Below the pieces are notes generated by a model that saw only the letters and a list, made by a program, of their open reading frames with translations, was not told the origin of the DNA and searched no databases. The position numbers were made by a program, and so were the translations under genes. Shown piece by piece: positions 1 through 64,000 of a stretch of DNA of 64,000 nt (positions are counted from its first letter, which is position 1; each line of letters opens with the position of its first letter). The DNA comes from an uncultured bacterium (GTDB taxonomy: Bacteria > Acidobacteriota > Thermoanaerobaculia > Multivoradales > JAHZIX01), in the NCBI GenBank assembly GCA_965368975.1, contig CBDUPA010000003.1, positions 96,001 through 160,000 on the forward strand. The letters run 5' to 3'.

Positions 1-348
1 GTGCGAGCCGGCGTCGACGTGCGGTCGTCGCGTGGGTGGTGCCAGTTTCGGGAAGGTCAAGCCCAGCGGTACCAGTTCGTCCAGGTGGGCGTGCAACAGA
101 CTGGGGTGATGGAGGTCCACCGTGGATGCGAGAAGGGCGATCCGGATCAGGGGATGTCCCCAGGTGCAGGCGAGCAACGGGCGCAGGCCGGGCCAGTCAC
201 GGACCGCGTCCGGCAGCTCGGAAAAGGGCGTCGGCGTCAACCAGTCGAGAAGCGTTCGTTCGCCGGGCTGCGTCGGCACGGCGGACCGAACTCGGGGCGG
301 TCGGATGTCCTGCTGGTGAAGCCACTGCCGGTGGGCGGTCTGGGGCAT
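1..348 (-). CDS. S8 subtilase-like protein resembling the N-terminus of PatA/PatG-type proteases (partial, runs off the window edge)
   Basis: Not in the ORF track. ATG at 348 follows a strong AAGGAGG RBS. Manual translation gives ...WPGLRPLLACTWGHPLIRIALLASTVDLHHPSL...HVDAGSH, resembling the subtilase pattern PGL..LW..T.G.P.I.IA.LDG.VD..HP and approaching an H-G-T-like motif at the edge. Confidence 0.6.
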   Translation of the reverse strand, partial: MPQTAHRQWLHQQDIRPPRVRSAVPTQPGERTLLDWLTPTPFSELPDAVRDWPGLRPLLACTWGHPLIRIALLASTVDLHHPSLLHAHLDELVPLGLTFPKLAPPTRRPHVDAGSH

Positions 349-478
349 GGTTGGGGGTCCTCCTTGAATCCCAAGACGCTGGTCGCGGTTCGGGAGTGAA
401 TTTGTCGCGGCACTGAAGTGATCCATGCAGCTGCTCGGAGGCGTGGATCCGATCCGCTGCACTGATAGGCTCCGCGCC

Positions 479-1474
479 ATGGAAATCCACGTTTGGTATC
501 ACTGTCATCAATGTCAGGCACAGCCGATCGAAGGTGTCCGCTGGCATTGCACGACTTGTCCGGATGGACCCGAAAACGACCTCTGTGAGGGGTGTTACCG
601 GCAATATCAGGCAGGCCAGGTCGAGCACCCGCCGCGCACCAGTCCCGGGTTCGGCATCCGCGGCGAGCACCGGTTCGAGCCTCTGCCTGGAAAGCCAGCC
701 GCGGGTTTCCAGGCATGGGCGCAGGTGCCGGATGCCCCGGGCCTGGTTTCTGGAGCCGCCACGTCGCCGGCCGTCGCCAACGCCTTGGTGGTTCGGCCGG
801 AATTCCGTGCCGGACTGGCATCGGCTTTCGGAGGCCACGCTTTCGCGGCACGCTTCGAAGGGAAGACCTTGGTCCTCACCGCGTTGCACGTGATGGACGA
901 ACTGATCAAGAAGCAGGGTGTCGACACGACCGCTGCCAACGCCGGCTACCGCGGGTGTGAGCTGCCGGCGGTGCTGACCAAGCTCGTGCTCTACGATCTG
1001 TTCGCCGACAACTGGATGCTCGCGGAGCTGGGCACGCTGGAGGGCCACGGGGGAACCGGTCCGATGCTGGAGCTTCCCGACGCGCGCACCGGAGAAGAGG
1101 AACCGTATTCGAATCTCGACCTGGCGGCCTTCGACGCCACTGGCGCCACGTTTCTACGTCCGGCGCCGCTGGCAGCCGAGGTGCCCTCGATTGGCCAACC
1201 GGTGTGGCTGGCGGCGTCGATTCCCGGCCGCACCTCTGGCGGCGGAGACCGGACGCTCGCAGCCACGATTGTCGAGCACACGGAGCGGACCTTGATCTTC
1301 CGGTACTCCGAGCGCGATCTCAGCGGTCCGCTCTATACCAGCGGAGCACCGCTTCTCAATGCCGCGGGCGAAGTGGTGGGAGTCAACGTCGGCGGCGGCC
1401 GGCTGGACGGCGCGCGCGTCGGGCACGCCAACCATGTGGTCAGCGTGCGCCGACATCTGAGCGGGCCTGCCTGA
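479..1474 (+). CDS. ZZ-type zinc finger fused to a trypsin-like serine protease domain
   Basis: CHQC-x5-GVRWHCTTC-x5-DLCEGCY...H...H matches the ZZ pattern. Trypsin triad motifs LTALH, DLAAF and YTSGAPLLNAAGEVVGV are present. Start placed at ATG 479 (ORF extends up to 425). Confidence 0.8.
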   Translation: MEIHVWYHCHQCQAQPIEGVRWHCTTCPDGPENDLCEGCYRQYQAGQVEHPPRTSPGFGIRGEHRFEPLPGKPAAGFQAWAQVPDAPGLVSGAATSPAVANALVVRPEFRAGLASAFGGHAFAARFEGKTLVLTALHVMDELIKKQGVDTTAANAGYRGCELPAVLTKLVLYDLFADNWMLAELGTLEGHGGTGPMLELPDARTGEEEPYSNLDLAAFDATGATFLRPAPLAAEVPSIGQPVWLAASIPGRTSGGGDRTLAATIVEHTERTLIFRYSERDLSGPLYTSGAPLLNAAGEVVGVNVGGGRLDGARVGHANHVVSVRRHLSGPA

Positions 1475-1522
1475 AGAGCTTCGCTGCAGGCCTGCGACTG
1501 CGCTTCGACTCCGAGGCTGAGA

Positions 1523-2452
1523 TCAGTCCGCGTCAGAGTCGGTGTACGGGATCCTCCCCGGAATCAGCTGCTCCGTACCCAGGCCGTCCTCGTCCTTGCC
1601 TTCCCACTCGGCCATGAGGCCGTCGTCGAGGCGGTAGGCGAGGATGTGCATCTGCTGGTCGATGTCGCCCCAGGCGCTGGCCATGTGCCGGTCGTCCAGT
1701 TGCATGCCGACACCGACGAGTGCTGGAGCGTTGCTGGTGCGCTCACCACAGACGTGCTCGTGAGGCTCGACGGTCCACCACTCCAGCGCGAACTGTGTGT
1801 GGTTTGGCGAGCTGTCGGCCTGGTTGATGACCAGCTGCATGGACGGGAAGGTTGTACCATCTGCATGCGTGTAGGTGATGCAGTAGGTGCCGGCGAAGCC
1901 AGCACCGTCCCCGTCTCGTACAGCACTGCCGCCACCGGGACGGTCGTCCTCGAGTAGCTTGCTGCGGTACCAGGACGCCTGCAGACCAGCGTCCTCCTGC
2001 AGCGTGTAGACGACGATGCCGACCGGAGCCCGCAGGTCAGTCAGGTCGACCGGCGAGCGGGCCACGCACAGCCGATTTTCTCCCTCGTGCAGGCAGGGCA
2101 GGCCCGGGCCGCCCCAGGCAGCGAAGCCGTCGAGGGAGGGCTCGGTTTGCCAGCCCGCGTGGATGACGGTGCCAGGACTCTCCTGTTCGAGCCCTACGGT
2201 GCCCCCGTAGGGGGCCCCGGCGGGGGTGACGCCTCGCTCGATGCGGAACGGCGTGACCACGTCCGACAGGTCGCTCAAGGCGAACGGCTGCGTGCTGGCC
2301 GGCGAGGTCTCAGTGACTTCCGGGGCCTTGGTGCTGCCGGAGTCGCTACCGGAGTCATTGCCACAGGCGGTGATCAGGAAGGCACCCAGGACGCTACACA
2401 GGAGTGCGGGAAGCAGGGGCATGAGTCGGAGCTGCCGACGAGGGTCGAACAT
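1523..2452 (-). CDS. Lipoprotein of unknown function with two similar small beta-rich domains
   Basis: Signal peptide with lipobox LITA-C, then a Ser/Thr-rich linker. AWG and Y.L....L.A.W motifs occur in both halves. Confidence 0.65.
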   Translation of the reverse strand: MFDPRRQLRLMPLLPALLCSVLGAFLITACGNDSGSDSGSTKAPEVTETSPASTQPFALSDLSDVVTPFRIERGVTPAGAPYGGTVGLEQESPGTVIHAGWQTEPSLDGFAAWGGPGLPCLHEGENRLCVARSPVDLTDLRAPVGIVVYTLQEDAGLQASWYRSKLLEDDRPGGGSAVRDGDGAGFAGTYCITYTHADGTTFPSMQLVINQADSSPNHTQFALEWWTVEPHEHVCGERTSNAPALVGVGMQLDDRHMASAWGDIDQQMHILAYRLDDGLMAEWEGKDEDGLGTEQLIPGRIPYTDSDAD

Positions 2453-2510
2453 GGTCGTCCTCCAAATCGGAGTGGTTATTTAGCTTGCTATCGCAACTAT
2501 CGTACAACAG

Positions 2511-2534
2511 AAAAAGGCGGCCCAAAGGCCGCCT
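2511..2534 (-). terminator. Rho-independent terminator downstream of the DUF2911-like gene
   Basis: On the minus strand, hairpin AGGCGGCC-TTTG-GGCCGCCT runs into a T tract. Confidence 0.75.
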
Positions 2535-2591
2535 CCTGAAGCGATCGCCTGATCGCGACGAGTCGCAGGGTGTGTCCGTCAGCTGGCCGAT

Positions 2592-3185
2592 TCAGCTCGC
2601 GGCTGAGACGGGAACCCGCACCTCGGTGTTGATCCACTGCAGCACGATGTCGGTGCCATCTTCATTGGCATCGAGGGTGATGGTCAGCTGGTCGACCTCT
2701 TCCTCCAGCGTGCTCGGCTTGACTTCGACCACCAGCACGTCGTGCTCGGCCTTGTAGCCCTGCTCCCACTTCTGCTCGGCGCGGTTGAAGCGGAAGGTGC
2801 CCCACAAGCCAAGATCGGAGTTGAAGTGGATCTTCCAGCTGTTGGCGCCCGGCGTGGTGAACACGGAGTAGGTGCCGGCCGGCAGTGTCTGACCTGCGAC
2901 CTGCACGTCCTTGGTGACGGTGATCTCGGTGGCTTCGTTGGCGCCGGTACGCCAGACCTGGCCGAATTGCACGAGTGAGTCTTCACCGGCACCGAAGATG
3001 TTGTCGCGATCGCGCTTGTAGGGGCGGCCGTAGGTGATCTTGAGGTAGGCGTCACCGACGTGGGTCTGGGCGATGCCGACCGGGCTGGTGCGGCGCGACG
3101 GGTGGAGATCCTGGGCTTCGGCGGCCAGGGGCAGCAGCAGCGCCGCGGCGATGGCGGCGAAGAGGTATGAACGAAGGTATCGCAT
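2592..3185 (-). CDS. DUF2911-family secreted protein
   Basis: Signal peptide ending AEA-Q. Motifs SP, ITYGRPYKRDR, VWRTGANEAT and LPAGTYSVFTTP are typical of this family. AAGGAG RBS precedes ATG 3185. Confidence 0.85.
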   Translation of the reverse strand: MRYLRSYLFAAIAAALLLPLAAEAQDLHPSRRTSPVGIAQTHVGDAYLKITYGRPYKRDRDNIFGAGEDSLVQFGQVWRTGANEATEITVTKDVQVAGQTLPAGTYSVFTTPGANSWKIHFNSDLGLWGTFRFNRAEQKWEQGYKAEHDVLVVEVKPSTLEEEVDQLTITLDANEDGTDIVLQWINTEVRVPVSAAS

Positions 3186-3220
3186 GGAGCAGTCTCCTTG
3201 GGTCTCTGTAGAGAGGATAG

Positions 3221-3871
3221 TCATGGGTTGAGGCGCTGATCCAGCCACTGGGCGACCGTGCGCAGCGCCTCGGGCTTGATCTCGTGGGCCATTGGAAATT
3301 CGTGGTAGTCCGGCTCGATGCTCATCGCTCGCAGTTGCTCACGACTGGCGCGGGCCTTGTCGATGTCGACCAGCGGGTCCTGGGTGCCGTGAATCACGAG
3401 GGTTGGCAGCTCGGCCAGATTCGGGGTCTTCGGGATGGCATCTGCCAGCGGCTGTGGCAGCCAGCTGGAGAGGGCGATCAGGCCACGGAAGCGTTCGGGC
3501 TGACGCAATGCCAGATCATAGGCCATGCCGCCGCCCTGGCTGAAACCTGCGACGATCAGCCGCTCGCGGTCGACCGGGTAGTGCTCGACCGCCTGGTCGA
3601 GGAAACCACGCAGGTTCAGCGATGCCTGGGCGAATTCGACCGGATTCGGCGGCTGCCCGGGGATCAGTGGGAACCAGCCGAAGCCTTCCATCCCTGGACC
3701 GATGGGCACCGAGACGGGGCCCTGCGGGCACAGGGTCAGCAGACGCCCGCCGTTGAGCAGCGGCGCCAGACCGAGCAGGTCGAGGGCGTTGGCGCCCCAA
3801 CCGTGCAGGCAGAGCAGCGTGGGGAAAGGGCCTTCGCCCTCGGGAACGTAGCTGGCGTGGATCAGCTTCAT
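3221..3871 (-). CDS. Phospholipase/carboxylesterase (alpha/beta hydrolase)
   Basis: LHGWG, nucleophile GFSQG, HGTQDPLV and AHEI supply the Ser-Asp-His triad. Confidence 0.9.
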   Translation of the reverse strand: MKLIHASYVPEGEGPFPTLLCLHGWGANALDLLGLAPLLNGGRLLTLCPQGPVSVPIGPGMEGFGWFPLIPGQPPNPVEFAQASLNLRGFLDQAVEHYPVDRERLIVAGFSQGGGMAYDLALRQPERFRGLIALSSWLPQPLADAIPKTPNLAELPTLVIHGTQDPLVDIDKARASREQLRAMSIEPDYHEFPMAHEIKPEALRTVAQWLDQRLNP

Positions 3872-4134
3872 GGCGCAAGGATAGCGCAAAGCGCTGGGCA
3901 AAAATTTCTTGGTCCTTTTCGCTGCTGACCTTCGCGTATACCTACAGAGAACAATTCAGCCCGGCGATTGCGGTCTCACCAAGACCGGCCGCGCTCGACA
4001 CAGACGGAGCGCAACGACCGGTCAGCCGAGGGTGGGGGACAGATTACGGGGCCTGGTGAGGCGGATCGCTGGACAAGAACTGGTGTTTGGAAGCACGGTT
4101 TTCGAAGCTTTTGCAGATGGCAGAGAGAGTGCCT

Positions 4135-4200
4135 GGTGGTTCGCGACAACTCGTCTCGAGGTGTCGCGACCGCCAGGCGAGACTTATGGGTTCTCGCCTG
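4135..4200 (-). terminator. Two adjacent hairpins just downstream of mlaD (possible terminator or stability element)
   Basis: Inverted repeats TCGCGACA/TGTCGCGA and CAGGCGAGA/TCTCGCCTG. No clear U tract. Confidence 0.4.
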
Positions 4201-4201
4201 C

Positions 4202-5659
4202 CTAGTTGAAGCTCGGGACGGAGCCGAGCAGGTACTTCAAGTCGTCGTCTTGCCAGCTGACCCCGGCTCCGACGAACAGCGAGTCGCCCTCGTCGAGCAA
4301 GAAGTCGTCGTAACCACCGAGCAGGTAGAAATTGGGGTTTAGGTGGTAGCGGGTGGTGAAGCGCAGGTGTGGGTCGAGGTCGTTCTCGCGCGAGAAGTCG
4401 AAGGCCTCGAGCGACAGTGTCAACCGCCGGCGTAGCATGTGGTAGTCGATCGCCGCGCCACCGGACGACTCGAACAAGCCGACGCGCAAGTCGGCGTCGT
4501 CGAAGTGGAAGCCGAACTGAGCCGACAGGGTGAAGCGGTCTTCTTCCGTGACGCGCTCGACCAAGGTCGTTTCGACCGTGCCGTCGGGCAGAGTGGTGGT
4601 GATGCGGTCGCTGCGCGTGCGCACGCGGCCGTTGGCGTCATCGACCAGCTGCACCTGGTAGAAGCGATTGTTGGGTGGTTGCAGGCGCAGGCCGATGGCG
4701 GCGCGTCCATCCTCGTGGTTGTCATAATAGACACCTTCGAGGCCGAGGTGGAACTCGATCTCGCGTACCTTGCCCAGCGTTTCGCTGAGCTGCGAGACGC
4801 CCTCCTCGACGCTGCCCAGGGTCGACACAAGGGTGTCGTGGGCCGCATCGTCGTAGATCAACTTGCCGAGCGTGCCTTCGCCACTGGCGATCTGGCCCGA
4901 GATGGCATTGAGGTTGTCGACCGAGGTCTCGAGGCGCTCGGAGAGTTCACGGATGTTGCTCAGGCTGCCGCGCAAGTCGCCTCGGTTCTCGCGCACCACT
5001 GCATCGACCTCGCCGATCAGACCGCGGATTTGCTGGCTGATGCGTGGCAGCTCGTCGGCCAGAGTGCCGCTGAAGCGCTCGAAGTTGCCTACCGTGGCGT
5101 CGACCTGGGCACGGTTGGCGGCCAGGAGCGCCCGTAGCTCGACGCTCGCCGCTTCCAGGTTGCGTACCAGACCGGCCAGGTGGCTGGCGGTGTCTTGCTG
5201 TACCAGCTCGCCGGTCAGTTCGGACAGCGAGCCGCCCAGGTTGCTCAGCTGACTCAGGGCTTCGTCGAAGCTCGGTGGTGCCGAGCCGGGCAGCACGCTG
5301 CCGGCAGAGAGCTTTGGAGCCCCTGGCGGTCCGGGGATCAATTCGATGTACTTGTCGCCGAGCAAGCCGGCGTTGGCGATCGCCGCGTGGCTGCCCTCCG
5401 GGAGCTGTACGTCCTGTTCCAGCAGCAGGGTGACCACCGCTCGACCGTCGCGCAACTCGATGCCGTCGACACGTCCGATGCGCACGCCCGCGACGCGCAC
5501 GGGCGCCTTGTCGTTGAGGCCGGCGACCGACTCGAACTCGGCCTCGATGCGTGCCGGCTCGCCTCCGAACAAGGAGATGTCCTCGACTTTGAGGATCAGG
5601 TAGGCGAGCACGGCGAGGCACAGGCTGACGAAGATGCCGACTTTGACGGTGGACGACAT
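4202..5659 (-). CDS. mlaD: MlaD/MCE-family protein with a long helical region and a C-terminal beta-barrel-like domain
   Basis: N-terminal TM, MCE motifs (VAGL...APVRVAGVRIGRV, GLLGDKYIEL), a coiled region with GEGTLGKLI, and amphipathic beta-strands at the C-terminus. Confidence 0.9.
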   Translation of the reverse strand: MSSTVKVGIFVSLCLAVLAYLILKVEDISLFGGEPARIEAEFESVAGLNDKAPVRVAGVRIGRVDGIELRDGRAVVTLLLEQDVQLPEGSHAAIANAGLLGDKYIELIPGPPGAPKLSAGSVLPGSAPPSFDEALSQLSNLGGSLSELTGELVQQDTASHLAGLVRNLEAASVELRALLAANRAQVDATVGNFERFSGTLADELPRISQQIRGLIGEVDAVVRENRGDLRGSLSNIRELSERLETSVDNLNAISGQIASGEGTLGKLIYDDAAHDTLVSTLGSVEEGVSQLSETLGKVREIEFHLGLEGVYYDNHEDGRAAIGLRLQPPNNRFYQVQLVDDANGRVRTRSDRITTTLPDGTVETTLVERVTEEDRFTLSAQFGFHFDDADLRVGLFESSGGAAIDYHMLRRRLTLSLEAFDFSRENDLDPHLRFTTRYHLNPNFYLLGGYDDFLLDEGDSLFVGAGVSWQDDDLKYLLGSVPSFN

Positions 5660-5699
5660 GGTGTTTCTCCTTGGTTGCGGCGGCGTTCCCGGGAGACGC

Positions 5700-6524
5700 T
5701 CAGCCCGCCTCGTCTATGGCTGCTTCTTCACTGAGCGGACCGTCGGCGCGACCTTCCAGGAACTGCCGCACGCGCGGGTCGTCGGAGGCCTGCAGTTCGT
5801 TCGGTGTCGCGGCGGCGATGATCTTGCCCCGGTGCAACATGGCGATACGGTCGCCGATGCGGAAGGCGCTGGGCAGATCGTGACTGATCGTGACGGTCGT
5901 CGGCTGCAAGGTCGCGCGGAGGTCGAGGATGACGTTGTCGAGGTTGGCCTTCATCACCGGGTCGAGGCCGGTGGTCGGTTCGTCGAAGAGCAGGATGCGC
6001 GGTTCGAGTGCGATGGCACGTGCAAAGCCAATGCGCCGGCGCATACCGCCGGAGAGCTCCGACGGCATCTTGCCGCCGGCGCCGCTCAGACGCACCAGCC
6101 GCAGGCATTCCTCGACCCGCGCCTCGATCTCGGCCCGGCGCAGCGAGCCCATGCGGCGCAGCGGGAAGGCAATGTTGTCGTGCACACTCATCGAGTCGAA
6201 GAGCGCACCTTCCTGGAAGGCCATGCCGAAGCGGCGGCGAAAGGCGGTCAGCTTGGGGCCGCTGAGGCCCGCCAGGTCGACGCCGTCCACTTCGACAGTA
6301 CCGGAATCCGGCTGCAGCAAGCCGATCATGTGCTTGAGTAGCACACTCTTGCCGGTGCCCGAGCCGCCGATGATGACCAGCGATTCGCCTTCGTAGATGT
6401 CGAGATCCGTGCCGTCGAGCACCTGCTTGCTGCCGAACGCCTTGCTGACGTCGCACAGGCGGATGGCGACGGTGCGCGTCGCGCTAGCAGTCGAGGCAGA
6501 TGTCGAGGCAGAAGGTGTGGGCAT
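5700..6524 (-). CDS. mlaF: MlaF-like ABC transporter ATP-binding protein
   Basis: Walker A GGSGTGKS, FQEGALFDSM, signature LSGGM, Walker B LLFDEPTTGLDP, and SHD. Confidence 0.92.
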   Translation of the reverse strand: MPTPSASTSASTASATRTVAIRLCDVSKAFGSKQVLDGTDLDIYEGESLVIIGGSGTGKSVLLKHMIGLLQPDSGTVEVDGVDLAGLSGPKLTAFRRRFGMAFQEGALFDSMSVHDNIAFPLRRMGSLRRAEIEARVEECLRLVRLSGAGGKMPSELSGGMRRRIGFARAIALEPRILLFDEPTTGLDPVMKANLDNVILDLRATLQPTTVTISHDLPSAFRIGDRIAMLHRGKIIAAATPNELQASDDPRVRQFLEGRADGPLSEEAAIDEAG

Positions 6525-6533
6525 CGGCTGGGC

Positions 6534-7280
6534 TCAGAACAGGATCTTGGTGAGAAAGAAGTCGGAGATCAGCACCGCGATGCTGGCCAGGACGACGGCG
6601 CGAGTGGTGGCCCGGCCGACGCCTTCGGCGCCGCCGCCGGTGTCGAGGCCCTTCTGGCAGCTGATCAGCGCCACCAGAAAGCCAAAGACAGCGGCCTTGA
6701 TCAGGCCGGAGGTGACATCGGACAGCTCCATGAACTGGAAGCTACTCTCGATGTAGGTGACCGGGTTGGCGCCGAACAGCCCGACCGCCACCAGGTAGCC
6801 GCCCGCGATACCCAAGGCATCCGCCAGGACGATCAGCAGCGGCATCATCAGCGTGGTGGCCCACACACGCGGTACCACCAGGTAGTGCACGGGGTTGGTG
6901 GCCAGCACCTCCAGTGCGTCGATCTGCTCGGTGACCCGCATGGCGCCGAGTTCGGCCCCCATAGCCGAGCCGCAGCGGCCGGCGATCATCAGGGCGCCGA
7001 GCACCGGCGCCAGCTCGCGCACCATCGACAGCGCGACGATGGAGCCGACATAGCCTTCAGCGTTGAAGCGTGCCAGCACGCTGAACGTCTGGAGGGCCAT
7101 CACCATACCGGTGAACATGGCGGTCAGCAACACGACAGGAACCGAGTGGATGCCCACGCGCTGCATCTGTAGAAAGAGCTGGCCGCCGTCGTAGGGTGGC
7201 CGTGGTGTCCACAGAAAGACCTGCCCGACCAGCTGCGCCAGTCGGCCCATTTGCTGGAAGAAGGTCTCGAGCAGTCTCAC
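6534..7280 (-). CDS. mlaE: MlaE-family ABC transporter permease
   Basis: RELAPV, AELGAMRVTEQIDALE and GGAEGVGRATT motifs in a multi-TM protein. Confidence 0.93.
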   Translation of the reverse strand: MRLLETFFQQMGRLAQLVGQVFLWTPRPPYDGGQLFLQMQRVGIHSVPVVLLTAMFTGMVMALQTFSVLARFNAEGYVGSIVALSMVRELAPVLGALMIAGRCGSAMGAELGAMRVTEQIDALEVLATNPVHYLVVPRVWATTLMMPLLIVLADALGIAGGYLVAVGLFGANPVTYIESSFQFMELSDVTSGLIKAAVFGFLVALISCQKGLDTGGGAEGVGRATTRAVVLASIAVLISDFFLTKILF

Positions 7281-7289
7281 CGTGGATTC

Positions 7290-9647
7290 TCAGGCCAACA
7301 AGGCCGTGAGTTCCGCCTGGGCGGTGTCACGGTAGGCTTGCAGCGTTGTACGCAGTTTCCCGTGTTCCGGCGTCAGCCTGCCGCTGCCGGGGGCATCCTC
7401 GCTCTCTTCGATGTGCGCTAACGCCTCGAGAGCCAGATCGAGCAGTTCGACGCAGCGGTCCGGCGTCAAGGTCTCGAGCGCTTCCTCGGCGGCGCGTTGC
7501 AGGTAGGGAAGGGCTTTGTGCCAGCGTGCACCGCGGAACCAGTGGTACGCCAGCGCCTCGACCGGTGCGCTGCTACCCCGGTTGCCGGGAGTCGGGGAAC
7601 TGCTCAGCTCCAGTGCTTCGGCGACATCCCGGTGCATTACCTGGCGCCGCTCCTCGCTGACGTAGTCGTAAATCGCCTGGCGAAGTGTCGAGTTGAGGAA
7701 TTCGAACGTCTCGTGCGCCTGCGGCCGTGACTCGTCGGGCAGCTCGGTGAAATCGGCTTGGCGGTGCGGCAGGGCGAGCCGCTGCTCGCGCCAGGTTCCG
7801 ATGTTGGCTAGGACCACCTCGATCTGCTCGTCGGCGGCGCGGAGCAACAGCTGCGGGTCGAAGTGTTGACCAGCGATGGCAGCCAGGGTCAGCAAGCGGC
7901 GCGCCGATGTCGGCAGGTTGCGCAAGCGTCGCACCGCAATCTCGCGCAGCAAGGCGTCACGATCCTCGGGTAGCGTCGGCAACGGAGCCACCAGGTGCCA
8001 GCTCCAATCGCCCTTTTTGGCCAGTACGCCTTCCTCGAACAACAGCTGCGTCAGCTCGCCGAGCAGGTTTGGTCGTGCACCGCCGTAGCGCTCGAAGAAG
8101 GCCGCTAGTTCCTGCGGCTTCTTGGCTTTGCCCAGCAGCGAGCTGGCGAAGCTCTCGACGGTGGCGCTGTCGAACGGTTCGAGCTGCGTCCTGTACAGGC
8201 GCCGCTCGGTCTCGAGCCGGCGAGTCAGTCGCTCCTGGTGTGGGTCGTCGCCGGTGGGAGAGCGTGCCGCGAGGAGCCAGACCGGTGCGTCCTCGAGGTG
8301 GTGCACGAGCTGGTACAACACTTCCAAGCTGGTGGCATCGGCCAGGTGGAGGTCGTCGATGAACAGGACGAGTGGACCGCCGTTGTCCTCGACCCAGGCG
8401 CGCGCCAAAGCACGCAGGAAGTCGGCCATGTGCGCAGGGCAGCGCCGCCGCAGTTCCTCGCGAGTGAGGGTACTCGGCGGTGGCAAGTCGGGTCGTAGGT
8501 GCTGGATCTCGGGCAGCATTCGCGTCAGCTCGGTGAGTTGCTCGATGTCCAGGCTGCCGAGTGCGTTCTGCACCCGCATCGGTTGATCGAGCAGCGCTCG
8601 GTGCAGCAACTCAGCGGCCGGTCGGTAGCCGCTGACGTTGGCGAAGGGGGCCCAGCGGCTGCGCAGGACGAGGGGTAGCGGAGGTGACACGATCTCGCGC
8701 AGGATGCGGTCGACCAGTGCTGTCTTGCCGGTGCCGGAATCGCCTTCGAGCAGCACCAAGCAGCCGCTGCGCCGCTGTTGCCACCAGCGCATGAGCTGTC
8801 CGAGCTCTACTTGGCGACCGGAGAAGGGAAGCATGGGACGCTTCGGCGCCCAGCTCTCGATCTCCCAAGTGCGTGCTTCTTCGAGTGGCTTCTGCGCCAG
8901 GATCAGGCGGTAGAGCGAGACGGTGTCCTCGCTCGGCGCGACCCCCAATTCGGCGTCCAACAGCTGGCGGCAGAGGTCGAACTGCTGGATCGCCTCGCCG
9001 CGTTTGCCTGCCAACGAGTAGAGCCGGATCAGGCTGGCGTGCGCCGGCTCGGAAAGCGGCTCGATGTCGATCAGGCGGCGCGCGTAGCGAATGCCCGAGC
9101 TGTACTCGTGGTGCTCCAAGCAGTAGTCGACCAGCGTGCGCAGCGAGTCGCCTGCCGCTTCGCGGTACTTCTCCTGCTCGCCTGCCATCCAATTCTCGAA
9201 CTCGGGCGCGTCGCGCACGGCGAAGCCCTTGAGCAGATCGCCGCGAAAGAGTTCCACAGCTCCTGCGAGGTGGTGGATGCGGTCGGCACCGCGCGCCATT
9301 ATGCCTCGCGAGCGCGTGCGTTCGAAGGCCTCGAGGTCGAGCCAGTACTCGACTTCCGGCGTCATGCGGACGCTCTGCCGAGTCGTCGAAATCGGAGAGG
9401 CCGCGCCGACTTTCTGAAACGCCGCGCGCAGATTGTAGAGCGATTGACGCAGGCTGCGCCGGGCGCTGTCGCCATCGGCGTCTGCCCACAGCAGCCCCAT
9501 CAGGTCGTCGCGGCTGTGTCCGCGATCCCGCAGCACAGTCAGGTAGGCGAACAGGGCGCGTACCTTCTGGGACTCGAAACCTGTGACCGGCTCGCCGCCA
9601 TAACGGACATCGAAGCCGCCGAGCAGGCGGATCTCCAATCGGCTCAT
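7290..9647 (-). CDS. AfsR/SARP-like transcriptional regulator (wHTH-BTAD-AAA ATPase-TPR)
   Basis: IRLLGGF, KVRALFAYL, LMGLLW and SLRQSLYNLR (wHTH). BTAD motifs RGDLL, EPLSE and ELGVAPS. Walker A GDSGTGKT and Walker B LFIDDLH. Start placed at ATG 9647. Confidence 0.9.
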   Translation of the reverse strand: MSRLEIRLLGGFDVRYGGEPVTGFESQKVRALFAYLTVLRDRGHSRDDLMGLLWADADGDSARRSLRQSLYNLRAAFQKVGAASPISTTRQSVRMTPEVEYWLDLEAFERTRSRGIMARGADRIHHLAGAVELFRGDLLKGFAVRDAPEFENWMAGEQEKYREAAGDSLRTLVDYCLEHHEYSSGIRYARRLIDIEPLSEPAHASLIRLYSLAGKRGEAIQQFDLCRQLLDAELGVAPSEDTVSLYRLILAQKPLEEARTWEIESWAPKRPMLPFSGRQVELGQLMRWWQQRRSGCLVLLEGDSGTGKTALVDRILREIVSPPLPLVLRSRWAPFANVSGYRPAAELLHRALLDQPMRVQNALGSLDIEQLTELTRMLPEIQHLRPDLPPPSTLTREELRRRCPAHMADFLRALARAWVEDNGGPLVLFIDDLHLADATSLEVLYQLVHHLEDAPVWLLAARSPTGDDPHQERLTRRLETERRLYRTQLEPFDSATVESFASSLLGKAKKPQELAAFFERYGGARPNLLGELTQLLFEEGVLAKKGDWSWHLVAPLPTLPEDRDALLREIAVRRLRNLPTSARRLLTLAAIAGQHFDPQLLLRAADEQIEVVLANIGTWREQRLALPHRQADFTELPDESRPQAHETFEFLNSTLRQAIYDYVSEERRQVMHRDVAEALELSSSPTPGNRGSSAPVEALAYHWFRGARWHKALPYLQRAAEEALETLTPDRCVELLDLALEALAHIEESEDAPGSGRLTPEHGKLRTTLQAYRDTAQAELTALLA

Positions 9648-9758
9648 GCGAAATCTCCCTGGCGATATGTCGGCATCCCCGGGGGTTGGCGTCCAACGAG
9701 ATGCTGGGAGCATTCCATCACGAACGGCGGGGCGGTTCAATGAAAGTGTTTTCGGTCT

Positions 9759-9779
9759 CCTGATGCTCTCCTGACGAAG
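9759..9779 (+). promoter_or_regulatory. Heptamer direct repeat with 11-bp phase, candidate SARP/BTAD operator 1
   Basis: CCTGATG-CTCT-CCTGACG-AAG. Confidence 0.6.
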
Positions 9780-9950
9780 AATGTGGAAACTCAAGATCGA
9801 TGACAGCGAAAGGACTGCAATCGAGCCTTGCTAAGCAGGTCGAGAACCGCGGTCCGGCAGCATGCTCAGAAGGGTTTGTGTTCTGTTTTTGCAATGCGCA
9901 AGTGGCTATGAGTCCGGAGTTTCGGTCCCAACCTGGCCTCCGGGCGGCCG

Positions 9951-9983
9951 CCTGACGCTTTCCTGACGAAGGCTCTGCAGAAT
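9951..9983 (+). promoter_or_regulatory. Heptamer direct repeat with 11-bp phase plus candidate -10, operator 2 upstream of the surface protein
   Basis: CCTGACG-CTTT-CCTGACG-AAG, with CAGAAT 9 nt after the second heptamer. Confidence 0.65.
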
Positions 9984-10187
9984 CACACTCGCCGCCCTTG
10001 GATGGGCGTTCTTGACAGATAGAAAACCGACTAAAAGCAACAGTCGAATTCCACTGAGATGATTATCATTCACCGTTTCTTCGATGCCATCCGCGATCGC
10101 CGGCCCACGCGCCGGCTGAACGCAGTGCAGAGAGATTCCGTCCGGCGAGCCATCCCAGGTCGTCGGGATTTTGGGGGGAAGTCAGCC

Positions 10188-13100
10188 ATGAGCACAGTGC
10201 AGCACACTTACAACAAGCGCCGGACCGGGGAGTTACTGCTGATCGCGATCAGCCTGACGTTCTTGGGGTTCAGCGCGCCGGCCCAGGCGCAGGTCAATTG
10301 CCTGCCCTCCTGCGACGCCAACGACGGCCGTTTCCTGGCCATCGCTGGCTCCGGCCTCAACACGCTGAGCGACGCCGCCTTCGATATCTCGCTCGCCGTT
10401 CCGGCGGACGCCACCTCGTTCTCCATCGGCTTCTTCGATGGTGATTCGGGCAAAGTCGACGCTGTCACTGGCGCTCGCTACTGGGATACGGGAGTCCTGG
10501 CGACTTTCCGCTACGACATCTACGCTGATCCCGAAGCCGACGGTACGGGCTCTGTGCTGGTGTATAGCGAGCTGAGTGATGTGATGCCGGACAACGGCTG
10601 GCACGATCTGGTTCTGCCGACCGACCCGGCCGCGTTGACGCCAAGTGGTAACTTCTTCTACCGCCTGGAGATTACGCTCTTGGATCCGGCGCTGGTCACT
10701 TCCAACGCCTTCAAGGTTCGCACCAGTGGCGTTGCGACCATCGAGGTCTTCGAGCAGCCCTTCGGATTCATCGCCGCGCTCGCTAGCCTGCAAGATGCGC
10801 AGACCATCTTTCCCAGCTTCCCTTCGATGGTGCCGACGACCTACGATGGCTCGTTCAGCTTCTTCCTCGACGTGCCGGTCAGTCAGTCCGAGCTACTGAT
10901 GTGGGACGGTGATTTGGACTACGGCAGCTACGATGGCGTCACCGCTGATACCAACGATCCAAACACCCCCGATGCGCCGTACCTGCCGCCCTTCGCGGTG
11001 CCGGGCACGGCTTCCGAGGGTGTCGCTGTAGGGAGCGCCGGTAGCACCGGTCAGCCGGCGGACGATCGCAACCCGGCTGGGCTGGGAGGCTACCTGTTGC
11101 GTTCGCCGTCCATCGCATACAACGTGTTTGCTCCCGACGGGGCCATCTATAGCAACAGCAACCCCTCCGGCAACATCGAGTGGGAGAAGTTCCTGATCTC
11201 GACCGCGCCTTTCGATCCCACGGTGAGCGACGCACAGGCGGCGCAGTTGCCTGCTGGAATCTACGAAGTGCGCGCCGAAGGCGTGGACATGGCGAACCTC
11301 AATGCCTGGTTCTTCTCGCGTCCGGTCGTTTGCGTTGGCTCGGACGGAACGCCTTGTGATCCCCTGCGTCCCTACCTGATCGGGGATCGGGTTTGGCTGG
11401 ACGCCAATGGGGATGGCATCCAGGACGTTGGCGAACTCGGTATCGCGGGTGTCGAGCTCGAAATGCTCGACGCGGACGGTTTGCTCGTGCGGACGACCAC
11501 CACGGACGTCAGCGGCGAGTACAGCTTCGGTGTCCTCGGCAACCTCGTGTACACCGTGCGCGTCGCGGCCTCGAACTTCGGCCCCGGCGGTGCGCTGGAA
11601 GACCTCGAAGCGACCACCCTCGACGAGCTGAGCACCTCGGTGACTGACTCCAACGACATGGGGCTCGACTTCGGCTACACCGGCAACGGCTCGATCGGTG
11701 ATCTGGTGTGGTACGACGCCAACGGCGACGGCATCTTCAACGAGGACGCCGGTTCCGGCATCGGCGGCGTCCAGGTGACACTCACCTCGGCTGGTGAAGA
11801 TGGCCTGCTGGGAACCGCTGACGACGTCTTCGTAACTTCGACGACCACTGCCGACGACGGCAGCTACCTGTTCGACGGCCTGTCGCCAGCTAACTACCGT
11901 GTCGAGCTCGACGTCGCGACCCTGCCGACCGGGCAGGTCCTGACCACGAGCGGCTCGGTGGACGTGCTGCTGGCGAGCGGTGACGAGATCACCGACGCCG
12001 ACTTCGGCGCTCGCGTCGCGACCGGCCAGGGCGGCAGCATCGGTGACTTGGTGTGGCTGGACTTTGACGCTGACGGTCTCTTGGATGGTGGCGAGAGTGG
12101 CCTCAACGGTGTTGCCGTTGTACTGGCTCTCGACGTCGATGGTGACGGTGAGGCAGAGCTGACTGCGGCCACGATCACCAGTACGCTGAATGGCCAGGCC
12201 GGTTCGTACCTCTTCGGCGACCTACCCGCTGGCGTCGCGACGGTGACCGTCGACGGTGCCACGCTGCCGGCGGGCGCCATCCAGACGTACGACGCCGACG
12301 GAACCGCGAGCGCCAACAAGGCGACCGCCTCGGTGCCAGACAAGGCGAACGTTCTGACCTTCGACTTCGGCTACCGCGGAACCGCCAGTCTCAACGGTCT
12401 GGTGTGGTACGACGTGGACGCCAACGGCAGCATCGACGCCGGTGAGCCGGGCTTCGAGAACGTCACCGTCGACCTGCTCGACGACAACGGCGAAGTGGTT
12501 GCCTCGACCACGACGGATGGTACCGGAGCCTACAGCTTCGCCAACCTGCTGCCGGGCACCTACACGGTACGGATCGATACCACGACGCTGCCGGACAACG
12601 TCTCCCAGACGTTCGAGCAGGACGGTACCCTGACGGGCACGATCACCGTGTCTTTGGGTATCGGTCAGAGTGCCGGCAACTTGACCTTCGGCTACACCCG
12701 CATCTTCCCGCTGGGCAATAGCTGCATGGGCAGTGCCGAAACCGATGCGTATGGCGGCAGCGGCGGCCACTCTGTGTGGATGCCGGGCATCGCCACGGAC
12801 CTAGTGTTCGAGCCCTTCGCCGGCTCCCTGATCGAGCATGGAGACGGTACCGCGACGCTCAGCGGTGTGGCGCGCAGCGCCGATGACGCAGACAAGGCAT
12901 TCGAGGTCACGGTGACCCTCAGCGACTACCGCCAGACGGCGCCCGCGGGCAGCCCGAAGAAGGAGCTGAGTGCCTCGGCCTACGTCGAGAACGGTGGTCC
13001 GGTCGATCCCTCGACCTGGTACTACTACAACGCCTTCAGCGGTACCTTCGTCGGTGTCGGTGACTGGCAGGGTGCCGTGGTCGAGATCCAGCTGGTCGGT

Positions 13101-14114
13101 GCCGCCTTCCAGGTCGGTGTCGGTGCCAACGGCAAGAATGTCAACGATGGTGCCTCTGCCTGGTTCACCTGGCAGGTCACCCAGCAGCCGGAGCACGGAC
13201 CGTCGCTGAAGACCAGCGGTCAGGGCGACTTCAATCTCGACTTCGTCGGCTGCCTCGGCTTCTGCGAGCGCTCCACCGGCTACTGGCGCAACCACACGGA
13301 CGCCTGGCCCACGTACTCGCTGGAGATCGGCGGCGTCGTCTACGGCTTCGATGACCTCTATGAGTTCGTCACCTACGGCGGGCCCGATGCCACGATGAAG
13401 CTGGCGCGCCAGTTGGTGGGTGCCAAATTGAACCTGGTAGCCGGGGCCGACGCCTCGATCCTGTCAGTCGTCACCGAGGCCGACGTCTTCCTGGCGCAGT
13501 ACCCGCCGGGCAGCAACCCCAAGGGTTCGGCCAAGAACGAAGGCAACGCGATCAAGGATCAGCTGGATGCCTACAACACGGGGGCGACCTGCGAAGGGTT
13601 CTACGAACTCGATCCGGCCGACAATGGCGGCGATGGTGGCTCGGAGACTCCGGGCAGCACCCCCGTCGGTGGCGACCCCGTCGGTGGCGACCCCGTCGGT
13701 GGCGACCCCGTACAGATCGTCCTCGACACCGATGACGAGGGCGTTGAGCTGGTCGGTACCTGGCAGTCGAGCACTCACGTCTCCGGGTACCACGGTGCGC
13801 ACTACCGTCACGACCAGAAGAAGTACAAAGGACACAAGAGCGTCCGCTACACCCCGGACCTGCCGGAAGCCGGTGAGTATCAGGTGTACATGTGGTGGAC
13901 CTCCAACAGCAGCCGTGCCGACAACGTACCGGTCGACATCCACCATGCTGGTGGTACCGCTACGGTGACGGTGAACCAAGAATCGAACGGCGGCGAGTGG
14001 GTTCTGTTGGGTACCTACTCGTTCAACGCGGGCACTGCCGGTAGCGTCGTCATCCGGACGGATGGCACCAACGGCTATGTGGTCGCGGATGCCGTCAAAA
14101 TTTCCAAGCCCTAG
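10188..14114 (+). CDS. Large secreted/surface protein: unknown N-terminal domain, four SdrD-B-like repeats, unknown domain, GYWRNH domain, C-terminal golvesin/xanthan-lyase-CBD-like domain
   Basis: Signal peptide ending AQA-Q. Four (I/L)GD/NG.VW.D...DG repeats with Ca-loop-like acidic motifs at about 11380-12700. TGYWRNH...LARQL.GAKLNL motif. C-terminal YTPDLPEAGEYQVYMWW...GGEWVLLGTYSF...VVADAVK. Confidence 0.85.
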   Translation: MSTVQHTYNKRRTGELLLIAISLTFLGFSAPAQAQVNCLPSCDANDGRFLAIAGSGLNTLSDAAFDISLAVPADATSFSIGFFDGDSGKVDAVTGARYWDTGVLATFRYDIYADPEADGTGSVLVYSELSDVMPDNGWHDLVLPTDPAALTPSGNFFYRLEITLLDPALVTSNAFKVRTSGVATIEVFEQPFGFIAALASLQDAQTIFPSFPSMVPTTYDGSFSFFLDVPVSQSELLMWDGDLDYGSYDGVTADTNDPNTPDAPYLPPFAVPGTASEGVAVGSAGSTGQPADDRNPAGLGGYLLRSPSIAYNVFAPDGAIYSNSNPSGNIEWEKFLISTAPFDPTVSDAQAAQLPAGIYEVRAEGVDMANLNAWFFSRPVVCVGSDGTPCDPLRPYLIGDRVWLDANGDGIQDVGELGIAGVELEMLDADGLLVRTTTTDVSGEYSFGVLGNLVYTVRVAASNFGPGGALEDLEATTLDELSTSVTDSNDMGLDFGYTGNGSIGDLVWYDANGDGIFNEDAGSGIGGVQVTLTSAGEDGLLGTADDVFVTSTTTADDGSYLFDGLSPANYRVELDVATLPTGQVLTTSGSVDVLLASGDEITDADFGARVATGQGGSIGDLVWLDFDADGLLDGGESGLNGVAVVLALDVDGDGEAELTAATITSTLNGQAGSYLFGDLPAGVATVTVDGATLPAGAIQTYDADGTASANKATASVPDKANVLTFDFGYRGTASLNGLVWYDVDANGSIDAGEPGFENVTVDLLDDNGEVVASTTTDGTGAYSFANLLPGTYTVRIDTTTLPDNVSQTFEQDGTLTGTITVSLGIGQSAGNLTFGYTRIFPLGNSCMGSAETDAYGGSGGHSVWMPGIATDLVFEPFAGSLIEHGDGTATLSGVARSADDADKAFEVTVTLSDYRQTAPAGSPKKELSASAYVENGGPVDPSTWYYYNAFSGTFVGVGDWQGAVVEIQLVGAAFQVGVGANGKNVNDGASAWFTWQVTQQPEHGPSLKTSGQGDFNLDFVGCLGFCERSTGYWRNHTDAWPTYSLEIGGVVYGFDDLYEFVTYGGPDATMKLARQLVGAKLNLVAGADASILSVVTEADVFLAQYPPGSNPKGSAKNEGNAIKDQLDAYNTGATCEGFYELDPADNGGDGGSETPGSTPVGGDPVGGDPVGGDPVQIVLDTDDEGVELVGTWQSSTHVSGYHGAHYRHDQKKYKGHKSVRYTPDLPEAGEYQVYMWWTSNSSRADNVPVDIHHAGGTATVTVNQESNGGEWVLLGTYSFNAGTAGSVVIRTDGTNGYVVADAVKISKP
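13659..13711 (+). repeat. 15-bp tandem repeat (ACCCCGTCGGTGGCG, about 3.5 copies) encoding a PVGGD linker
   Basis: Directly visible and in frame within the surface-protein linker. Confidence 0.9.
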
Positions 14115-14126
14115 AGCCTCCCTCCA

Positions 14127-14154
14127 GAGGGCGCGGGGATGTTCCCCGCACCCT
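14127..14154 (+). terminator. GC-rich hairpin after the surface-protein stop codon
   Basis: GAGGGCGCGGGGA-TGT-TCCCCGCACCCTC. No immediate U tract. Confidence 0.5.
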
Positions 14155-14278
14155 CTCAGCTCTGGGATTGGGAACCGTGGCAAAACCCATGGGGCTAGCT
14201 ATCTTCGCCAGGTCGCTGTGGCAAGCAGCGGCCTCTTTTTTGTTTTCAGATCTTTTTTTCTGCCAGAAACAAAGATCC

Positions 14279-14312
14279 CCTGACAAACCCCTGACTCTGT
14301 GGTTTGTACAGT
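14279..14312 (+). promoter_or_regulatory. Heptamer direct repeat with 11-bp phase plus candidate -10, operator 3 upstream of the lasso cyclase
   Basis: CCTGACA-AACC-CCTGACT, then TACAGT at 14307-14312, which ends 8 nt before the ATG. No RBS is visible, so the transcript may be leaderless. Confidence 0.6.
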
Positions 14313-14320
14313 AGTCTTCT

Positions 14321-16228
14321 ATGGGACTCATCTGCTGCATCGCCCACTTCGACGAGCAGCCAGTCAGCGAGCAGATCCTCGCCGACCTACTGGCTGGCGC
14401 ACGGCATCGGACGCCCTACGGTGTCGAGACCCTGCCCGCAGCTGCGGCGTGCCTGGCGGTCGCGACCGTACCCGCGAGCCAGCAGAGCCTAGGAAACGGC
14501 ATCGCGCGCGCAGCGCTGGCTCGCTTCGCAGATGTTTCTCTGTGCGCCGATGTGCGCCTGGATGCGCGCGATGAACTGATCGATCGGATGGCGGGTGCTG
14601 GCCAGGAGATCGACGCTTGTCTCGCCCGTGGGCGAGACGCAGACTTGCTGCTGGCTGCCTGGTTGCGTTGGGGAGAAGACTGCGTCCACCACCTGCTCGG
14701 TGATTTCGCGTTCGTCGTTTGGGACGCTCGTGCCCGGCGACTGTTTGCAGCGCGAGATGTCGCCGGGGTCAAGCCGCTGTGTTTCGCGCTCCTGCCGTCC
14801 GGTGTCACTGTGGCCTCTGAAGCCCAACAACTACTGCGACATCCTGGGGTCCGGCGCGAATTCGACGAGTTGGCGATCGCACTGCATCTGGTCAACCGGG
14901 GCGGCGACGACGAGCGCACCTTCTTCCGCGCGATCCGGCAACTGGTGCCCGGCCACGCTCTCAGCGTCGCGGCTGGAGAACCGCCGCGGACCTGGCGCTA
15001 TTGGCATCCAGAAGACTTGCCGCTGCTGCGCTTCGAGCGCGAGGAAGAGTACGCTCTCCACTTTCGCCAGCAATTCGATCGCGCCGTGTCGGACCGTCTG
15101 CGGGGCGCGGAGGCCGGCGCGGCAGTCCTGATGAGTGGAGGTCTGGACTCGACTTCGGTGGCGGCAGTGGCCAGCCAGCAGTTGGGGGCCGCGCGACTGC
15201 GCGTCTTCAGCTACCGCTTCGACCGCTACCGCCAGTGCGACGAAGGCGAGTACATCGAGGCTATGGCCTCGACCTTTGGCCTCCGCGTCGAGAATCTGGC
15301 GGCAGAGAAGTTTCCGCTCTTCGGTGGTCGCGAGGGTGTTCGGTGTGATCGGGAGACGCCTTTTCGAGGCTGGGAGCCACCACTTCGCTACGTATTGGAG
15401 CAGTTACGAGCCTCGGGAACCCGCATCTTGCTGACGGGCCATGGGGGAGACAACGCACCGCGCGGCAGTGCCCATCTCTATGCCGATCTGCTGTGGCGGC
15501 GCCCGTGGCGTGCTCTTGGCGACATGTGGCGCCATGCTCGTGCTTTTGGGGTCTCTATCGGGCGCCTGCTGCGCGTCTGTGTACTCAGTCCGCTGCTACG
15601 ACGAATGCCGGGAGCCTACTGGTGGCGGCGCCTGAGCGATCGTTTGCCACACTTACCGCCATGGTTGCATCCGGAGCTGGCTCGGCGCACCGAGTTGCAG
15701 CGGCGCTTGTGCGAGTCGTCGCCAGGTCTGGCCGTCAGCGGTGGTTGTGCGCGTCGTCAGATCCTGGGGCTGGTCTTGCCCTGGGGACCGGTGGCCCGTG
15801 CCGTCAGTGCCTACGACCGGATGGCTTGCCGCTTCGGTGTCGAGCCCCGTCATCCCTTCCTCGACCGCCGCGTGGTCGAGGCAGCTGTGCGCTGTCCACC
15901 GGAGCAGCTGTTTCACCAGGGCTGGTTCAAGTCTCTGGTCCGCCGTGCCCTGCCGGAGTTGCCCGCAGCCGTTCGCCAGCGGCACTGGAAAACCAGCTTT
16001 CGCCCCTACCTGAACGCCGCGATGCGGGTCGAAACCTGGATGGGGGAGTTGCTCGACGGTCCGCTGCTCTCCGCGCAGCTCGGATTCATCGAGCCGCAGC
16101 CGTTGCGGTTGGCGATGAAAAGCTTTCTTCAAGGGGCGGTGACACCGATGGATCATCCATCCTTTGCGGTAACTCTCGAGTTGTGGTTGCAACAAATGGC
16201 ACCTGAAAGCGATCACAAATTCTGCTAA
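14321..16228 (+). CDS. Lasso peptide isopeptide-bond-forming cyclase (asparagine synthetase-like)
   Basis: LLGDFAFVVWD, ARD..G.KPL, PP-loop MSGGLDST, LLTGHGGD and EPRHPFLDRRVVE. It lacks the N-terminal catalytic Cys of AsnB (starts MGLIC) and lies next to a lasso precursor. Confidence 0.85.
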   Translation: MGLICCIAHFDEQPVSEQILADLLAGARHRTPYGVETLPAAAACLAVATVPASQQSLGNGIARAALARFADVSLCADVRLDARDELIDRMAGAGQEIDACLARGRDADLLLAAWLRWGEDCVHHLLGDFAFVVWDARARRLFAARDVAGVKPLCFALLPSGVTVASEAQQLLRHPGVRREFDELAIALHLVNRGGDDERTFFRAIRQLVPGHALSVAAGEPPRTWRYWHPEDLPLLRFEREEEYALHFRQQFDRAVSDRLRGAEAGAAVLMSGGLDSTSVAAVASQQLGAARLRVFSYRFDRYRQCDEGEYIEAMASTFGLRVENLAAEKFPLFGGREGVRCDRETPFRGWEPPLRYVLEQLRASGTRILLTGHGGDNAPRGSAHLYADLLWRRPWRALGDMWRHARAFGVSIGRLLRVCVLSPLLRRMPGAYWWRRLSDRLPHLPPWLHPELARRTELQRRLCESSPGLAVSGGCARRQILGLVLPWGPVARAVSAYDRMACRFGVEPRHPFLDRRVVEAAVRCPPEQLFHQGWFKSLVRRALPELPAAVRQRHWKTSFRPYLNAAMRVETWMGELLDGPLLSAQLGFIEPQPLRLAMKSFLQGAVTPMDHPSFAVTLELWLQQMAPESDHKFC

Positions 16229-16336
16229 AGTGTAGCGGTTGCACCATTCAGCTCGAACCGACGACAAGTACTCACGGCCGACTGGTGGAACCATGGAACT
16301 TAACTTCACATCAGGGTTTTTCAGGGAGAGACGAGA

Positions 16337-16522
16337 ATGACTGAGACGAGCGAGGAGAAGCTGGACTTGACGCCGTCCAGGCGTCCCTACCGCTGTCCGC
16401 GATTGATCGAGTACGGCTCTTTGGAGCAGCGGACGCTGGGTTCCATTGCTGCTTTCGACGATGATTTCGTCACCGGGACCAGTGCTCAGATCATCGCGCC
16501 ACCACCGCCACCGGTCGATTGA
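16337..16522 (+). CDS. Lasso peptide precursor
   Basis: Leader YRCPRLIEYGSLEQRTL matches Y-x-x-P-x-L-x3-G-x5-T(-2). Core GSIAAFDDDFVTGTSAQIIAPPPPPVD has Gly1 and Asp at positions 7-9. GGGAGAG RBS. Confidence 0.88.
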   Translation: MTETSEEKLDLTPSRRPYRCPRLIEYGSLEQRTLGSIAAFDDDFVTGTSAQIIAPPPPPVD

Positions 16523-16542
16523 CCTTCTGAGGCTCGCGGACG

Positions 16543-17571
16543 GTGCCGCTGTTCGGGTACGTCTGTCGGGGAGCGATGCTGCCCGGTGGCCGTCTGACTG
16601 CGGCTGAACTAGGTGCTGTCGAAGCTGGAATTCCCGCTTCGATCACCTCCCCGCTTTCCGTGTGCTACCTCGACCTCGAGTCCTCCTGTGATGACCTGCC
16701 ATGGACGTGGACGCAGCGCCTGCTCTTTGAGAGTCCTCACGTCGATCCCTATGACCAGCAGCCCGTGCTGCGTATCTTCGAGCTGCCGGACGGCTTCGGC
16801 TTGTGCTGCCACCGCATCGCCGATTTCCAGCTGAAGCCCGGAGGGCTACTGCGCTACCGTCTGCACCGACCGGAGTGGGGTTACCTGGCAGAGATCTGTC
16901 TGCTCGGCACGGTGATGGCGTTTGTGCTGGAAGCCGACGCGCATCTGGCGCTGCATGCGTCCGCTCTGGTTCCGCCTGGGCACGACACTGCCGTCGGGTT
17001 CTTGGCCGCCCAGGGCAGCGGCAAGAGCGTGCTGGCAGCGTCTTGGGCCTTGCGCGGTGCTCGCTTGCTCAGCGACGACATCGTGGCCGTGGAACTCGCC
17101 ACAGCGTCGGTGGGTGGTACGGTACGTCCGAGCTATCCTCGCCTGCGTCTGTGGCCCGAGGGAGCAAGAGGGTTGGGGCTGGAGGGAGCGCCTGACCAGG
17201 GGACTGGCGCTGGCTCGGCGCAGCTACTGCGCCCGGACAGCGAGAAGTTGCTGATCGACGCCGGGCCGCATGGTCTCGACATCTTCGACGCCAACCTGGC
17301 ACCGCTGCGCTGCCTCTATGTACCCCAACGCTTGGACGACTCCAGCGAGTCCATCCAGATCGAGCCCCTTGCCCCTCGGGAGGCGTTGTTCGAGTTGCTC
17401 CGCTGCAGCTTTCTGCCACCGGATCTGCTGGCCGCTGTCGGCTTCCAGGCCGCACGCTTGGATCTGCTGGCACGGCTGGTGCGCGACGTGCCGGTCAAGA
17501 GGCTGAGCTATCCCAGCGGCTACCAGCATCTTCCGCGCGTCCACGACACCGTGCTCAGCGACCTGTGTTAG
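16543..17571 (+). CDS. HPr kinase-like P-loop kinase (lasso-peptide-associated type)
   Basis: ALHASAL, Walker [13 protein letters not shown] and YPRLRLWP. Starts 20 bp after the precursor. Confidence 0.82.
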
Positions 17572-17614
17572 CGTCCACCGCACATCCGTGAACGGCCACC
17601 GAGGAGTCCCCCCC

Positions 17615-17905
17615 ATGAGCCGACCGAAGAAGCTGAGCGATGCCGAGATCCAGCAGCGCCTGGGCGCCAGACCCGCCTGGAAACTAGACGGCGACAAGTT
17701 GTACCGAGAGTTCCAGTTCGACGACTTCGTCGCCGCCTTCGGCTTCATGGCGCGCGTGGCGCTGGTCGCAGAACGTAGGAACCATCACCCGGAGTGGTTC
17801 AACGTCTACAACCGGGTGCAGGTGCACCTGGCGACGCACGATGCCGGCGGCATCACCGAGCTGGACTTCCAACTGGCCGAAGACATGGATCGGCTGGCTG
17901 GCTAG
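17615..17905 (+). CDS. phhB: Pterin-4-alpha-carbinolamine dehydratase
   Basis: [25 protein letters not shown]...[21 protein letters not shown]. Confidence 0.95.
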
Positions 17906-18864
17906 CCTGCCGCCTTGACGTAGGACTCCAGGTCCGCCTGGCTGACCAGCGGTTCGCCGGGGCTGACGTTGTACAGTTTGCCGTCGAACAGCCAGCGCTC
18001 GAGTTCCTCGACCTGACTGTAGAGGTGATCGAAGGAATCGACGACGAAGAGAAGCGGTTGGTAGGAGTCGATCTCGAAGTACTGGTTGATCACCCAGCCG
18101 AGATGGAAGTCGTAGCGCTGCACCTCGGGTGAGTCGACGGCATGCGCGATCTCGCCGTAGGAACTGAGCAGACCGCTGCCGTAGACCTTCAGTTCGTCTT
18201 TCTTGCCGCCACTCCTCATCAAGCCGAACTCGACGGTGAACCAGAAGAAGCGCGCCAGCGCTTTGATGGCGCTATCCAGGCGTCGCAGTGAGTCGTCGTC
18301 CTTGGTCAGGATCTCGGCCGTCCGCAGCGCGGTCTGATGGGCGACTTCACCGAAGCGCACGAGGACTTCCGCGAAGTCCTTGTCGGTATGCATCGGCACG
18401 TGACCAGCGACATCATGGAAGAGGTCCGGTTCCTGCAAGTAGTCGAGCGAATCGAGGTTGCGCACCGTGATGGTGGTCGGGAATTCGCGCCGGCGCAGGC
18501 AGTCGAAGAACAGGTACGACGGGATGTAGCCGCTGACCGCTTTGGCCTTGAAGCCCGTGAGCGGTGCCAAGAATTGGTTCACGTCCTCCAATCGTGGCAC
18601 GGCCTCTGGATCCATGGCCAAGCAGTCGATCCCTTCGATGAACTTGTCGTGCGCGTACTGACGCCAGCGCGGCAGCATGCGCGAGTAGAGGCGCCGCCAG
18701 GCTTCGTGGTTGTGCTCGCTGTAGAGCTCGTAGGGCTGACGGATGAACAGGTCGCCGCGGTCGCGCGCGCCTTCGATGAAGGGTGCCCGGTTGGTCGTCA
18801 AATCGTTGCCCGGAGTCGCCGTTGCGGAGGCTGTCTCGGCTGCGATGGTAGTTGTGGTGCTCAT
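17902..18864 (-). CDS. phhA: Phenylalanine 4-monooxygenase (biopterin-dependent aromatic amino acid hydroxylase)
   Basis: [27 protein letters not shown] and [11 protein letters not shown], carrying the His-His-Glu iron ligands. Confidence 0.92.
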
Positions 18865-18979
18865 GGCTCGATCTCCCTGGTGCAATGCAAGTCGACGCGA
18901 GAGTAGCGTCGCAGATCATCGTCGGAGCAGGCTCTGCAGCCCTTCCGGCTTTGACTTTATCGGCATCGGACTGCCGGGT

Positions 18980-19837
18980 CTACCAGGCCTGTCGCCGCTC
19001 CTGGAGTACGTCAGGGTTGAACAAGGCGAAGCGGTGGCGCACACCGATGTGCGTCTCGTAGCCATCGGCGTCGGCGCCGGAGCCGATGCCGACGGCACCG
19101 TACAAGGCCCAAGCATCGCGGATCTCGCGCGCCAGCAGCAGCCGGAAGTAGCTCGGGTCATCGCCGTCTTTCGGTCCATGCTGCAGCAGCCACTCCAGGC
19201 CGAGTAGCGCGGAGTCCGAGAAGCGGTACTCCCAGGCCAAGCGGAGCTGGTAGACGTCGTTCTGCACCGAATTGGCGTTGGGGTTGCCAAGGACAGCGAA
19301 GCCGGCGTTGGCGTGCAGAAAGTGCCTCGGGGCGAGCTGCTTGCTGAGTAGGAAGTGGCCGAAGACGTCGGTCTCGTCGGTCGAAGCCCCGAGCGCGTCG
19401 TCGCCGTTGGGTAGCTTGACCGCCACCAGGAGCGACAGCGATGGCAGATGCTCGCGCTCGTGCAGCAGCCAGATCTTGGTGCCGATCGTCCAGTCGGCAT
19501 TGTCGGTCTCGTCGTTGGGCCCCGGGAAGTCGATTCGGCGTGCCAGGGCCCCGCTGACTTGGAATTCCGCAAAACGCCCGAGTCCGAAACTGAGACGGGT
19601 CTCGCCGAGGTCCCATTGGCTCTTCCTCAACGGTAGCGCCCAATCGCGCGCCTGGTCGCGGTAGCCGACACCGAAGTCGATACTCATCATCCCGGGTTCG
19701 AGCGTTTCGGCCTCCTCTGTGACGAACGGCAACTCGGCACGCACGGGAGGCGCGAGGACCAGGGCCGGCAGCAGAGCAGCAGGCAGGAAGACCAGGGTGA
19801 TGAACAGGGAAGAAAAGCACGAGCGGGGGGGCGTCAT
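18980..19837 (-). CDS. Putative outer-membrane beta-barrel / transporter-like protein
   Basis: Signal peptide ending VRA-E, a PFVTE.A.T motif, and alternating beta-strands. The upstream part of the 845-aa track ORF is antisense shadow of the next gene. Confidence 0.65.
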   Translation of the reverse strand: MTPPRSCFSSLFITLVFLPAALLPALVLAPPVRAELPFVTEEAETLEPGMMSIDFGVGYRDQARDWALPLRKSQWDLGETRLSFGLGRFAEFQVSGALARRIDFPGPNDETDNADWTIGTKIWLLHEREHLPSLSLLVAVKLPNGDDALGASTDETDVFGHFLLSKQLAPRHFLHANAGFAVLGNPNANSVQNDVYQLRLAWEYRFSDSALLGLEWLLQHGPKDGDDPSYFRLLLAREIRDAWALYGAVGIGSGADADGYETHIGVRHRFALFNPDVLQERRQAW

Positions 19838-20065
19838 GGGGCGAGATCCTCTACGGCGGCGGGTTTCGACTGAGCTTACGTTACAGACTGTCCCACGGAT
19901 GTACCGTGGCTGCTCGGATTCTGCGGATCCTATCGAAAAAGCCAGTAGAGTAGTCCACATCTCGGCTGTGCCAGTCCGGTTGCGATTGTCCGCGGGCGTG
20001 CAGTCCGGTGGCGGAAACTCTGTGAAGACCTCGCCGTACCAGCTTCTCGGAGGGATGAAGACATC

Positions 20066-22333
20066 ATGAAAACGACAACTCGCCGTGCCTTCGAGCATGG
20101 CCGACACCTTGGACTGCCCGCGATGGTCGCGAGCCTGGTTCTGGTGTGTCTCACAGCCATGAGTGCGCCTTTGGCAGCCGCTGAGGCGGCACACCAGATT
20201 CGCCGCGCCACGGGGCCGATCACCATCGATGGCCGTCTGGATGAAGCTGTCTGGCATGATGCCTTGATGGTCGAGATCGACGTCGAGACCTTCCCTGCGC
20301 ACAATGTGCCCGCGCCGGTTCGCACCGAGTTGCGCATGACCTTCGACCACGTGAATCTCTACCTCGGCTATCACGCCTTCGATCCCGAGCCAGAGAAGAT
20401 CCGCGCCCGCGTCACCGACCGGGACGATGCGTACCAGGACGACTACGTCGCGATCAGCATCGATACCTTCAACGATGGCCGGCGGGCGTACGAGTTCGTG
20501 GTCAATCCGATCGGTGTCCAGATGGACATGTTCTACGATGATGTCGAGGACAACGAGGACGACGCCTGGGACGCTATCTGGAAGAGCGCGGGACGCCTGG
20601 TCGCGGACGGCTATGTCGTCGAGATGGCGATTCCGTTCGCGGCGCTCAGCTTTCCGCGGGGCGCAGGGGTCCAGACCTGGGGCTTCGACGGCTATCGCAA
20701 CTGGCCCCGCGGGCAACGCTACCGCTTCCGCACCCAGCCGCAGGACCGCAACATCAACTGTTATGTATGCCAGTTCTCCAAGGTCACCGGTATCGAGGAC
20801 GTGCGCCGCGGCCGCGATCTCGAGATTGTGCCGACCTTGACGGGCCGGCGTACCGATGCCCGCTCGGAGCTGAGTGACGCGCGGCTCGAGGCCGGCGACG
20901 AGGATACCGACCTGGGATTGACGGCGTCCTGGGGCATCACGCCCAACTGGACGCTCAACGCCACGATCAACCCCGACTTCTCGCAGGTCGAGGCCGATGC
21001 CGCGCAACTCGACGTCAACAACCAGTTCGCCCTCTTTTTTCCGGAGAAGCGACCGTTCTTCCTCGAAGATGCCGATGTGCTCGAAACCAACATCAACGCC
21101 GTCAATACGCGCCAGATCGCGGATCCGGACTGGGGGCTGCGCCTGACCGGCAAGCAGGGGGTTCACGCTTTCGGCGGTTTCGTCGCTCGCGACACGGTCA
21201 CCAATCTGATCTTTCCCGGCAACCAGGGCTCGCGCCAGACGTCGCTGGCGCAGGACAACGATGCCGCCGTCTTGCGCTACCGCCGCGACCTCGGCGCCGG
21301 CAGCAATCTCGGCGGCCTGGTGACACTGCGCGAGGGGGGGGACGGTTACTCCAATCGCGTTGCCGGCATTGATGGCTTGGTGACGTTGAGCGAAGCGGAC
21401 ATCCTGCGCTTCCAGCTGCTGTCGTCGCGCACCACGTATTCCAATGCCCTTGCCACGGCCTTTGGTCAGCCCACCGAGACGCTCGACGATCTGGCCTGGC
21501 GCCTCGCCTACCAGCACAAGACGCGCAATCTGAACGTCTACTCCCGTGCCGAAAGCCTGGGCGATGACTTCCGAGCGGATCTCGGCTTCTTGCCCCGGGT
21601 CGGCTACCGCTTCTACTTGCTGGGCACGGTCTACTCGTTCTGGGGCGAGCCGGACGATTGGTGGACACAGATCAACGTGGGTAGTGACTATGACTACTCC
21701 GAAGACCAGGACGGACAGCGCTTGGAGTGGGAGCGCGAGGCATGGGTCTGGATGTCTGGGCCGCGCGAGAGCGAGGCGATGGCTTTCTTCGGCCGTCGCA
21801 CGCGCATCTTCGGGGGACGCACATTCAAGGAGTCTTATCGTCTCTTCAACTTCAGCATGCGGCCCGGGGCCGACTTCGCCTTTGAGCTCGAGCTCTTCGA
21901 CGGAGATACCATCGACTTCGCCAATGTGCAGCCGGGCGAGCAGCTAGAGTTGGAGCTGGAATTGTCCGTGAATCTCGGCCGCCGCCTGCGCCTGGATGTT
22001 GAGCACACGATCCAGACCTTGGATGTCGAAGGAGGCGAGTTGTTTAGCGCCGACCTCACCGAGATGCGACTGGTGTACCACTTCAGTGCCAAGAGCTTCC
22101 TGCGCCTGATCACGCAGTACCTGGACCTGAGCCGCGATCCTGCACTGTACCGCGGGCCCGTCGAGGCGAGCAGCGAAGATCTGTTCAACCAGGTGCTGTT
22201 CAGCTACAAGCTCAACCCGCGTACGGTGCTCTTCGTCGGGTATTCCGACACCTACCTTGGCAATGAATCGATCGACCTGACGCAGAAGGACCGAACAGTC
22301 TTCGTCAAGCTCGGGTACGCCTGGGTTCTGTAG
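20066..22333 (+). CDS. CBM9-like plus DUF5916 outer-membrane protein
   Basis: ITIDGRLDEAVW, YVVEMAIPF, TINPDFSQVEAD, FFPEKRPFFLE and a C-terminal FVKLGYAW barrel signature. Confidence 0.88.
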   Translation: MKTTTRRAFEHGRHLGLPAMVASLVLVCLTAMSAPLAAAEAAHQIRRATGPITIDGRLDEAVWHDALMVEIDVETFPAHNVPAPVRTELRMTFDHVNLYLGYHAFDPEPEKIRARVTDRDDAYQDDYVAISIDTFNDGRRAYEFVVNPIGVQMDMFYDDVEDNEDDAWDAIWKSAGRLVADGYVVEMAIPFAALSFPRGAGVQTWGFDGYRNWPRGQRYRFRTQPQDRNINCYVCQFSKVTGIEDVRRGRDLEIVPTLTGRRTDARSELSDARLEAGDEDTDLGLTASWGITPNWTLNATINPDFSQVEADAAQLDVNNQFALFFPEKRPFFLEDADVLETNINAVNTRQIADPDWGLRLTGKQGVHAFGGFVARDTVTNLIFPGNQGSRQTSLAQDNDAAVLRYRRDLGAGSNLGGLVTLREGGDGYSNRVAGIDGLVTLSEADILRFQLLSSRTTYSNALATAFGQPTETLDDLAWRLAYQHKTRNLNVYSRAESLGDDFRADLGFLPRVGYRFYLLGTVYSFWGEPDDWWTQINVGSDYDYSEDQDGQRLEWEREAWVWMSGPRESEAMAFFGRRTRIFGGRTFKESYRLFNFSMRPGADFAFELELFDGDTIDFANVQPGEQLELELELSVNLGRRLRLDVEHTIQTLDVEGGELFSADLTEMRLVYHFSAKSFLRLITQYLDLSRDPALYRGPVEASSEDLFNQVLFSYKLNPRTVLFVGYSDTYLGNESIDLTQKDRTVFVKLGYAWVL

Positions 22334-22417
22334 CAATCTTGCCTCTCGGGGCGGATCCGTGGCCGATTTTGGGGTACGCTTGGAATCCGCTCGTGAATCG
22401 GAGGAGGCCTCGGACCT

Positions 22418-24652
22418 TTGGCCAAGAAATCGGCATTTTGGGCGCGCCTCCAGCGCGACTACGTGCGCGCAGGAGATGCCTACTATGAGCAGGGAAAGCT
22501 GTCCCAGGCGGCGGAAATGTACCGCCGCGGCGGCAGCCTGCGTCAAGCTGCCGAGGTGTATACGCGGCTGGGGGATCTCGACGCGGCCGTCGAGGCCTAT
22601 AGCGAGGCGGGTGAAGACCGCAAAGCAGGGCAGCTGCTAGCGTCTCACGGAAAGCTCCAGGAAGCGGTGAGCTATCTGGAGGAAGGCGGTGCCTTTTGGG
22701 AAGCCGCGGAAGTCGCGGTCAAGCTCAAGCAGTTCAGCCGTGCCGGCCGCTTGTTCGAGCGCGTCGACTCGTGGGAGAAGGCCGTCCGCTGCTACGAGCA
22801 AGCCGGCGACTTCGAAGACGCGCTGCGCGTGATCAGTGCTGAGGTGGACCGCCTGGAGGCCGAATCCGGCGAAGGTATCCAGGGCGCGGGCTCGATCGAA
22901 GCCACACGCGTGGCGACCACGTGGAAGGCCGAACTCTTGGTGCGAGTCGGCCGGGCTCGCGATGCCGGGAAGCTGCACTTGCAGCACGATCGCCCCGAGG
23001 CTGCCGGTCCTCTGTTCGAGCAGGCTGGCCAGTATGAACGTGCCGTGCGGGCTTACCTGGACGCCAACCTGGCCCGCAAGGCACTACCGTTGCTGTCCAA
23101 GGCGATCGGGCTCGATCCCAAGACGCAGGCGCAGGTCTACTTTGCCTGCGGTGAGTACGACAAGGCGGCCGAGAACTTCCGTGACGCCGCCGCCGAGCAC
23201 GGGCTCGACCCGCACGAGGAAGCGGCGCTGAAGGCCGAGGCGGCGAACGCGTTCGAGCAGGCCAAGCAGCTGGATCAGGCGGCGTCGCTGTGGCGCGAGC
23301 TAGAGAATTGGGATCGTGCCGCCGACTTGTACTTCCGTATCGAGCGCTGGCGTGAAGCCGGTGCTTGCTATGAAAAGGGCCGCAAGTGGAAGCAGGCCGC
23401 CGAGAGCTATGCGGCTGCCGGCGAAGCCAAGAAGGCGGCGCTGTGCTACGAACGCTCCAAGGATACGCTGCGCGCGGCGGAGCAGTGGTACCAGGCGGGT
23501 GACGTCAACCGTGCCGCCGATGCGCTCCAGGGGCTGGAGGTCGACGATCCAGAGTTCAACCAGGGGTCCTTGCTGCTTGCCGAGTTGCTCATTGAGTTGG
23601 GCAACTACCACGGTGCCGAGCATCGCCTGGAGATGATCGACGATCACGAAGATCATTTCACCGGCACGATGCGTGTCGACCGTCTTTACTGGCAGGCGCG
23701 AGCGCTCGAAGGGCGTGGTGAACGCGAGAAGGCTCTCAGCAATTACCAGCGCGTTAGCTCGATGAAGCGCACGCACCGTGATGTCGTCGAGCGGTTGCAG
23801 ACCTTGCAGCAACGCCAGCGTCCCGAGTCTCGCCGCTACCGCAAGGGTGACGTGCTGAAGAGCCGATACCGCGTGCTGGACGAACTCGGGCACGGTGGCA
23901 TGAGCCGCGTCTACCGTGTGTTCGACATGGAATTGGACGAGGAGGTGGCGATCAAGGTGCTGCGCGCCAATGACGAGGATGGCGTTGCTGAAGATCGTCT
24001 ACGCGCCGAAGTTCGCATCACCCGCCGCATCACGCACCCGAACGTCGTGCGCGTGTTCGACGTGTCACGCTTCGAAGACGGCCTGCTGATCTCGATGGAA
24101 TTGGTCCGTGGCCAGACACTGGAGAAGGTCATCCGCGGCCCCGAACGGTTGCCGCTGCCCAAGGTCAAGGACTACCTGCGCCAGATCCTGCTGGGTCTCA
24201 CGGCGGCCCACGACCTGAAGGTGGTCCACCGGGATCTCAAGCCCGGCAATGTGATGCTGGAGGGAGACGTGATCAAGCTGCTCGACTTCGGCATCGCACG
24301 CGCCGAGGAAACCGACGTGCGCCTGACCCAGGCCGGCCAGCTCCTGGGCTCGCCGCACTACATGTCGCCGGAACAGCTGCGCGGTAAGGAACTCGACGCG
24401 CGCTCCGACCTCTATGCGCTCGGCGTCCTCACCTTCACCATGCTCACCGGCTCCGAGCCCTTCCATGGTGACAAGCCCGCCGTCATTGCCGTCAAGCACC
24501 TGGATGAATCCCCTCCCGACCTGCGCAAGCTACGTCCCGAACTGATGATGTGGCCCGGCTTCGTCGCCCAGCTGCTGCACAAGGATCGCGATCATCGCTA
24601 CGGCAGTGCTGCTGAAGTGCTGCAAGACCTCGCGGATCTACCAGTGGAGTGA
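22418..24652 (+). CDS. TPR-repeat protein with a C-terminal Hanks-type Ser/Thr kinase
   Basis: About 450 aa of AA..Y..AG helical repeats, then LGHGGMSRVY, VAIK, HRDLKPGN, DFG and YMSPE. Confidence 0.92.
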   Translation: MAKKSAFWARLQRDYVRAGDAYYEQGKLSQAAEMYRRGGSLRQAAEVYTRLGDLDAAVEAYSEAGEDRKAGQLLASHGKLQEAVSYLEEGGAFWEAAEVAVKLKQFSRAGRLFERVDSWEKAVRCYEQAGDFEDALRVISAEVDRLEAESGEGIQGAGSIEATRVATTWKAELLVRVGRARDAGKLHLQHDRPEAAGPLFEQAGQYERAVRAYLDANLARKALPLLSKAIGLDPKTQAQVYFACGEYDKAAENFRDAAAEHGLDPHEEAALKAEAANAFEQAKQLDQAASLWRELENWDRAADLYFRIERWREAGACYEKGRKWKQAAESYAAAGEAKKAALCYERSKDTLRAAEQWYQAGDVNRAADALQGLEVDDPEFNQGSLLLAELLIELGNYHGAEHRLEMIDDHEDHFTGTMRVDRLYWQARALEGRGEREKALSNYQRVSSMKRTHRDVVERLQTLQQRQRPESRRYRKGDVLKSRYRVLDELGHGGMSRVYRVFDMELDEEVAIKVLRANDEDGVAEDRLRAEVRITRRITHPNVVRVFDVSRFEDGLLISMELVRGQTLEKVIRGPERLPLPKVKDYLRQILLGLTAAHDLKVVHRDLKPGNVMLEGDVIKLLDFGIARAEETDVRLTQAGQLLGSPHYMSPEQLRGKELDARSDLYALGVLTFTMLTGSEPFHGDKPAVIAVKHLDESPPDLRKLRPELMMWPGFVAQLLHKDRDHRYGSAAEVLQDLADLPVE

Positions 24653-24669
24653 TCCAGCTAGAGGCAGGG

Positions 24670-26571
24670 TTAGGGCAGTGGCCCCGGCAGCTGGAAGGCT
24701 TCTGGATCAACTGCGATGACCCGCCAGTCGACTTCGTTCGCGGTCGACGTACGTCGTTCGGCGAGCGTCACGGTCAGTTGCAGGGCGCCGCTGTTGGCTC
24801 GACGGACATTTGCTGGCAGTTCGTAGACGGCCGGCAGGCTGGCGGAAGCTGGCACGTCGATCGTCAGGTGCAGAATCGGCAAGTCGCCACGCTGCAACAC
24901 TGCGTGTAACTGCGCTGGGTGCTCGACGGCGCGGCTGGGATCGACAGAACTCAGCTCGATCTTGCCCAGCTTCAGGTGGAGTTGCAAGCCGAGGGCCTCG
25001 ATGCTGGGAGCACCCAGAGCGCGCACACGAGCGAGTTCGAAGCGCGTCAGCTGACCATAGAGGAAGGGGTCGGGTTCGTCGTCCTGCGCCAGCGCGTGGC
25101 GCTGCGTCTCGACGGCGCGGCCGTGCTCTCCGAGACGGTGGTAGAGGGTAGCCAAGGTATCCAGGTAATGGGTCAGCGGCTCGTCCGCGACCACTGCTTC
25201 CATGGCATCGCGCGCGGCTTCCAGAGACTCGCGGGGTGCTCCTGGATAGATGCCGATGATCCAGGCTTCCTCGTTGGTCAGCTCGCTGCCGGTCACCTCA
25301 CCGAGGATCGGCGCCTGGCGCCAGAGCGTCCAGGCAGGGGTGATCAGGAAGAGGAGCGCCAGCAGAACGCCCAGTGGTCGCCAGAGACCCGCGGGTCGGC
25401 GAGCTAGCTGATCGAGGGGGACACCGCGGCTGAACAGTGCGGCGAGGGCGACCCCGGTGGCGGCACCGCCAGCGTGACCGAGGTGGTCGATGTTGGGCAC
25501 GATGAGTGCCGGCGCCAGCACCAGCAAGGCGAGGATGATCCAGAAGGCGCGGCTGGGTGCCGGCATCGGGAGGTCGGCACGGAAGCGCTGGCGCAGCAGT
25601 GCATAGGCGGCGAAAGTGCCGGCCAAGCCGGTCGAGGCGCCGAGCGAGACGGCGGCATCGGGGCGCAGAGGTAGCGCCGAGGCGATGGCGCCGCCGAGAC
25701 AGGAGAGCAGCAGCAGGCACAGGTACCGCCAGCGTCCCAGCAGCGGTTCGACGAAACGGCCGATGACGATCAGACCGACGGTGTTGAGTGCGAAGTGGCC
25801 GAAGCCGCCGTGCAGGAGACTGCTGGTGACCAGGCGGTAGACCTCGCCTTCCTGCCACACCAGCGCGGGCACGTTGGCGCCCATCAACACCAGCAGCGTG
25901 ATGCTGTTGAAGCCATCGAAGCCACCGGCCGCGTACAGCTGTAGACCGAACAGAAGGGTCAGCAGAACGGCGAAGCCCCAGCTCAAGGGTGCGCGGCCAT
26001 GGTGCAGTAGCTGGTCGATGGTGGCGCGGCGGTCGAGGCTGGCCAGCCTGCCGACCGTTCGTGCGCCGATGCCGAAGGGCTCGACGGCTGTAGGCGTTGC
26101 GACCTGCTGACGGATGATGCCGACGATCTGCTCGGCAGCTCCCGGGTCTTGGAAGTCGTCGCGCCGGAAGCGTTCCGGGAAGTAGCCGCGTATCCCCAGC
26201 ACGAGCTCGCTGGCGTTGGTGTAGGCGACTCCGAGTCGGTCGTAGTCGACGAAAGCTTGCCGCTCATGCCCACGAAGAGGCAAGCTGAGGCCGCGGTCAC
26301 CCAAAAGGATCGCGGGGTGAGCCGGCGAGCGGCTGGCCTGGAAGGCGAGATAGCCGAAGAAGGCGCCCAAGCCGAGCGAGATCAGCCAGATGCGCAGGGC
26401 TCCAGGGCCCACCAGGACGTCCAGGCTGTTGACCGCGAAGAGCAGGGCGACGACGAACGCGATATACAGACCTTGACCAATGCCAAGGCGTAGCGCGCGG
26501 CGTCGAGCCCGTGTCCCGGGAGGTCGCAGCGGGAAGTGGAGGCTCAACGCAGGCGGCGGTAGGTCAACCAT
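24670..26571 (-). CDS. Rhomboid intramembrane serine protease with N-terminal extension and C-terminal TPR-like region
   Basis: YRLVTSSLLHGGFGHFALN, GAS (catalytic Ser), DHLGHAGG (catalytic His), and a YLDTLATLYH TPR-like segment. Confidence 0.85.
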   Translation of the reverse strand: MVDLPPPALSLHFPLRPPGTRARRRALRLGIGQGLYIAFVVALLFAVNSLDVLVGPGALRIWLISLGLGAFFGYLAFQASRSPAHPAILLGDRGLSLPLRGHERQAFVDYDRLGVAYTNASELVLGIRGYFPERFRRDDFQDPGAAEQIVGIIRQQVATPTAVEPFGIGARTVGRLASLDRRATIDQLLHHGRAPLSWGFAVLLTLLFGLQLYAAGGFDGFNSITLLVLMGANVPALVWQEGEVYRLVTSSLLHGGFGHFALNTVGLIVIGRFVEPLLGRWRYLCLLLLSCLGGAIASALPLRPDAAVSLGASTGLAGTFAAYALLRQRFRADLPMPAPSRAFWIILALLVLAPALIVPNIDHLGHAGGAATGVALAALFSRGVPLDQLARRPAGLWRPLGVLLALLFLITPAWTLWRQAPILGEVTGSELTNEEAWIIGIYPGAPRESLEAARDAMEAVVADEPLTHYLDTLATLYHRLGEHGRAVETQRHALAQDDEPDPFLYGQLTRFELARVRALGAPSIEALGLQLHLKLGKIELSSVDPSRAVEHPAQLHAVLQRGDLPILHLTIDVPASASLPAVYELPANVRRANSGALQLTVTLAERRTSTANEVDWRVIAVDPEAFQLPGPLP

Positions 26572-27401
26572 AGAAGGACGAAGAAGAAGGCAGAAATCAG
26601 CAGATTGCGCGCCAAGGTGTTGGAAAACCGTGGAGTCTGTGCGCTGTCGAATTCGAGTATTGGCTCTTCGGGCGGTCGAGCCAGCAGCTGGTGGACCTCG
26701 CGCACGGGGATGGCGAAATTCAGGTTCTGCGATAGGTAATACTGGCTGACTACCACGCCGACCACCGCACCGCGGCGGTCGAGCACGGGGGAACCGCTGG
26801 AGCCGGGGGAGATGCCCGCGGTGATCTGCAGCAGCACGGCATCCGGTACCGCGGAGGCCAGGCTGGTGTCGTCGAAGCCTTCTGCGAGCTCGGTCAGTGG
26901 CCGTTGCGCGGCGACGATCCCGGTAGAGACGCTACCGCCGAGTCCCAGGGGGCTTCCGATGACGAGGATCGGTTCGCCTTGCTCGGCGAGCGACGGAGCG
27001 GCCAACGCCAGGCCGGGGGGGCGGCTCGGCCCTGAGGCTGGAGCCGATTCCTGGTCCTCTTGCTGGCGCAGTTCGAGCACGGCCAAGTCGTATTCGCGGT
27101 CCGCAGCCACAATACGCTCGATGGCAGCCTCGCTGCCGTCGGCCAGCACCGCGCGGAGGTTGCGCACCCCGGAGACGACATGCCAGTTGGTGATGACGCG
27201 CCCGTCTTGCAGAAAGAAGCCGGTACCGGTGCTCTCACCGCCAAGGTCCGTCTGACCACGCAGCAATACGACAGAATCTCGGTGCTCGCGCACCAGCTGC
27301 TTGAGCAAGTCGGGGTCGAAAGTCTGAGCCCCGGCGGTGGCGCTCACAGTCAACAGCAGGCAGCCGGCGAGCCAGCGCAACGCTCTCATGGTCCAGAGCA
27401 T
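26544..27401 (-). CDS. Trypsin-like (S1C) serine protease with signal peptide and C-terminal TM anchor
   Basis: GTGFF, TNWHVV, DLAVL and ISPGSSGSP. Hydrophobic C-terminus. Overlaps the rhomboid start. Confidence 0.88.
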   Translation of the reverse strand: MLWTMRALRWLAGCLLLTVSATAGAQTFDPDLLKQLVREHRDSVVLLRGQTDLGGESTGTGFFLQDGRVITNWHVVSGVRNLRAVLADGSEAAIERIVAADREYDLAVLELRQQEDQESAPASGPSRPPGLALAAPSLAEQGEPILVIGSPLGLGGSVSTGIVAAQRPLTELAEGFDDTSLASAVPDAVLLQITAGISPGSSGSPVLDRRGAVVGVVVSQYYLSQNLNFAIPVREVHQLLARPPEEPILEFDSAQTPRFSNTLARNLLISAFFFVLLWLTYRRLR

Positions 27402-27522
27402 CTCACGATTCACGGCACTTTGGCAGATGATCCAGAATTGTTCTAAGGTAGACGGTTGTCCCCCTCCTCTTGGGTTGGCGAGAAGCAGTAATGCCGGTGT
27501 CGTAACCGGTCAATGAGATGAA

Positions 27523-30500
27523 ATGCAAAGGGTCCTGGTAGACGTACGGTTGATGGGCGCCCGGCAGCCGGCGGCCATTGCGGTGGCGGCGGGACGGCGT
27601 GTCCTCAGCTATGGCGAGTTGATCCGGCGTGCCGCGCTCCTGGCCGCCTACCTACGCCAGCGCGGAGCCGGCGCGGAGAAGCTGGTGGCTGTGCGCATGG
27701 AGCGGGGCTGTGATCTGGCGGTGGCGCTGCTCGCGGTCGACCAGGCCGGCGCTTGCTGGCTGCCGCTACCACCCGAGATTCCACTGCCTCGCGCACGGCA
27801 GCTGGCTCGGCGAGCGCGCGCCGGGTTGGTGCTCGTCGCGGAGGCCAGCGCGGCTCGTGGCCTGGAGTTGCCGGTGGTTTGCCTGCGCTGCCACGCGCAC
27901 GGGATCGCGGCTTCCTCGCCGGCCGAGCCGGTCGAGGTGCACCCGCAGGCCGCCGCCTATGTGCTGGCCACCTCGGGTACTGGCGGTCGTGCCAAGCTGG
28001 TCGAAGTCAGTCACGGCGCGCGCTCCTTCCACGCCCGCCGGGTCGCCGAAGCGTTTCGCCTGCGTCCTGACGATCGGGTCGCGCAGCTGGCATCCCCGGC
28101 CTTCGACGTATCCCTGGAAGAGATGCTACCGACGTGGGTCAGCGGTGGCTGCGTCGTGGCTTGGAGCGGAGCAGCTGCGATCACGGCACGCGCGCTGGAT
28201 CGCTGGACACGGGCGCGGCAGGTGACGGTCTGCAACCCGGCAGCTTCGCTGTGGCACGCGTGGGTGCACCTGGGCCGCGACGTGCCGGCGCTCGCCGCAT
28301 CGCTGCGGCTGGTGGTGACGGGTAGTGAGGCGGTCGAGACGGCGGCGCTGTCGATCTGGCGCCAGCAGCAGGTGTCGCCCGAACATCCTCGCTGGCTCAA
28401 TGCTTTTGGCACGACCGAGACGGCCGTCACCAGCCTTCTCTTCGAAGCACCTCCGCGACTGCCGCCAGCGGCCGTGACGGATCTTCACGTGCCGATCGGA
28501 TCGCCGCTCGACGGGGTCGAGGTCAGGATCTGCGACCGCCGGGGCGAGCAGGTCGAGCCCGGCGGCGAAGGCGAGCTATGGCTGAGCGGACCAGGGCTGG
28601 CACGCGGCTACCGCGGAGATCCGGCGCGCACCGCCGACGCGTTCCGCCCCCACCCGAAGGGCGATGGCGAACGTTTCTATCGGACCGGGGATCGCGTGTG
28701 CCGCCGGATCGACGGCGGACCCCTGCAGTGGCTCGGCCGCTTCGACGCGCAGGTCAAGATCCGTGGGGTCCGCGTCCAGCCCGGCGAGGTGGCTGCTTGC
28801 CTGGCCGAGCACCCAGGTGTGGCCGAAGCTTTCGTCGTACCGGCGGGGCAGGGTGGGCTGGGAACCGAGCCACGGTTGGTTGCCTACGTCGTGCCGCGGC
28901 GGATAGAGGTCCGGGTGGAGCGTCGCGTCGCACAGCACCTGGAGCGTCAACGACAGGTCTATGAAGCCCTGCACGAGGCGGCCACACCGCAGCACGACGA
29001 CGACTTCGCGGGCTGGAACAGTAGCTTCACCGGCGAGGCGATCGCGCCCGAGTCCATGCGGGCCTGGCAGGCGCTGGCGCTAGCACGAATCCGCCGGCTG
29101 CATCCGCGCCGGCTGCTCGACGTGGGCTGCGGTGAGGGGCTCCTGTTGCGACCGTTGTTGGCCGACGGCATCGAGGCCGTCGGCGTCGACGCTTCGGCAG
29201 CGGCGCTGGGGCGCCTTCGACGCCGGCTGGAGCAGGATCGGAGGCCCGTCTTGGTCGAGGCCGCCGCGCACGACCTGGGAGATCTCGACGGCCAGCGCCC
29301 CTTCGACACCATCGTGCTCAACTCCGTGGTTCAACACTTCCCGAGTGTCGAGTACCTGTTGCGCGTGCTCGACGCTACGGTGGAGCGGCTGGCAGCCGGC
29401 GGCTGCCTGTTCGTCGGGGATGTGCGGAGCTTGCCTCTGCAACCACTGTTGGCCGTCGCGATCGAACTGCAGCGCTCCGGTGCCTCGACATCACTGGCGG
29501 AGCTTCGGCGGCGCGTCGACGACCGCTGCCGCGGCGAGCGCGAGCTGCTGGTCGACCCACGCTGGTTCCCGCAGCTGCGCCGACGCTGGCCACGCCTGAC
29601 TTGGTGGCGCATCGAACCGAAGGTTGCGCGACCGGAAGATCGGACCTTCGCTGCCGGAGCGGCATTGGATCGAGAGCTGGCCGATTTCCGTTATGACGTC
29701 ACTCTCGGTTTCGACACCCCTCCACCGGTGCACCTCGCCGTGCCGCAAGCCGCCGCGAGTGCAGCGCGCGGCGGTGAAGCTCCTGCTGGAATCGAGGCGC
29801 GATTGCGGCAGGAACCCGGTGATTGGGTGGTGCTGCAGGCCTTGATCCATCGACGCCTGGAGCCTGAAGTCGCGGCGTTGCGCTGGCTTCGCCTGTCCGG
29901 CGCAGACCCGGGTGCGGAGATCGAGGTTCCAGCGACCGTTGGTGACCTGCGCGCACGTCTGGCGGCGCTGCCGCGGGTCGGTGTCGACCCCGACGACGTC
30001 GCCGAGCTGGCCGCGCGGCTGGGTTGGCAACATGCCTTCAGCTGGCAGTGCGGCGGCCAGGAGGGAGCCTTCGATGCGGTCTTCTGGCGTGCAGGCCACT
30101 CGGTGCCCGTCGAATCTCGGAAGGACCGGGCTGACGGGTATGGCGACGGGCCCGACCGGCTCGAGCCAGATCCTTGGCTCGACGGGCAGGTCTTGACCAA
30201 CGATCCGCGACTCCCGGAGCTGGCGGAGAGTCTGCCGCCGCTTCTACAGGCGCACGCCGCGGCGCACTTGCCAGCAGCCTTGCGGCCCGCGGCCTACGTC
30301 GTCCTGGCGGCGCTACCACGCACCGTCTCGGGCAAGCCGGATCGGGCCGCCCTGCCCGCGGCCCGATCCGAGCGGCCCGGCTGGTTGGGTCCCTGGCAAG
30401 CACCACGGCCGGGACTGGAGACCGAACTGGCACGGCGCTGGAGTGACCTGTTGGCGATTGAGCCGATCGGGCGCCTGGACGGTTTCTTTGAACTCGGTGG

Positions 30501-33500
30501 TCATTCGCTGAGCGCGGCTCGACTGCTCGAACGGGTCCAGCTGGACTTCGGTGTCGAACTCTCGCTGGCGGCACTCTTCGCCGCGCCGCGTTTGTGTGAC
30601 GTCGCGGCACGTCTCAGCGAGGCAGAGCAAGCCGCGGGCAGTCCTTCGAAAGGTTCCTCGGAAACGAGTCGCAGTCGCAGTCGCCGGCAGGGTCTGTCGT
30701 GGCCGCAGCGGGAGCTGTGGCTGGCCTGGCGACGTGCCCCGGACAGCACTGCCTTCTCGGTCCCGTCATCCTGCCGGGTCGAGGCGGCGCTGGCGTCCGT
30801 CCTGGTAGCCTGGCAGCGGTTGCAGCTGGAGCATCCAGTCCTCCGCTGCCGCGTCGAGAGAGGCGCTGGCAGTGGTGCCGGCAGTGGTGCCGGAAGTGGT
30901 GAGCCGAGGCTGGTGGCCGGGCCCTTCTTGCCGCTTCGTGTGCTCGATCTACAGGGGCTGCCCGTGGCTCGGCGCGCCGAAGAATGTCGGCGCCTGGCCC
31001 GCCATCTCGTGGCACTGCCGTTCGATCTGGAAGCCGGGCCGTGTGGCCGAGCCGTCCTGGTTGGAGAAGGCCGAAGCGCGACCTTGTTGACGGTCTTCCA
31101 TCACCTGATCTTCGACGGCCGTTCCGCCGACGTTCTACCCGACATGCTCTCCAACCTGATGGCACGGCAAAGCGCCGGGCCGGGTGCGGTCGGTTTCGAC
31201 CAGGACGAGCCCGTGGAACTCTCCGAGGCGGTTCAGGACTACTGGCGACCTCGGTTGCGGCCTGTGGCTGCGGCCTTGACTCCGGATCGACCGGGTTCGG
31301 ACACGGATTCGACGGCGTCCGTGGCCTGGGGGCTACGCTTGCCGGCGGCGGTGACCGCCGAGCTGCGAGAGCAAGGGCGGCAGGCGGGAGACCCGCCGCT
31401 TGGTACCTGGTTGAGCTGGCTCCTGGTGACGCTGCGGCGCTGGGCAGGTCGGGAGGTTGCAGCCACCATCGCCGTCGACGGCCGTCCGAGGGTTCCTCCG
31501 ACGGCTTCCTCGACTTTGGGGATGTTCGTGCGTACGCTGCTGGTCCGTCCATGGTTCGCAGCAGCGTCAGCCCTGGCGGATGAGGCCTTGGTCGACGTCC
31601 GGGCCGAAGTCGGCGCCGAGTTGCGCCGCGTCTTCGACGGACTCGACATTCCCCTGGAGCACCTTCGGCACGCGTTCGGCGGTGGCGAGGAAAGCGGGGC
31701 TCTGTCCGCCGTCAGCGTGGTGCTGCACGATGCCGGGGGGCGACCAGGCGCGGACGGGGAATCACCGCCGGCAGGCAGTCACCGTGCGTCCGCGGGGATT
31801 CGCGCCGTGCCCTGGCCCGGGCCGTGGCCAGCGACGGCACCGCCCGGACCGTCGATCCCCTGGTGGACGGTACGCGCGGACCTGGAGATTCACCTGTGGC
31901 CGCTGCCTGCCGCGGCTGGAGCTGGGACCTCGGAAGGACTCGGAGGGCTGGTGCTCGGTCGTCGCGCGCTGTATGACTGGACGACCATCCAGCGCCTGAC
32001 GCGGTCGCTGGAGTCTACTGCGGTGCAACTGGCGGGGGGGCACCTGCGCGGGGCTTCCAGCGGTGCGCGGCTACGCGACCTCGAGGTGCTGGCACCCGCT
32101 GCTCGCCATCAGCTGCTGCACGAGTGGCGCAGACCCCCGGGCTCATCGGCTTCGACGCCCGAACTCTTGGGCGCTGCCTTCCTGGCCCAGGCAGCGCGCC
32201 GGCCCGAGGCGGTGGCGGTGCAGTGGCATCGTGGCTGCCTGAGCTATCGAGAACTGGCACGCCGGGCAGATGCCTTCGCGGCTCGGTTGCGGCGTGACGG
32301 TGCCGCCTCGGTCGCGGGTCGCGAGCGGGAGGCGCCGGTGGCGGTCTGCCTGGACCGTGGCCCGGCCCAGCTCGTCGCGCTCCTCGGTGTCGTGCTGGCG
32401 GGTGTGCCCTACTTGCCGCTGTCGGTCGATGGGCCGCGGCGGCGGCTGGAAGCTGTTCTGCGGCAGACGGGGTGCCGCCACGTCTGTGGCACGCCCGAGA
32501 TCTTCGACGACATTGTCAGAGGATTGGACCTTTCCAGACGACGGGATGATCGAGCGGGGCAAGCCTCGCTGTGGCACTACGATGCCGCGACCGTGCAGCA
32601 GGTCGAGGCGTCCTGGTCCAGCGCGCCGAAGCCGCCACGGGCCCAGCCGCTGCAAGCGGTATACATCCTCCATACCTCGGGCTCCACCGGTACGCCCCGG
32701 GGTGTGGTGGTGTCGCAGCTGGCCTTGGCGGGACAGCTGGCGTGGTTGCGCCGTCGACTTGACTTCGGCCCCAGCGACGCGCTGCTGCACAAGACCGCCG
32801 TTACCTTCGACGCCGCCGGTTGGGAGTTGTGGTTGCCGCTGATCAGTGGTGGCCGGTTATTGCTCGCACCCGGCGGCGACGAGTTTGACCCCGGGCGTCT
32901 GTGGCGACGACTGCAGACATGGCGCGCGACGGTGCTCCAGCTGGTCCCTTCGCAGCTGGGCGCACTGCTGGCGAGGCCGCTTCCTGCCGGGCTCTCGATC
33001 GCGGGCGGCGGTTCGCTGCGCTGGCTGGCGTGCGGCGGAGAAGTGCTGCCGCCGACGTTGGCACGAGCCTGGTACGAGCGTTGCCCAAGAACGCGGCTGC
33101 TCAACCTCTACGGTCCGACCGAGGCGACGATCAATGCCAGCTCCGAGCTCGTAGCGGCGGTGGATCTGCGGCGAGAGGCTTCCGGGCGAGAGGCCGCCGC
33201 GCGAGTGGCACTTGGGCGGTCGTGCGATGGTGTCGAGACGCTGGTGGTGCAGGCGGATGGCGACCTGGCCGTGCCAGGGCAAGCTGGTGAGCTTGCGCTC
33301 GCGGGCGCCGGACTGGCGCGTGGCTATCAGGGCTGTCCGGCGGCGACGGCGGAGGCCTTCCGTCCGCATCCGTGGTCCCGGCGCCCGGGGGGCAGGCTGT
33401 ACTTCACCGGTGACCGCGTGCGCTTCCTGTCTGACGGCCGACTGGACTTCTTGGGACGCCTGGACGATCAGCTCAAGCTGCGGGGTGTGCGCATCGAGCC

Positions 33501-36500
33501 GGGCGAGATCGAAGCCGTGCTGTTGCGCCACCCACGGTTGCAGGCTGCTGTCGTCGGCGTGGTAGGGGAGGGCGACCGCCGAAGCCTGACTGCCTGGGTT
33601 GTTGGCCACAGCGACGCGGCGTCCGAGGAATCCGCGGCGGCGATCGACGAGGACCTGTCCGCGAAAGGCTTGCGGCGCTTCGTTGCGCGCACCCTGCCGG
33701 TGTCCTCGGTGCCGTCGCAGGTGCACGTGCTGCCACACTTGCCGCTGACGTTGCACGGCAAGGTCGATCGGCGACGTCTGCAGGCCCAGGCAAGCGCCAG
33801 TATGCCCCGGCCGGGCGTCAAAAACCGGCTGGGCGTCCTGGAGCGCGACCGTGAGCCGCGACACACGCCGCTCGAAGCCGACTTGGTGCGCTGGGTCACC
33901 TCGATGGTGCCCGGATTGCAGGCGGGCGATGTCGGGGTCGACACGGATCTGTTGCAACTCGGCCTCGACTCGCTGCGTGGCCTGGAGCTGCTGGCACAGT
34001 TCGAGCAGCGTAGTGGCCTGCACCTGCGCCTGCGCGACCTGTTCGAGACGCCGACGATCGCGGGTCTGGCGGCGCGGGCCGAGGTCAGCAGGTTGTCAGG
34101 CTTGAAGACGGCTGCTGAGGCGATCGGTCAGTCCCGGTCGGCCCCCGCTCAGACGCGCGCGACGTTTGCCCAGGAGCGGCTGTGGGTCGAAGAGAAGCGG
34201 CGGGCGCCAGGCCGTGGAATCTCGGGCTATCACCTGGCCCTGGCCTGGGATCTGGCTGCGCCTCCCGCGCGCCTGCGCGCCCTCCGCTGCCAGCTACCCG
34301 AGGCGCTGTGTGCCTTGGCTCGGCGCCATCCGCTGCTGCGGGTCGATCTCGTCGAGGAAATGGGGGAACTGCGGCTGCGGATGCAGGACACCGGCGGTCT
34401 CGAGAGGTACTGTCCCGAGACGCTCCGGCACCTGGATCTGACGGGTCTGGCTCCTACGGTCCGGTCGCTGCATCTGCGGCGCTTGCATGCGGCTGCGTTG
34501 GGCCGTCCGCTGCTCCCTGAGCTGGCGCGTTCCTGCTGGCTGCAGCTAGCGCCCGACCATGCTCAGCTGATCTTGGTCTGGCATCACTTGATCGTCGACG
34601 GTGCCTCTCTGGGTTGGTTGGCGCAAGACCTGAGTTCAGCACTGTGCCGGCACGGAGAAGAGTCGCAGACCGGGGACGAGGCGCAGGCTGCCGCGCTCGA
34701 CTCGGCCCTGCCGTACCTTCGCTTCGCACGCGACCAGCGGCAGTGGGCCGAAGGTGTTGAGGCACAGCGAGCCAGCGTCTACTGGCGAAGGCGTCTGCGC
34801 GGCTACCGCCCGTGGACCTTGCTACCGCTCAGCAGCGAGCTGGCGAAGGTCGAGCTGCCATCAGCGGCACGGACCGCACGCATCGAATTGCCGGCGGCGC
34901 TGGTCGCCGAGCTGCAGCAGCGGGGAGCGACCGCGGGGGCGACGCTCAACATGGTTCTGCTGGCTGCCCTCTTCGCCCTGTTGGCGCGGCACGGTCGACG
35001 AGACTTGCTGATCGGCGTGCCGGTCAACGAGCGGCGCACGCCGGAAGTCCAGCGTTGCACGGGCCTGTTCGTCAACCTGCTGCCGCTGCGGCTGCGCTGG
35101 CAGGAGGAGGACGACTGGCCCAGCTTGCTCGAGCGGGTCCGTCGAGCGCTGCTCAGGGATCTGGAGCGTGCAGCACTGCCTTTTGAGCAGATCGTCGACG
35201 TCGCGGGCTGGACGAGGGCCGGTTGGTCCCGGACGGGCGTCGGCGTTTTGCCGGCACTCCTGGGGCTGGGCGATCAGACGCCCGCGTTGCCACTCGGTGG
35301 CATCGGGACCGCGCCGCTCGACCTGCCGGTACCGGTCGCGGTTCAGGACCTGGAGTTCCAGCTGCGACGCACGGCGACGGGGGGTATCGAGGGCGTTCTG
35401 GTCCGTCCGGCCGTGGTTGCCCACGAGGCCGTCGAGGCCATGGCGGCCGAGTACCGCCAGTTGCTCGAGCATCTGGCCGCGACGCCGGAGGCTCGTGTTC
35501 CGCTGGCCCTCACTTCGCTGGCTGACCGGCGACTGGAAGTTGCGTTCTCTCTCCCGAGTGCCGCGGCTCCGACCGAGGCCAGTCCGACGATCTCCTGGAC
35601 GCCCCCGCGATCTCCCGAAGAGGCTGTGCTGGCCGAGGTCTGGGCCGACCTGCTCGATGGGCAGCGCCAGCGAGGCCACGGTCCCGGTGTCCACGAGGAT
35701 CTCTTCGCCCTGGGGGCGCACTCTCTGCTTCTCCTGCGTGCGGCCCATCGTCTGCGCGGGCTGTGGAAGCGTGACGTGTCGCTGGCCTGGCTGTTCGAGC
35801 ATCCTACAATCGCCCAGCAGGCCGCGGCCCTGGCGGCGCCGGGAGCACTGGCACGGCCCCCTTCGGGGCAGGATCTCCGGGGCACTGAAGCCGGGCGGAA
35901 GCGGCGCGACGGACCCGTGAAGTTGGTGGCGCCGGTTTCCTTTGCCCAGCGTCGCCTGATCCGCACCGAGCGCTGGTCGCCGGGATCGGTGGCCTACAAC
36001 CTGGCTGTCGCTTGGCAGGTCGAGGGTTCGCTGCAGCTACGCGCTCTCGAGCGTGCCGGGCAATCGCTGGTGCGGCGTCACGAGAGCCTGCGCACCCGCT
36101 TTGGCCGTTCCGACCACGCGCTACGCCAGGTTGTACTCGCCGCCTCGCCGGTGACGCTGCGCCGCATCGATGTGCGCGGCTTGCCGGTAGCTGTCGCCCG
36201 AGAGCTGGGTGTCGAGTTGCTGCGTCGCGCTGCGCTGCAGCCGTTCGACCCTCTGCACCGTGCCCAGATGCTGCGACTGCTGGTGGTGCTACAGCCCGAG
36301 GACACCAGCGCCCGAGCCCACCAGCAAGTGTTGTTGGCCAGTCACCACCTGGCCGTCGACGGCTGGTCGCTGGGCTTGCTGGCCCGCGACGTGGGACGCT
36401 TCTACCGCGAGCAGCTGTCGTCACCGTCGATGCCGTCCAGGGTGCCGGCCCCGGCATTGCAGCCCGCGGACGCCGCGATCGCTGAGCGTCGCTGGCTGCG

Positions 36501-39500
36501 CGGGAGCCGACGTCGACGCTGGTTGCGTGCCGGGCTCGCGCAGCTGGAGAACCTCGAGCCGATCGAGCTGCCTGCCGATCGTCCTGCGGCTCGCCTGGTC
36601 CACCGGCTGGAGGGTAGGGGCGGTGTGGAAGCGGCGGAAGCCGAGGCCGGCGGGAGTGTCGCCGTGCACCTGGAAGCGACGCTCTCGGCCAGTGTGCGAG
36701 AACTGGCGGCGACAGCCGGTGCCACGCCCTTCATGGTGCTGCTCAGCGCCGCAGCGGCGGTGCTGGCGCGGCGCCGCGATGCGGTGCGTGGCGGTCGAGA
36801 CGTTGTCTTCGGTGCGCCGGAAGCCGGCCGGTCCGGAGGCTATCTCGAGACCGGCATGCTCGACGACGTGGTCGGCAACTTCGTCAACCCGCTGGTGCTG
36901 CGCGTGTCGATGGCACAGCCAGGGGCGGTGACCTTGCAGGGCTTGGTACAGCAGGTGAGGGACGTTTGCCTGCGCGCTTTCGAACTGCGCGCACTGCCGT
37001 TCGACCTCCTGCAGCGCGCCTGGCGTCGACGGCAGCAAGCGTCACGCACCTCCCTGTTCCAGGCGTCCTTCGCGCTGCACGACCTACCACCGGCCGTGCC
37101 CGACTTCGGGCAAGCAACGGTCACCGAGATCGAGCTGCCGTGTCTGCCCGTGCATTTCGACCTTGCCTGGCACTGGTGGTGGCAAGGTGAGACTCTGGCC
37201 GGGCAGCTGGCGTTTCGGCGCTCGTTGTTCGATACCACCAGCGTTCAGCACCTCGGACAGCAGCTGCGCTCGTTGCTGCAAGCCGCGACGTCCGATCCCC
37301 GGCGTCCGCTCGCTGCCGTGCCCTTGTGCACGGCCTCCCAGCGACAGCAGCTGCTGCGCGAGTGGCCACGCGCCGCAGCCCCGGCAGTGCCGCGCTTCGG
37401 CCCTGACGCCTTTGCCGCCTTCGAAGCCCAGGCACGGCGGACTCCGGACGCGGTGGCGATCACGCGAGATGGTGTGCACCACGGTGGTGCTTGGCTGAGC
37501 TTCGGTGCGTTGTACCGCCGGGCTCTAGGCCTTGGTCAGCTGATCGGCAGCAAGGAGCTGGGCACCGAGGGCGTGGTGGCACTGGAGGTTTCCGCAGGGT
37601 TGGAGCAAGTCATCGCCCTGCTGGCGACCCTGGCCGTGGGGGCGGCCTACCTGCCGCTCGATCCACGACAACCTCGAGCACGGCGGGACGAACTGTGCCG
37701 GGATGCCGGTGTTGGAGCTCAAGCCGGTGCTCGAGCCGTCGTCACGCGCACCGACATCCTGGCCGCCACCAGCTCCGGAGGACGGTCTGCCGCGCGACTG
37801 GTTGGTCGAGACGCACGCGCCGCCTACGTGCTCTATACCGCAGGTTCCGGTGGACGTCCCAAGGGCGTGCTCGTCGAGCATCGCCAGCTCTTGGCCTACG
37901 TACAGGCCTTCTCCGAGCGGCTCGCCGGCGGCGCACCGCGTTTCAGTTGCGCGCTGGTTCAGCCCTGGACCGTCGACTCGACGGTCAGCACGATCTTCCC
38001 ACCCCTGCTGCTGGGCGGACGCCTGTGCCTGCCGGCACGCGGTGCCACGCTGGAGCCCCGGCGTCTGGCTTCCTTCCTGGCGCGTCAGAGCGTGGATCTG
38101 TTGAAGATCGCACCGTCCCACCTGGCGGCGCTGGCCGAGACCGTGGGTGTGACGGCCTTGTTGCCCCAGCGTTGGTTGGTGGTGGGTGGAGAGACTTTCC
38201 CCGTTACCCTGGCGCGAGAGCTGGTAAGCGCGGCACCCCCGTCGCTCCAGATCTTCAATCACTACGGTCCGACCGAGACGACGGTCGGTAGCCTGATGCA
38301 TCGGCTGCCGGACGCGGTTGGGCACAACGCCTGGCCCCACGGCGTGCCGATCGGGCGCGCTCTCCCGGGTGAGCGGGCTTATGTTGTCGATCAGCGCGGG
38401 GATCCGGTACCTGTGAATGACGTCGGCGAACTCTGGCTCGGCGGTGGCGGCGTGGCGCGCGGTTATCTCGGGAAGCCAGCGGCGACGGCCTTGGCGTTCG
38501 TACCGGATCCCTGGCGGCAGGGCGCCCGTTGCTACCGCACGGGGGATCTGGTGCGCTGCCTGACCAGCGGTGAGCTGTGCTTCGTCGGCCGCCGCGATCT
38601 GCAGCTCAAGGTCCGCGGTTTTCGCGTCGAACCGGCGGAGATCGAGGCTGCCTTGCTGCGCCTGCCGGCAGTGCGCGAAGCGGTGGTCGGCAGTACCGAA
38701 GGGGTGGCGGGGGCCCGGCTGGTGGCGTTCGTGGCCGTGCGCCGTGACCAGCAGGTGAGCGCGACAGATGTGCTCGACGCACTGCGTGAGCTGCTGCCGG
38801 CTCACATGGTACCGGCGCATTGCCAGATTCTGGAGCAGCTCCCGCGCACGCCGCACGGCAAGCTCGACCGGTCTGCCTTGCTGAGCCGTGTGTTACCGGA
38901 GTTGGTCGAGTCTCAGCAAGGAACACCAGGCGCTCTCGATGGGCGTGGTGCTTCCGTCGATGATCGCACTGCTGCCGGCTCGGGCAGCACGATCCAGAAC
39001 CTCTTGGCCAGGATCTGGGCCGACGTGCTCGGTGTCACGACGGTCGACCCGCACGACGATTTCTTTCGCCTGGGCGGCGACTCGATCACGGCCCTGCGCG
39101 TGCTGGCGCGCGCCCACCGGCAGGGACTGGAGCTGAGCGTGCGTCAGCTGTTCGAGCGTCCGACCGTCGCCTCCTTGGCCGAGGTGGTGCGTCCCCTGGA
39201 CGGCCGGAGCGACGCCGCCGAGCCGCTTCGGCGAGCGTCGGGCCCCGTACCCCTGACCCCGCTGCAACAGGCGTTGCTCCGAGCCGCGCACGTGGACGTG
39301 CGCGCCGTCGATCAGGCCATGGTGGTGACGTTGTCGCGGATGGTCGCGGTCGGTCGCGTCGAGACGGCGCTGGCGGCGCTGGTGGCTCACCACGACGCGC
39401 TACGGTTGCGTTTCCGGCGCTTACGCGGACGTTGGTGGCAAGCGATGTCGCCGGCGTCTCGGGTGACCGTGGCGATGAGCCCCAGGGTCGAGGTCGTAGA

Positions 39501-42500
39501 CCTGGAGCGCTTGACGGCGGTCGACGTGCTGGCGGAAGAGCGCCGGCTGCAGGCGGCTCGTGGCCGTCGGCGCTACGATCTCCGGCACGGTCCGCTGCTG
39601 CACGCTGTCTACGTCCGGCGCGGTGCCTGGGCGCCGTGTCTGCTGCTGGCGGTGCACCATCTGGCGATCGACGCGCTTTCCTGGCCCCCCCTGCTCGACG
39701 ATCTGGAAACCTTGCTGTCCGGACACGCCCCGCCACCGGCTCCCTCATTTGCCCTCTGGGCACGCCGTCGGGCTGCTTGGTGTCGCTCGACCGAGGCGCG
39801 TGGCCAGCTGGGCCACTGGCAGCGTGCCGGTCGGCCACCAGCGATGGATGCCCAGGTGTGCCGGCAGTTGCGAGCTGGGAGGTCGTCGTGCCGGACCACT
39901 GGATGTCTCAGCTTCGAATCCCAGCTCGATGGCGCCACGACGCGCGCCCTGGTCCAGGGCCTGAGCGTCGCTACGGGCGCGGGTCCGCTCGCCGCGTTGG
40001 TGGTGGCGTGGGCACGGGCACTCGATGTGCGTGAAGCGTGGTTGGAGCTGGAGAGCCACGGTCGTCAAGGTATAGGCCCGCGGGCGGAACGCCTGGTGGG
40101 CTGGTGCGCTGCCGCCTATCCCTTCCGCTTCCGCCTGCCTCAGGCAGATCCGGTTGGTGGTAGACGGCCGAAGGCGGTCGACGCCGACCGTCGGGCCCTG
40201 GAAGCCGCCAGGGTCCAGCTGCGCGCGGTACCCGACGCTGGCGCTGGCTACACCGGCGCGCGCGGGGTCTCGCAGCGCCGCTGGCGGGGACCGTTCGTGC
40301 GCATCAACTACCTCGGTGACGCGGCTCTGGCGGCGCCGACGGCCGGGGCTGACGGTGTCTTCCTAGCTCGGCGTTCGGCCGTCGCCTCGGATCGCGGGTG
40401 GGCTGGACCGCCCTTGCGCCTGGACGCCGGGGTCGAGGACGGGTGCCTGTGCTTGCGCTGGAGTTTGCGTCCAGGCACCCTGGACACGACGGCGGTACGG
40501 GCGCTCACCGAAACCTTCCAGCGGCAGCTGCGGCGCTTGGCCCGCCTTGCCGGTGTCGGCGACGACGTGGCAGATGCCTACCCACTGACCGCCCCGCAGC
40601 AAGGGATTCTGGCTGGCTGCCTGGCGCGCCCGGAGTCGTCGGCCTACTTTGTGCAGCAGTGGTGGAGCCTGGATGCCGCGGTGGCCCGGGCTCCCCGGCA
40701 GGCGGTACTGCGGGCAGCCTGGCTACGTGTGATCGCCCGCCATCCGGCGTTGCGCACCAGCTTTCGCGTCGACGCCGAGCCCGAGCAGCGGGTGCATCGG
40801 GATGTCCAGGTGCCGTGGCGCGAGATCGACCTGCGTAGGCTGGGCGGCGAGGCTCGCCGCGCCGCCTGGCAGCACGTGCTCGAGCGCGACCGGCGGCGGG
40901 GTTTCGACCCTGGGCAGCCGCCGCTACTGCGCTTCGCCCTGGTTCACGGACGCGCGGCTGCACGCTTGTTGTGGAGTCGGCACCACCTCGTGCTCGATGG
41001 CTGGTCGGTCCCGATCCTGCTGGCCGAGGTGCGAGCGCTGATGGCAGCCGCTGGGCACCTCGGAGTGTCGATGGAGCCGTGGCGGCTGGAGCAACTACCA
41101 GCCCAGGAGTGGGACGCGGCGGCTGGCTTGAGGCTGGCGCCGAGGTTCCGGCAGCACGTGCTGGAACAGCTTCGACGCGGTACCGACATCAACTTCTGGC
41201 GGCGCTGGCTGCGCGGCGTCCGGCGCTCGACGCCCGTGCCTCTGGACGTGCCGGTGACCCCAGGAGACCCGCACCCAGCAGACTCGCACACGAGGAGCCA
41301 ACGCCTGGGAAGCCAACGTCAGCGCCAGCAGAGCCTGCGCATGACGCCAGCCTGGAGCGAGCGCCTCGACGCCTTTAGTCGCCAGCGTCGCCTCACCTTC
41401 GCGACCCTGGTGCAGGCCGCTTGGGCCTTGCTATTGGCGCGCTGCAGCGCTACGGCCGATGTCGTTTTCGGCGTCACCCTGGCGGGGCGCTCTGCGCAGA
41501 CTCCAGCGGCCGAGTCGGTGGTCGGTCTGTGCCTGAACGCCCTGCCCTTGCGCCTGCGCGTCCCGGCGACGCGGGCCACCGGACCCTGGCTGGTGTATGT
41601 GCAGCAGCGGGCGACACGTTTGGCGGCCGAGGCGTCGGCGTCGCCGGCCGAGATCCTGCGCAGGGCGGTCCCGCGCGGATCCCTGGCGTCCCTGTTTGAG
41701 ACGCTGGTCGTGGTCGAGAATTATCCGCTCAGCACGGACGTCCCCTCGCCGCAGGTGGCTTCGGACGTCCGGTACGTTCCTTCTTTCGCCCACGGAGGTG
41801 GCTTCAGCCAAACCGAGCACGCCTTGGTGCTGGTAGCGATTCCGCCAGCGGCGGAGAATTGCGGGATCGAGCTGGCCGTACGGTACGACCCCAGGCGTCT
41901 CGACGCTGCGGCAGCCCGCTCGTTGCTGCACCAGACGGCTCGGCTGCTGCGTCAGTTCGCACGTCGACGACCATCGGTGCCGCTGCACCAGCTGGGGAGC
42001 CCTGCCGTGCCAGCCGCACTGCTGGGATCGCTCGAAGAAGCACACGACTTGGCGGACTGGGCGGGGCCGCCGGCTGTGTGGCTGGCCGAGCAGGTGCGGC
42101 GGACACCGGAGCGGTTGGCGGTACGAGACGGACGGCAGGCGTTGAGTTTCCGCCAGTTGTGGCAGATTACCGGCGTGCTGAGCCGCGACCTACAGCGTGC
42201 CGGTGCCGGGCCGGGGCGACTCGTCGTGGTGAGTGGCGCCCGTCGCGGTAGCTTGGTGCCAGCCTTGCTGGCAGTGGCGCGGAGTGGTGCCGCCTGGTGG
42301 GTGCTCGATCCGGAATTCCCATCCGCGGCGCGCTGTGAGCAGCTGCGTCTTCTCCTTGCGGCTCAGACGGCGCCGCGGCCGGTGGCATGGCTGTGTCTAC
42401 CGGACCAAGCTGAGGCCTCGCCGGTGCTCGAGCCAGAGGTGCGGACCTGGCTCGAGCGGCTCGCCGGTCCCTTCGAGGTCCCTTGGCCGAAGTCTCGGGA

Positions 42501-45500
42501 GGCCGTTGCGCCGCGGGAAGAACCTGCCGAGAAGATGGGGCCCACGCCCACCGCCGGGCCAGACGATGCCGCCTATCTCGTCTTCACCTCCGGTACCGGT
42601 GGCATGCCGCGGGCGGTCGTGGCGCCGCAACGGGCGGCGGCACACTTCCTACGCTGGGTACGTCACCAGTGGCCTGGGGAGCGGCCGGGGGAAGGTGAGC
42701 GCAGCGCCCTGCTCGCCGGTCTCGGGCACGATCCGCTGCTCCGTGACGTGTGGGCCCCGCTAGTGCGGGGCGGTACGGTACACGTGCCGCCAGCGGGATC
42801 CTGGCGCGACGGTCAGCGCTTGGGGCGCTGGCTGGCTCGTGAGGCCATCCAGCAGGTCCACGTGACGCCGGGACTGGCCCGTCTGTTGGTCGAGGCACCA
42901 GCCTCGATCCGCTGGCCGCACCTGCGGCGCGTCATCTTCGCCGGCGGGGCCGTGGAGCCAGCGCTGGTCGAGGCCTTGCGACAGCGGTCTTGTCAGCACT
43001 TGAGTCGGGATCGGGGCGAGCGCTGCGCAGGTTTCACCTGGATTTCGACCTACGGTACCAGCGAGACACCGCAGATCGCCGCCTGGTCGCTGGCCGCTGC
43101 GGACCGTGCCGCGGTGCTCGGCCTGGTCGGCATCTCGGGCTTCCAGCTGCTGGTAGTGCGTCTCGGTGGCCGGCGGCTGGAGATCGCCGCGGTGGGGGAG
43201 GTCGGTGAGATTCACGTGCGATCGCGCTACCTGGCAACCGGCTATATCGAGGCCAGCTCCGGGACGGGACAGCCCGGTGCGGGGCAAGCGGGCTTCCGAC
43301 GCTTTCCCGGCTCGAGCGACCCTCTCGACCGCCTGTTCGCCACCGGCGATCTGGGGCGCTTCCTGCCCGCAGAGGCGGCCGCGAGTTCACCGGCTGCAGT
43401 GCAGGTGCTGGGGCGCCGGGATCGTCAGCTCAAGGTGCGTGGTGTGCGCGTGGCACCGGAGGACGTTGAGGCGCGGCTGCGTGCATGCCAGCATTCCTGC
43501 GCCACGAGCGTGGCGGATGCGGCCGTGGTACCGGTTGTGGGCTCGGTGCGGCAGGTCCAGATGGCCGCGGCGGTGACGGTTCGCGGGGCGGCCGTCTTGT
43601 CGCCTGGAGCGGTCCGCCAGCTGGAGATGGAGTTGTACCAGCAGCTGCAACGTGTGCTGCCCGCGGCGCTGGTGCCGTCACCGATTCGCGTCCTACCGCG
43701 CCTGCCGTTGACGGCGAGCGGCAAGACAGACCTGCGCCGGGTGCGGTGTCTGTTGGCGGAGGCCCGGCGGCGGGTCGACTCCCTCCCCTCGGGGCCGGCC
43801 AAGGCCGATGTCGCGCGCGGTGCCCGGACGTCGCTGGAAGCGCTGGTCGCCGAAGTCTGGGAGGACGTGTTGCAGCACCCGGGTCTGGCCTTCGACCAGG
43901 ATTTCTTCGCCCTCGGCGGCGACTCGTTGCTGGCTGTGCGGGTCGCTTCGCGACTGCGCCAGCTACTCGAGCGACCCGTCCCCGTGCGCTGGTTGTTCGA
44001 GGCACCGACGGTGGCACGCTTGACGGATCGATTGGTGCAGCCACCGCCACACGCGACGGGTGGTGCACGGCCTGAGCCCGCCAGGGCCCTTCGCCGGCAG
44101 CGGGGCGATCAGGGGCCGTTGTCGTTCGCCCAGCGCCGCCTGTGGTTGGTCGATCGGCTGAATCCCGGTGATGCCGGCTATCACTTGCCGGTTGCCTGGC
44201 AGATCGCCGGAAGGTTGCAGATCGCGGCTCTCGTCGCGGCGGCTCGCTTCTTGGTGTGCCGGCACGCGGGGCTGCGAACCCACTTTCCGCGGCGAGACGG
44301 CCGGCCTCGGCAGGTCGTGGTGCCGGTCGAGAAGGTGGCAGCAGGTCGGCTGCGGGTGCCGTGCATCGACCTGCGGCGTCTGGGCCCGGCGGCACTCGAG
44401 CACGGGCGCGAGCTCCTGCACCGTTCGGCGCTTCGCCCCTTTGATCTGGCGCGGGGTCCCCTCTTGCGCTGGCGGCTCTTGCGTCTCGGCGAAGCCGACC
44501 ACCTCCTGCAGTGGGAGCAGCATCACATCGTCTCGGACGGTTGGTCGAAGAGCATCTTCCAGCGGGAACTGAGCGCGGCCTACGCGTCCTTTGCGGCGGG
44601 GCAAGGGCCACCGGTGCTGCCAGTGTTGCCGTTGCGCTACCTCGACTTCGCCGTCTGGCAGCGGCGACGCTTACGTGGAGCCAGCAAGGCGCGCCTGACG
44701 GCGGGCTGGCGGCGCCTGCTGGACGGCTTTCGCCCCGTAGAGCTGCCGCTGGACAGGTCGCTCGAGCGGCCACCTGGCCCCGGGGTGACTGGTGGAGGGC
44801 TGGCCGAGCGGCGCCTGCCGGCGGCACTGTGGCACCGGGTCCAGGCTGCTGCACGAGCCGCTGGCGTCACGCCCTTCATGTGGTTGTCGGCCAGCTTCCT
44901 GAGCCTGCTCGGCCGGCTCAGTGGTCGCCGGGACCCCGCCGTGGCGGTGCCGACGGCCCGCCGTGATCGACCGGAGCTGGAAGGCATCCTCGGGTTCTTC
45001 GTCAACCTGGTCGTGCTGCGCACCGATCTGCGCGTGCCCAGCTTCAGCGACCTCGTGCGCCAGCTGCGCGACACGACTCTGGCAGCCTTTGATCTCGAAG
45101 AGCTGCCGTTCGACTTGTTGGTGCGCGCGCTCTTGCCCGAAGAGCACGGCGCGGAGCGCGGCGCGTATCGCTACCGGCAGGCGGATACCCGGCGACATCG
45201 GGATCCGACCTTGCCGCTGGTGCCGGCCGTCTTTGCGCTGCAGTCGCCAGCCGCAGCGCCCGTCTGGCCAGGGGTCGAGCTACGGCCGTTCGATCTAGAC
45301 CTCTGCCCGCCGCGGGCGCGGCTCGAGGTCTTCGCCTGGCCGCTGCGTCCAGAGACAAACGGCGATGCTGGCTTGCAGCTCCTGTGGTTGTACCGTCGCC
45401 AGTGCCTGGACACCACGACGGTCGAGCGCTGGCTGGACAGCTGGCAGATTCTGATCGATGCCGCACTGACCTCGCCCGAGATGCGCGTCGAGGCCTTACC

Positions 45501-48500
45501 GCTGGTCGCGGAGGCCAGCCGCCAGCAACTGCTGCGCGAGTGGCAAGGACGGGTGGTGTCGCACGATATGGACGTCAGCCTGCCAGCCTGGATCGCCGCG
45601 CAGGCCCGACGGACGCCGGAGGCGCTCGCGGTGCTCGACGACCGTAGCGGTCACCACCTGAGCTATCGAACGCTGGTGCAACGTGCCGGGGACCTGGGGC
45701 AGCGGCTGCAGCGGGCCTTGGAGCGCCGGAACTGTCCGCAAGGGCCGGTCGCTGTAGAGCTGGAGCGCGGACCCGAGTTGCTGACTTCGCTGCTGGCCGT
45801 GCTGTGGGCCGGCGCGGCGTATCTGGCAATCGACCCGGCGCTGCCACGCGAGCGCCGGTCCGAATTGCGGGCGGTCGGGAGTCTGTGGCTGCACCGGCCG
45901 CGGCGAGGAGAGGTGCGGCCGGAAGGCGTACCGGTGCCTGTGCATCCTGAGGCAGCCGCCTATGTCGTGCACACCTCGGGGTCGAGTGGCCGACCGAAGG
46001 GAGTCGTGATACCGCATGCGGCGCTGCTCAATCACCTGCGCTGGATGCAGCGTTGCCTGCCGCTGCGCCCGGCGGATCGGCTGCTGCAGAAGACGCCGCT
46101 GTCCTTCGACGCTGCGATGTGGGAGCTGTGGACTCCGCTGGTTGCCGGTGGCGTGTTGGTGCTCGCTCATCCCGACGTCCAGCGGCGACCCCGAGCGTTG
46201 CTGGCGACCATCGCGCGGCGCGGTATCAGCGTGTTGCAACTGGTGCCCTCGCACTTGCGCTGGCTCTGGCGCACAGGTGCCGGCTGGCGCGCCCTGCGCC
46301 GCTTGCGCCGCTTGCTGTGCGGTGGCGAACGACTGGACCTCGACTTGCTGCGCGCGGTTCGCAGGCGTCTGCCGGACGTCGAGCTGATCAACCTCTACGG
46401 TCCCGCGGAGGTGACGATCGATGCGACCTTCGCGCACCTGTCCGCGGCTCCTGCGCCGCCGCGCGGCGTACCTCCGATCGGGCGTCCGCTCGACGGCATC
46501 CGGGCCCTGGTGCTGGACCGCCACCAATGCTGGCTGCCGGTAGGGGTTGCCGGCGAGCTCGGCCTGGGTGGCGTTGGGTTGGCGCGCGGCTACTTGCAGC
46601 AGGCGGCGGCGACGGCAGCCGTCTTCGTCCCCGATGCCCTTGGTTCGCCCGGCAGCCGTCTCTACCGCAGCGGAGACTTGGCGCGCTGGCGCGCGGATGG
46701 TCAACTCGAGATCCTCGGCCGGATCGACCGCCAGCTGTCGATCCGGGGCCGGCGCCTGGAGCCTGCCGAGATCGAGTCCTTGCTGCGCCGCCATGCAGGG
46801 GTGGCGGAAGCGGTCGTCGTGGCGAGCCGCCGCCCGGAGCCTCGTAAGGGGCCTCGCTGGCAGTCGGGGTCGCCACGCCTGCTGGCGTACGTGGTGCCCG
46901 CTTCGGTCGAATCCTTGGTCGCTTCCGGTGGGGCCGCGCAGCAGCACTCCAGCTGGCGGGTCGAGGAGTGGCGGCAGGTCTACGAGGAAGTCTACCGACA
47001 GCCGGCAGCCGCCGCGCCAGAGGAAGATTTCAGCGGCTGGACGCGTAGCAGCGATGGCCAGCCGATCCCCGAGGCGGAGATGCGTGAGTGGTTGGAGCAC
47101 ACGGTGGAGCGTGTGCGCGCGCTGGGTGGCCGTCGCATCCTGGAGATCGGTTGCGGTTCGGGGTTGCTGCTCTGGCGGCTGGCGAGCGGCTGCCGAAGCT
47201 ACCTGGGTACCGATTTCTCGGCCACCGTCATCGCCCGCTTGCAGGCACAGCTGGCCGAGCGCGATCGACGCTGGCAAGGCGTGAGCGTAGAGCGCCGGCT
47301 GGCGGACGACTTCGAGGGGCTGGAGTTCGATTCTTTCGACGTGGTGGTGGTCAATTCGGTGGCTCAGTACTTCCCAGACCTCGGCTATCTGCAGCGTGTG
47401 CTGGAGGGGGCGCTGGCGTGCCTGGCACCTGGTGGCAGCCTGTTCGTCGGCGACGTGCGCAGCCTGCCGTTGCTCGAGGCCTTCCATCTCGAGGTGGCGG
47501 CCGTGGACGCAACAGGAGAGCGGCTGCTGCGGCGTGCGCGCCAGCGGCGGCAAGAAGACCCAGAACTGGTGCTGCATCCGGACTTCTTCCGCCGCCTGGC
47601 GCAGCGCCATGGTCTCGGCTTGCAGCTGCTGGCCAAAGCTGGCCGGGCGTGCAACGAGCTGACGCGCTACCGGTACGATGCCGTGCTGCGTCGCCGTCCG
47701 GTGACGTCACCGGTTCGGGTGGCTGCCTGGGACGAGGTGACGGGGCAGCACCGGCCGGCCGGCCGCCCTGCCGCGCTCGCTGCCTGGCTGCGCGATACGC
47801 CGGCCGACACGGTCGCCGTTACCAGCGTGCCAGACCGCAGGCTCGCCGAACCCCTGCAGCGGCTACTGCGCTGGACGGGAATCTCGCCCTGGTCCGGTTC
47901 GGGCGTGGCCGAAGTGGTGCGTCGGGGTGCAGAGGAGCCGGCTGAGGTCGAGGGTTTCGATGTCGAGGACTTGCGCCAGGGTTTCCTCGCCGCTGGCTAT
48001 CACGCACAGCCGCATCTCTCCGCACGCGGTCCCGGCTGGGTCGATCTGGTGGCGCGGCGGGCCGGGGTCGTGGCGGAGCCCGTCGCGCTGCCAGCCGGTG
48101 CAGCAGCGGCGCTCGCCGACCGCCAGCTGAGCAACCGCCCTTGGGGGGGCGGGACGCTGGGTGAGCTGGAGACCAGCCTGCGCCAGTATCTGCAGCGCTG
48201 GTTACCGGCGGCCTTGGTGCCGGCCCACTTTGTGCGGCTGAACGCGTTGCCGCGTCTGGCTGGCGGCAAGCTCGATCGTTCTGCCCTGCCGCAAGAGCAG
48301 CCTCAATCCCAGCCTCATCAGGAGCCCCTACCGTCGCCGGCCTTGTTGCCCGGAGAGTCGCGGCAAGCATACCGACCCAAGGGCTCGTTGGAGCGCATGG
48401 TGGCCGATGTTTGGCAGCGCGTGCTGGGTGTCCGTGGTGTGGGGCGCGACGATCATTTCTTCCAGCTCGGCGGTCACTCTTTGCTTGCTACGCGGGTAGC

Positions 48501-51500
48501 GACGCGCTTGAGTCGCCGCCTGGGAGTCGACGTGCCTCTTCGCTGTCTTTTTGAGGCGCCGGTGCTCTGGCGCCTGGCGCAGCACCTCTCTTCCTTGCGG
48601 GCAGCCTCGAGGGCGAAAGCCTCCGCAGTCCTGACGCCCGACCGGAGGTCGACCCCCGGCAGGCTGCCGCGCCTGTCCGCGGCGCGGCGCTGCCGGCCGC
48701 TGCCGCTGTCCTTCGCCCAGCGCCGGCTGTGGTTCGTGCACCGGCTGCGACCGGCGGATCCGGCCTACAACGTCTTCGCCGCGTTGCGTCTAGAGGGGAC
48801 TCTCGATGCGGCAGCTCTGCACCGAGCCTTCGGCCACCTACAGGCCCGTCACGAGATCCTGCGCACCCGCTTCGTGGAGATCGACGGCCGGCCGCGCCAG
48901 ATCGTCGAACCGGCAGCTGCGGAGGGGGTGGGGAGCAGGATCCGGTTCGTCTACCTCGACCTGCAGCGGTTGGTCTCAGCAAAAAACACCGTGCAAGCAA
49001 GGACCGTGCTGGACCTGCTGCGTACGGCCAGCGGTGTACCCTTCGCGCTGGACCTTGCTGGAGCGTGGCGTGCCGGTCTGCTGCGTTTGGCGCCGGACCA
49101 GCACGTCTTGTGGTTGGTACTACATCACATCGTTTCGGACGGCTGGTCGCAGAGTGTGCTGTACCGTGAGCTGGAGACCTTCTATCGCCGTGAAGTGGGG
49201 GCCGACGCGGCCGCGCTGCCCGCCTTGCCGGTGCAGGTTGTCGACTTCGCCCAATGGCAGCGTAAGCGTCTGCGTGGTCTGGCGCTGCGCCGCCAGCTAG
49301 CGTGGTGGCGACGCTGTCTGCGTGGGCTTGAACCGCTGGCGTTGCCGTACGATCGCTCGCTGCCCTCCGTCGAGACGCAGCCACCTGGGGCCGTGGTTCG
49401 ACGTGTCCTCGACGGCGATCTGTGGCGGCGAGTCGAGGCGGCGGGACGGCGGGCAGAAGCGACACCGTTCATGGTTCTCCTGTCCGCCTATTTCCTGTTG
49501 CTGCAGGGGTTGACCCCGCGGCTCGACGCTGCACGCCGCGATGTCACGGTGGGCACGCCGGTTGCCGGCCGGCACCACCCGCGGCTCGAAGGTTTGATCG
49601 GCTGTTTCGTCAACACTCTTGTGCTGCGTGCACCGGGGGGGCCGCGCGAGGCTCAGGAAAGCTGCCAGGCCGTTGTCGCCTCCGGGGACAGCACCGTCGA
49701 GGGTTGGCTGCGAGCGGTGCGCGTGCTGGTGATCGACGCGTTCGCGCGGCAAGAAGTGCCGTTCGAGCGCCTGGTCGAAGTGTTACGGCCGCGACGCGAG
49801 CTGCAGCGCAGTCCACTCTTCCAGGCCGCGCTGGCCTTGCACAACACGCCGGCAGTCGACTTCCATCTGCCGGGTATTCGAGTGGCGGCGCAAGAGGTGC
49901 CGCTCGACAAGGCCCGCTTCGAGGCCGAATTGCACGCCTGGCCCCTCGCTGACGGGGGTGCGACGCAAACTTCTGGAGGAGCTACCGGCGCAGGCGGCTG
50001 CGAGCTCCGCTTGCGCTATCGGCGTGATCTCTTCGACGCATCGACGGTGGCTCGCTGGCTCGCGACCTTGGAAGGGATCCTGGCGTGGATGACGCGCGCG
50101 GGGACAGCGCCACTGGCCAGCCTGCCGTGGGGGACCCGAGGTGAGCGGCATCAGCTGCTGGTCGAATGGCCGCGAGCTGGAGGACAGCTGCCGACAGGGC
50201 ACTCTGTGCCGGAGCTTCGAGCCTTGTTCGGGCGCTCCGCGATCGAGCGACCGGCGTCAGTGGCGGTGGTGCAGGGACGTCGACGGCTGAGCTACGGCGA
50301 CCTGCAACGACGGGTCGATCTACTGGCCGAGCGGCTCCGGGCACGCGGTGTGGGTGTCGAGTCGGTGGTGGCTCTCGGGTTGGAGCGATCACTCGAGCTG
50401 GTGATCGGGCTGCTGGCGGTGTTAACGGCGGGAGCGGCCTACGTACCGCTGTCGGCTGCCGATCCGCCGCGCCGCCGCCAGCGGCAGCTGCAGCAGGCCG
50501 GAGCTCGTTGGTTGCTGGTCCGCAGCAGGTCCGAGCCTTTCGTGAGTGCCGACGAGAGCGAAGGGCTCGACGTGCTGACCGTAGGCCAATCCCCGCGGGT
50601 CTTGTCGTTGCAGGAACCGGGACCACGGGATTCGATACGGTCCGTGACCCGTGAGACCGTCTCCGGCGAGTCGGCTGCCTACGTGCTCTTCACCTCTGGC
50701 TCCACCGGTGGGCCCAAGGGAGTGGTCATCCCGCGGCGTGCGCTGGCTGGCTACCTCCAGTGGGCGGCGGGCGCGTACGGCCTCGGAGCGGGACGCGGAG
50801 CCTTGGTGCACAGCGAGCTGCGCTTCGACTTCACGGTCACGCCACTGCTGGCACCGCTGGTCGCGGGCGCCACGACGGTGTTGCTGCCGCCTGCCGTTCC
50901 GGGCCGGGAAGCCGTGGGTCTGGCGGCGGCGTTGCGCCGAGGCGGACCGGTGCACGAAGGGCTGGACCTGCTCAAGCTCACACCGAGCCACCTGCGGTGG
51001 CTGCGCGCTAGCGACATCTCGTTGCCGCCGTCTCGATCGTTGCGCACGCAGCATCCACGCGTGACGGTGCTGGGCGGGGAAGTGGTGTCAGCGGCGCACG
51101 TCGAGGCCGCCGCGGGCTTGCTCGGGCACTACGGGTGGCGATGCTGGAACGAGTACGGCCCCACCGAGGCGACGGTCGGCTGTGCCGTGGCCGAGCTCGC
51201 CCTGTTGCCAGCGGCTGCAGGCTTGTCGATCAACCCAGGGCCGGTCGGTGAGCACGCGGCCGATTCGCTCCTCGGCGTCCAGACGGTGGGCCGGCCCGTC
51301 CCGGGCGCGCGCGTGCTGCTGCTCGATCACGGCGGCGAGCCGGTGCCGCTGGGCGTGGTCGGCGAGCTGGTGATCGAGGGGACAGGGCTGGCACGGGGCT
51401 ACGCCGGGCGACCGGCTGAGACTGCGGACCGCTTCCGGCCGTCGCCCAGCGGACGTGGTGCGCGCCGATACCATAGCGGCGACCTGGCGCGCTGGCAGGC

Positions 51501-52857
51501 AGAGGGTAGGCTGACCGTGCTGGGACGCCGCGACGCACAGCTGAAGGTACGCGGCCACCGACTGGAGCCGGCGGAGATCGAGGCGGAGCTGGTTCGTCTG
51601 CCGGAGGTGCACGCCGTCGCGGTCCTGGGGTATCGGGGGCGAGGGGGGCCGTCTCTGGAGCACCGAACTGTGGGGACCGAAACCGTCCGCTCGCAGGCCG
51701 CTGGTGAGGTCGAGCTAGTGGCCTTCGTCGTCCCTGCCGTCAACGGTCATTCGACAGATGCCGACCCTCCGAAGTTGCACCAGGTTCTACACCGGGCACT
51801 GAGGCGGCACTTGCCGGCGCCGTTGCTACCGTTGCGCTACGAGCTGCTGCCGGAGCTGCCGGTGACCACCGGGGGCAAGCTCGACCGCGGAGCCTTGCTC
51901 GAGCGCCTGCGATCGGAGCGAACGCCGCCGGCGTCTCTCGTTTCTGGTGGAGACGCGGTCGATGCTGCGGGCGACCGGTTGCTCCACACCATCGTTGCGC
52001 AGTTTCGCGCGCTCCTCGAGCGTCCGGTCTTGGCGAGCGACGACTTCTTTGACCTCGGAGGTCATTCCTTGCTGGCGGTGCGCCTGGCGGCACAGTTACG
52101 GCACCGGCTGGGTCGCGAGGTACCGCTGGAATGGTTCTTTCGCGAGGCTACACCCTTGGCCTTGGCACAGCGTCTGCGGCAGCGAGCGGTTGCTGCTGTG
52201 CCGTTCAGTGATCTGGGATCCGAAGCTGGAAGCAGTGACGGAGACCTCGTTTGCCTACGCCCTGGCGCGGCGGAAGAGCCCTGGTTCTGGTTACCGCCGC
52301 GCGACAACAACGTCCTTTGCTACCGTGACTTGGAGGCGGCGCTCGATACCGGTCCGGCGGTCTTCGGTCTCCAGGGGGGGCGCGACTACGCTCTGCAAGA
52401 CTCTGGGGTTTCGCAGCAGCGGCGAGTCTCCGCGTGCGTCCAGCTTCTACGGCGGTGCCAGCCGGTGGGGCCCTACCATCTCGCGGGGTGGTCTGAGGGA
52501 GGCGTTCTCGCCTTCGCGGTAGCCCGGCAGCTGGTGGAGGAAGGGGAGCGCGTCTCCTCACTGGTCCTGATCGACGCGCGGGCACCGAACTACCCGGCAC
52601 CCGATGTTCTTGCCACCCGCGGACCTTTCTCCCGGCTCGGTCGATTGATCCTACTGCGGCCGGAGCAGCGGGGCAGCGAAGCGGACGAGACCCTCGGCTG
52701 GCATCGATGGGCGTCCGAGGTGCAGGTGATCACTGTGCCTGGTGATCACTTCTCTATGGTGCGATCACCTCACGCCCGGGAGGTGGCTGCACGACTGAGC
52801 CAGTACCGGCAACAGGGCTCAGCCGATCACGATAGATCTTCGCAAGGCGCCGATTGA
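27523..52857 (+). CDS. Giant non-ribosomal peptide synthetase: A(MT)-T / C-A-T / C-T / C-A-T-E / C-A-T / C-A(MT)-T / C-A-T-TE
   Basis: Seven T motifs (GGHSL ~30500, GLDSL ~33965, GAHSL ~35715, GGDSI ~39075, GGDSL ~43918, GGHSL ~48470, GGHSL ~52060). Six C-domain HHxxxDG motifs, an E-domain HHLAIDALS at ~39655, six A domains, two embedded N-MTs (DVGCGEG, EIGCGSG), and a TE with GWSEG/D/GDH. Confidence 0.93.
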   Translation: MQRVLVDVRLMGARQPAAIAVAAGRRVLSYGELIRRAALLAAYLRQRGAGAEKLVAVRMERGCDLAVALLAVDQAGACWLPLPPEIPLPRARQLARRARAGLVLVAEASAARGLELPVVCLRCHAHGIAASSPAEPVEVHPQAAAYVLATSGTGGRAKLVEVSHGARSFHARRVAEAFRLRPDDRVAQLASPAFDVSLEEMLPTWVSGGCVVAWSGAAAITARALDRWTRARQVTVCNPAASLWHAWVHLGRDVPALAASLRLVVTGSEAVETAALSIWRQQQVSPEHPRWLNAFGTTETAVTSLLFEAPPRLPPAAVTDLHVPIGSPLDGVEVRICDRRGEQVEPGGEGELWLSGPGLARGYRGDPARTADAFRPHPKGDGERFYRTGDRVCRRIDGGPLQWLGRFDAQVKIRGVRVQPGEVAACLAEHPGVAEAFVVPAGQGGLGTEPRLVAYVVPRRIEVRVERRVAQHLERQRQVYEALHEAATPQHDDDFAGWNSSFTGEAIAPESMRAWQALALARIRRLHPRRLLDVGCGEGLLLRPLLADGIEAVGVDASAAALGRLRRRLEQDRRPVLVEAAAHDLGDLDGQRPFDTIVLNSVVQHFPSVEYLLRVLDATVERLAAGGCLFVGDVRSLPLQPLLAVAIELQRSGASTSLAELRRRVDDRCRGERELLVDPRWFPQLRRRWPRLTWWRIEPKVARPEDRTFAAGAALDRELADFRYDVTLGFDTPPPVHLAVPQAAASAARGGEAPAGIEARLRQEPGDWVVLQALIHRRLEPEVAALRWLRLSGADPGAEIEVPATVGDLRARLAALPRVGVDPDDVAELAARLGWQHAFSWQCGGQEGAFDAVFWRAGHSVPVESRKDRADGYGDGPDRLEPDPWLDGQVLTNDPRLPELAESLPPLLQAHAAAHLPAALRPAAYVVLAALPRTVSGKPDRAALPAARSERPGWLGPWQAPRPGLETELARRWSDLLAIEPIGRLDGFFELGGHSLSAARLLERVQLDFGVELSLAALFAAPRLCDVAARLSEAEQAAGSPSKGSSETSRSRSRRQGLSWPQRELWLAWRRAPDSTAFSVPSSCRVEAALASVLVAWQRLQLEHPVLRCRVERGAGSGAGSGAGSGEPRLVAGPFLPLRVLDLQGLPVARRAEECRRLARHLVALPFDLEAGPCGRAVLVGEGRSATLLTVFHHLIFDGRSADVLPDMLSNLMARQSAGPGAVGFDQDEPVELSEAVQDYWRPRLRPVAAALTPDRPGSDTDSTASVAWGLRLPAAVTAELREQGRQAGDPPLGTWLSWLLVTLRRWAGREVAATIAVDGRPRVPPTASSTLGMFVRTLLVRPWFAAASALADEALVDVRAEVGAELRRVFDGLDIPLEHLRHAFGGGEESGALSAVSVVLHDAGGRPGADGESPPAGSHRASAGIRAVPWPGPWPATAPPGPSIPWWTVRADLEIHLWPLPAAAGAGTSEGLGGLVLGRRALYDWTTIQRLTRSLESTAVQLAGGHLRGASSGARLRDLEVLAPAARHQLLHEWRRPPGSSASTPELLGAAFLAQAARRPEAVAVQWHRGCLSYRELARRADAFAARLRRDGAASVAGREREAPVAVCLDRGPAQLVALLGVVLAGVPYLPLSVDGPRRRLEAVLRQTGCRHVCGTPEIFDDIVRGLDLSRRRDDRAGQASLWHYDAATVQQVEASWSSAPKPPRAQPLQAVYILHTSGSTGTPRGVVVSQLALAGQLAWLRRRLDFGPSDALLHKTAVTFDAAGWELWLPLISGGRLLLAPGGDEFDPGRLWRRLQTWRATVLQLVPSQLGALLARPLPAGLSIAGGGSLRWLACGGEVLPPTLARAWYERCPRTRLLNLYGPTEATINASSELVAAVDLRREASGREAAARVALGRSCDGVETLVVQADGDLAVPGQAGELALAGAGLARGYQGCPAATAEAFRPHPWSRRPGGRLYFTGDRVRFLSDGRLDFLGRLDDQLKLRGVRIEPGEIEAVLLRHPRLQAAVVGVVGEGDRRSLTAWVVGHSDAASEESAAAIDEDLSAKGLRRFVARTLPVSSVPSQVHVLPHLPLTLHGKVDRRRLQAQASASMPRPGVKNRLGVLERDREPRHTPLEADLVRWVTSMVPGLQAGDVGVDTDLLQLGLDSLRGLELLAQFEQRSGLHLRLRDLFETPTIAGLAARAEVSRLSGLKTAAEAIGQSRSAPAQTRATFAQERLWVEEKRRAPGRGISGYHLALAWDLAAPPARLRALRCQLPEALCALARRHPLLRVDLVEEMGELRLRMQDTGGLERYCPETLRHLDLTGLAPTVRSLHLRRLHAAALGRPLLPELARSCWLQLAPDHAQLILVWHHLIVDGASLGWLAQDLSSALCRHGEESQTGDEAQAAALDSALPYLRFARDQRQWAEGVEAQRASVYWRRRLRGYRPWTLLPLSSELAKVELPSAARTARIELPAALVAELQQRGATAGATLNMVLLAALFALLARHGRRDLLIGVPVNERRTPEVQRCTGLFVNLLPLRLRWQEEDDWPSLLERVRRALLRDLERAALPFEQIVDVAGWTRAGWSRTGVGVLPALLGLGDQTPALPLGGIGTAPLDLPVPVAVQDLEFQLRRTATGGIEGVLVRPAVVAHEAVEAMAAEYRQLLEHLAATPEARVPLALTSLADRRLEVAFSLPSAAAPTEASPTISWTPPRSPEEAVLAEVWADLLDGQRQRGHGPGVHEDLFALGAHSLLLLRAAHRLRGLWKRDVSLAWLFEHPTIAQQAAALAAPGALARPPSGQDLRGTEAGRKRRDGPVKLVAPVSFAQRRLIRTERWSPGSVAYNLAVAWQVEGSLQLRALERAGQSLVRRHESLRTRFGRSDHALRQVVLAASPVTLRRIDVRGLPVAVARELGVELLRRAALQPFDPLHRAQMLRLLVVLQPEDTSARAHQQVLLASHHLAVDGWSLGLLARDVGRFYREQLSSPSMPSRVPAPALQPADAAIAERRWLRGSRRRRWLRAGLAQLENLEPIELPADRPAARLVHRLEGRGGVEAAEAEAGGSVAVHLEATLSASVRELAATAGATPFMVLLSAAAAVLARRRDAVRGGRDVVFGAPEAGRSGGYLETGMLDDVVGNFVNPLVLRVSMAQPGAVTLQGLVQQVRDVCLRAFELRALPFDLLQRAWRRRQQASRTSLFQASFALHDLPPAVPDFGQATVTEIELPCLPVHFDLAWHWWWQGETLAGQLAFRRSLFDTTSVQHLGQQLRSLLQAATSDPRRPLAAVPLCTASQRQQLLREWPRAAAPAVPRFGPDAFAAFEAQARRTPDAVAITRDGVHHGGAWLSFGALYRRALGLGQLIGSKELGTEGVVALEVSAGLEQVIALLATLAVGAAYLPLDPRQPRARRDELCRDAGVGAQAGARAVVTRTDILAATSSGGRSAARLVGRDARAAYVLYTAGSGGRPKGVLVEHRQLLAYVQAFSERLAGGAPRFSCALVQPWTVDSTVSTIFPPLLLGGRLCLPARGATLEPRRLASFLARQSVDLLKIAPSHLAALAETVGVTALLPQRWLVVGGETFPVTLARELVSAAPPSLQIFNHYGPTETTVGSLMHRLPDAVGHNAWPHGVPIGRALPGERAYVVDQRGDPVPVNDVGELWLGGGGVARGYLGKPAATALAFVPDPWRQGARCYRTGDLVRCLTSGELCFVGRRDLQLKVRGFRVEPAEIEAALLRLPAVREAVVGSTEGVAGARLVAFVAVRRDQQVSATDVLDALRELLPAHMVPAHCQILEQLPRTPHGKLDRSALLSRVLPELVESQQGTPGALDGRGASVDDRTAAGSGSTIQNLLARIWADVLGVTTVDPHDDFFRLGGDSITALRVLARAHRQGLELSVRQLFERPTVASLAEVVRPLDGRSDAAEPLRRASGPVPLTPLQQALLRAAHVDVRAVDQAMVVTLSRMVAVGRVETALAALVAHHDALRLRFRRLRGRWWQAMSPASRVTVAMSPRVEVVDLERLTAVDVLAEERRLQAARGRRRYDLRHGPLLHAVYVRRGAWAPCLLLAVHHLAIDALSWPPLLDDLETLLSGHAPPPAPSFALWARRRAAWCRSTEARGQLGHWQRAGRPPAMDAQVCRQLRAGRSSCRTTGCLSFESQLDGATTRALVQGLSVATGAGPLAALVVAWARALDVREAWLELESHGRQGIGPRAERLVGWCAAAYPFRFRLPQADPVGGRRPKAVDADRRALEAARVQLRAVPDAGAGYTGARGVSQRRWRGPFVRINYLGDAALAAPTAGADGVFLARRSAVASDRGWAGPPLRLDAGVEDGCLCLRWSLRPGTLDTTAVRALTETFQRQLRRLARLAGVGDDVADAYPLTAPQQGILAGCLARPESSAYFVQQWWSLDAAVARAPRQAVLRAAWLRVIARHPALRTSFRVDAEPEQRVHRDVQVPWREIDLRRLGGEARRAAWQHVLERDRRRGFDPGQPPLLRFALVHGRAAARLLWSRHHLVLDGWSVPILLAEVRALMAAAGHLGVSMEPWRLEQLPAQEWDAAAGLRLAPRFRQHVLEQLRRGTDINFWRRWLRGVRRSTPVPLDVPVTPGDPHPADSHTRSQRLGSQRQRQQSLRMTPAWSERLDAFSRQRRLTFATLVQAAWALLLARCSATADVVFGVTLAGRSAQTPAAESVVGLCLNALPLRLRVPATRATGPWLVYVQQRATRLAAEASASPAEILRRAVPRGSLASLFETLVVVENYPLSTDVPSPQVASDVRYVPSFAHGGGFSQTEHALVLVAIPPAAENCGIELAVRYDPRRLDAAAARSLLHQTARLLRQFARRRPSVPLHQLGSPAVPAALLGSLEEAHDLADWAGPPAVWLAEQVRRTPERLAVRDGRQALSFRQLWQITGVLSRDLQRAGAGPGRLVVVSGARRGSLVPALLAVARSGAAWWVLDPEFPSAARCEQLRLLLAAQTAPRPVAWLCLPDQAEASPVLEPEVRTWLERLAGPFEVPWPKSREAVAPREEPAEKMGPTPTAGPDDAAYLVFTSGTGGMPRAVVAPQRAAAHFLRWVRHQWPGERPGEGERSALLAGLGHDPLLRDVWAPLVRGGTVHVPPAGSWRDGQRLGRWLAREAIQQVHVTPGLARLLVEAPASIRWPHLRRVIFAGGAVEPALVEALRQRSCQHLSRDRGERCAGFTWISTYGTSETPQIAAWSLAAADRAAVLGLVGISGFQLLVVRLGGRRLEIAAVGEVGEIHVRSRYLATGYIEASSGTGQPGAGQAGFRRFPGSSDPLDRLFATGDLGRFLPAEAAASSPAAVQVLGRRDRQLKVRGVRVAPEDVEARLRACQHSCATSVADAAVVPVVGSVRQVQMAAAVTVRGAAVLSPGAVRQLEMELYQQLQRVLPAALVPSPIRVLPRLPLTASGKTDLRRVRCLLAEARRRVDSLPSGPAKADVARGARTSLEALVAEVWEDVLQHPGLAFDQDFFALGGDSLLAVRVASRLRQLLERPVPVRWLFEAPTVARLTDRLVQPPPHATGGARPEPARALRRQRGDQGPLSFAQRRLWLVDRLNPGDAGYHLPVAWQIAGRLQIAALVAAARFLVCRHAGLRTHFPRRDGRPRQVVVPVEKVAAGRLRVPCIDLRRLGPAALEHGRELLHRSALRPFDLARGPLLRWRLLRLGEADHLLQWEQHHIVSDGWSKSIFQRELSAAYASFAAGQGPPVLPVLPLRYLDFAVWQRRRLRGASKARLTAGWRRLLDGFRPVELPLDRSLERPPGPGVTGGGLAERRLPAALWHRVQAAARAAGVTPFMWLSASFLSLLGRLSGRRDPAVAVPTARRDRPELEGILGFFVNLVVLRTDLRVPSFSDLVRQLRDTTLAAFDLEELPFDLLVRALLPEEHGAERGAYRYRQADTRRHRDPTLPLVPAVFALQSPAAAPVWPGVELRPFDLDLCPPRARLEVFAWPLRPETNGDAGLQLLWLYRRQCLDTTTVERWLDSWQILIDAALTSPEMRVEALPLVAEASRQQLLREWQGRVVSHDMDVSLPAWIAAQARRTPEALAVLDDRSGHHLSYRTLVQRAGDLGQRLQRALERRNCPQGPVAVELERGPELLTSLLAVLWAGAAYLAIDPALPRERRSELRAVGSLWLHRPRRGEVRPEGVPVPVHPEAAAYVVHTSGSSGRPKGVVIPHAALLNHLRWMQRCLPLRPADRLLQKTPLSFDAAMWELWTPLVAGGVLVLAHPDVQRRPRALLATIARRGISVLQLVPSHLRWLWRTGAGWRALRRLRRLLCGGERLDLDLLRAVRRRLPDVELINLYGPAEVTIDATFAHLSAAPAPPRGVPPIGRPLDGIRALVLDRHQCWLPVGVAGELGLGGVGLARGYLQQAAATAAVFVPDALGSPGSRLYRSGDLARWRADGQLEILGRIDRQLSIRGRRLEPAEIESLLRRHAGVAEAVVVASRRPEPRKGPRWQSGSPRLLAYVVPASVESLVASGGAAQQHSSWRVEEWRQVYEEVYRQPAAAAPEEDFSGWTRSSDGQPIPEAEMREWLEHTVERVRALGGRRILEIGCGSGLLLWRLASGCRSYLGTDFSATVIARLQAQLAERDRRWQGVSVERRLADDFEGLEFDSFDVVVVNSVAQYFPDLGYLQRVLEGALACLAPGGSLFVGDVRSLPLLEAFHLEVAAVDATGERLLRRARQRRQEDPELVLHPDFFRRLAQRHGLGLQLLAKAGRACNELTRYRYDAVLRRRPVTSPVRVAAWDEVTGQHRPAGRPAALAAWLRDTPADTVAVTSVPDRRLAEPLQRLLRWTGISPWSGSGVAEVVRRGAEEPAEVEGFDVEDLRQGFLAAGYHAQPHLSARGPGWVDLVARRAGVVAEPVALPAGAAAALADRQLSNRPWGGGTLGELETSLRQYLQRWLPAALVPAHFVRLNALPRLAGGKLDRSALPQEQPQSQPHQEPLPSPALLPGESRQAYRPKGSLERMVADVWQRVLGVRGVGRDDHFFQLGGHSLLATRVATRLSRRLGVDVPLRCLFEAPVLWRLAQHLSSLRAASRAKASAVLTPDRRSTPGRLPRLSAARRCRPLPLSFAQRRLWFVHRLRPADPAYNVFAALRLEGTLDAAALHRAFGHLQARHEILRTRFVEIDGRPRQIVEPAAAEGVGSRIRFVYLDLQRLVSAKNTVQARTVLDLLRTASGVPFALDLAGAWRAGLLRLAPDQHVLWLVLHHIVSDGWSQSVLYRELETFYRREVGADAAALPALPVQVVDFAQWQRKRLRGLALRRQLAWWRRCLRGLEPLALPYDRSLPSVETQPPGAVVRRVLDGDLWRRVEAAGRRAEATPFMVLLSAYFLLLQGLTPRLDAARRDVTVGTPVAGRHHPRLEGLIGCFVNTLVLRAPGGPREAQESCQAVVASGDSTVEGWLRAVRVLVIDAFARQEVPFERLVEVLRPRRELQRSPLFQAALALHNTPAVDFHLPGIRVAAQEVPLDKARFEAELHAWPLADGGATQTSGGATGAGGCELRLRYRRDLFDASTVARWLATLEGILAWMTRAGTAPLASLPWGTRGERHQLLVEWPRAGGQLPTGHSVPELRALFGRSAIERPASVAVVQGRRRLSYGDLQRRVDLLAERLRARGVGVESVVALGLERSLELVIGLLAVLTAGAAYVPLSAADPPRRRQRQLQQAGARWLLVRSRSEPFVSADESEGLDVLTVGQSPRVLSLQEPGPRDSIRSVTRETVSGESAAYVLFTSGSTGGPKGVVIPRRALAGYLQWAAGAYGLGAGRGALVHSELRFDFTVTPLLAPLVAGATTVLLPPAVPGREAVGLAAALRRGGPVHEGLDLLKLTPSHLRWLRASDISLPPSRSLRTQHPRVTVLGGEVVSAAHVEAAAGLLGHYGWRCWNEYGPTEATVGCAVAELALLPAAAGLSINPGPVGEHAADSLLGVQTVGRPVPGARVLLLDHGGEPVPLGVVGELVIEGTGLARGYAGRPAETADRFRPSPSGRGARRYHSGDLARWQAEGRLTVLGRRDAQLKVRGHRLEPAEIEAELVRLPEVHAVAVLGYRGRGGPSLEHRTVGTETVRSQAAGEVELVAFVVPAVNGHSTDADPPKLHQVLHRALRRHLPAPLLPLRYELLPELPVTTGGKLDRGALLERLRSERTPPASLVSGGDAVDAAGDRLLHTIVAQFRALLERPVLASDDFFDLGGHSLLAVRLAAQLRHRLGREVPLEWFFREATPLALAQRLRQRAVAAVPFSDLGSEAGSSDGDLVCLRPGAAEEPWFWLPPRDNNVLCYRDLEAALDTGPAVFGLQGGRDYALQDSGVSQQRRVSACVQLLRRCQPVGPYHLAGWSEGGVLAFAVARQLVEEGERVSSLVLIDARAPNYPAPDVLATRGPFSRLGRLILLRPEQRGSEADETLGWHRWASEVQVITVPGDHFSMVRSPHAREVAARLSQYRQQGSADHDRSSQGAD

Positions 52858-55800
52858 GCGCGAACTGCCGGCTCTGGACACCCTGGATCAACTCGTTCAG
52901 CCTGGCTTGCCCAGCGTTGATGTTACCGCTGCTCAACTCGATGATGGCGTGCGCCAGCAGTAGATCTTGCTGCAGCACGACCAGGCCGAAGCGGCGACTG
53001 TCCCGCTCAAGCTCGGTGAGTCGTTGCTGCAGACCGCTGTAGTCGTCGTTGAGGTAGGCGTTGAGCACGGCCATCAGTTCGACGTAGATACGCACGTGCG
53101 GATTCTCGCTCACGCGGGATCTATGGCGGGCACGTGCCAGCGCCTGATCCGCCTCCGCGAAGCGCTCTTGGTGTGCCAGTGCCTGTGCCAACAGGGCGTC
53201 CACGAGGGCCAATTCGTCGGTCCTTTCCTGCAGTTCCAAGACCGGGCGTGCCTGCAGGGCTATTGCCTCGGCCTCGGTCATGCGATTCTGGGTCAGGTAT
53301 AGACGCCCTAGGAGCAGCTGAGTCTCGGCAATGTTGGTGCTCTGCTCCAACTGACTGCGCAGGTTGAGCGCGCGTTGGAACGCGCTTTCTGCTTCTTCCA
53401 ACTTGTCTTGCAGGTGCAAGAGTCGGCCCAGCGCCTGGTAGAAATAGGCTTCCTGGTGGCCCCGGTCGCCGGCACCGGCCAAGGAGAGACCTTCTCGCAG
53501 AGCCGTTTCGGCTTCGTCGAGCCGGCCGGCGGCGAGGTCGACCATGCCTAGATCGTGCAGTGCCCAGATGCGGCCGCTCTCGTTACCGGCTTCTTGGGCT
53601 AGCTGCAGCGCCTCCGCGGCGTGCAGCCTGGCTTCTGGCAGACGGCCCAGGCGCAACAGAACAGTCGAGGTGTTCTCCTGGGCCCACATCAAGCGCTCGG
53701 TGTTACCGCTGCTGCGCGCCAGCTCCGCAGCTTCGTCGAGCAGTTGCAGCGCCGCGTCCAGTTGACCCTGTTGGCGCTTCAGGACCGCCAGGTTGTTGAG
53801 CGTCCGCGAGATGTTCTCGACGTCCTTGATATCTCGGAAGATGCTCAGCGCTTCTAGGTGATGACTCTCGGCGCCCAACAGGTCGCCGGAACGACCGTCC
53901 AGCACGGCCAGCTCGGCGATACAGCGTGCCGCCCGGCCGCGGTCGCCGATGGTCTCGAAACCGAGCCGTGCTTCGTGCAGGGCTCGGCGAGAGTCAGCAG
54001 TTCGACCTAGCCGCAGCAGGGCCCAGCCTCTCTGGAACTGGGCCTCGGCTTGCAGACTGCGCGCTTGTTGAGCCCGTGCCCGTTCGAGAACCCGATCGGC
54101 GGCGGACAGTTGCAGGTTCCACTCGCCCTGTTCCCGCGCGATCTTGGCCTGGGCAAGGTCGATGCGTGGGTCGGCGAAGGTGCCCGAGGGTCTGGTTTGC
54201 AGACTGGTCAAGATCTCCACCGCGGCGGTGGAGCGGTCGGCGTCGAGCAGGATATCGATCAGCTTCAGACCGTGGTCGATATTGTCGGTGTGGTAGTCGC
54301 GCAGCAGACGATAGGTGTCGACGGCTGCGTCCCAGTCGTGGAACTGTTCGTAGAAGTTGGCCTGGATGGAGAGCTGGTGCTCGCGTGGCAGCTCCTTGCT
54401 TTCCAGCAGGGCATAGGCGTCGCGCGCGCTCTTCTGGGCCAGCTCGTCGTAGCCGAGGGCCGCCTGCGCTTGGCTGAGAGCCAGGTGAGCGAGCGCATGC
54501 GATGGATCCTCCGTGATCGCGTGCTGGAGCTCGCTGCGGGCACCGGCGGCATCGTAGGCGCGCAGCTTCTCGAGGCCACGAGTGTACGCCACGCGCGCTT
54601 CTGGATCGTCGGAGATGACGGCTTCGAGCTGCAGCGCTTGCTGCTGGGACACGGTCGCGACGCCGAGTTGTCGACGCAGCCGTGCAGCTGTTTCTTCCAC
54701 CAGCTTTTGCAGATCGGTTTGCAGGCCGGTCATCGGCAGGCTGGCCGAATGGTCGCTCAGGCGTGTGTCCTGCAAGTAGATGTTGAGGTCGAGGCCGCTG
54801 CCGCTACCGCTGCTGAACGAGCCCGAGACCACGTAGTCTGTGCCCAGGCGATCGCGCAGACTGCGCAGGGTCGTACTACCCAGGCTGGTTGCCTGGGTAG
54901 TACTCAGGTCGCGCTGGGCTTCCAAGATTCTCTCGGCCGGGATCACCCGCAGGCTACCGTCTATACCCAGGTGAGCCGACAACATTTCGGCCAAAGCGGT
55001 TTCCAGCCAGGCGTCGTTCGGGTTTTGCGACAACATGTGGAAACGCAGCACCGCCACGGATGGTCGAGGCGGTCCGTCGCTGCTCGGCAGGGTCTCGTCG
55101 GTACTCCGGCGCCAGCTGAGCCAGGCACTGGCCAGTGCCAGCAGGATCAACAGGCCGATAGCGCCGAGCAGGGTGGAGCGTCGTGGAGCACCACGTGCTT
55201 CCGTGGCCGCGCGGTGCGCCTTGTCGTTCGGCTGGATCGGCTGCGGCAGCGCGACGTCGACGGTGGCGATCTCATAGATCCCGACGGAGTCTTCCAGCCC
55301 CTTGAAGACGAAACGACCGTGGTCGTACCAGTGGACTGCCAGGCCGTCGACGCGGAGGGCGGACAGGCGGCGACGGCACAGGTCGAAGGCCGCTTGCGTC
55401 AGCAGCGTCTGACCGCCGCTGGCCAGGGCCATGGTACGTGCGGCGGTGGGCTTCGCCAGGCCCTCGACCTCGAGTGGCTTGGCGCCGCGCGCCACGTCGT
55501 CGGTGCGATTGTGGCGCAGCACCAATTCGCCCAGATGGATGCCGGCGCGTGCCTGCAGGTCGATCCCCATTTCCTCGCCCAGCTCGCGCAATCGTTGGTG
55601 GTAGTCGAGGGTGTAGGAGAGGGCATCGATCGGACGATCGAAGAGCAGCAGGAAGCCATCGGTCTTGTCGATTTCCATGCCACTGTGCTTGCCGAGCAGG
55701 TCGCGCGCCAGGCGGTCGTGGCGGGCGAAGACATCGACGGCACGGTCATCACCCAGGCGGTCGACCAGCTGTGTGCTGTCCACCAGGTCTGTGACCAGGA

Positions 55801-55861
55801 GTGTCTGGATGACGATGCGACTGCCGGAGTCGGGGTCGAGGCTGGCGGCGATGGGATTCAT
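52754..55861 (-). CDS. Class III nucleotide cyclase-like domain, TM, TolB-N-like domain and TPR array (resembles the 'peptide modification system cyclase' type)
   Basis: LLVTDLVDST, IDKTDGFLLLF, ARAGIHLGE and GAKPLEVEGLAKPTAAR. TM LLGAIGLLILLALASAWL, PSVAVLRF, then many TPRs. Confidence 0.82.
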   Translation of the reverse strand: MNPIAASLDPDSGSRIVIQTLLVTDLVDSTQLVDRLGDDRAVDVFARHDRLARDLLGKHSGMEIDKTDGFLLLFDRPIDALSYTLDYHQRLRELGEEMGIDLQARAGIHLGELVLRHNRTDDVARGAKPLEVEGLAKPTAARTMALASGGQTLLTQAAFDLCRRRLSALRVDGLAVHWYDHGRFVFKGLEDSVGIYEIATVDVALPQPIQPNDKAHRAATEARGAPRRSTLLGAIGLLILLALASAWLSWRRSTDETLPSSDGPPRPSVAVLRFHMLSQNPNDAWLETALAEMLSAHLGIDGSLRVIPAERILEAQRDLSTTQATSLGSTTLRSLRDRLGTDYVVSGSFSSGSGSGLDLNIYLQDTRLSDHSASLPMTGLQTDLQKLVEETAARLRRQLGVATVSQQQALQLEAVISDDPEARVAYTRGLEKLRAYDAAGARSELQHAITEDPSHALAHLALSQAQAALGYDELAQKSARDAYALLESKELPREHQLSIQANFYEQFHDWDAAVDTYRLLRDYHTDNIDHGLKLIDILLDADRSTAAVEILTSLQTRPSGTFADPRIDLAQAKIAREQGEWNLQLSAADRVLERARAQQARSLQAEAQFQRGWALLRLGRTADSRRALHEARLGFETIGDRGRAARCIAELAVLDGRSGDLLGAESHHLEALSIFRDIKDVENISRTLNNLAVLKRQQGQLDAALQLLDEAAELARSSGNTERLMWAQENTSTVLLRLGRLPEARLHAAEALQLAQEAGNESGRIWALHDLGMVDLAAGRLDEAETALREGLSLAGAGDRGHQEAYFYQALGRLLHLQDKLEEAESAFQRALNLRSQLEQSTNIAETQLLLGRLYLTQNRMTEAEAIALQARPVLELQERTDELALVDALLAQALAHQERFAEADQALARARHRSRVSENPHVRIYVELMAVLNAYLNDDYSGLQQRLTELERDSRRFGLVVLQQDLLLAHAIIELSSGNINAGQARLNELIQGVQSRQFALNRRLAKIYRDRLSPVAGTGSVVQPPPGREVIAP

Positions 55862-55935
55862 GGAGGATGACTACCGCGTCGGATCAGGCGGTTCTGACCA
55901 GGCGATCATAGCGGAAGTCGATGGAGGAGGGGGGT

Positions 55936-55986
55936 GGGGCGCACCGACAGATCGGTTGCGCCCCAACCGTGCCTGACTCGGCACGG
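55936..55986 (-). terminator. Two hairpins between the subtilisin and cyclase genes
   Basis: GGGGCGCA-CCGA-CAGA-TCGG-T-TGCGCCCC and CCGTGCC-TGACTC-GGCACGG. Confidence 0.4.
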
Positions 55987-56027
55987 GGACTGCGGAGAGC
56001 ACCGCAACCTCGGGAGGGGACGAGGTA

Positions 56028-57296
56028 TCAGTATCCGCCGGAGTCGACGATGCCCAGGTCGCGACCGTCCTTGCTGCTGTCGTCCGCGGGCGGCTGCGGA
56101 CCGATGATGATCGAAGTCGAGATCGAGGGGCCGAGCAACTCGAGGTCTTCCCGGATCGCCAGCTCGACCTCTACCGCCGACGCCGAGCCATTGTTCGACC
56201 TGTAGAGGGCTGCTGTGCCCGCGGCATGGGCCGCGGCCATCGAGGTACCGGAGCGTTCGCGGTACTGGCCGTTCTTCCAGGTCGACAGGATTTCGTCGCC
56301 GGGTGCCCAAGCGTCGACGCAGGCACCGAAGTTACTCCATTCGGTCTCCTGATCGAGGCGGTCCGTCGCAGCGACGGTCATGATGCCGTTGGCTGCGTTG
56401 GCGCCTTCGCGTGACGGGGATCCGAGGCAGGCGTCCTGCGCGTCGTTGCCAGCCGCGACGGCGAAAAACAGATCAGCGCTGTCGGTCGAAACTGCGGCGT
56501 TGATCGCGCTGTCGACGACCGGATTGGCGGGGCCGATCAGCGCCATAGAGACAACCGATGGCCGTGGTGCGTGGGCGGTGACCCAATCGATGCCGGCGAG
56601 TACGCTGCTCCAGGTACCTCGGCCGTTGCAGCCCAACACGCGCACCGCGATCAGCGACGCTCCCGGTGCCACACCGACGACGCCGATGTTGTTGTCCTTG
56701 GCAGCGATGGTGCCGGCGACGTGCGTTCCGTGGCCGTTGCAGTCCTTGCTCGAGGGACCTGGTACGAAGCTGACGCGGTCCGTGACATTGAGGTCGGGGT
56801 GATTGTCGATGCCAGTGTCGAGCACGAACACGTCGACATGATCGACCGTCCCCTGGCCATCACCAGCGAACGTCGAACTGTTGATCGCGTCTACCCGGAT
56901 GATTCCCCAGGGCACCTCCTGGCTGGCGGCCTCGACCGTGCCGTCGGCGACGACCAACGCGACCAGTGGACTGGCTTGCAGGTCCGCCAGCTCGCGCGAG
57001 TTGACACGGGCCGCGAAGCCGCGGACCGAAGCGCTGTAAATGTGCTGGGCCTGAAAGCCGATGGTGGCTTCCAGGTAGCGCACCGCGCCGACGGTGCTGA
57101 TGTCCAGATAGCTACCGGAGCCGCGCAAGGCGGGGTCATCCGGATCGACGCTGGTCGAGAAGGCGGCCAAGCTGGCGCTTTCGTCGAAGGTCACCAGAAC
57201 AAACTGCTGGCCTGCCATGGCGGCGCTCGGGAAGAGCAATACGACCAGGGCCAACATCAGGCCAGTACATTGGATAGAGCGTTTGTGCGACGTCAT
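56028..57296 (-). CDS. Secreted S8 subtilisin-like protease with I9 propeptide
   Basis: Signal peptide and a propeptide with YSASVRGFAA. Catalytic motifs VLDTG, HGTHVAG, AAGN and GTSMA. AAGGAGG RBS. Confidence 0.93.
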   Translation of the reverse strand: MTSHKRSIQCTGLMLALVVLLFPSAAMAGQQFVLVTFDESASLAAFSTSVDPDDPALRGSGSYLDISTVGAVRYLEATIGFQAQHIYSASVRGFAARVNSRELADLQASPLVALVVADGTVEAASQEVPWGIIRVDAINSSTFAGDGQGTVDHVDVFVLDTGIDNHPDLNVTDRVSFVPGPSSKDCNGHGTHVAGTIAAKDNNIGVVGVAPGASLIAVRVLGCNGRGTWSSVLAGIDWVTAHAPRPSVVSMALIGPANPVVDSAINAAVSTDSADLFFAVAAGNDAQDACLGSPSREGANAANGIMTVAATDRLDQETEWSNFGACVDAWAPGDEILSTWKNGQYRERSGTSMAAAHAAGTAALYRSNNGSASAVEVELAIREDLELLGPSISTSIIIGPQPPADDSSKDGRDLGIVDSGGY

Positions 57297-57499
57297 TTTT
57301 CCTCGTCCTCCTTGACTGTGCGGTGTGAGTGCGCCCATGCATACAAAACGAACCGGGCATCTACCAGTCTACCTCAGAAATTCAATAGACGTTGAACGAT
57401 TTGTCTCTACGTCGAACTGTAGGCATGACCAAGCGCCGAGAGGTCTAGTCCCGGTGTCAGGAAGGTAGGGGAGGCGATGGAGGGTGGGGAAACGTGGAT

Positions 57500-60400
57500 T
57501 CAGTTGGGGGGAATCTCGGGAATGCCCGCATCCAGATCGGTGCTTTCGAATTCCAGACTGCTCTCTTCATTTGCGAGCTGCTCGGGCTCGGGCTCGGGGA
57601 TATCGAGCTGCTGTCGAACCCAACTCTTGATTGCACGGCCGGCCCAATCGCTGTCCAGCAACTCTGTGCAGGCCTCGAGGCTGGTGGTGGTTTCCCGGTC
57701 TTGGCGGCCCTGCGCCGACAGGCTGATGCCGAGCATACAGGTCGCTTCGACGACACCTGGTTCCATCTGGCCGCTGGCTTCTTGACGCCTGGCGAAGAGG
57801 TCTATGGCTTCCCGCAAGGTCCTGACTGCGTCCCGGAACTCTTCTTGTTCGATCTGCAGCATCGCAAGGCGACGCAGCGCATTGGGCAGGAATCGCTGCT
57901 CGTTGGGAGGGAGTGTCCGAAACATGTCGACCGCGGCTCCGGCTTGCTCCTCGCCCTCCGCCAAGCGCTCCAACTGCAACAGACCGAAGGCCTGGTTATA
58001 GAGCACTCGCGCGAGGCGGCGGTCACTGTCGCCGAGAACCTGGCGCATGGCTGACTCAGCCCGTCGGTAGGCTTGCAGCGCTTCCTCGTGTTTGCCCTGC
58101 TGGTCGAGGGTTGCGGCGAGAACCTGCAAGTTGATCGAAACGCGGAGTGGCCGGGGCGGATGCTGGCTGTCTCGGAGCGCGATGATGTTGCGCAGTTCAA
58201 CTTCGGCACGCTCGTACTCGCCCTTGTGGAAAAAGGCGAAGGCCAGGTTGTGGCGGGCGTCGAGGGTCCGGTCGTCGTCGGTCTCGTAGTGATGTCCGTA
58301 GAACTTCAACATTTCGCCGCAAAGCTCGATCGCGCGATCGGGGTCTCTGTCCGCTATCTCGACCACGATGTTGTTCTTGACCTTGGCGCCGGTCTCGGTT
58401 TCATGAGCATTGAGTCCTCCCAGCCTCTTATGAATGGCCTCGAGTTCGTCGATACGTTCGGCCGAGTAGCCCTCTCTCTGGTTGAGGAAGTAGAGGTAGT
58501 TCGCCCTTGCGTCCAACGTTTCGATCTCCAGGTCTCGACGAACCTCCGGGTCCGGCTCGTCCTCCAGGAGGCCTTTCAGCGTCGTGACGGCTCCGGTCAG
58601 ATAGGTTTCGGCTCGATCCGGCATGCCATGCGAATGGAACGCCAGACCGAAGGTGGAGCTCAGGCCGGCTTGGAGCCGCGGTTGATCGCGGAAGTCGCTC
58701 AGCATGGGCGGGACGCGTTCGAGCAGGAGTTCACGCATCGTGAGTTCCTGATCCTGCCGATCTTCGGGGCCACCAGACGAGACGAACTCCGAGAGAGCTT
58801 GACGCAAGCGGTTGGCTCGCTGCTGGGCCTGATCGCTGCGTTCGAGGTTCCGCTGAGCACTCTGCAATGCGATATTTAGATCTTCTTGGGTCCTCGACAG
58901 CCGCTGGTTGTAGTACAGCAGGATGCCGAAAGTGAGCAGGGTGAACAGGACGCCGGTCAGCAACGCCAGGGCGGCTGCCTTGTTGCGCCGCGCCCACTTG
59001 CCGGCGCGGTAGCCGAAGGTCGGCGTGCGCGCCAGCACGGGCTCGCCCTCCAGGTGCCGCCGGAGATCTTCCGCGAAGTGCTCGACCGAGGCGTAGCGCA
59101 GATGCGGCTCCTTGCGCATCGCCATCATCAGGATGTTGTCGAGATCACCCTTGAGCAGCTTGTGGACGCGCAGAGCCTCCGGATCCTGGTTCCGGGAGTT
59201 CACTTCCAGGTCAACGTTGTCCTGGCCTTCCGGTTCCGCGCCTGGCTTGCCGCTTTTCTCGGCCGGTTGCAACACGGCCTGGCTTGGACGCGGGGCCTCG
59301 TGCTCGGTGATGATGCGGATCGCCTCGTCGAGGTTGCGCCCCTTGGTGCGATAGGGAGGGCGGCCGGTCAGCAGCTCGTAGAGCAGGATGCCGAGAGAGT
59401 AGACGTCGCTGGCGGTGGTGATGTTGCCGCCGCGGGCTTGTTCCGGACTGGCGTAGCGCGCGGTCATCAGGCGCTGTGCCGGTGCCGTGTAGGCGACGGT
59501 GAAGGCGGCCATCTCCGGGTTCAGGAACTTGGCGATGCCGAAGTCGACGAGCTTGGGCGTGCCGTCCGCGGTGACCAGGATGTTGCGAGGTCCGATATCG
59601 CGATGGATGATCAGGTTCTGGTGCGCGTAGTGGACAGCCGCACAGACCACCCGGAAGAGTTCGAGGATCTGCTCCAGCGTCAGCTTGTGGGTGCGGCAAT
59701 ACTCGTCGATCGGGACGCCGTCGATGTACTCCATGACGAAGTACGGTCGGCCTTCTGGAGTGGTGCCGCCGTCGAGCAGCTTGGCAATGTTGGGATGGTC
59801 GAGGCTCGCCAGGATGTGACGCTCGTTGCGGAAACGCGCGAGGATATCCTCGCTGTCCATACCCGGCTTGATGATCTTGATCGCGACCTTTTTCTTGAAC
59901 TCGTCGTCGTCGCGCACGGCCAGGTAGACAACCCCGAAGCCGCCGCGCCCGAGCTGGTGCAGCAGGCGGTACTTGCCGACACGCTCGCCGCGGATCAGGC
60001 CGGGGCGGCTCTCGCGATCGCCACGCAAGTTGGAGGAGTCCCCCCCTTCGCCACGGCGGGCAGCACCCGCGGCCGCGGCGGCCAGGTCGGCGGCGGGGGG
60101 TCGCGAGCCCACCTGTTGATAGACGGTGATCAGCGCCTCGACCTCGTGGCGCAGCGTCGTGTTCTCCCGGCACTGCTTGACCAGGAAGTAGTCGCGCTCA
60201 CCAGCCGGCAACGCCAGTGCCTTGCGGGCGAGGTCGCGCGCGTTGAGCTTGATCCGCTCGGCGCTGTCCTGCGCTGAACTCTCGTCTTCCTCGGTCGGGG
60301 TCGCCGGTTCGAGCACCGAAAGCAGTCCTTCGACCTCCTGGCGGGCAGTCGTCCCCTCGCGCTCTTCCAGGTCATCCAGAAAAGCGCGGCGTTCACTGAC

Positions 60401-60532
60401 CAACATGTCCAGGGCCTGACGGGCCAGATCACGCGCGCTCATGGGATTCTGATGGTACTGCTTCGATATCCGTAGGCTCGAGGCGCCTACATCCTCGCCA
60501 TCACTCGACATTGCATTCTCCGGCTTCTTCAT
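57500..60532 (-). CDS. Membrane Ser/Thr kinase with extracytoplasmic TPRs (ECF-sigma-associated kinase type)
   Basis: LGRGGFGVVY, VAIK, ERHILASLDHPNIAKLLDGG, HRDIGPRN, DFG, YASPE and GDLDNI...Y.SV, then a TM and TPRs. The start could instead be 60442. Confidence 0.9.
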   Translation of the reverse strand: MKKPENAMSSDGEDVGASSLRISKQYHQNPMSARDLARQALDMLVSERRAFLDDLEEREGTTARQEVEGLLSVLEPATPTEEDESSAQDSAERIKLNARDLARKALALPAGERDYFLVKQCRENTTLRHEVEALITVYQQVGSRPPAADLAAAAAGAARRGEGGDSSNLRGDRESRPGLIRGERVGKYRLLHQLGRGGFGVVYLAVRDDDEFKKKVAIKIIKPGMDSEDILARFRNERHILASLDHPNIAKLLDGGTTPEGRPYFVMEYIDGVPIDEYCRTHKLTLEQILELFRVVCAAVHYAHQNLIIHRDIGPRNILVTADGTPKLVDFGIAKFLNPEMAAFTVAYTAPAQRLMTARYASPEQARGGNITTASDVYSLGILLYELLTGRPPYRTKGRNLDEAIRIITEHEAPRPSQAVLQPAEKSGKPGAEPEGQDNVDLEVNSRNQDPEALRVHKLLKGDLDNILMMAMRKEPHLRYASVEHFAEDLRRHLEGEPVLARTPTFGYRAGKWARRNKAAALALLTGVLFTLLTFGILLYYNQRLSRTQEDLNIALQSAQRNLERSDQAQQRANRLRQALSEFVSSGGPEDRQDQELTMRELLLERVPPMLSDFRDQPRLQAGLSSTFGLAFHSHGMPDRAETYLTGAVTTLKGLLEDEPDPEVRRDLEIETLDARANYLYFLNQREGYSAERIDELEAIHKRLGGLNAHETETGAKVKNNIVVEIADRDPDRAIELCGEMLKFYGHHYETDDDRTLDARHNLAFAFFHKGEYERAEVELRNIIALRDSQHPPRPLRVSINLQVLAATLDQQGKHEEALQAYRRAESAMRQVLGDSDRRLARVLYNQAFGLLQLERLAEGEEQAGAAVDMFRTLPPNEQRFLPNALRRLAMLQIEQEEFRDAVRTLREAIDLFARRQEASGQMEPGVVEATCMLGISLSAQGRQDRETTTSLEACTELLDSDWAGRAIKSWVRQQLDIPEPEPEQLANEESSLEFESTDLDAGIPEIPPN

Positions 60533-60922
60533 GAGGGCCTATCAGGATTCGTCAGCGGGCCGTGCCGTCAGGTCTTGGACCTGCGACGGCAACGCGCATG
60601 TGATGAGTGAACCCTTCTGCCCCGCCCGGATGATCAGATATTGTCGACAAAAAAGACACCACGTAGCTTACAGTATTCTCGCAGGGCATGCCAGGTATTG
60701 GCGTAGAAGGCATATTGGTCCCCCAGTGCAGGGGGGCAAAATCTCCTCATGGAGCAACTCAGCGGAGCAACACCACCGCCCAATTCCTGCGTTGCTGCCC
60801 CTTGACGGATGGTGTGAGGGTCGTAACGATGGCTCCCGAGCGGGCGCATGGAAGCAGTGGTGCTGGGTGACCATGCGTCTTCGGTGCGGACCGGCAACTG
60901 CGACTGGCAAGGAGGAGGCAGG

Positions 60923-61957
60923 ATGACAGCGACACCGGCAGGCCGCGAAACCAGCTTCGGCACGCGCTCCGGCCGCCGACGGCTGACCGTGGGCGCCTAC
61001 GTCGACGGCGTGCTGCGCGGCGACCGGACGGTCCTCGGTCAGGCCTTGACGCTGGTCGAAAGCAACCGGCCGGAACACCAGGAGCAGGCGCAGGAGATGC
61101 TCTTGCGCCTGTTGCCGCATACCGGTAACGCCCTGCGCCTCGGGATCAGCGGAGTCCCTGGCGTCGGCAAGAGCACCTTCATTGAAGCTCTGGGCACGAA
61201 ACTGACGTCGGACCGGCAACGCGTGGCGGTACTCGCCGTCGACCCGAGCAGCAGCGTCAGCGGTGGCAGCATTCTGGGCGACAAGACGCGGATGTCGCAC
61301 CTGGCGCGCGATCCGATGGCCTTCATCCGGCCATCGCCGAGCAGCGGTTCCCTTGGCGGCGTGGCGCGCAAGACGCGCGAGAGTCTGCTGGTGTGCGAGG
61401 CCGCCGGCTTCGAGATCGTGCTGGTGGAGACGGTGGGCGTCGGCCAGAGCGAGACGGTGGTTGCCGACATGGTCGACTGCTACCTCGTGCTGATGCTCGC
61501 CGGTGCCGGTGACGAACTGCAAGGCATCAAGCGCGGCATCCTCGAGCTGGCCGACCTAGTCGCGATCAACAAGGCGGATGGTGACAACGCGTCCCGGGCC
61601 GAGAGGGCGCGTCGAGAGTATGCCTCGGCGCTGCACTTCATGCGACCGCCGGTGGCCGAGTGGCAGCCGAAGGTCGTGGCGGTGAGCAGCGTCGAAGGTA
61701 CCGGTCTGGACGAACTCTGGCAGTTGGTACTGGAGCACCGGCGGGTGCTCGAGGCGTGCGGCGAGTTGCAGGCACGCCGCCGTCGGCAGTTGATCGGCTG
61801 GATGTGGTCGATGGTACAAGACGAGCTGATGGCACGTTTGCGCCGCCACCCAGACCTGGCCCACCGCTTGCCGCAGCTGGAAGCGGAGGTGCTCGACGGG
61901 AGCCTGACACCGACGCTGGCCGCGCGCCGTATCTTGGAGATCTTCAGCTCGCAGTGA
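60923..61957 (+). CDS. meaB: Methylmalonyl-CoA mutase-associated GTPase
   Basis: GVPGVGKST, AVDPSS..SGGSILGDKTRM, ETVGVGQSE, GDELQGIKRG and NKAD. GGAGG RBS. Confidence 0.96.
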   Translation: MTATPAGRETSFGTRSGRRRLTVGAYVDGVLRGDRTVLGQALTLVESNRPEHQEQAQEMLLRLLPHTGNALRLGISGVPGVGKSTFIEALGTKLTSDRQRVAVLAVDPSSSVSGGSILGDKTRMSHLARDPMAFIRPSPSSGSLGGVARKTRESLLVCEAAGFEIVLVETVGVGQSETVVADMVDCYLVLMLAGAGDELQGIKRGILELADLVAINKADGDNASRAERARREYASALHFMRPPVAEWQPKVVAVSSVEGTGLDELWQLVLEHRRVLEACGELQARRRRQLIGWMWSMVQDELMARLRRHPDLAHRLPQLEAEVLDGSLTPTLAARRILEIFSSQ

Positions 61958-62134
61958 CAGGGTGCTCGGGGAGAAGAGGACCGGCCTGCCGCCAGAGAAC
62001 CGCGAGGGAGTCGTCCCGTGGGCGCGTGAAATCTGCTATGCTCACCAGCCTCGGCGAGAGCCCTCGCCTTGCCCGCCTGCTTCCTGGCACCACCCGACCC
62101 TAACGATGACCCGTTTGCAGATGACCCGATCGAG

Positions 62135-63643
62135 ATGACTCGTCTATCCAGTGCTTCGCCGCGTCCCACGACATCGTCGCCGGGTGAGGGCAAGACCGTC
62201 GGCATGATCAGTCTCGGGTGCCCCAAGAACCGGGTCGACAGCGAAGTCATGCTCGGTCACCTGCGCGCCCAGGGATATCGCGTGGTGACGGACGCTGCCG
62301 AAGCCGACACGGTGATTGTCAACACCTGCGGCTTCATCGACGAAGCCAAGCAGGAGTCAATCGACAGCATCCTCGAGATCGCCGAGCTGAAAGCCGCGAG
62401 CCAGGAGGCCGGCGCCGAGGGCAAGAAATTGCTGGTCGCTGGCTGCATGGTCAACCGCTACGGTGAGGAGCTGGCCTCTTCGATTCCCGAGATCGACGGT
62501 TTCGTTGGTCTCGACGATCTGCACAAGGTCTCCGACGTGGTGCAACTGGGCGGTGGTCCTGCGCCGCCATCGCCGGCACACCTGGTCTTCGACCACACCG
62601 AACCGCGCCTGCTCACGACTCGGGGCTATGCCTACCTGAAGGTCGCCGAGGGGTGCAACAACCCGTGCACTTTCTGCGCGATCCCTCTGTGGCGCGGGCG
62701 CTTCCGCAGTCGCACCATCGACAGTCTGGTGAACGAGGCACGGCAACTCGAAGCCAGTGGCGTCCAGGAGTTGTGCCTGATCGCCCAGGATACGACGCGC
62801 TACGGTTTCGACCTCGAGTCTGAAGCGGGTTCCGAGCAGGCCTTGGGGCGCCACGGCTTGACGCGCTTGGTCGAAGCCCTGCTGGCCAAGACGTCGATCC
62901 CGTGGATCCGCTTCCTCTACGCCTATCCGACCACGCTCGACGAGGAACTCCTGCGCCTGATGGGGCAGGAAGAGCGCTTCTGCTCGTACCTCGACATGCC
63001 GTTGCAGCACAGCCATCCAGAGATGCTGAGCGCCATGCGTCGGGGCGGTGGCCCGGACCGCTACCTGAAGCTGCTCGAGCGCGCACGGGAACTGGCGCCC
63101 GACATCTTCCTGCGCACCACCTTCATTGTCGGCTTCCCGGGCGAGACAGAGGCCCACTTCGAGCATCTGAAGGACTTCGTGCAGCGAGCTCAGTTCGACC
63201 ATCTGGGGGCCTTCGGGTACAGCCCGGAGGAGGGCACGCCGGCTGCCGAACTGGCCCGGCGCGTCCCTCGCTCGACGATCCAGCGCCGGCACCGCCAGTT
63301 ACTGGAAGTGCAAGAGCCGATTGCCCGTGGCCACCGTCAGGCGCTGCTCGGGCGTACCCTGCGGGTGCTGGTGGAAGGCACGTGCGAGGAGACGGAGCAC
63401 CTGCTGCAGGGCCGTCACCATGGAATGGCCCCGGAAATCGATGGCCGCTTGCTGATCAACGACGGCATCGCGCCCGCCGGTACCTTCGCCGACGTGCGGA
63501 TCACGGATGCTTACGCCGACGATCTGGTCGGCCACATTGTCGGTCCTGCCGGCGTTGACGGTATCGTCCCCTCCGATCTCGACTATTTGCCAGCTCGACC
63601 AGACGCCGACTTCGATACTCCCTCGACGGCTTCGACCTCCTGA
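62135..63643 (+). CDS. rimO: Ribosomal protein S12 methylthiotransferase
   Basis: SLGCPKNRVDSE, NTCGFI..AKQESI, radical SAM motif CNNPCTFC, and a TRAM domain with APEIDG. Confidence 0.95.
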   Translation: MTRLSSASPRPTTSSPGEGKTVGMISLGCPKNRVDSEVMLGHLRAQGYRVVTDAAEADTVIVNTCGFIDEAKQESIDSILEIAELKAASQEAGAEGKKLLVAGCMVNRYGEELASSIPEIDGFVGLDDLHKVSDVVQLGGGPAPPSPAHLVFDHTEPRLLTTRGYAYLKVAEGCNNPCTFCAIPLWRGRFRSRTIDSLVNEARQLEASGVQELCLIAQDTTRYGFDLESEAGSEQALGRHGLTRLVEALLAKTSIPWIRFLYAYPTTLDEELLRLMGQEERFCSYLDMPLQHSHPEMLSAMRRGGGPDRYLKLLERARELAPDIFLRTTFIVGFPGETEAHFEHLKDFVQRAQFDHLGAFGYSPEEGTPAAELARRVPRSTIQRRHRQLLEVQEPIARGHRQALLGRTLRVLVEGTCEETEHLLQGRHHGMAPEIDGRLLINDGIAPAGTFADVRITDAYADDLVGHIVGPAGVDGIVPSDLDYLPARPDADFDTPSTASTS

Positions 63644-63717
63644 ACCGGGCTTCCCAACCGCTATCGACTCCATTTACCTGAAGTCGCCGACTCCACGTAC
63701 CGCCAAGACGCAATACC

Positions 63718-64000
63718 ATGCTGGTCATTCAGGACGCCTTCAACAGCAGTGACTTGCCGCGCGGCGGCATCGGCACCATCGGGAACTTCGATGGCGTCCA
63801 TCGCGGGCAGCAGACGGTGATCGAGACCACCCGCAAGCGTGCTGCCGAAGCGAGTGTCTCCTCAATGGTCATCACCTTCGAGCCGCACCCGATCAAGATC
63901 TTGCGTCCCGACGAGGCGCCGCAGCGGCTCACTACGCCAGCACAGAAAGAGGCCCTGCTGCGCGAGCAGGAGATCGACGTGCTGCTGGTGGTGCACTTTA
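63718..64000 (+). CDS. ribF: Bifunctional riboflavin kinase/FAD synthetase (5' part only)
   Basis: Manual translation gives MLVIQD...TIGNFDGVHRGQQ...ITFEPHP. Runs off the window edge. Confidence 0.9.
   Translation, partial: MLVIQDAFNSSDLPRGGIGTIGNFDGVHRGQQTVIETTRKRAAEASVSSMVITFEPHPIKILRPDEAPQRLTTPAQKEALLREQEIDVLLVVHF

Follow-up and report, generated by a model that had tools for sequence, protein, structure and literature searches.

An AfsR-like regulator, phased direct repeats and a giant secreted protein that are conserved together in Thermoanaerobaculia, with a lasso-peptide cassette as a possible further target

The hypothesis

A large regulator of the SARP type that resembles AfsR, a phased direct repeat and a giant secreted protein have remained linked across dozens of related genomes. 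All three occur in the window (the whole stretch of 64,000 nucleotides of bacterial DNA that was analysed), where three copies of the repeat lie between genes and a lasso-peptide cassette follows the giant gene. From sequence comparison we consider it likely that the regulator activates the promoters to which these repeats belong, both for the giant protein and for the lasso cassette. A preliminary description of the locus had proposed a similar linkage, and its interpretation as a whole is partly supported by what follows.

The regulator and its relatives

The regulator (7290..9647, minus strand) was analysed with Pfam and a homolog profile. It has 785 aa when translation starts at ATG 9647, the start adopted here in place of the long ORF's TTG. 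Its domains are a wHTH (about aa 27-91), a BTAD (103-250), an AAA_16 ATPase (275-458) and a helical C-terminal part. The BTAD follows directly after the wHTH and covers the full Pfam profile (PF03704, positions 1-146 on aa 103-250; 72.6 bits, cut-off 22.1). AAA_16 scores 75 bits over aa 275-458, above its Pfam cut-off, and a Walker A motif can be seen. The wHTH alone stays below the cut-off (Trans_reg_C, 22.4 bits against 26.2, aa 27-91), and its assignment as a SARP wHTH comes from aligning a profile of 12 homologs with AfsR and EmbR. Positions 4-319 of this profile match residues 26-349 of AfsR (8k60, E 5.4e-19), and the profile also matches residues 10-324 of EmbR (2fez); these two are the closest solved relatives. 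The placement of the regulator in the SARP/AfsR family, already suggested in the preliminary description, is borne out by these matches. In large SARPs of the AfsR subtype, an ATPase (NOD) domain and then TPR repeats come after the SARP domain. Within the C-terminal 330 aa of our regulator no Pfam TPR was matched, and TIGR03903 aligns to aa 272-751 with a score far below its cut-off.

The order of wHTH, BTAD, ATPase module and helical C-terminal part resembles that of AfsR of Streptomyces coelicolor, known for the afs box of the afsS promoter (PDB 8k60, 8jke, 8hvr). The similarity is at the level of profiles (E 5.4e-19 over the first ~320 residues) and not close. AfsR is longer (993 aa) and belongs to Actinobacteria, whereas the regulators discussed here come from Acidobacteriota (Thermoanaerobaculia), with short forms in Chloroflexota, and are associated with a different repeat, CTGACG. 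The host of the window itself is placed in Thermoanaerobaculia (Acidobacteriota).

The repeat sites and their distribution

Three CCTGAY pairs with 11-bp phasing had been noticed at this locus, and their coordinates proved exact. All three are intergenic and on the plus strand, two of them between the regulator and the giant gene and one before the lasso cyclase gene, as had been described. Site 1 (9759-9776, within 9759..9791) reads CCTGATG-CTCT-CCTGACG and has the -10-like hexamer GAAACT at 9786-9791. It lies 112 nt from the regulator ATG and is oriented away from the regulator. Site 2 (9951-9968, within 9951..9983) reads CCTGACG-CTTT-CCTGACG with CAGAAT at 9978-9983, and site 3 (14279-14296, within 14279..14312) reads CCTGACA-AACC-CCTGACT with TACAGT at 14307-14312. 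Only sites 2 and 3 had been credited with a -10-like hexamer; both indeed have one, and so does site 1. The first two sites share an extended form with a terminal AAG (CCTGATG-CTCT-CCTGACG-AAG, 9759-9779, and CCTGACG-CTTT-CCTGACG-AAG, 9951-9971). A search of the intergenic regions concerned for a sigma-70-type -35/-10 pair found none.

The pattern CCTGAYN5CCTGAY occurs three times in the window, against a mean of 0.03 in 100 dinucleotide-preserving shuffles, none of which reaches three. In the whole genome (7,125,974 bases, both strands) there are six matches, where about five are expected from hexamer frequencies. The motif is thus not over-represented genome-wide, yet three of the six matches fall on one strand inside 4.5 kb of this locus. 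A genome-wide scan had been proposed as a check on the motif, and it reveals clustering at the locus instead of background occurrence. A position weight matrix (PWM) trained on sites of other genomes only ranks sites 1 and 2 as the two joint top matches of the genome (34.0 each). Their cores score 26.6 and 26.4 bits, respectively, and no core in the reversed genome exceeds 24 bits. The core of site 3 scores 15.8 bits and ranks ninth. Other good matches, before a FIST protein and before a paralog pair preceding two CarboxypepD_reg giants, are kept before the relatives' homologs in 0 of 3 and 0 of 8 loci, respectively. A further match, at C6:113381, points into a convergent gene.

The repeat is also found beside homologs of the regulator. 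It occurs no more than 1 kb upstream in 33 of 50 loci with full-length homologs, always oriented away from the regulator gene, and CTGAY-N6-CTGAY stands upstream of that gene in ten of 11 loci taken from related genomes. Across 80 public loci, the 76 kb made up of the regions within 1 kb upstream of the regulator hold 54 regex matches, every one on the strand oriented away; the remaining 1.28 Mb hold 17 on that strand and none on the opposite one. For 17 of the 50 full-length loci no regex match lies within 1 kb upstream; two of these (L043 and L052) have a match farther upstream, and two others, labelled Anaerolineae, bear a different upstream repeat. The strict pattern CTGACGNTYYCCTGAC has 22 matches in 41 related genomes, 15 of them in the 1 kb that precedes a regulator homolog, and none in the reversed control. 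The homolog loci supplied the training sites, which makes PWM counts on them circular and leaves the regex and strict-pattern counts as the only independent ones; in the counts over related genomes, moreover, the relatives are not independent samples.

The geometry is equally constant. Among 54 training sites, 48 have 10 nt between the second CTGAC and the -10 hexamer (consensus nAnAcT), five have 11 nt and one has 9 nt; the distance from the 3' heptamer to the -10 is thus 8-9 bp. The direct repeats of SARP promoters are described as 11 or 22 bp apart, and their 3' repeat as 8 bp from the -10, as far as the account in PMC10936776 extends. All three sites of the window share the 11-bp phasing. 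At homolog loci there is a site placed as site 1 is, some sharing its GAAACT, and most Thermoanaerobaculia loci have a distal site before the giant gene. Taken together, these comparisons support a repeat that is conserved beside regulator homologs and has the geometry of a SARP promoter.

Which protein would bind the repeat is a separate question. OmpR-type wHTH proteins generally bind phased direct repeats, and the contact between our regulator and DNA is predicted by comparing sequences. One might suppose that another factor travelling with the locus is the true binder, such as a response regulator of the OmpR family, this genome's second BTAD protein (C3:226410-227132) or the small protein discussed below. 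We regard this as improbable. In two phyla, and for long as well as short SARP forms, the regulator is the sole gene that always accompanies the sites; the seven related genomes without a regulator match have no strict-pattern match; and the sites persist in this genome, which lacks the small protein. The second BTAD protein is only 25% identical to the regulator over aa 24-253. Moreover, the recognition helix varies together with the repeat, being LRQ..Y where the sites are CTGACG and LSQ..F in three Chloroflexota loci where they are CTGATA.

How the promoters may work

If the regulator is the binder, two of its protomers would sit side by side on the two 11-bp-phased CTGACG repeats. These span the -35 and spacer region, and the promoters to which they belong have an nAnAcT -10 but appear to lack a usable -35. 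The bound dimer would then recruit the housekeeping RNA polymerase holoenzyme in the manner of AfsR at afsS. There, too, two 11-bp-phased direct repeats lie over the -35 and spacer, the 3' repeat is 8-9 bp from a weak -10, and a usable -35 is missing, according to the part of PMC10936776 on which we draw. Site 1 would give a transcript starting near 9797. Site 2 would give that of the giant gene, starting near 9990, some 200 nt before its ATG. Site 3, weaker and behind a putative terminator, would serve a leaderless operon of cyclase, precursor and kinase, whose product is probably a phosphorylated lasso peptide.

The same contacts could in principle mean repression, or the sites could serve mainly for autoregulation of the divergent regulator gene. 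Site 1 does lie in the divergent region shared with that gene, 112 nt from its ATG, and the regulator's own promoter was not located. All sites, however, are oriented away from the regulator and stand at a fixed 10 nt from the -10 hexamer of the downstream gene, their promoters have no -35, and sites remote from any regulator gene retain the identical geometry. Such an arrangement is that of SARP-activated promoters, to judge from what PMC10936776 says of them. We therefore give repression or autoregulation hardly any weight, marginally less even than binding by another factor, and activation by the regulator is the reading that we retain.

The giant secreted protein and a missing neighbour

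The giant gene (10188..14114, plus strand) encodes 1308 aa. Its ORF is open from 10059, and the most likely start is ATG 10188, with the Shine-Dalgarno-like run GGGGGGAAG before it and a signal-peptide-like stretch after it. Behind the signal peptide come a conserved N-terminal beta-sandwich domain of 370 aa and four Ca-binding repeats of the SdrD_B type, then a middle domain and a GGDPV linker, with Golvesin_C at the C-terminus. In Pfam, SdrD_B reaches 217 bits in four stretches and Golvesin_C 129 bits. The predicted model of the N-terminal domain (pLDDT 84.6) found only generic beta-sandwich matches.

The preliminary description had presented this protein as an SdrD-type, adhesin-like surface protein, a reading that we do not keep. 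Its suggestion of a role in attachment or signalling, as opposed to antibiosis, is likewise one that our comparisons do not support. What it has in common with SdrD of Staphylococcus and other MSCRAMMs is the four B-type Ca-binding beta-sandwich repeats and nothing more; the N-terminal domain is of its own kind and the C-terminal one is Golvesin_C. SdrD adhesins combine an A-domain and B repeats with a Ser-Asp repeat region and an LPXTG anchor, and neither of the last two is visible in the sequence. The model NF012181 gives 139.7 bits, far short of its cut-off of 2500.

The regulator and the giant protein lie side by side and divergent, and they are co-conserved. In 32 of the 80 loci, a homolog of the giant protein is encoded divergently from the regulator. 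The N-terminal domain of the giant protein occurs once in this genome and is present in 39 of the 91 loci collected; it is found in 16 of 41 relatives, and 15 of these 16 also have a full-length regulator. Of the seven strict-pattern matches that are far from a regulator, three precede genes with this domain. The giant secreted protein is, on these comparisons, the predicted conserved divergent target of the regulator. The synteny proposed as a check in the preliminary description holds for these two genes and is weaker for the lasso cyclase, found in only 13 of the 80 loci.

One conserved component had been overlooked. In relatives, the site nearest the regulator would serve, as first predicted target, a conserved protein of about 80 aa, which belongs to no Pfam family and is described as beta-beta-beta-alpha. 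We found no homolog after site 1 in this genome, where the gene has been lost, and a transcript from site 1 may therefore simply read on. In the known system afsS adjoins afsR; likewise, in relatives the nearest putative target would be a small protein gene beside the regulator. The conserved main target here would, in contrast to AfsR, be the giant secreted protein.

The lasso-peptide cassette

The cassette consists of three genes, all on the plus strand. The first (14321..16228, 635 aa) encodes an asparagine-synthase-like protein (Pfam Asn_synthase, 139 bits), a candidate macrolactam cyclase for a lasso peptide. Among NCBIfam models it scores highest with NF033535, that of lasso cyclases, where its 301 bits stay below the cut-off of 525. 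The second (16337..16522, with GGAGAG 6 nt before the ATG) encodes a 61-aa precursor. Its leader carries Y-x2-P-x-L-x3-G-x5-T-x, which we take to be a lasso leader motif, and its core begins with Gly and has Asp at positions 7-9, so that leader, small first residue and acidic residue at 7-9 are all present. The third (16543..17571, 342 aa) encodes an HprK-related kinase (TIGR04352, 37.5 bits, below the cut-off of 200) with His, GSGKS and DD motifs, and homologs of it occur in nine of 80 loci. His, G-x-G-K-S and D-D motifs are also described for the lasso kinase BsfK in the relevant part of PMC10368454. The kinase is likely to act on the lasso precursor. The leader protease (B2) and the RRE (B1) are absent from the cassette in the window, and a Pfam scan of it showed neither an ABC exporter nor a nucleotidyltransferase. 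A pair of B2 (transglutaminase-like) and B1 (PqqD-like) lies on another contig (C22:18866-19583), and this B1 shares 51% identity with the B1 encoded inside the cluster at locus L028, so the genome could still mature a lasso peptide.

Does the cassette belong to the regulon? That it shares the operator was among the weaker parts of the preliminary description. Site 3 is exactly at 14279, but its 15.8 bits compare with 26-27 for sites 1 and 2, and the reversed genome holds three matches above 16 bits and eight above 14. Neither of its heptamers has the conserved G in the seventh position, and a T-rich spacer is missing too. In eight other cyclase-bearing loci the 700 nt upstream of the cyclase contain no site, the cyclase itself is infrequent, and no site lies upstream of the B1 and B2 pair. 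Sites 1 and 2 could then be the regulator's operator, with site 3 a chance look-alike and the cassette an independent neighbour outside the regulon. Yet about 11 real matches of at least 15.8 bits exist in 14.25 million positions, and the chance of one falling in the right orientation in the 206-nt gap is about 1e-4; apart from site 3, nothing in the 700 nt that precede the cyclase scores above -7.9. Site 3 also has its TACAGT at the right distance, ending 8 nt before the cyclase ATG, from which a leaderless or nearly leaderless mRNA is predicted. Between the giant gene and site 3 lies an intrinsic-terminator-like hairpin (14210..14244, plus strand; 10-bp stem and T-run), which implies the need for a separate promoter. 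Since the scan for such terminators found six where shuffles give 4.5, not above shuffles, this hairpin rests on its position and the quality of its stem. Elsewhere, a strong site (30.3 bits) stands before, and would drive, an operon of small protein plus cyclase (L034), the giant gene and the cyclase lie 53 nt apart on the same strand (L028), and precursors with the identical leader pattern occur in 11 other regulator loci. On balance we think a chance origin of site 3 rather unlikely, although it is the most serious of the alternatives, and we keep the lasso cassette as a probable target of the regulator.

Implications

A SARP encoded beside lasso-peptide genes is known from the A127-LP cluster of Actinoalloteichus fjordicus, where it raises expression from a promoter upstream of the lasso genes; in the portion of PMC5974421 used here, no operator is defined for that actinobacterial system. 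Here, the cassette is by comparison an occasional passenger (those 13 of 80 loci), behind the giant gene, with a kinase and without B1 and B2. Another relative is the BsfK system of Bradymonas sediminis, which makes phosphorylated lasso peptides with HprK-like kinases. Going by the part of PMC10368454 that deals with it, the likeness extends to the Asn-synthase-like cyclase, the kinase motifs, Thr at -2 and Gly at position 1 of the precursor, and discrete B1 and B2 in the genome. The differences are that B1 and B2 are here on another contig and that cyclase and kinase score below their NCBIfam cut-offs.

On a more far-reaching reading, which as a whole we judge unlikely, SARP-type activators would extend beyond Actinobacteria. 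Thermoanaerobaculia and some Chloroflexota would then share an ancient, conserved module. Its parts would be a SARP that has its own operator, CTGACG or CTGATA; the small beta-beta-beta-alpha protein, which would be the first target; giant secreted proteins, one or several, that bear a domain peculiar to them; and, in a subset, a phosphorylated lasso peptide. In the boldest form of this reading, which we put forward as speculation, the lasso peptide would not be an antibiotic but a self-made signal or a partner of the giant protein, sensed by the ATPase and C-terminal part of the regulator. Should this be true, sensing of the lasso peptide by the regulator would close a positive loop.

A phased repeat with SARP promoter geometry

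The regulator gene (7290-9647, minus strand) encodes 785 aa from the ATG at 9647, with BTAD (72.6 bits) and AAA_16 (75 bits) domains; Trans_reg_C in its first 100 residues reaches 22.4 bits, which is sub-threshold. By a profile of 12 homologs, the closest solved proteins are AfsR (8k60, E 5.4e-19, positions 4-319) and EmbR (2fez). The best public matches are labelled Thermoanaerobaculia and Acidobacteriota, and most genomes of this order contain full-length homologs of 34-39% identity. Shorter relatives, of about 300 aa, carry the labels Anaerolineae and Chloroflexota. Immediately beyond the regulator's 3' end, likewise on the minus strand, comes an operon for lipid transport of the Mla type (MlaD, ABC ATPase, MlaE; 4202-7280); regulator loci from other genomes show no homolog of it.

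The three heptamer pairs reported in the preliminary description were all recovered, each intergenic and on the plus strand. They are site 1 (CCTGATG-CTCT-CCTGACG-AAG, from 9759), site 2 (CCTGACG-CTTT-CCTGACG-AAG, from 9951) and site 3 (CCTGACA-AACC-CCTGACT, from 14279). A -10-like hexamer had been noticed behind sites 2 and 3; both are present (CAGAAT, 9978-9983, and TACAGT, 14307-14312), and site 1 has one too (GAAACT, 9786-9791). The pattern CCTGAYN5CCTGAY matches three times in the window; 100 shuffles average 0.03 matches, and none of them has as many as three. The whole genome (7.13 Mb in 59 contigs, 65% G+C) contains six occurrences on both strands, against about five expected from hexamer frequencies, and hence the motif is not common. 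Half of these six copies fall within 4.5 kb and on one strand, so the genome-wide scan that had been suggested shows the sites to cluster at this locus.

Could the repeats simply be the -35 element of a sigma-70 promoter? We rejected this idea: neither heptamer is 16-18 nt from the -10, and a consensus scan of these intergenic regions revealed no -35/-10 pair of the sigma-70 type. As regards a SARP-type operator, 54 sites from other genomes give the -10 hexamer a consensus of C-A-T-A-C-T, with A2 and T6 at 90%. The distance from the second CTGAC to the start of the -10 is 10 nt in 48 of these sites, 11 nt in five and 9 nt in one. The 3' heptamer thus lies 8-9 bp from the -10 and the phasing is 11 bp; both values agree with the rule stated for SARP promoters in PMC10936776. 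The layout also fits the AfsR structure described there, where a pair of adjacent protomers occupies two 11-bp repeats that overlap the -35 (PMC10936776).

Conservation beside regulator homologs

In 10 of 11 loci from related genomes, CTGAY-N6-CTGAY occurs upstream of the regulator and is directed away from it. A set of 80 public loci (1.36 Mb) gives the same orientation. The 76 kb lying up to 1 kb upstream of the regulator hold 54 matches, all 54 on the strand pointing away, and in the other 1.28 Mb all 17 matches are on this strand as well. Full-length regulator loci have a site within 1 kb upstream in 33 of 50 cases. Among the 17 without are loci labelled Acidimicrobiia and Actinomycetes; two of the 17 have a site farther upstream than 1 kb, and two, labelled Anaerolineae, have a different upstream repeat. 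These last two, L013 and L021, combine a CTGACG-type recognition helix with an ACGTGAA...CGCGA-like pair upstream but have no CTGAC repeat.

The strict pattern CTGACGNTYYCCTGAC matches 22 times in 41 whole genomes and not once in the reversed control. By coordinates, 15 of the 22 lie up to 1 kb upstream of a regulator homolog. There are no matches in the seven genomes that lack a regulator match; the strict form is also unmatched in many regulator-bearing genomes of this search. The recognition helix reads LRQ..Y with CTGACG sites versus LSQ..F with CTGATA sites in three Chloroflexota loci (L057, L065 and L069). The two changes might form a specificity pair, a covariation that is suggestive only, because these three loci are close kin.

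A small protein as the most regular predicted first target

Between the proximal and distal sites, 38 of the 80 loci carry a conserved protein of about 80 aa (for example L033:9574-9816, minus strand), directly behind the regulator-proximal site. The preliminary description overlooked it. The protein also adjoins the short SARPs of Chloroflexota. Additional copies elsewhere in those loci have a site directly in front as well, which makes this protein the most regular first target of the predicted regulon. It has no Pfam family. Its AlphaFold model has a beta-beta-beta-alpha core (pLDDT 78), and no fold in the PDB matches it at E up to 0.001.

The genome studied here has lost this gene, leaving site 1 without a recognisable gene. 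A six-frame search of the whole genome gave no match, and a search for a remnant in 9777-10190 gave negative scores only, in three frames. Site 1 nevertheless has full strength (26.6 bits). Nothing else was recognised behind it: a search of 9640-10200 against Rfam, with E up to 1 allowed, gave nothing, the RNA fold of 9795-9950 is unremarkable (z -0.29), and a 51-aa ORF at 9800-9955 is without a tblastn match in the 91 stored loci.

The giant secreted protein

The open reading frame of the giant protein spans 10059-14114 on the plus strand. Its most likely start is the ATG at 10188, which follows a GGGGGGAAG run and precedes a signal-peptide-like stretch. A 370-aa N-terminal domain is followed by four SdrD_B repeats, a middle domain, a GGDPV linker and Golvesin_C. 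The proposed synteny with the regulator is borne out in 32 of the 80 public loci, where a homolog is divergent to the regulator (E up to 1e-5); among all 91 stored loci, 41 have a homolog at E up to 1e-3.

The N-terminal domain is single-copy in this genome and occurs in 39 of the 91 loci. It was found in 16 of the 41 related genomes, 15 with a full-length regulator and one (G028) without; seven regulator-bearing genomes of the same set gave no match. Of the seven strict-pattern matches far from a regulator, three precede genes with this domain, one of which has the conserved small protein in front. Four loci (L027, L058, L043 and L035) and four related genomes (G001, G007, G025 and G027) have the domain in two to four genes each, which often stand in tandem close to the regulator.

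What the N-terminal domain might be was sought at the level of structure. Foldseek against the PDB gave two hits at E <0.001, with TM 0.2 or less. VIA-align reached a best Z of 7.8; its matches were GOLD, CBM and collagen-binding beta-sandwiches and covered no more than residues 9-164. We rejected a fold assignment: the arrangement is a common beta-sandwich, the matches are generic and Z is below 8. Across the analysis, atlas look-ups returned unnamed clusters only. The earlier label of an SdrD-type adhesin is not supported: of the MSCRAMM features only the SdrD_B repeats recur in the protein, which is not an MSCRAMM.

The lasso cassette

Downstream, on the plus strand, are the three genes of the lasso cassette. 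The top NCBIfam model for the Asn-synthase-like cyclase (14321-16228) is that of lasso cyclases, with 301 bits where the cut-off is 525. The 61-aa precursor (16337-16522) combines a textbook leader of the lasso type with a core that begins with Gly-1 and carries Asp at positions 7-9. The HprK-related kinase (16543-17571) has three motifs known from lasso kinases: His, GSGKS and DD (PMC10368454). Leader protease B2 and RRE B1 are absent from the cassette. A B2 (Transglut_core3) and B1 (PqqD) pair lies on another contig (C22:18866-19583, minus strand; L107:5284-6001 in the stored loci), beside a PurK-like ATP-grasp gene and with no repeat site upstream; this B1 shares 51% identity with its counterpart inside the cluster of the related locus L028. 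Beyond the kinase, 17588-18885 holds a pterin-4a-carbinolamine dehydratase (plus strand) and then, convergent, a biopterin-dependent aromatic amino acid hydroxylase (minus strand), a pair not conserved in related loci.

Is the cassette part of the same regulon, as had been proposed? In the stretch that separates the giant gene from site 3, a consensus scan picked out a 10-bp hairpin that carries a T-run (14210-14244). Such a terminator-like element would make a separate promoter for the cyclase necessary. TACAGT ends 8 nt 5' of the cyclase ATG, and a Shine-Dalgarno sequence is absent from 14307-14323; transcription from this hexamer would give a cyclase mRNA with little or no leader. Lasso precursors with the leader pattern occur in 11 other loci, and in precursor-bearing loci giant gene and cyclase share a strand, with the cyclase second (in L028 after a gap of 53 nt). 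A site before the cyclase operon is seen only in this window and in L034, where a strong site would drive an operon of small protein and cyclase; in eight further loci the 700 nt before the cyclase hold no site. This link is the weaker part of the proposal: a cyclase homolog is present in just 13 of the 80 loci (kinase in 9, giant gene and cyclase together in 10). The cassette is reasonably likely to be linked to the predicted regulon in this genome, because the weak site is exactly placed, a terminator precedes it, a subset of relatives has the same-strand synteny and one relative has a strong cyclase-operon site.

Candidates elsewhere in the genome

We scanned the genome with a PWM trained on sites from other genomes only. 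Sites 1 and 2 rank first, at 34.0 each, followed by C10:133102, C7:234000, C6:113381, C21:26114 and C21:24703 (contig and position; all plus strand), then a match in a coding region and then site 3 (20.1 combined, 15.8 core). Core scores in the reversed genome exceed 24 bits in no case, 16 bits in three and 14 bits in eight. The C10 match precedes secreted Peptidase_S74 proteins and the C7 match a FIST-domain protein. Both C21 matches precede two paralogs of 71% identity, then two giant CarboxypepD_reg/SdrD_B proteins; the C6 match is directed into a convergent gene. Sites above 10 bits were found upstream of relatives' homologs in none of three FIST loci and none of eight loci of the C21 paralog family. 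This keeps the wider regulon tentative, and the C10, C7 and C21 matches may be listed as regulon candidates only.

Discussion

We consider it probable that the regulator pairs with this operator and that the giant protein is among its targets, as predicted here from comparative sequence data. Several independent lines converge on this: the rarity of the repeat, its strand, its fixed distance from the -10, its conservation across families and its co-occurrence with the regulator in whole genomes. The "adhesin" and "signalling" roles suggested for the module are guesses.

SARPs and their repeat geometry are already known (PMC10936776), as is SARP control of an actinobacterial lasso cluster (PMC5974421). 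A 2024 review describes SARPs as "exclusively found in actinobacteria" (PMC10972967); in contrast, an AfsR-like architecture occurs here in an uncultured Acidobacteriota class. Outside subscription journals, our literature search found no paper joining Thermoanaerobaculia with lasso peptides, and none on SARP/BTAD regulators in Acidobacteria or Chloroflexi among the titles listed. What is new is the phylum, a defined repeat, conserved small-protein and giant-protein targets and an optional lasso passenger. An Acidobacteriota AfsR-like regulator comes together with a candidate operator that is defined in sequence, with the promoter geometry of SARPs and with a set of conserved predicted targets.

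For organisms that as yet have no genetics, the candidate operator (CTGACG-nTTy-CCTGACG, 9 nt, nAnAcT) offers a ready-made, testable regulatory part. It could also help to turn on the linked lasso clusters in a heterologous host, an approach already taken with a SARP from actinobacteria and the promoter that belongs to it (PMC5974421). The operator further marks two protein families, one of giant secreted proteins and one of small proteins, as the probable regulon core.

Follow-up and report, generated by a model that had tools for sequence, protein, structure and literature searches.

The gene at 27523..52857 (+ strand) of the 64-kb window (the whole stretch of DNA that was analysed) is best explained as an active, linear (type A) non-ribosomal peptide synthetase (NRPS) that is still selected, borrows its PPTase, and would release a peptide of the type NMe-Arg-Gln-(Gln or skipped)-D-Asp-Glu/Aad-NMe-Gln-Asn by hydrolysis, a reading that we consider to have an even chance of being right. 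Its most telling features, neither of which the original prediction mentions, are a C-terminal thioesterase (TE) that has lost its lid and a strong erosion of sequence weighted towards the front of the assembly line.

The original prediction placed a single-gene NRPS at exactly these coordinates, and the interval reads as a single uninterrupted frame of 8,444 codons (8,444 aa); each of the other five frames carries 77-140 stops across the same interval, and an ORF of such length would arise by chance at the given base composition with a probability of ~1e-70. Pfam and HMMs built from fetched NRPSs gave the domain string A1(MT)-T1 / C2-A2-T2 / C3-T3 / C4-A4-T4-E / C5-A5-T5 / C6-A6(MT)-T6 / C7-A7-T7-TE, that is, seven modules with seven carriers but six A domains. 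The repeated C-A-T modules and the release domain at the end are those of a multimodular NRPS, and the canonical collinear pattern of an A domain per module is broken at module 3, which is C-T. The features are as follows.

27559..30609 (+): module 1, A1 with the Arg-like code DVENVGAVTK, an inserted N-methyltransferase and T1, without a starter C domain
29002-29721 (+): N-methyltransferase (MT) of module 1, inside the C-terminal subdomain of A1
30415-30609 (+): T1, carrier of module 1
30694..34074 (+): module 2, C2-A2-T2
30694-32133 (+): C2, LCL type, the most eroded domain, HHLIFDG retained
32182-33777 (+): A2, DAWQAGLINK, Gln-like
33916-34074 (+): T2, weak, GLDS motif
34159..35826 (+): module 3, C3-T3, no A domain
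34159-35532 (+): C3, LCL type, HHLIVDG
35614-35826 (+): T3, GAHS motif, 28-aa linker from C3
35929..40545 (+): module 4, C4 (LCL)-A4-T4-E
37420-38877 (+): A4, DSSKVGHVGK, Asp-like
38992-39183 (+): T4, GGDS-type carrier
39241-40545 (+): epimerase (E) of module 4, His and Glu motifs retained
40573..44022 (+): module 5, C5 (DCL type)-A5-T5
42085-43737 (+): A5, DPRHIATQIK, DPRH class, Aad/Glu-like
44110..48582 (+): module 6, C6 (LCL), A6 with the Gln-like code DAWQLGLIDK and an N-methyltransferase, T6
47020-47703 (+): N-methyltransferase of module 6, within A6
48697..52170 (+): module 7, C7 (LCL)-A7-T7
50233-51897 (+): A7, DFTKVGEVGK, Asn-like
52267..52803 (+): type I thioesterase, Ser8324-Asp8351-His8409 triad, lid deleted

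Context-trained HMMs, BLAST and a quick tree assigned C2, C3, C4, C6 and C7 to the LCL type, C5 to the DCL type and the domain at residue 3907 to the epimerases, so that the GGDS carrier of module 4, the epimerase with its His and Glu motifs and the DCL-type C domain that follows are mutually consistent. Catalytic motifs are present throughout, with the carrier Ser in seven of seven T domains, HHxxxD in all seven C and E domains, the A10 Lys in all six A domains, intact SAM motifs in both MTs, and the TE triad. The nearest structure to MT1 is PDB 5WMM (E 2.6e-31), and the best single-domain PDB match of A1 is ApnA A1. The expectation of a non-acylated peptide holds because the gene opens with an A domain; as the AMP-binding match begins at residue 13 and a starter C domain, FAAL or PKS for N-acylation is absent, the gene falls outside the lipopeptide class.

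Specificity codes were read by hmmalign, with the pocket columns anchored on what we take to be the GrsA motif positions. The same columns returned known codes in controls, for example DFWNIGMVHK, which is listed as Thr in PMC3547906. Five of the six codes originally read by hand (M1, M2, M4, M6 and M7) were reproduced identically, and the sixth was corrected from DPRHFGTQIK to DPRHIATQIK, two positions having been off by one residue with the class unchanged; the register of M5 was the same in a gapless alignment to eight related DPRHxxxQ domains. The predicted residue classes, namely Arg-like, Gln-like, Asp-like with epimerisation, Aad/Glu-like, N-methyl-Gln-like and Asn-like, are therefore retained. 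The description of the peptide as all-polar applies to the six readable codes and is not assertable for the whole product, because the residue of module 3 has no code. The Arg, Glx, Asx or DPR classes account for all six codes, whereas none of 215 other NRPSs that have five or more A domains exceeds five of six; the comparison speaks to the rarity of the code mix and not of polar peptides, since the class boundaries were fitted to the codes of this very gene and Ser, Thr and Lys were left out.

The M2 and M6 codes are one to two changes from DAWQFGLIDK, which, like the DAWQ codes of these two modules, presumably denotes Gln. The M1 code is identical to that of three control domains and agrees at nine of ten positions with the Arg consensus in the excerpted part of PMC12283262. 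The M4 code is two changes from DLTKVGHVGK, which mostly takes Asp (PMC12283262), so the substrate of this module could be an Asp analogue, and the M7 code is one change from both DLTKVGEVGK and DATKVGEVGK, the latter being predicted as Asn (PMC3547906). The DPRH class of M5 is assigned to aminoadipate in excerpts of both sources (PMC12283262, with DPRHLALLAK as an example, and PMC3547906), and a related code is listed under Asn. Among 1,408 A domains no control code lay within three mismatches of the M5 code; A5 scored 175 bits on TIGR03443, was nearest to a DPRHxGxQ subgroup at 35-40% identity, and has Arg at pocket position 239. DPRH-type domains activate the side-chain carboxyl of Glu in microcystin, and the Glu domain of McyE is one that we take to be of the DPRH class; a literature search for side-chain-activating DPRH-type A domains found no supporting paper. 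The idea that DPR-type A domains go together with A-less modules is unsupported (3 of 15 A-less proteins, 33 of 266 overall).

At 28 residues the C3-T3 junction of the A-less module is like most natural cases: of 266 other large NRPSs, 15 share the order T-C-T-C, and their junctions are similarly short. Loading of such modules is described in two ways in the excerpted literature: C-T modules are fed by A or A-T proteins acting in trans in WS9326A and himastatin (PMC7539972, PMC9943842), and the A domain of another module loads the A-less module of yersiniabactin (PMC7539972) and is proposed to do so in the rhodamides (PMC11586506). Feeding of module 3 in trans from elsewhere in the genome, in which case residue 3 could be modified or non-polar and the gene would not be self-sufficient, has this documented precedent and the shared T-C-T-C arrangement in its favour; it is nevertheless improbable, as known trans partners sit inside their own clusters and neither the 27 kb upstream nor the 11 kb downstream of this gene contains a dedicated free-standing A domain, A-T protein or type II TE, the alpha/beta hydrolase at 3221-3901 being 24 kb distant. 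Because no free-standing A domain (none among the 53 other ORFs scanned) or A-T partner was found within the 64-kb window, loading in cis or skipping of module 3 is tentatively favoured. Assembly collapse is an unlikely origin of the A-less module, as the gene contains no long near-identical repeat.

Measured against 314 held-out A domains, all six A domains scored in the bottom 0-3.2% (A1, A2, A4 and A7 with 374, 382, 388 and 370 bits), and T2 and T3 ranked at 0.3% and 0.9% of 1,466 carriers, with T7 also near the lowest 1%; these percentiles are approximate, because the controls are top matches of this gene, contain related sequences and have some overlap with the training sets. The fraction of well-conserved C columns that is kept rises along the gene (C2 0.44, C3 0.56, C4 0.70, C6 0.80 and C7 0.86; control median 0.92, n=400), and 4 of the 400 controls were as low as C2 and 13 as low as C3. 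Terminal branch lengths were 1.93 for C2, 1.74 for C3, 1.58 for E, 1.3 for C5, 1.0 for C4 and 0.76 for both C6 and C7 (median 0.54), and phmmer matched C2 to no solved structure and C3 to 35. Deviant P-loops are seen in A1 (TSGTGGRAK), A4 and A5, and the P-loop Lys is replaced by Arg in A2 and A5. Erosion is worst at the front (C2, T2, C3 and T3), with catalytic residues and reading frame intact, and puts the activity of modules 1-3 in doubt.

This gradient and the matching branch lengths are what a partly dead line would leave, in which C2, T2, C3 and T3 have lost function and the frame is kept open only as a lead-in to working modules 4-7, with a short Asp-Glu/Aad-NMe-Gln-Asn-type peptide or very low output as the result. 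The two weakest carriers and the lost A domain of module 3 lie in the same region, and an open frame would persist even if only the 3' half mattered. We regard such a line as a serious though somewhat unlikely alternative, since the erosion of A1 and A2 does not exceed that of A4 or A7, the A1 code is shared with control domains, the SAM motif of MT1 is kept, and C2 and C3 retain HHxxxDG and T2 and T3 their serine.

A line still under selection is instead suggested by the pattern of what has been lost. The columns that are conserved in ≥95% of controls are retained far better than the rest, at 0.78-0.98 in the A domains and 0.71-1.0 in the C and E domains, and it is the weakly conserved columns that drift. 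Per 100 nonsynonymous single-base changes 4.2 stops are expected, and 0.1 excess changes per site, if neutral, would have produced ~36; the 8,444 codons hold zero stops or frameshifts, although the A and C alignments record more than 100 in-frame indel events. For these reasons a wholly inactive relic in early decay is very improbable, even though it would account for the general erosion, the loss of A3 and the TE lid, the lack of helper genes and a composition of 12% Arg and 2.4% Trp, the Trp content exceeding that of all 120 controls. Compensated frameshifts behind this composition were rejected; other frames show no NRPS similarity, and GC3 is steady. The nearby lasso cyclase drifts alike, and because of this the drift looks like a trait of the accessory genes of this genome, which also speaks against a relic.

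The C-terminal domain is an alpha/beta hydrolase that matches PF00975, is assigned to the thioesterase clusters of the Atlas (0.96), and has its Ser, Asp and His in the triad columns common to 136-138 TEs. Alignment-based measurement of the Asp-to-His spacing gave 58 aa, whereas the 136 controls span 90-204 aa (median 128.5) after one additional row, which lacked an aligned His, had been dropped. By sequence alignment the lid helices between beta6 and beta7 are deleted, a loss of about 70 aa; relative to 4ZXH the gap is 19 residues instead of ~93, and the first loop reads PPRDN in place of HPxGG. An AlphaFold model of A7-T7-TE, predicted from a 19-row input, contains an intact alpha/beta hydrolase core (pLDDT mostly 70-91) with a 21-residue loop without helix where the lid is expected; the low values for the whole model (mean pLDDT 64, pTM 0.38) arise because the middle of A7 was mis-aligned in the input, which makes that part uninformative, and only the TE core was used. 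Three apparent short-lid controls found by regex, with a Ser-to-His distance of 86-99 near the 85 of the query, were not reproduced by the alignment-based measure and were taken as mis-anchored. TE lids comprise one to four helices, whose proposed functions are to keep out solvent, position the substrate and contact the carrier, as excerpted from PMC10510592. Loss of the lid points to hydrolytic release or to an impaired TE, and the atypical oxyanion-loop region and the part played by the lid in binding the carrier (PMC10510592) argue against activity. A literature search gave no precedent for a lidless NRPS TE among the papers listed, which is a weak negative.

As originally described, no MbtH, PPTase, tailoring or export gene adjoins the NRPS. 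Searches of all six frames of the window gave no match to three MbtH patterns and no credible PPTase motif (the sole match lying on the strand opposite phhA), and in Pfam none of the 30 + 23 other ORFs scanned is an MbtH, a PPTase or a peptide exporter; the only transporter in the window is an MlaE/F/D-type set ~20 kb upstream. The label of orphan stands as far as the absence of adjoining MbtH and PPTase genes goes, and not as a sign of strangeness: such proteins act across clusters, for MbtH-like proteins according to an excerpt of PMC10510592 in which only some A domains need them, so their absence is weak evidence of anything unusual. The neighbours are proteases and TPR signalling proteins, again as described. 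Upstream lie a rhomboid, a kinase-TPR protein and, at a distance of 109 bp, a divergent trypsin/HtrA-like protease that has its catalytic His and Ser motifs; downstream are a cyclase-TPR gene, which is convergent with the NRPS gene and shares 104 nt with its end, as well as a subtilase, a second kinase-TPR gene, meaB and rimO. No sigma-70 promoter or terminator was found in 27250-27650.

The RimO of the window shares no more than 77% identity with any of the 120 best relatives listed, of which the taxon-named ones are Acidobacteriota or Thermoanaerobaculia, and the host is an uncultured, Thermoanaerobaculia-like member of the Acidobacteriota. GC content is 70% in the NRPS gene versus 63-66%, with the excess at codon positions 1-2; four-fold-site GC is 77.6%, as in the flanking accessory genes, which suggests that the gene has long been resident in this genome and leaves a horizontal origin from GC unsupported. 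As signs of a mobile element, no tRNA, Rfam match or flanking repeat was seen.

On the preferred reading of an active linear NRPS, a housekeeping PPTase encoded elsewhere in the genome would prime the seven carriers, A1 would load Arg, whose free N-terminus would be methylated by MT1, and A2 would load Gln. Module 3 would either be skipped or be served as well by an adjacent A domain, with A2, giving Gln-Gln, as the simplest case. Module 4 would add Asp or a close analogue that is epimerised to the D form and accepted by C5, and A5 a dicarboxylic residue, Glu or aminoadipate, possibly joined through its side-chain carboxyl, since Arg239 could hold the free alpha-carboxyl, for which there is precedent. 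Module 6 would add N-methyl-Gln and module 7 Asn, and the lidless TE, unable to shield or fold the chain, would hydrolyse it to a linear acid. The predicted product, ~NMe-Arg-Gln-(Gln)-D-Asp-Glu/Aad-NMe-Gln-Asn-OH, would be short, unacylated and hydrophilic, with a mass by hand arithmetic of ~944 Da with Gln3 and Glu5 or ~816 Da with module 3 skipped, and it appears new. It is also conceivable, though unlikely, that the gene is a fully active and self-sufficient seven-step line in which one A domain loads two carriers, the DPRH-class domain forms an isopeptide link, the lidless TE is a minimal hydrolytic off-loader, and the product founds a new family of N-methyl-Arg-capped all-polar linear peptides.

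Within the preferred reading, our tentative guess as to the most likely role is a diffusible signal or antagonist, because methylation, the D-residue and perhaps an isopeptide bond would protect the peptide from proteases. The nitrogen-reserve and metal-binder roles that had been suggested have no support in the sequence and are the most remote of the alternatives. The six readable codes all belong to the Arg, Glx, Asx or DPR classes, and Asp and Glu carboxylates can bind metals weakly, but a hydroxylase, hydroxamate or catechol enzyme, TonB receptor and reductase, as expected for a peptidic siderophore, are absent from the window, and recycling is hindered by N-methylation and epimerisation. 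Cyanophycin and other storage polymers come from small processive ligases, not from seven-step lines.

No relative above ~42% identity was detected, so that orphan, as to relatives, means undetected; full-length or fragmentary orthologues could have been missed. Residues 1-5000, compared with proteins of 4,644-14,777 aa, were 28-40% identical in the best 120 of 438 matches (567 candidates scored), and no protein among the matches listed exceeds 7,993 aa, so that full-length relatives may be missing from that database. Residues 7860-8444, compared with shorter proteins, were 31-42% identical in the best 120 of 5,503 matches. T2-C3-T3-C4, searched against 1.84 billion representatives, was 29-37% identical in the best 150, in a ranking by summed repeats (cut-off 689 bits) that favours many-module proteins; in simulation a full-length 40% orthologue scores ~786, and a half-length fragment below 60% identity would be missed. 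A GTDB scan with six exact 8-residue patterns gave 38 stretches with no self-hit, the one confirmed being a generic 30% Terriglobia match, and a plasmid tblastn with A5 reached 33% at best. That these searches found no orthologue to show conservation counts against the preferred reading.

Acidobacteriota are described in the excerpted part of PMC13083261 as rich in biosynthetic clusters and chemically almost unexplored, and orphan NRPSs are expected in such a phylum. If active, this gene would yield a peptide of a rarely isolated chemical type from that source, and, if fully active, would point to peptides missed by standard reversed-phase extraction. An active lidless TE would be a natural test of the need for a lid and might serve as a hydrolytic release domain of general use. 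How much drift of C and T domains a line tolerates before breaking could be tested directly on the front-to-back gradient; with a dead front end, the gene would be a snapshot of an assembly line shortening itself with its reading frame kept.

The comparison with known systems places the gene as neither a canonical collinear NRPS, a lipopeptide line nor a siderophore cluster. Two chemical look-alikes resemble the predicted product in part. Argimicins are short anti-cyanobacterial peptides that likewise contain methylated Arg and NMe-Gln, and differ as pentapeptides with Ile/Val. The sponge peptides of the discodermin/microspinosamide/polydiscamide group contain Arg, cysteic acid or Asp, and NMe-Gln (PMC13608206, excerpt), so that Arg and NMe-Gln are in common, but they are N-formylated, much longer, hydrophobic and cyclic, and are not this product. 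Among enzymes, interrupted A domains such as that of PDB 5WMM carry the MT between motifs A8 and A9, as here, whereas one MT of this gene sits in the initiation module and so would methylate a free N-terminus. The 5WMM structure is, we presume, that of thiocoraline TioS. A5 shares D-P-R-H, the first four pocket positions, with DPRH-class A domains such as zeamine Zmn16 A1 (predicted aminoadipate) and the Lys2-like reductases. WS9326A Cal19, himastatin HmtL, yersiniabactin HMWP1/2 and rhodamide Rmd have, like module 3, a C-T didomain inside the assembly line; unlike the WS9326A/himastatin-type systems, this gene is not flanked by a trans A-T protein or a type II TE. EntF, SrfA-C and AB3403 (PDB 5JA1, 2VSQ and 4ZXH), the best Foldseek matches of the A7-T7-TE model, share the A-T-TE fold and order and an aligning triad, whereas here the TE is without ~70 lid residues and all domains are far more drifted. 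The parts of the assembly line thus have precedents, except the lidless TE, for which none was found; this TE, together with the unpartnered A-less module and the erosion gradient, sets this NRPS apart from known lines.

In a quick tree of the condensation domains of the NRPS (within 30694-35532 and 35929-50175), C2, C4, C6 and C7 cluster together with an SH-aLRT support of 95. This grouping hints that the four domains may derive from an old internal duplication, although long-branch attraction could instead have drawn them together. At its 3′ end the NRPS gene overlaps a convergent gene by 104 nt (52754-52857), and the last helix of the C-terminal thioesterase is therefore double-coded. The convergent gene is:

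52754-55861, minus strand, cyclase-TPR gene (TIGR04510, 261 bits, below the cut-off of 400)

The surroundings of the NRPS are dense in protease and signalling genes, located in three stretches (425-1474, 22418-27413 and 56028-60532). Their products are a rhomboid, a subtilase, two Ser/Thr kinase-TPR proteins and two proteases of the trypsin-like type, of which one carries a ZZ zinc finger.

Upstream of the NRPS, three plus-strand genes at 14321-17571 form what appears from sequence to be a lasso-peptide-like locus:

14321-16228, plus strand, cyclase-like asparagine synthase (NF033535, 301 bits, below the cut-off of 525)
16337-16522, plus strand, candidate lasso precursor of 61 aa with a YxxPxL leader motif
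16543-17571, plus strand, HprK-like kinase

The candidate precursor has Thr at position -2 and a core that starts with Gly and carries Asp at 7-9. No B1/B2 peptidase gene was seen adjoining the locus in ORF and profile scans of the window. The lasso cyclase-like protein shares the Arg/Trp-rich compositional drift of the NRPS.

Three further features lie upstream of the NRPS:

10059-14114, plus strand, surface protein of 1,351 aa with SdrD B-like repeats and a Golvesin C-terminal domain
18980-21517, minus strand, long predicted ORF with a weak Phenol_MetA_deg match
20066-22333, plus strand, long predicted ORF with a CBM9/DUF5916 match

The surface protein gene contains a short 15-nt tandem repeat (13651-13719), and the two predicted ORFs overlap on opposite strands, each a candidate for the real gene over the shared stretch. 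Genes for pterin-4a-carbinolamine dehydratase (plus strand) and phenylalanine 4-monooxygenase (minus strand) converge with a 4-nt overlap (17588-18885), a pair that probably belongs to primary metabolism.

Modules of the C-T type, which lack an adenylation domain as does module 3 of the NRPS, were found in 15 of the 266 control NRPSs (other large NRPSs retrieved by similarity), with several uncharacterised large members (P0244, P0257, P0272 and P0312) carrying two such modules apiece.
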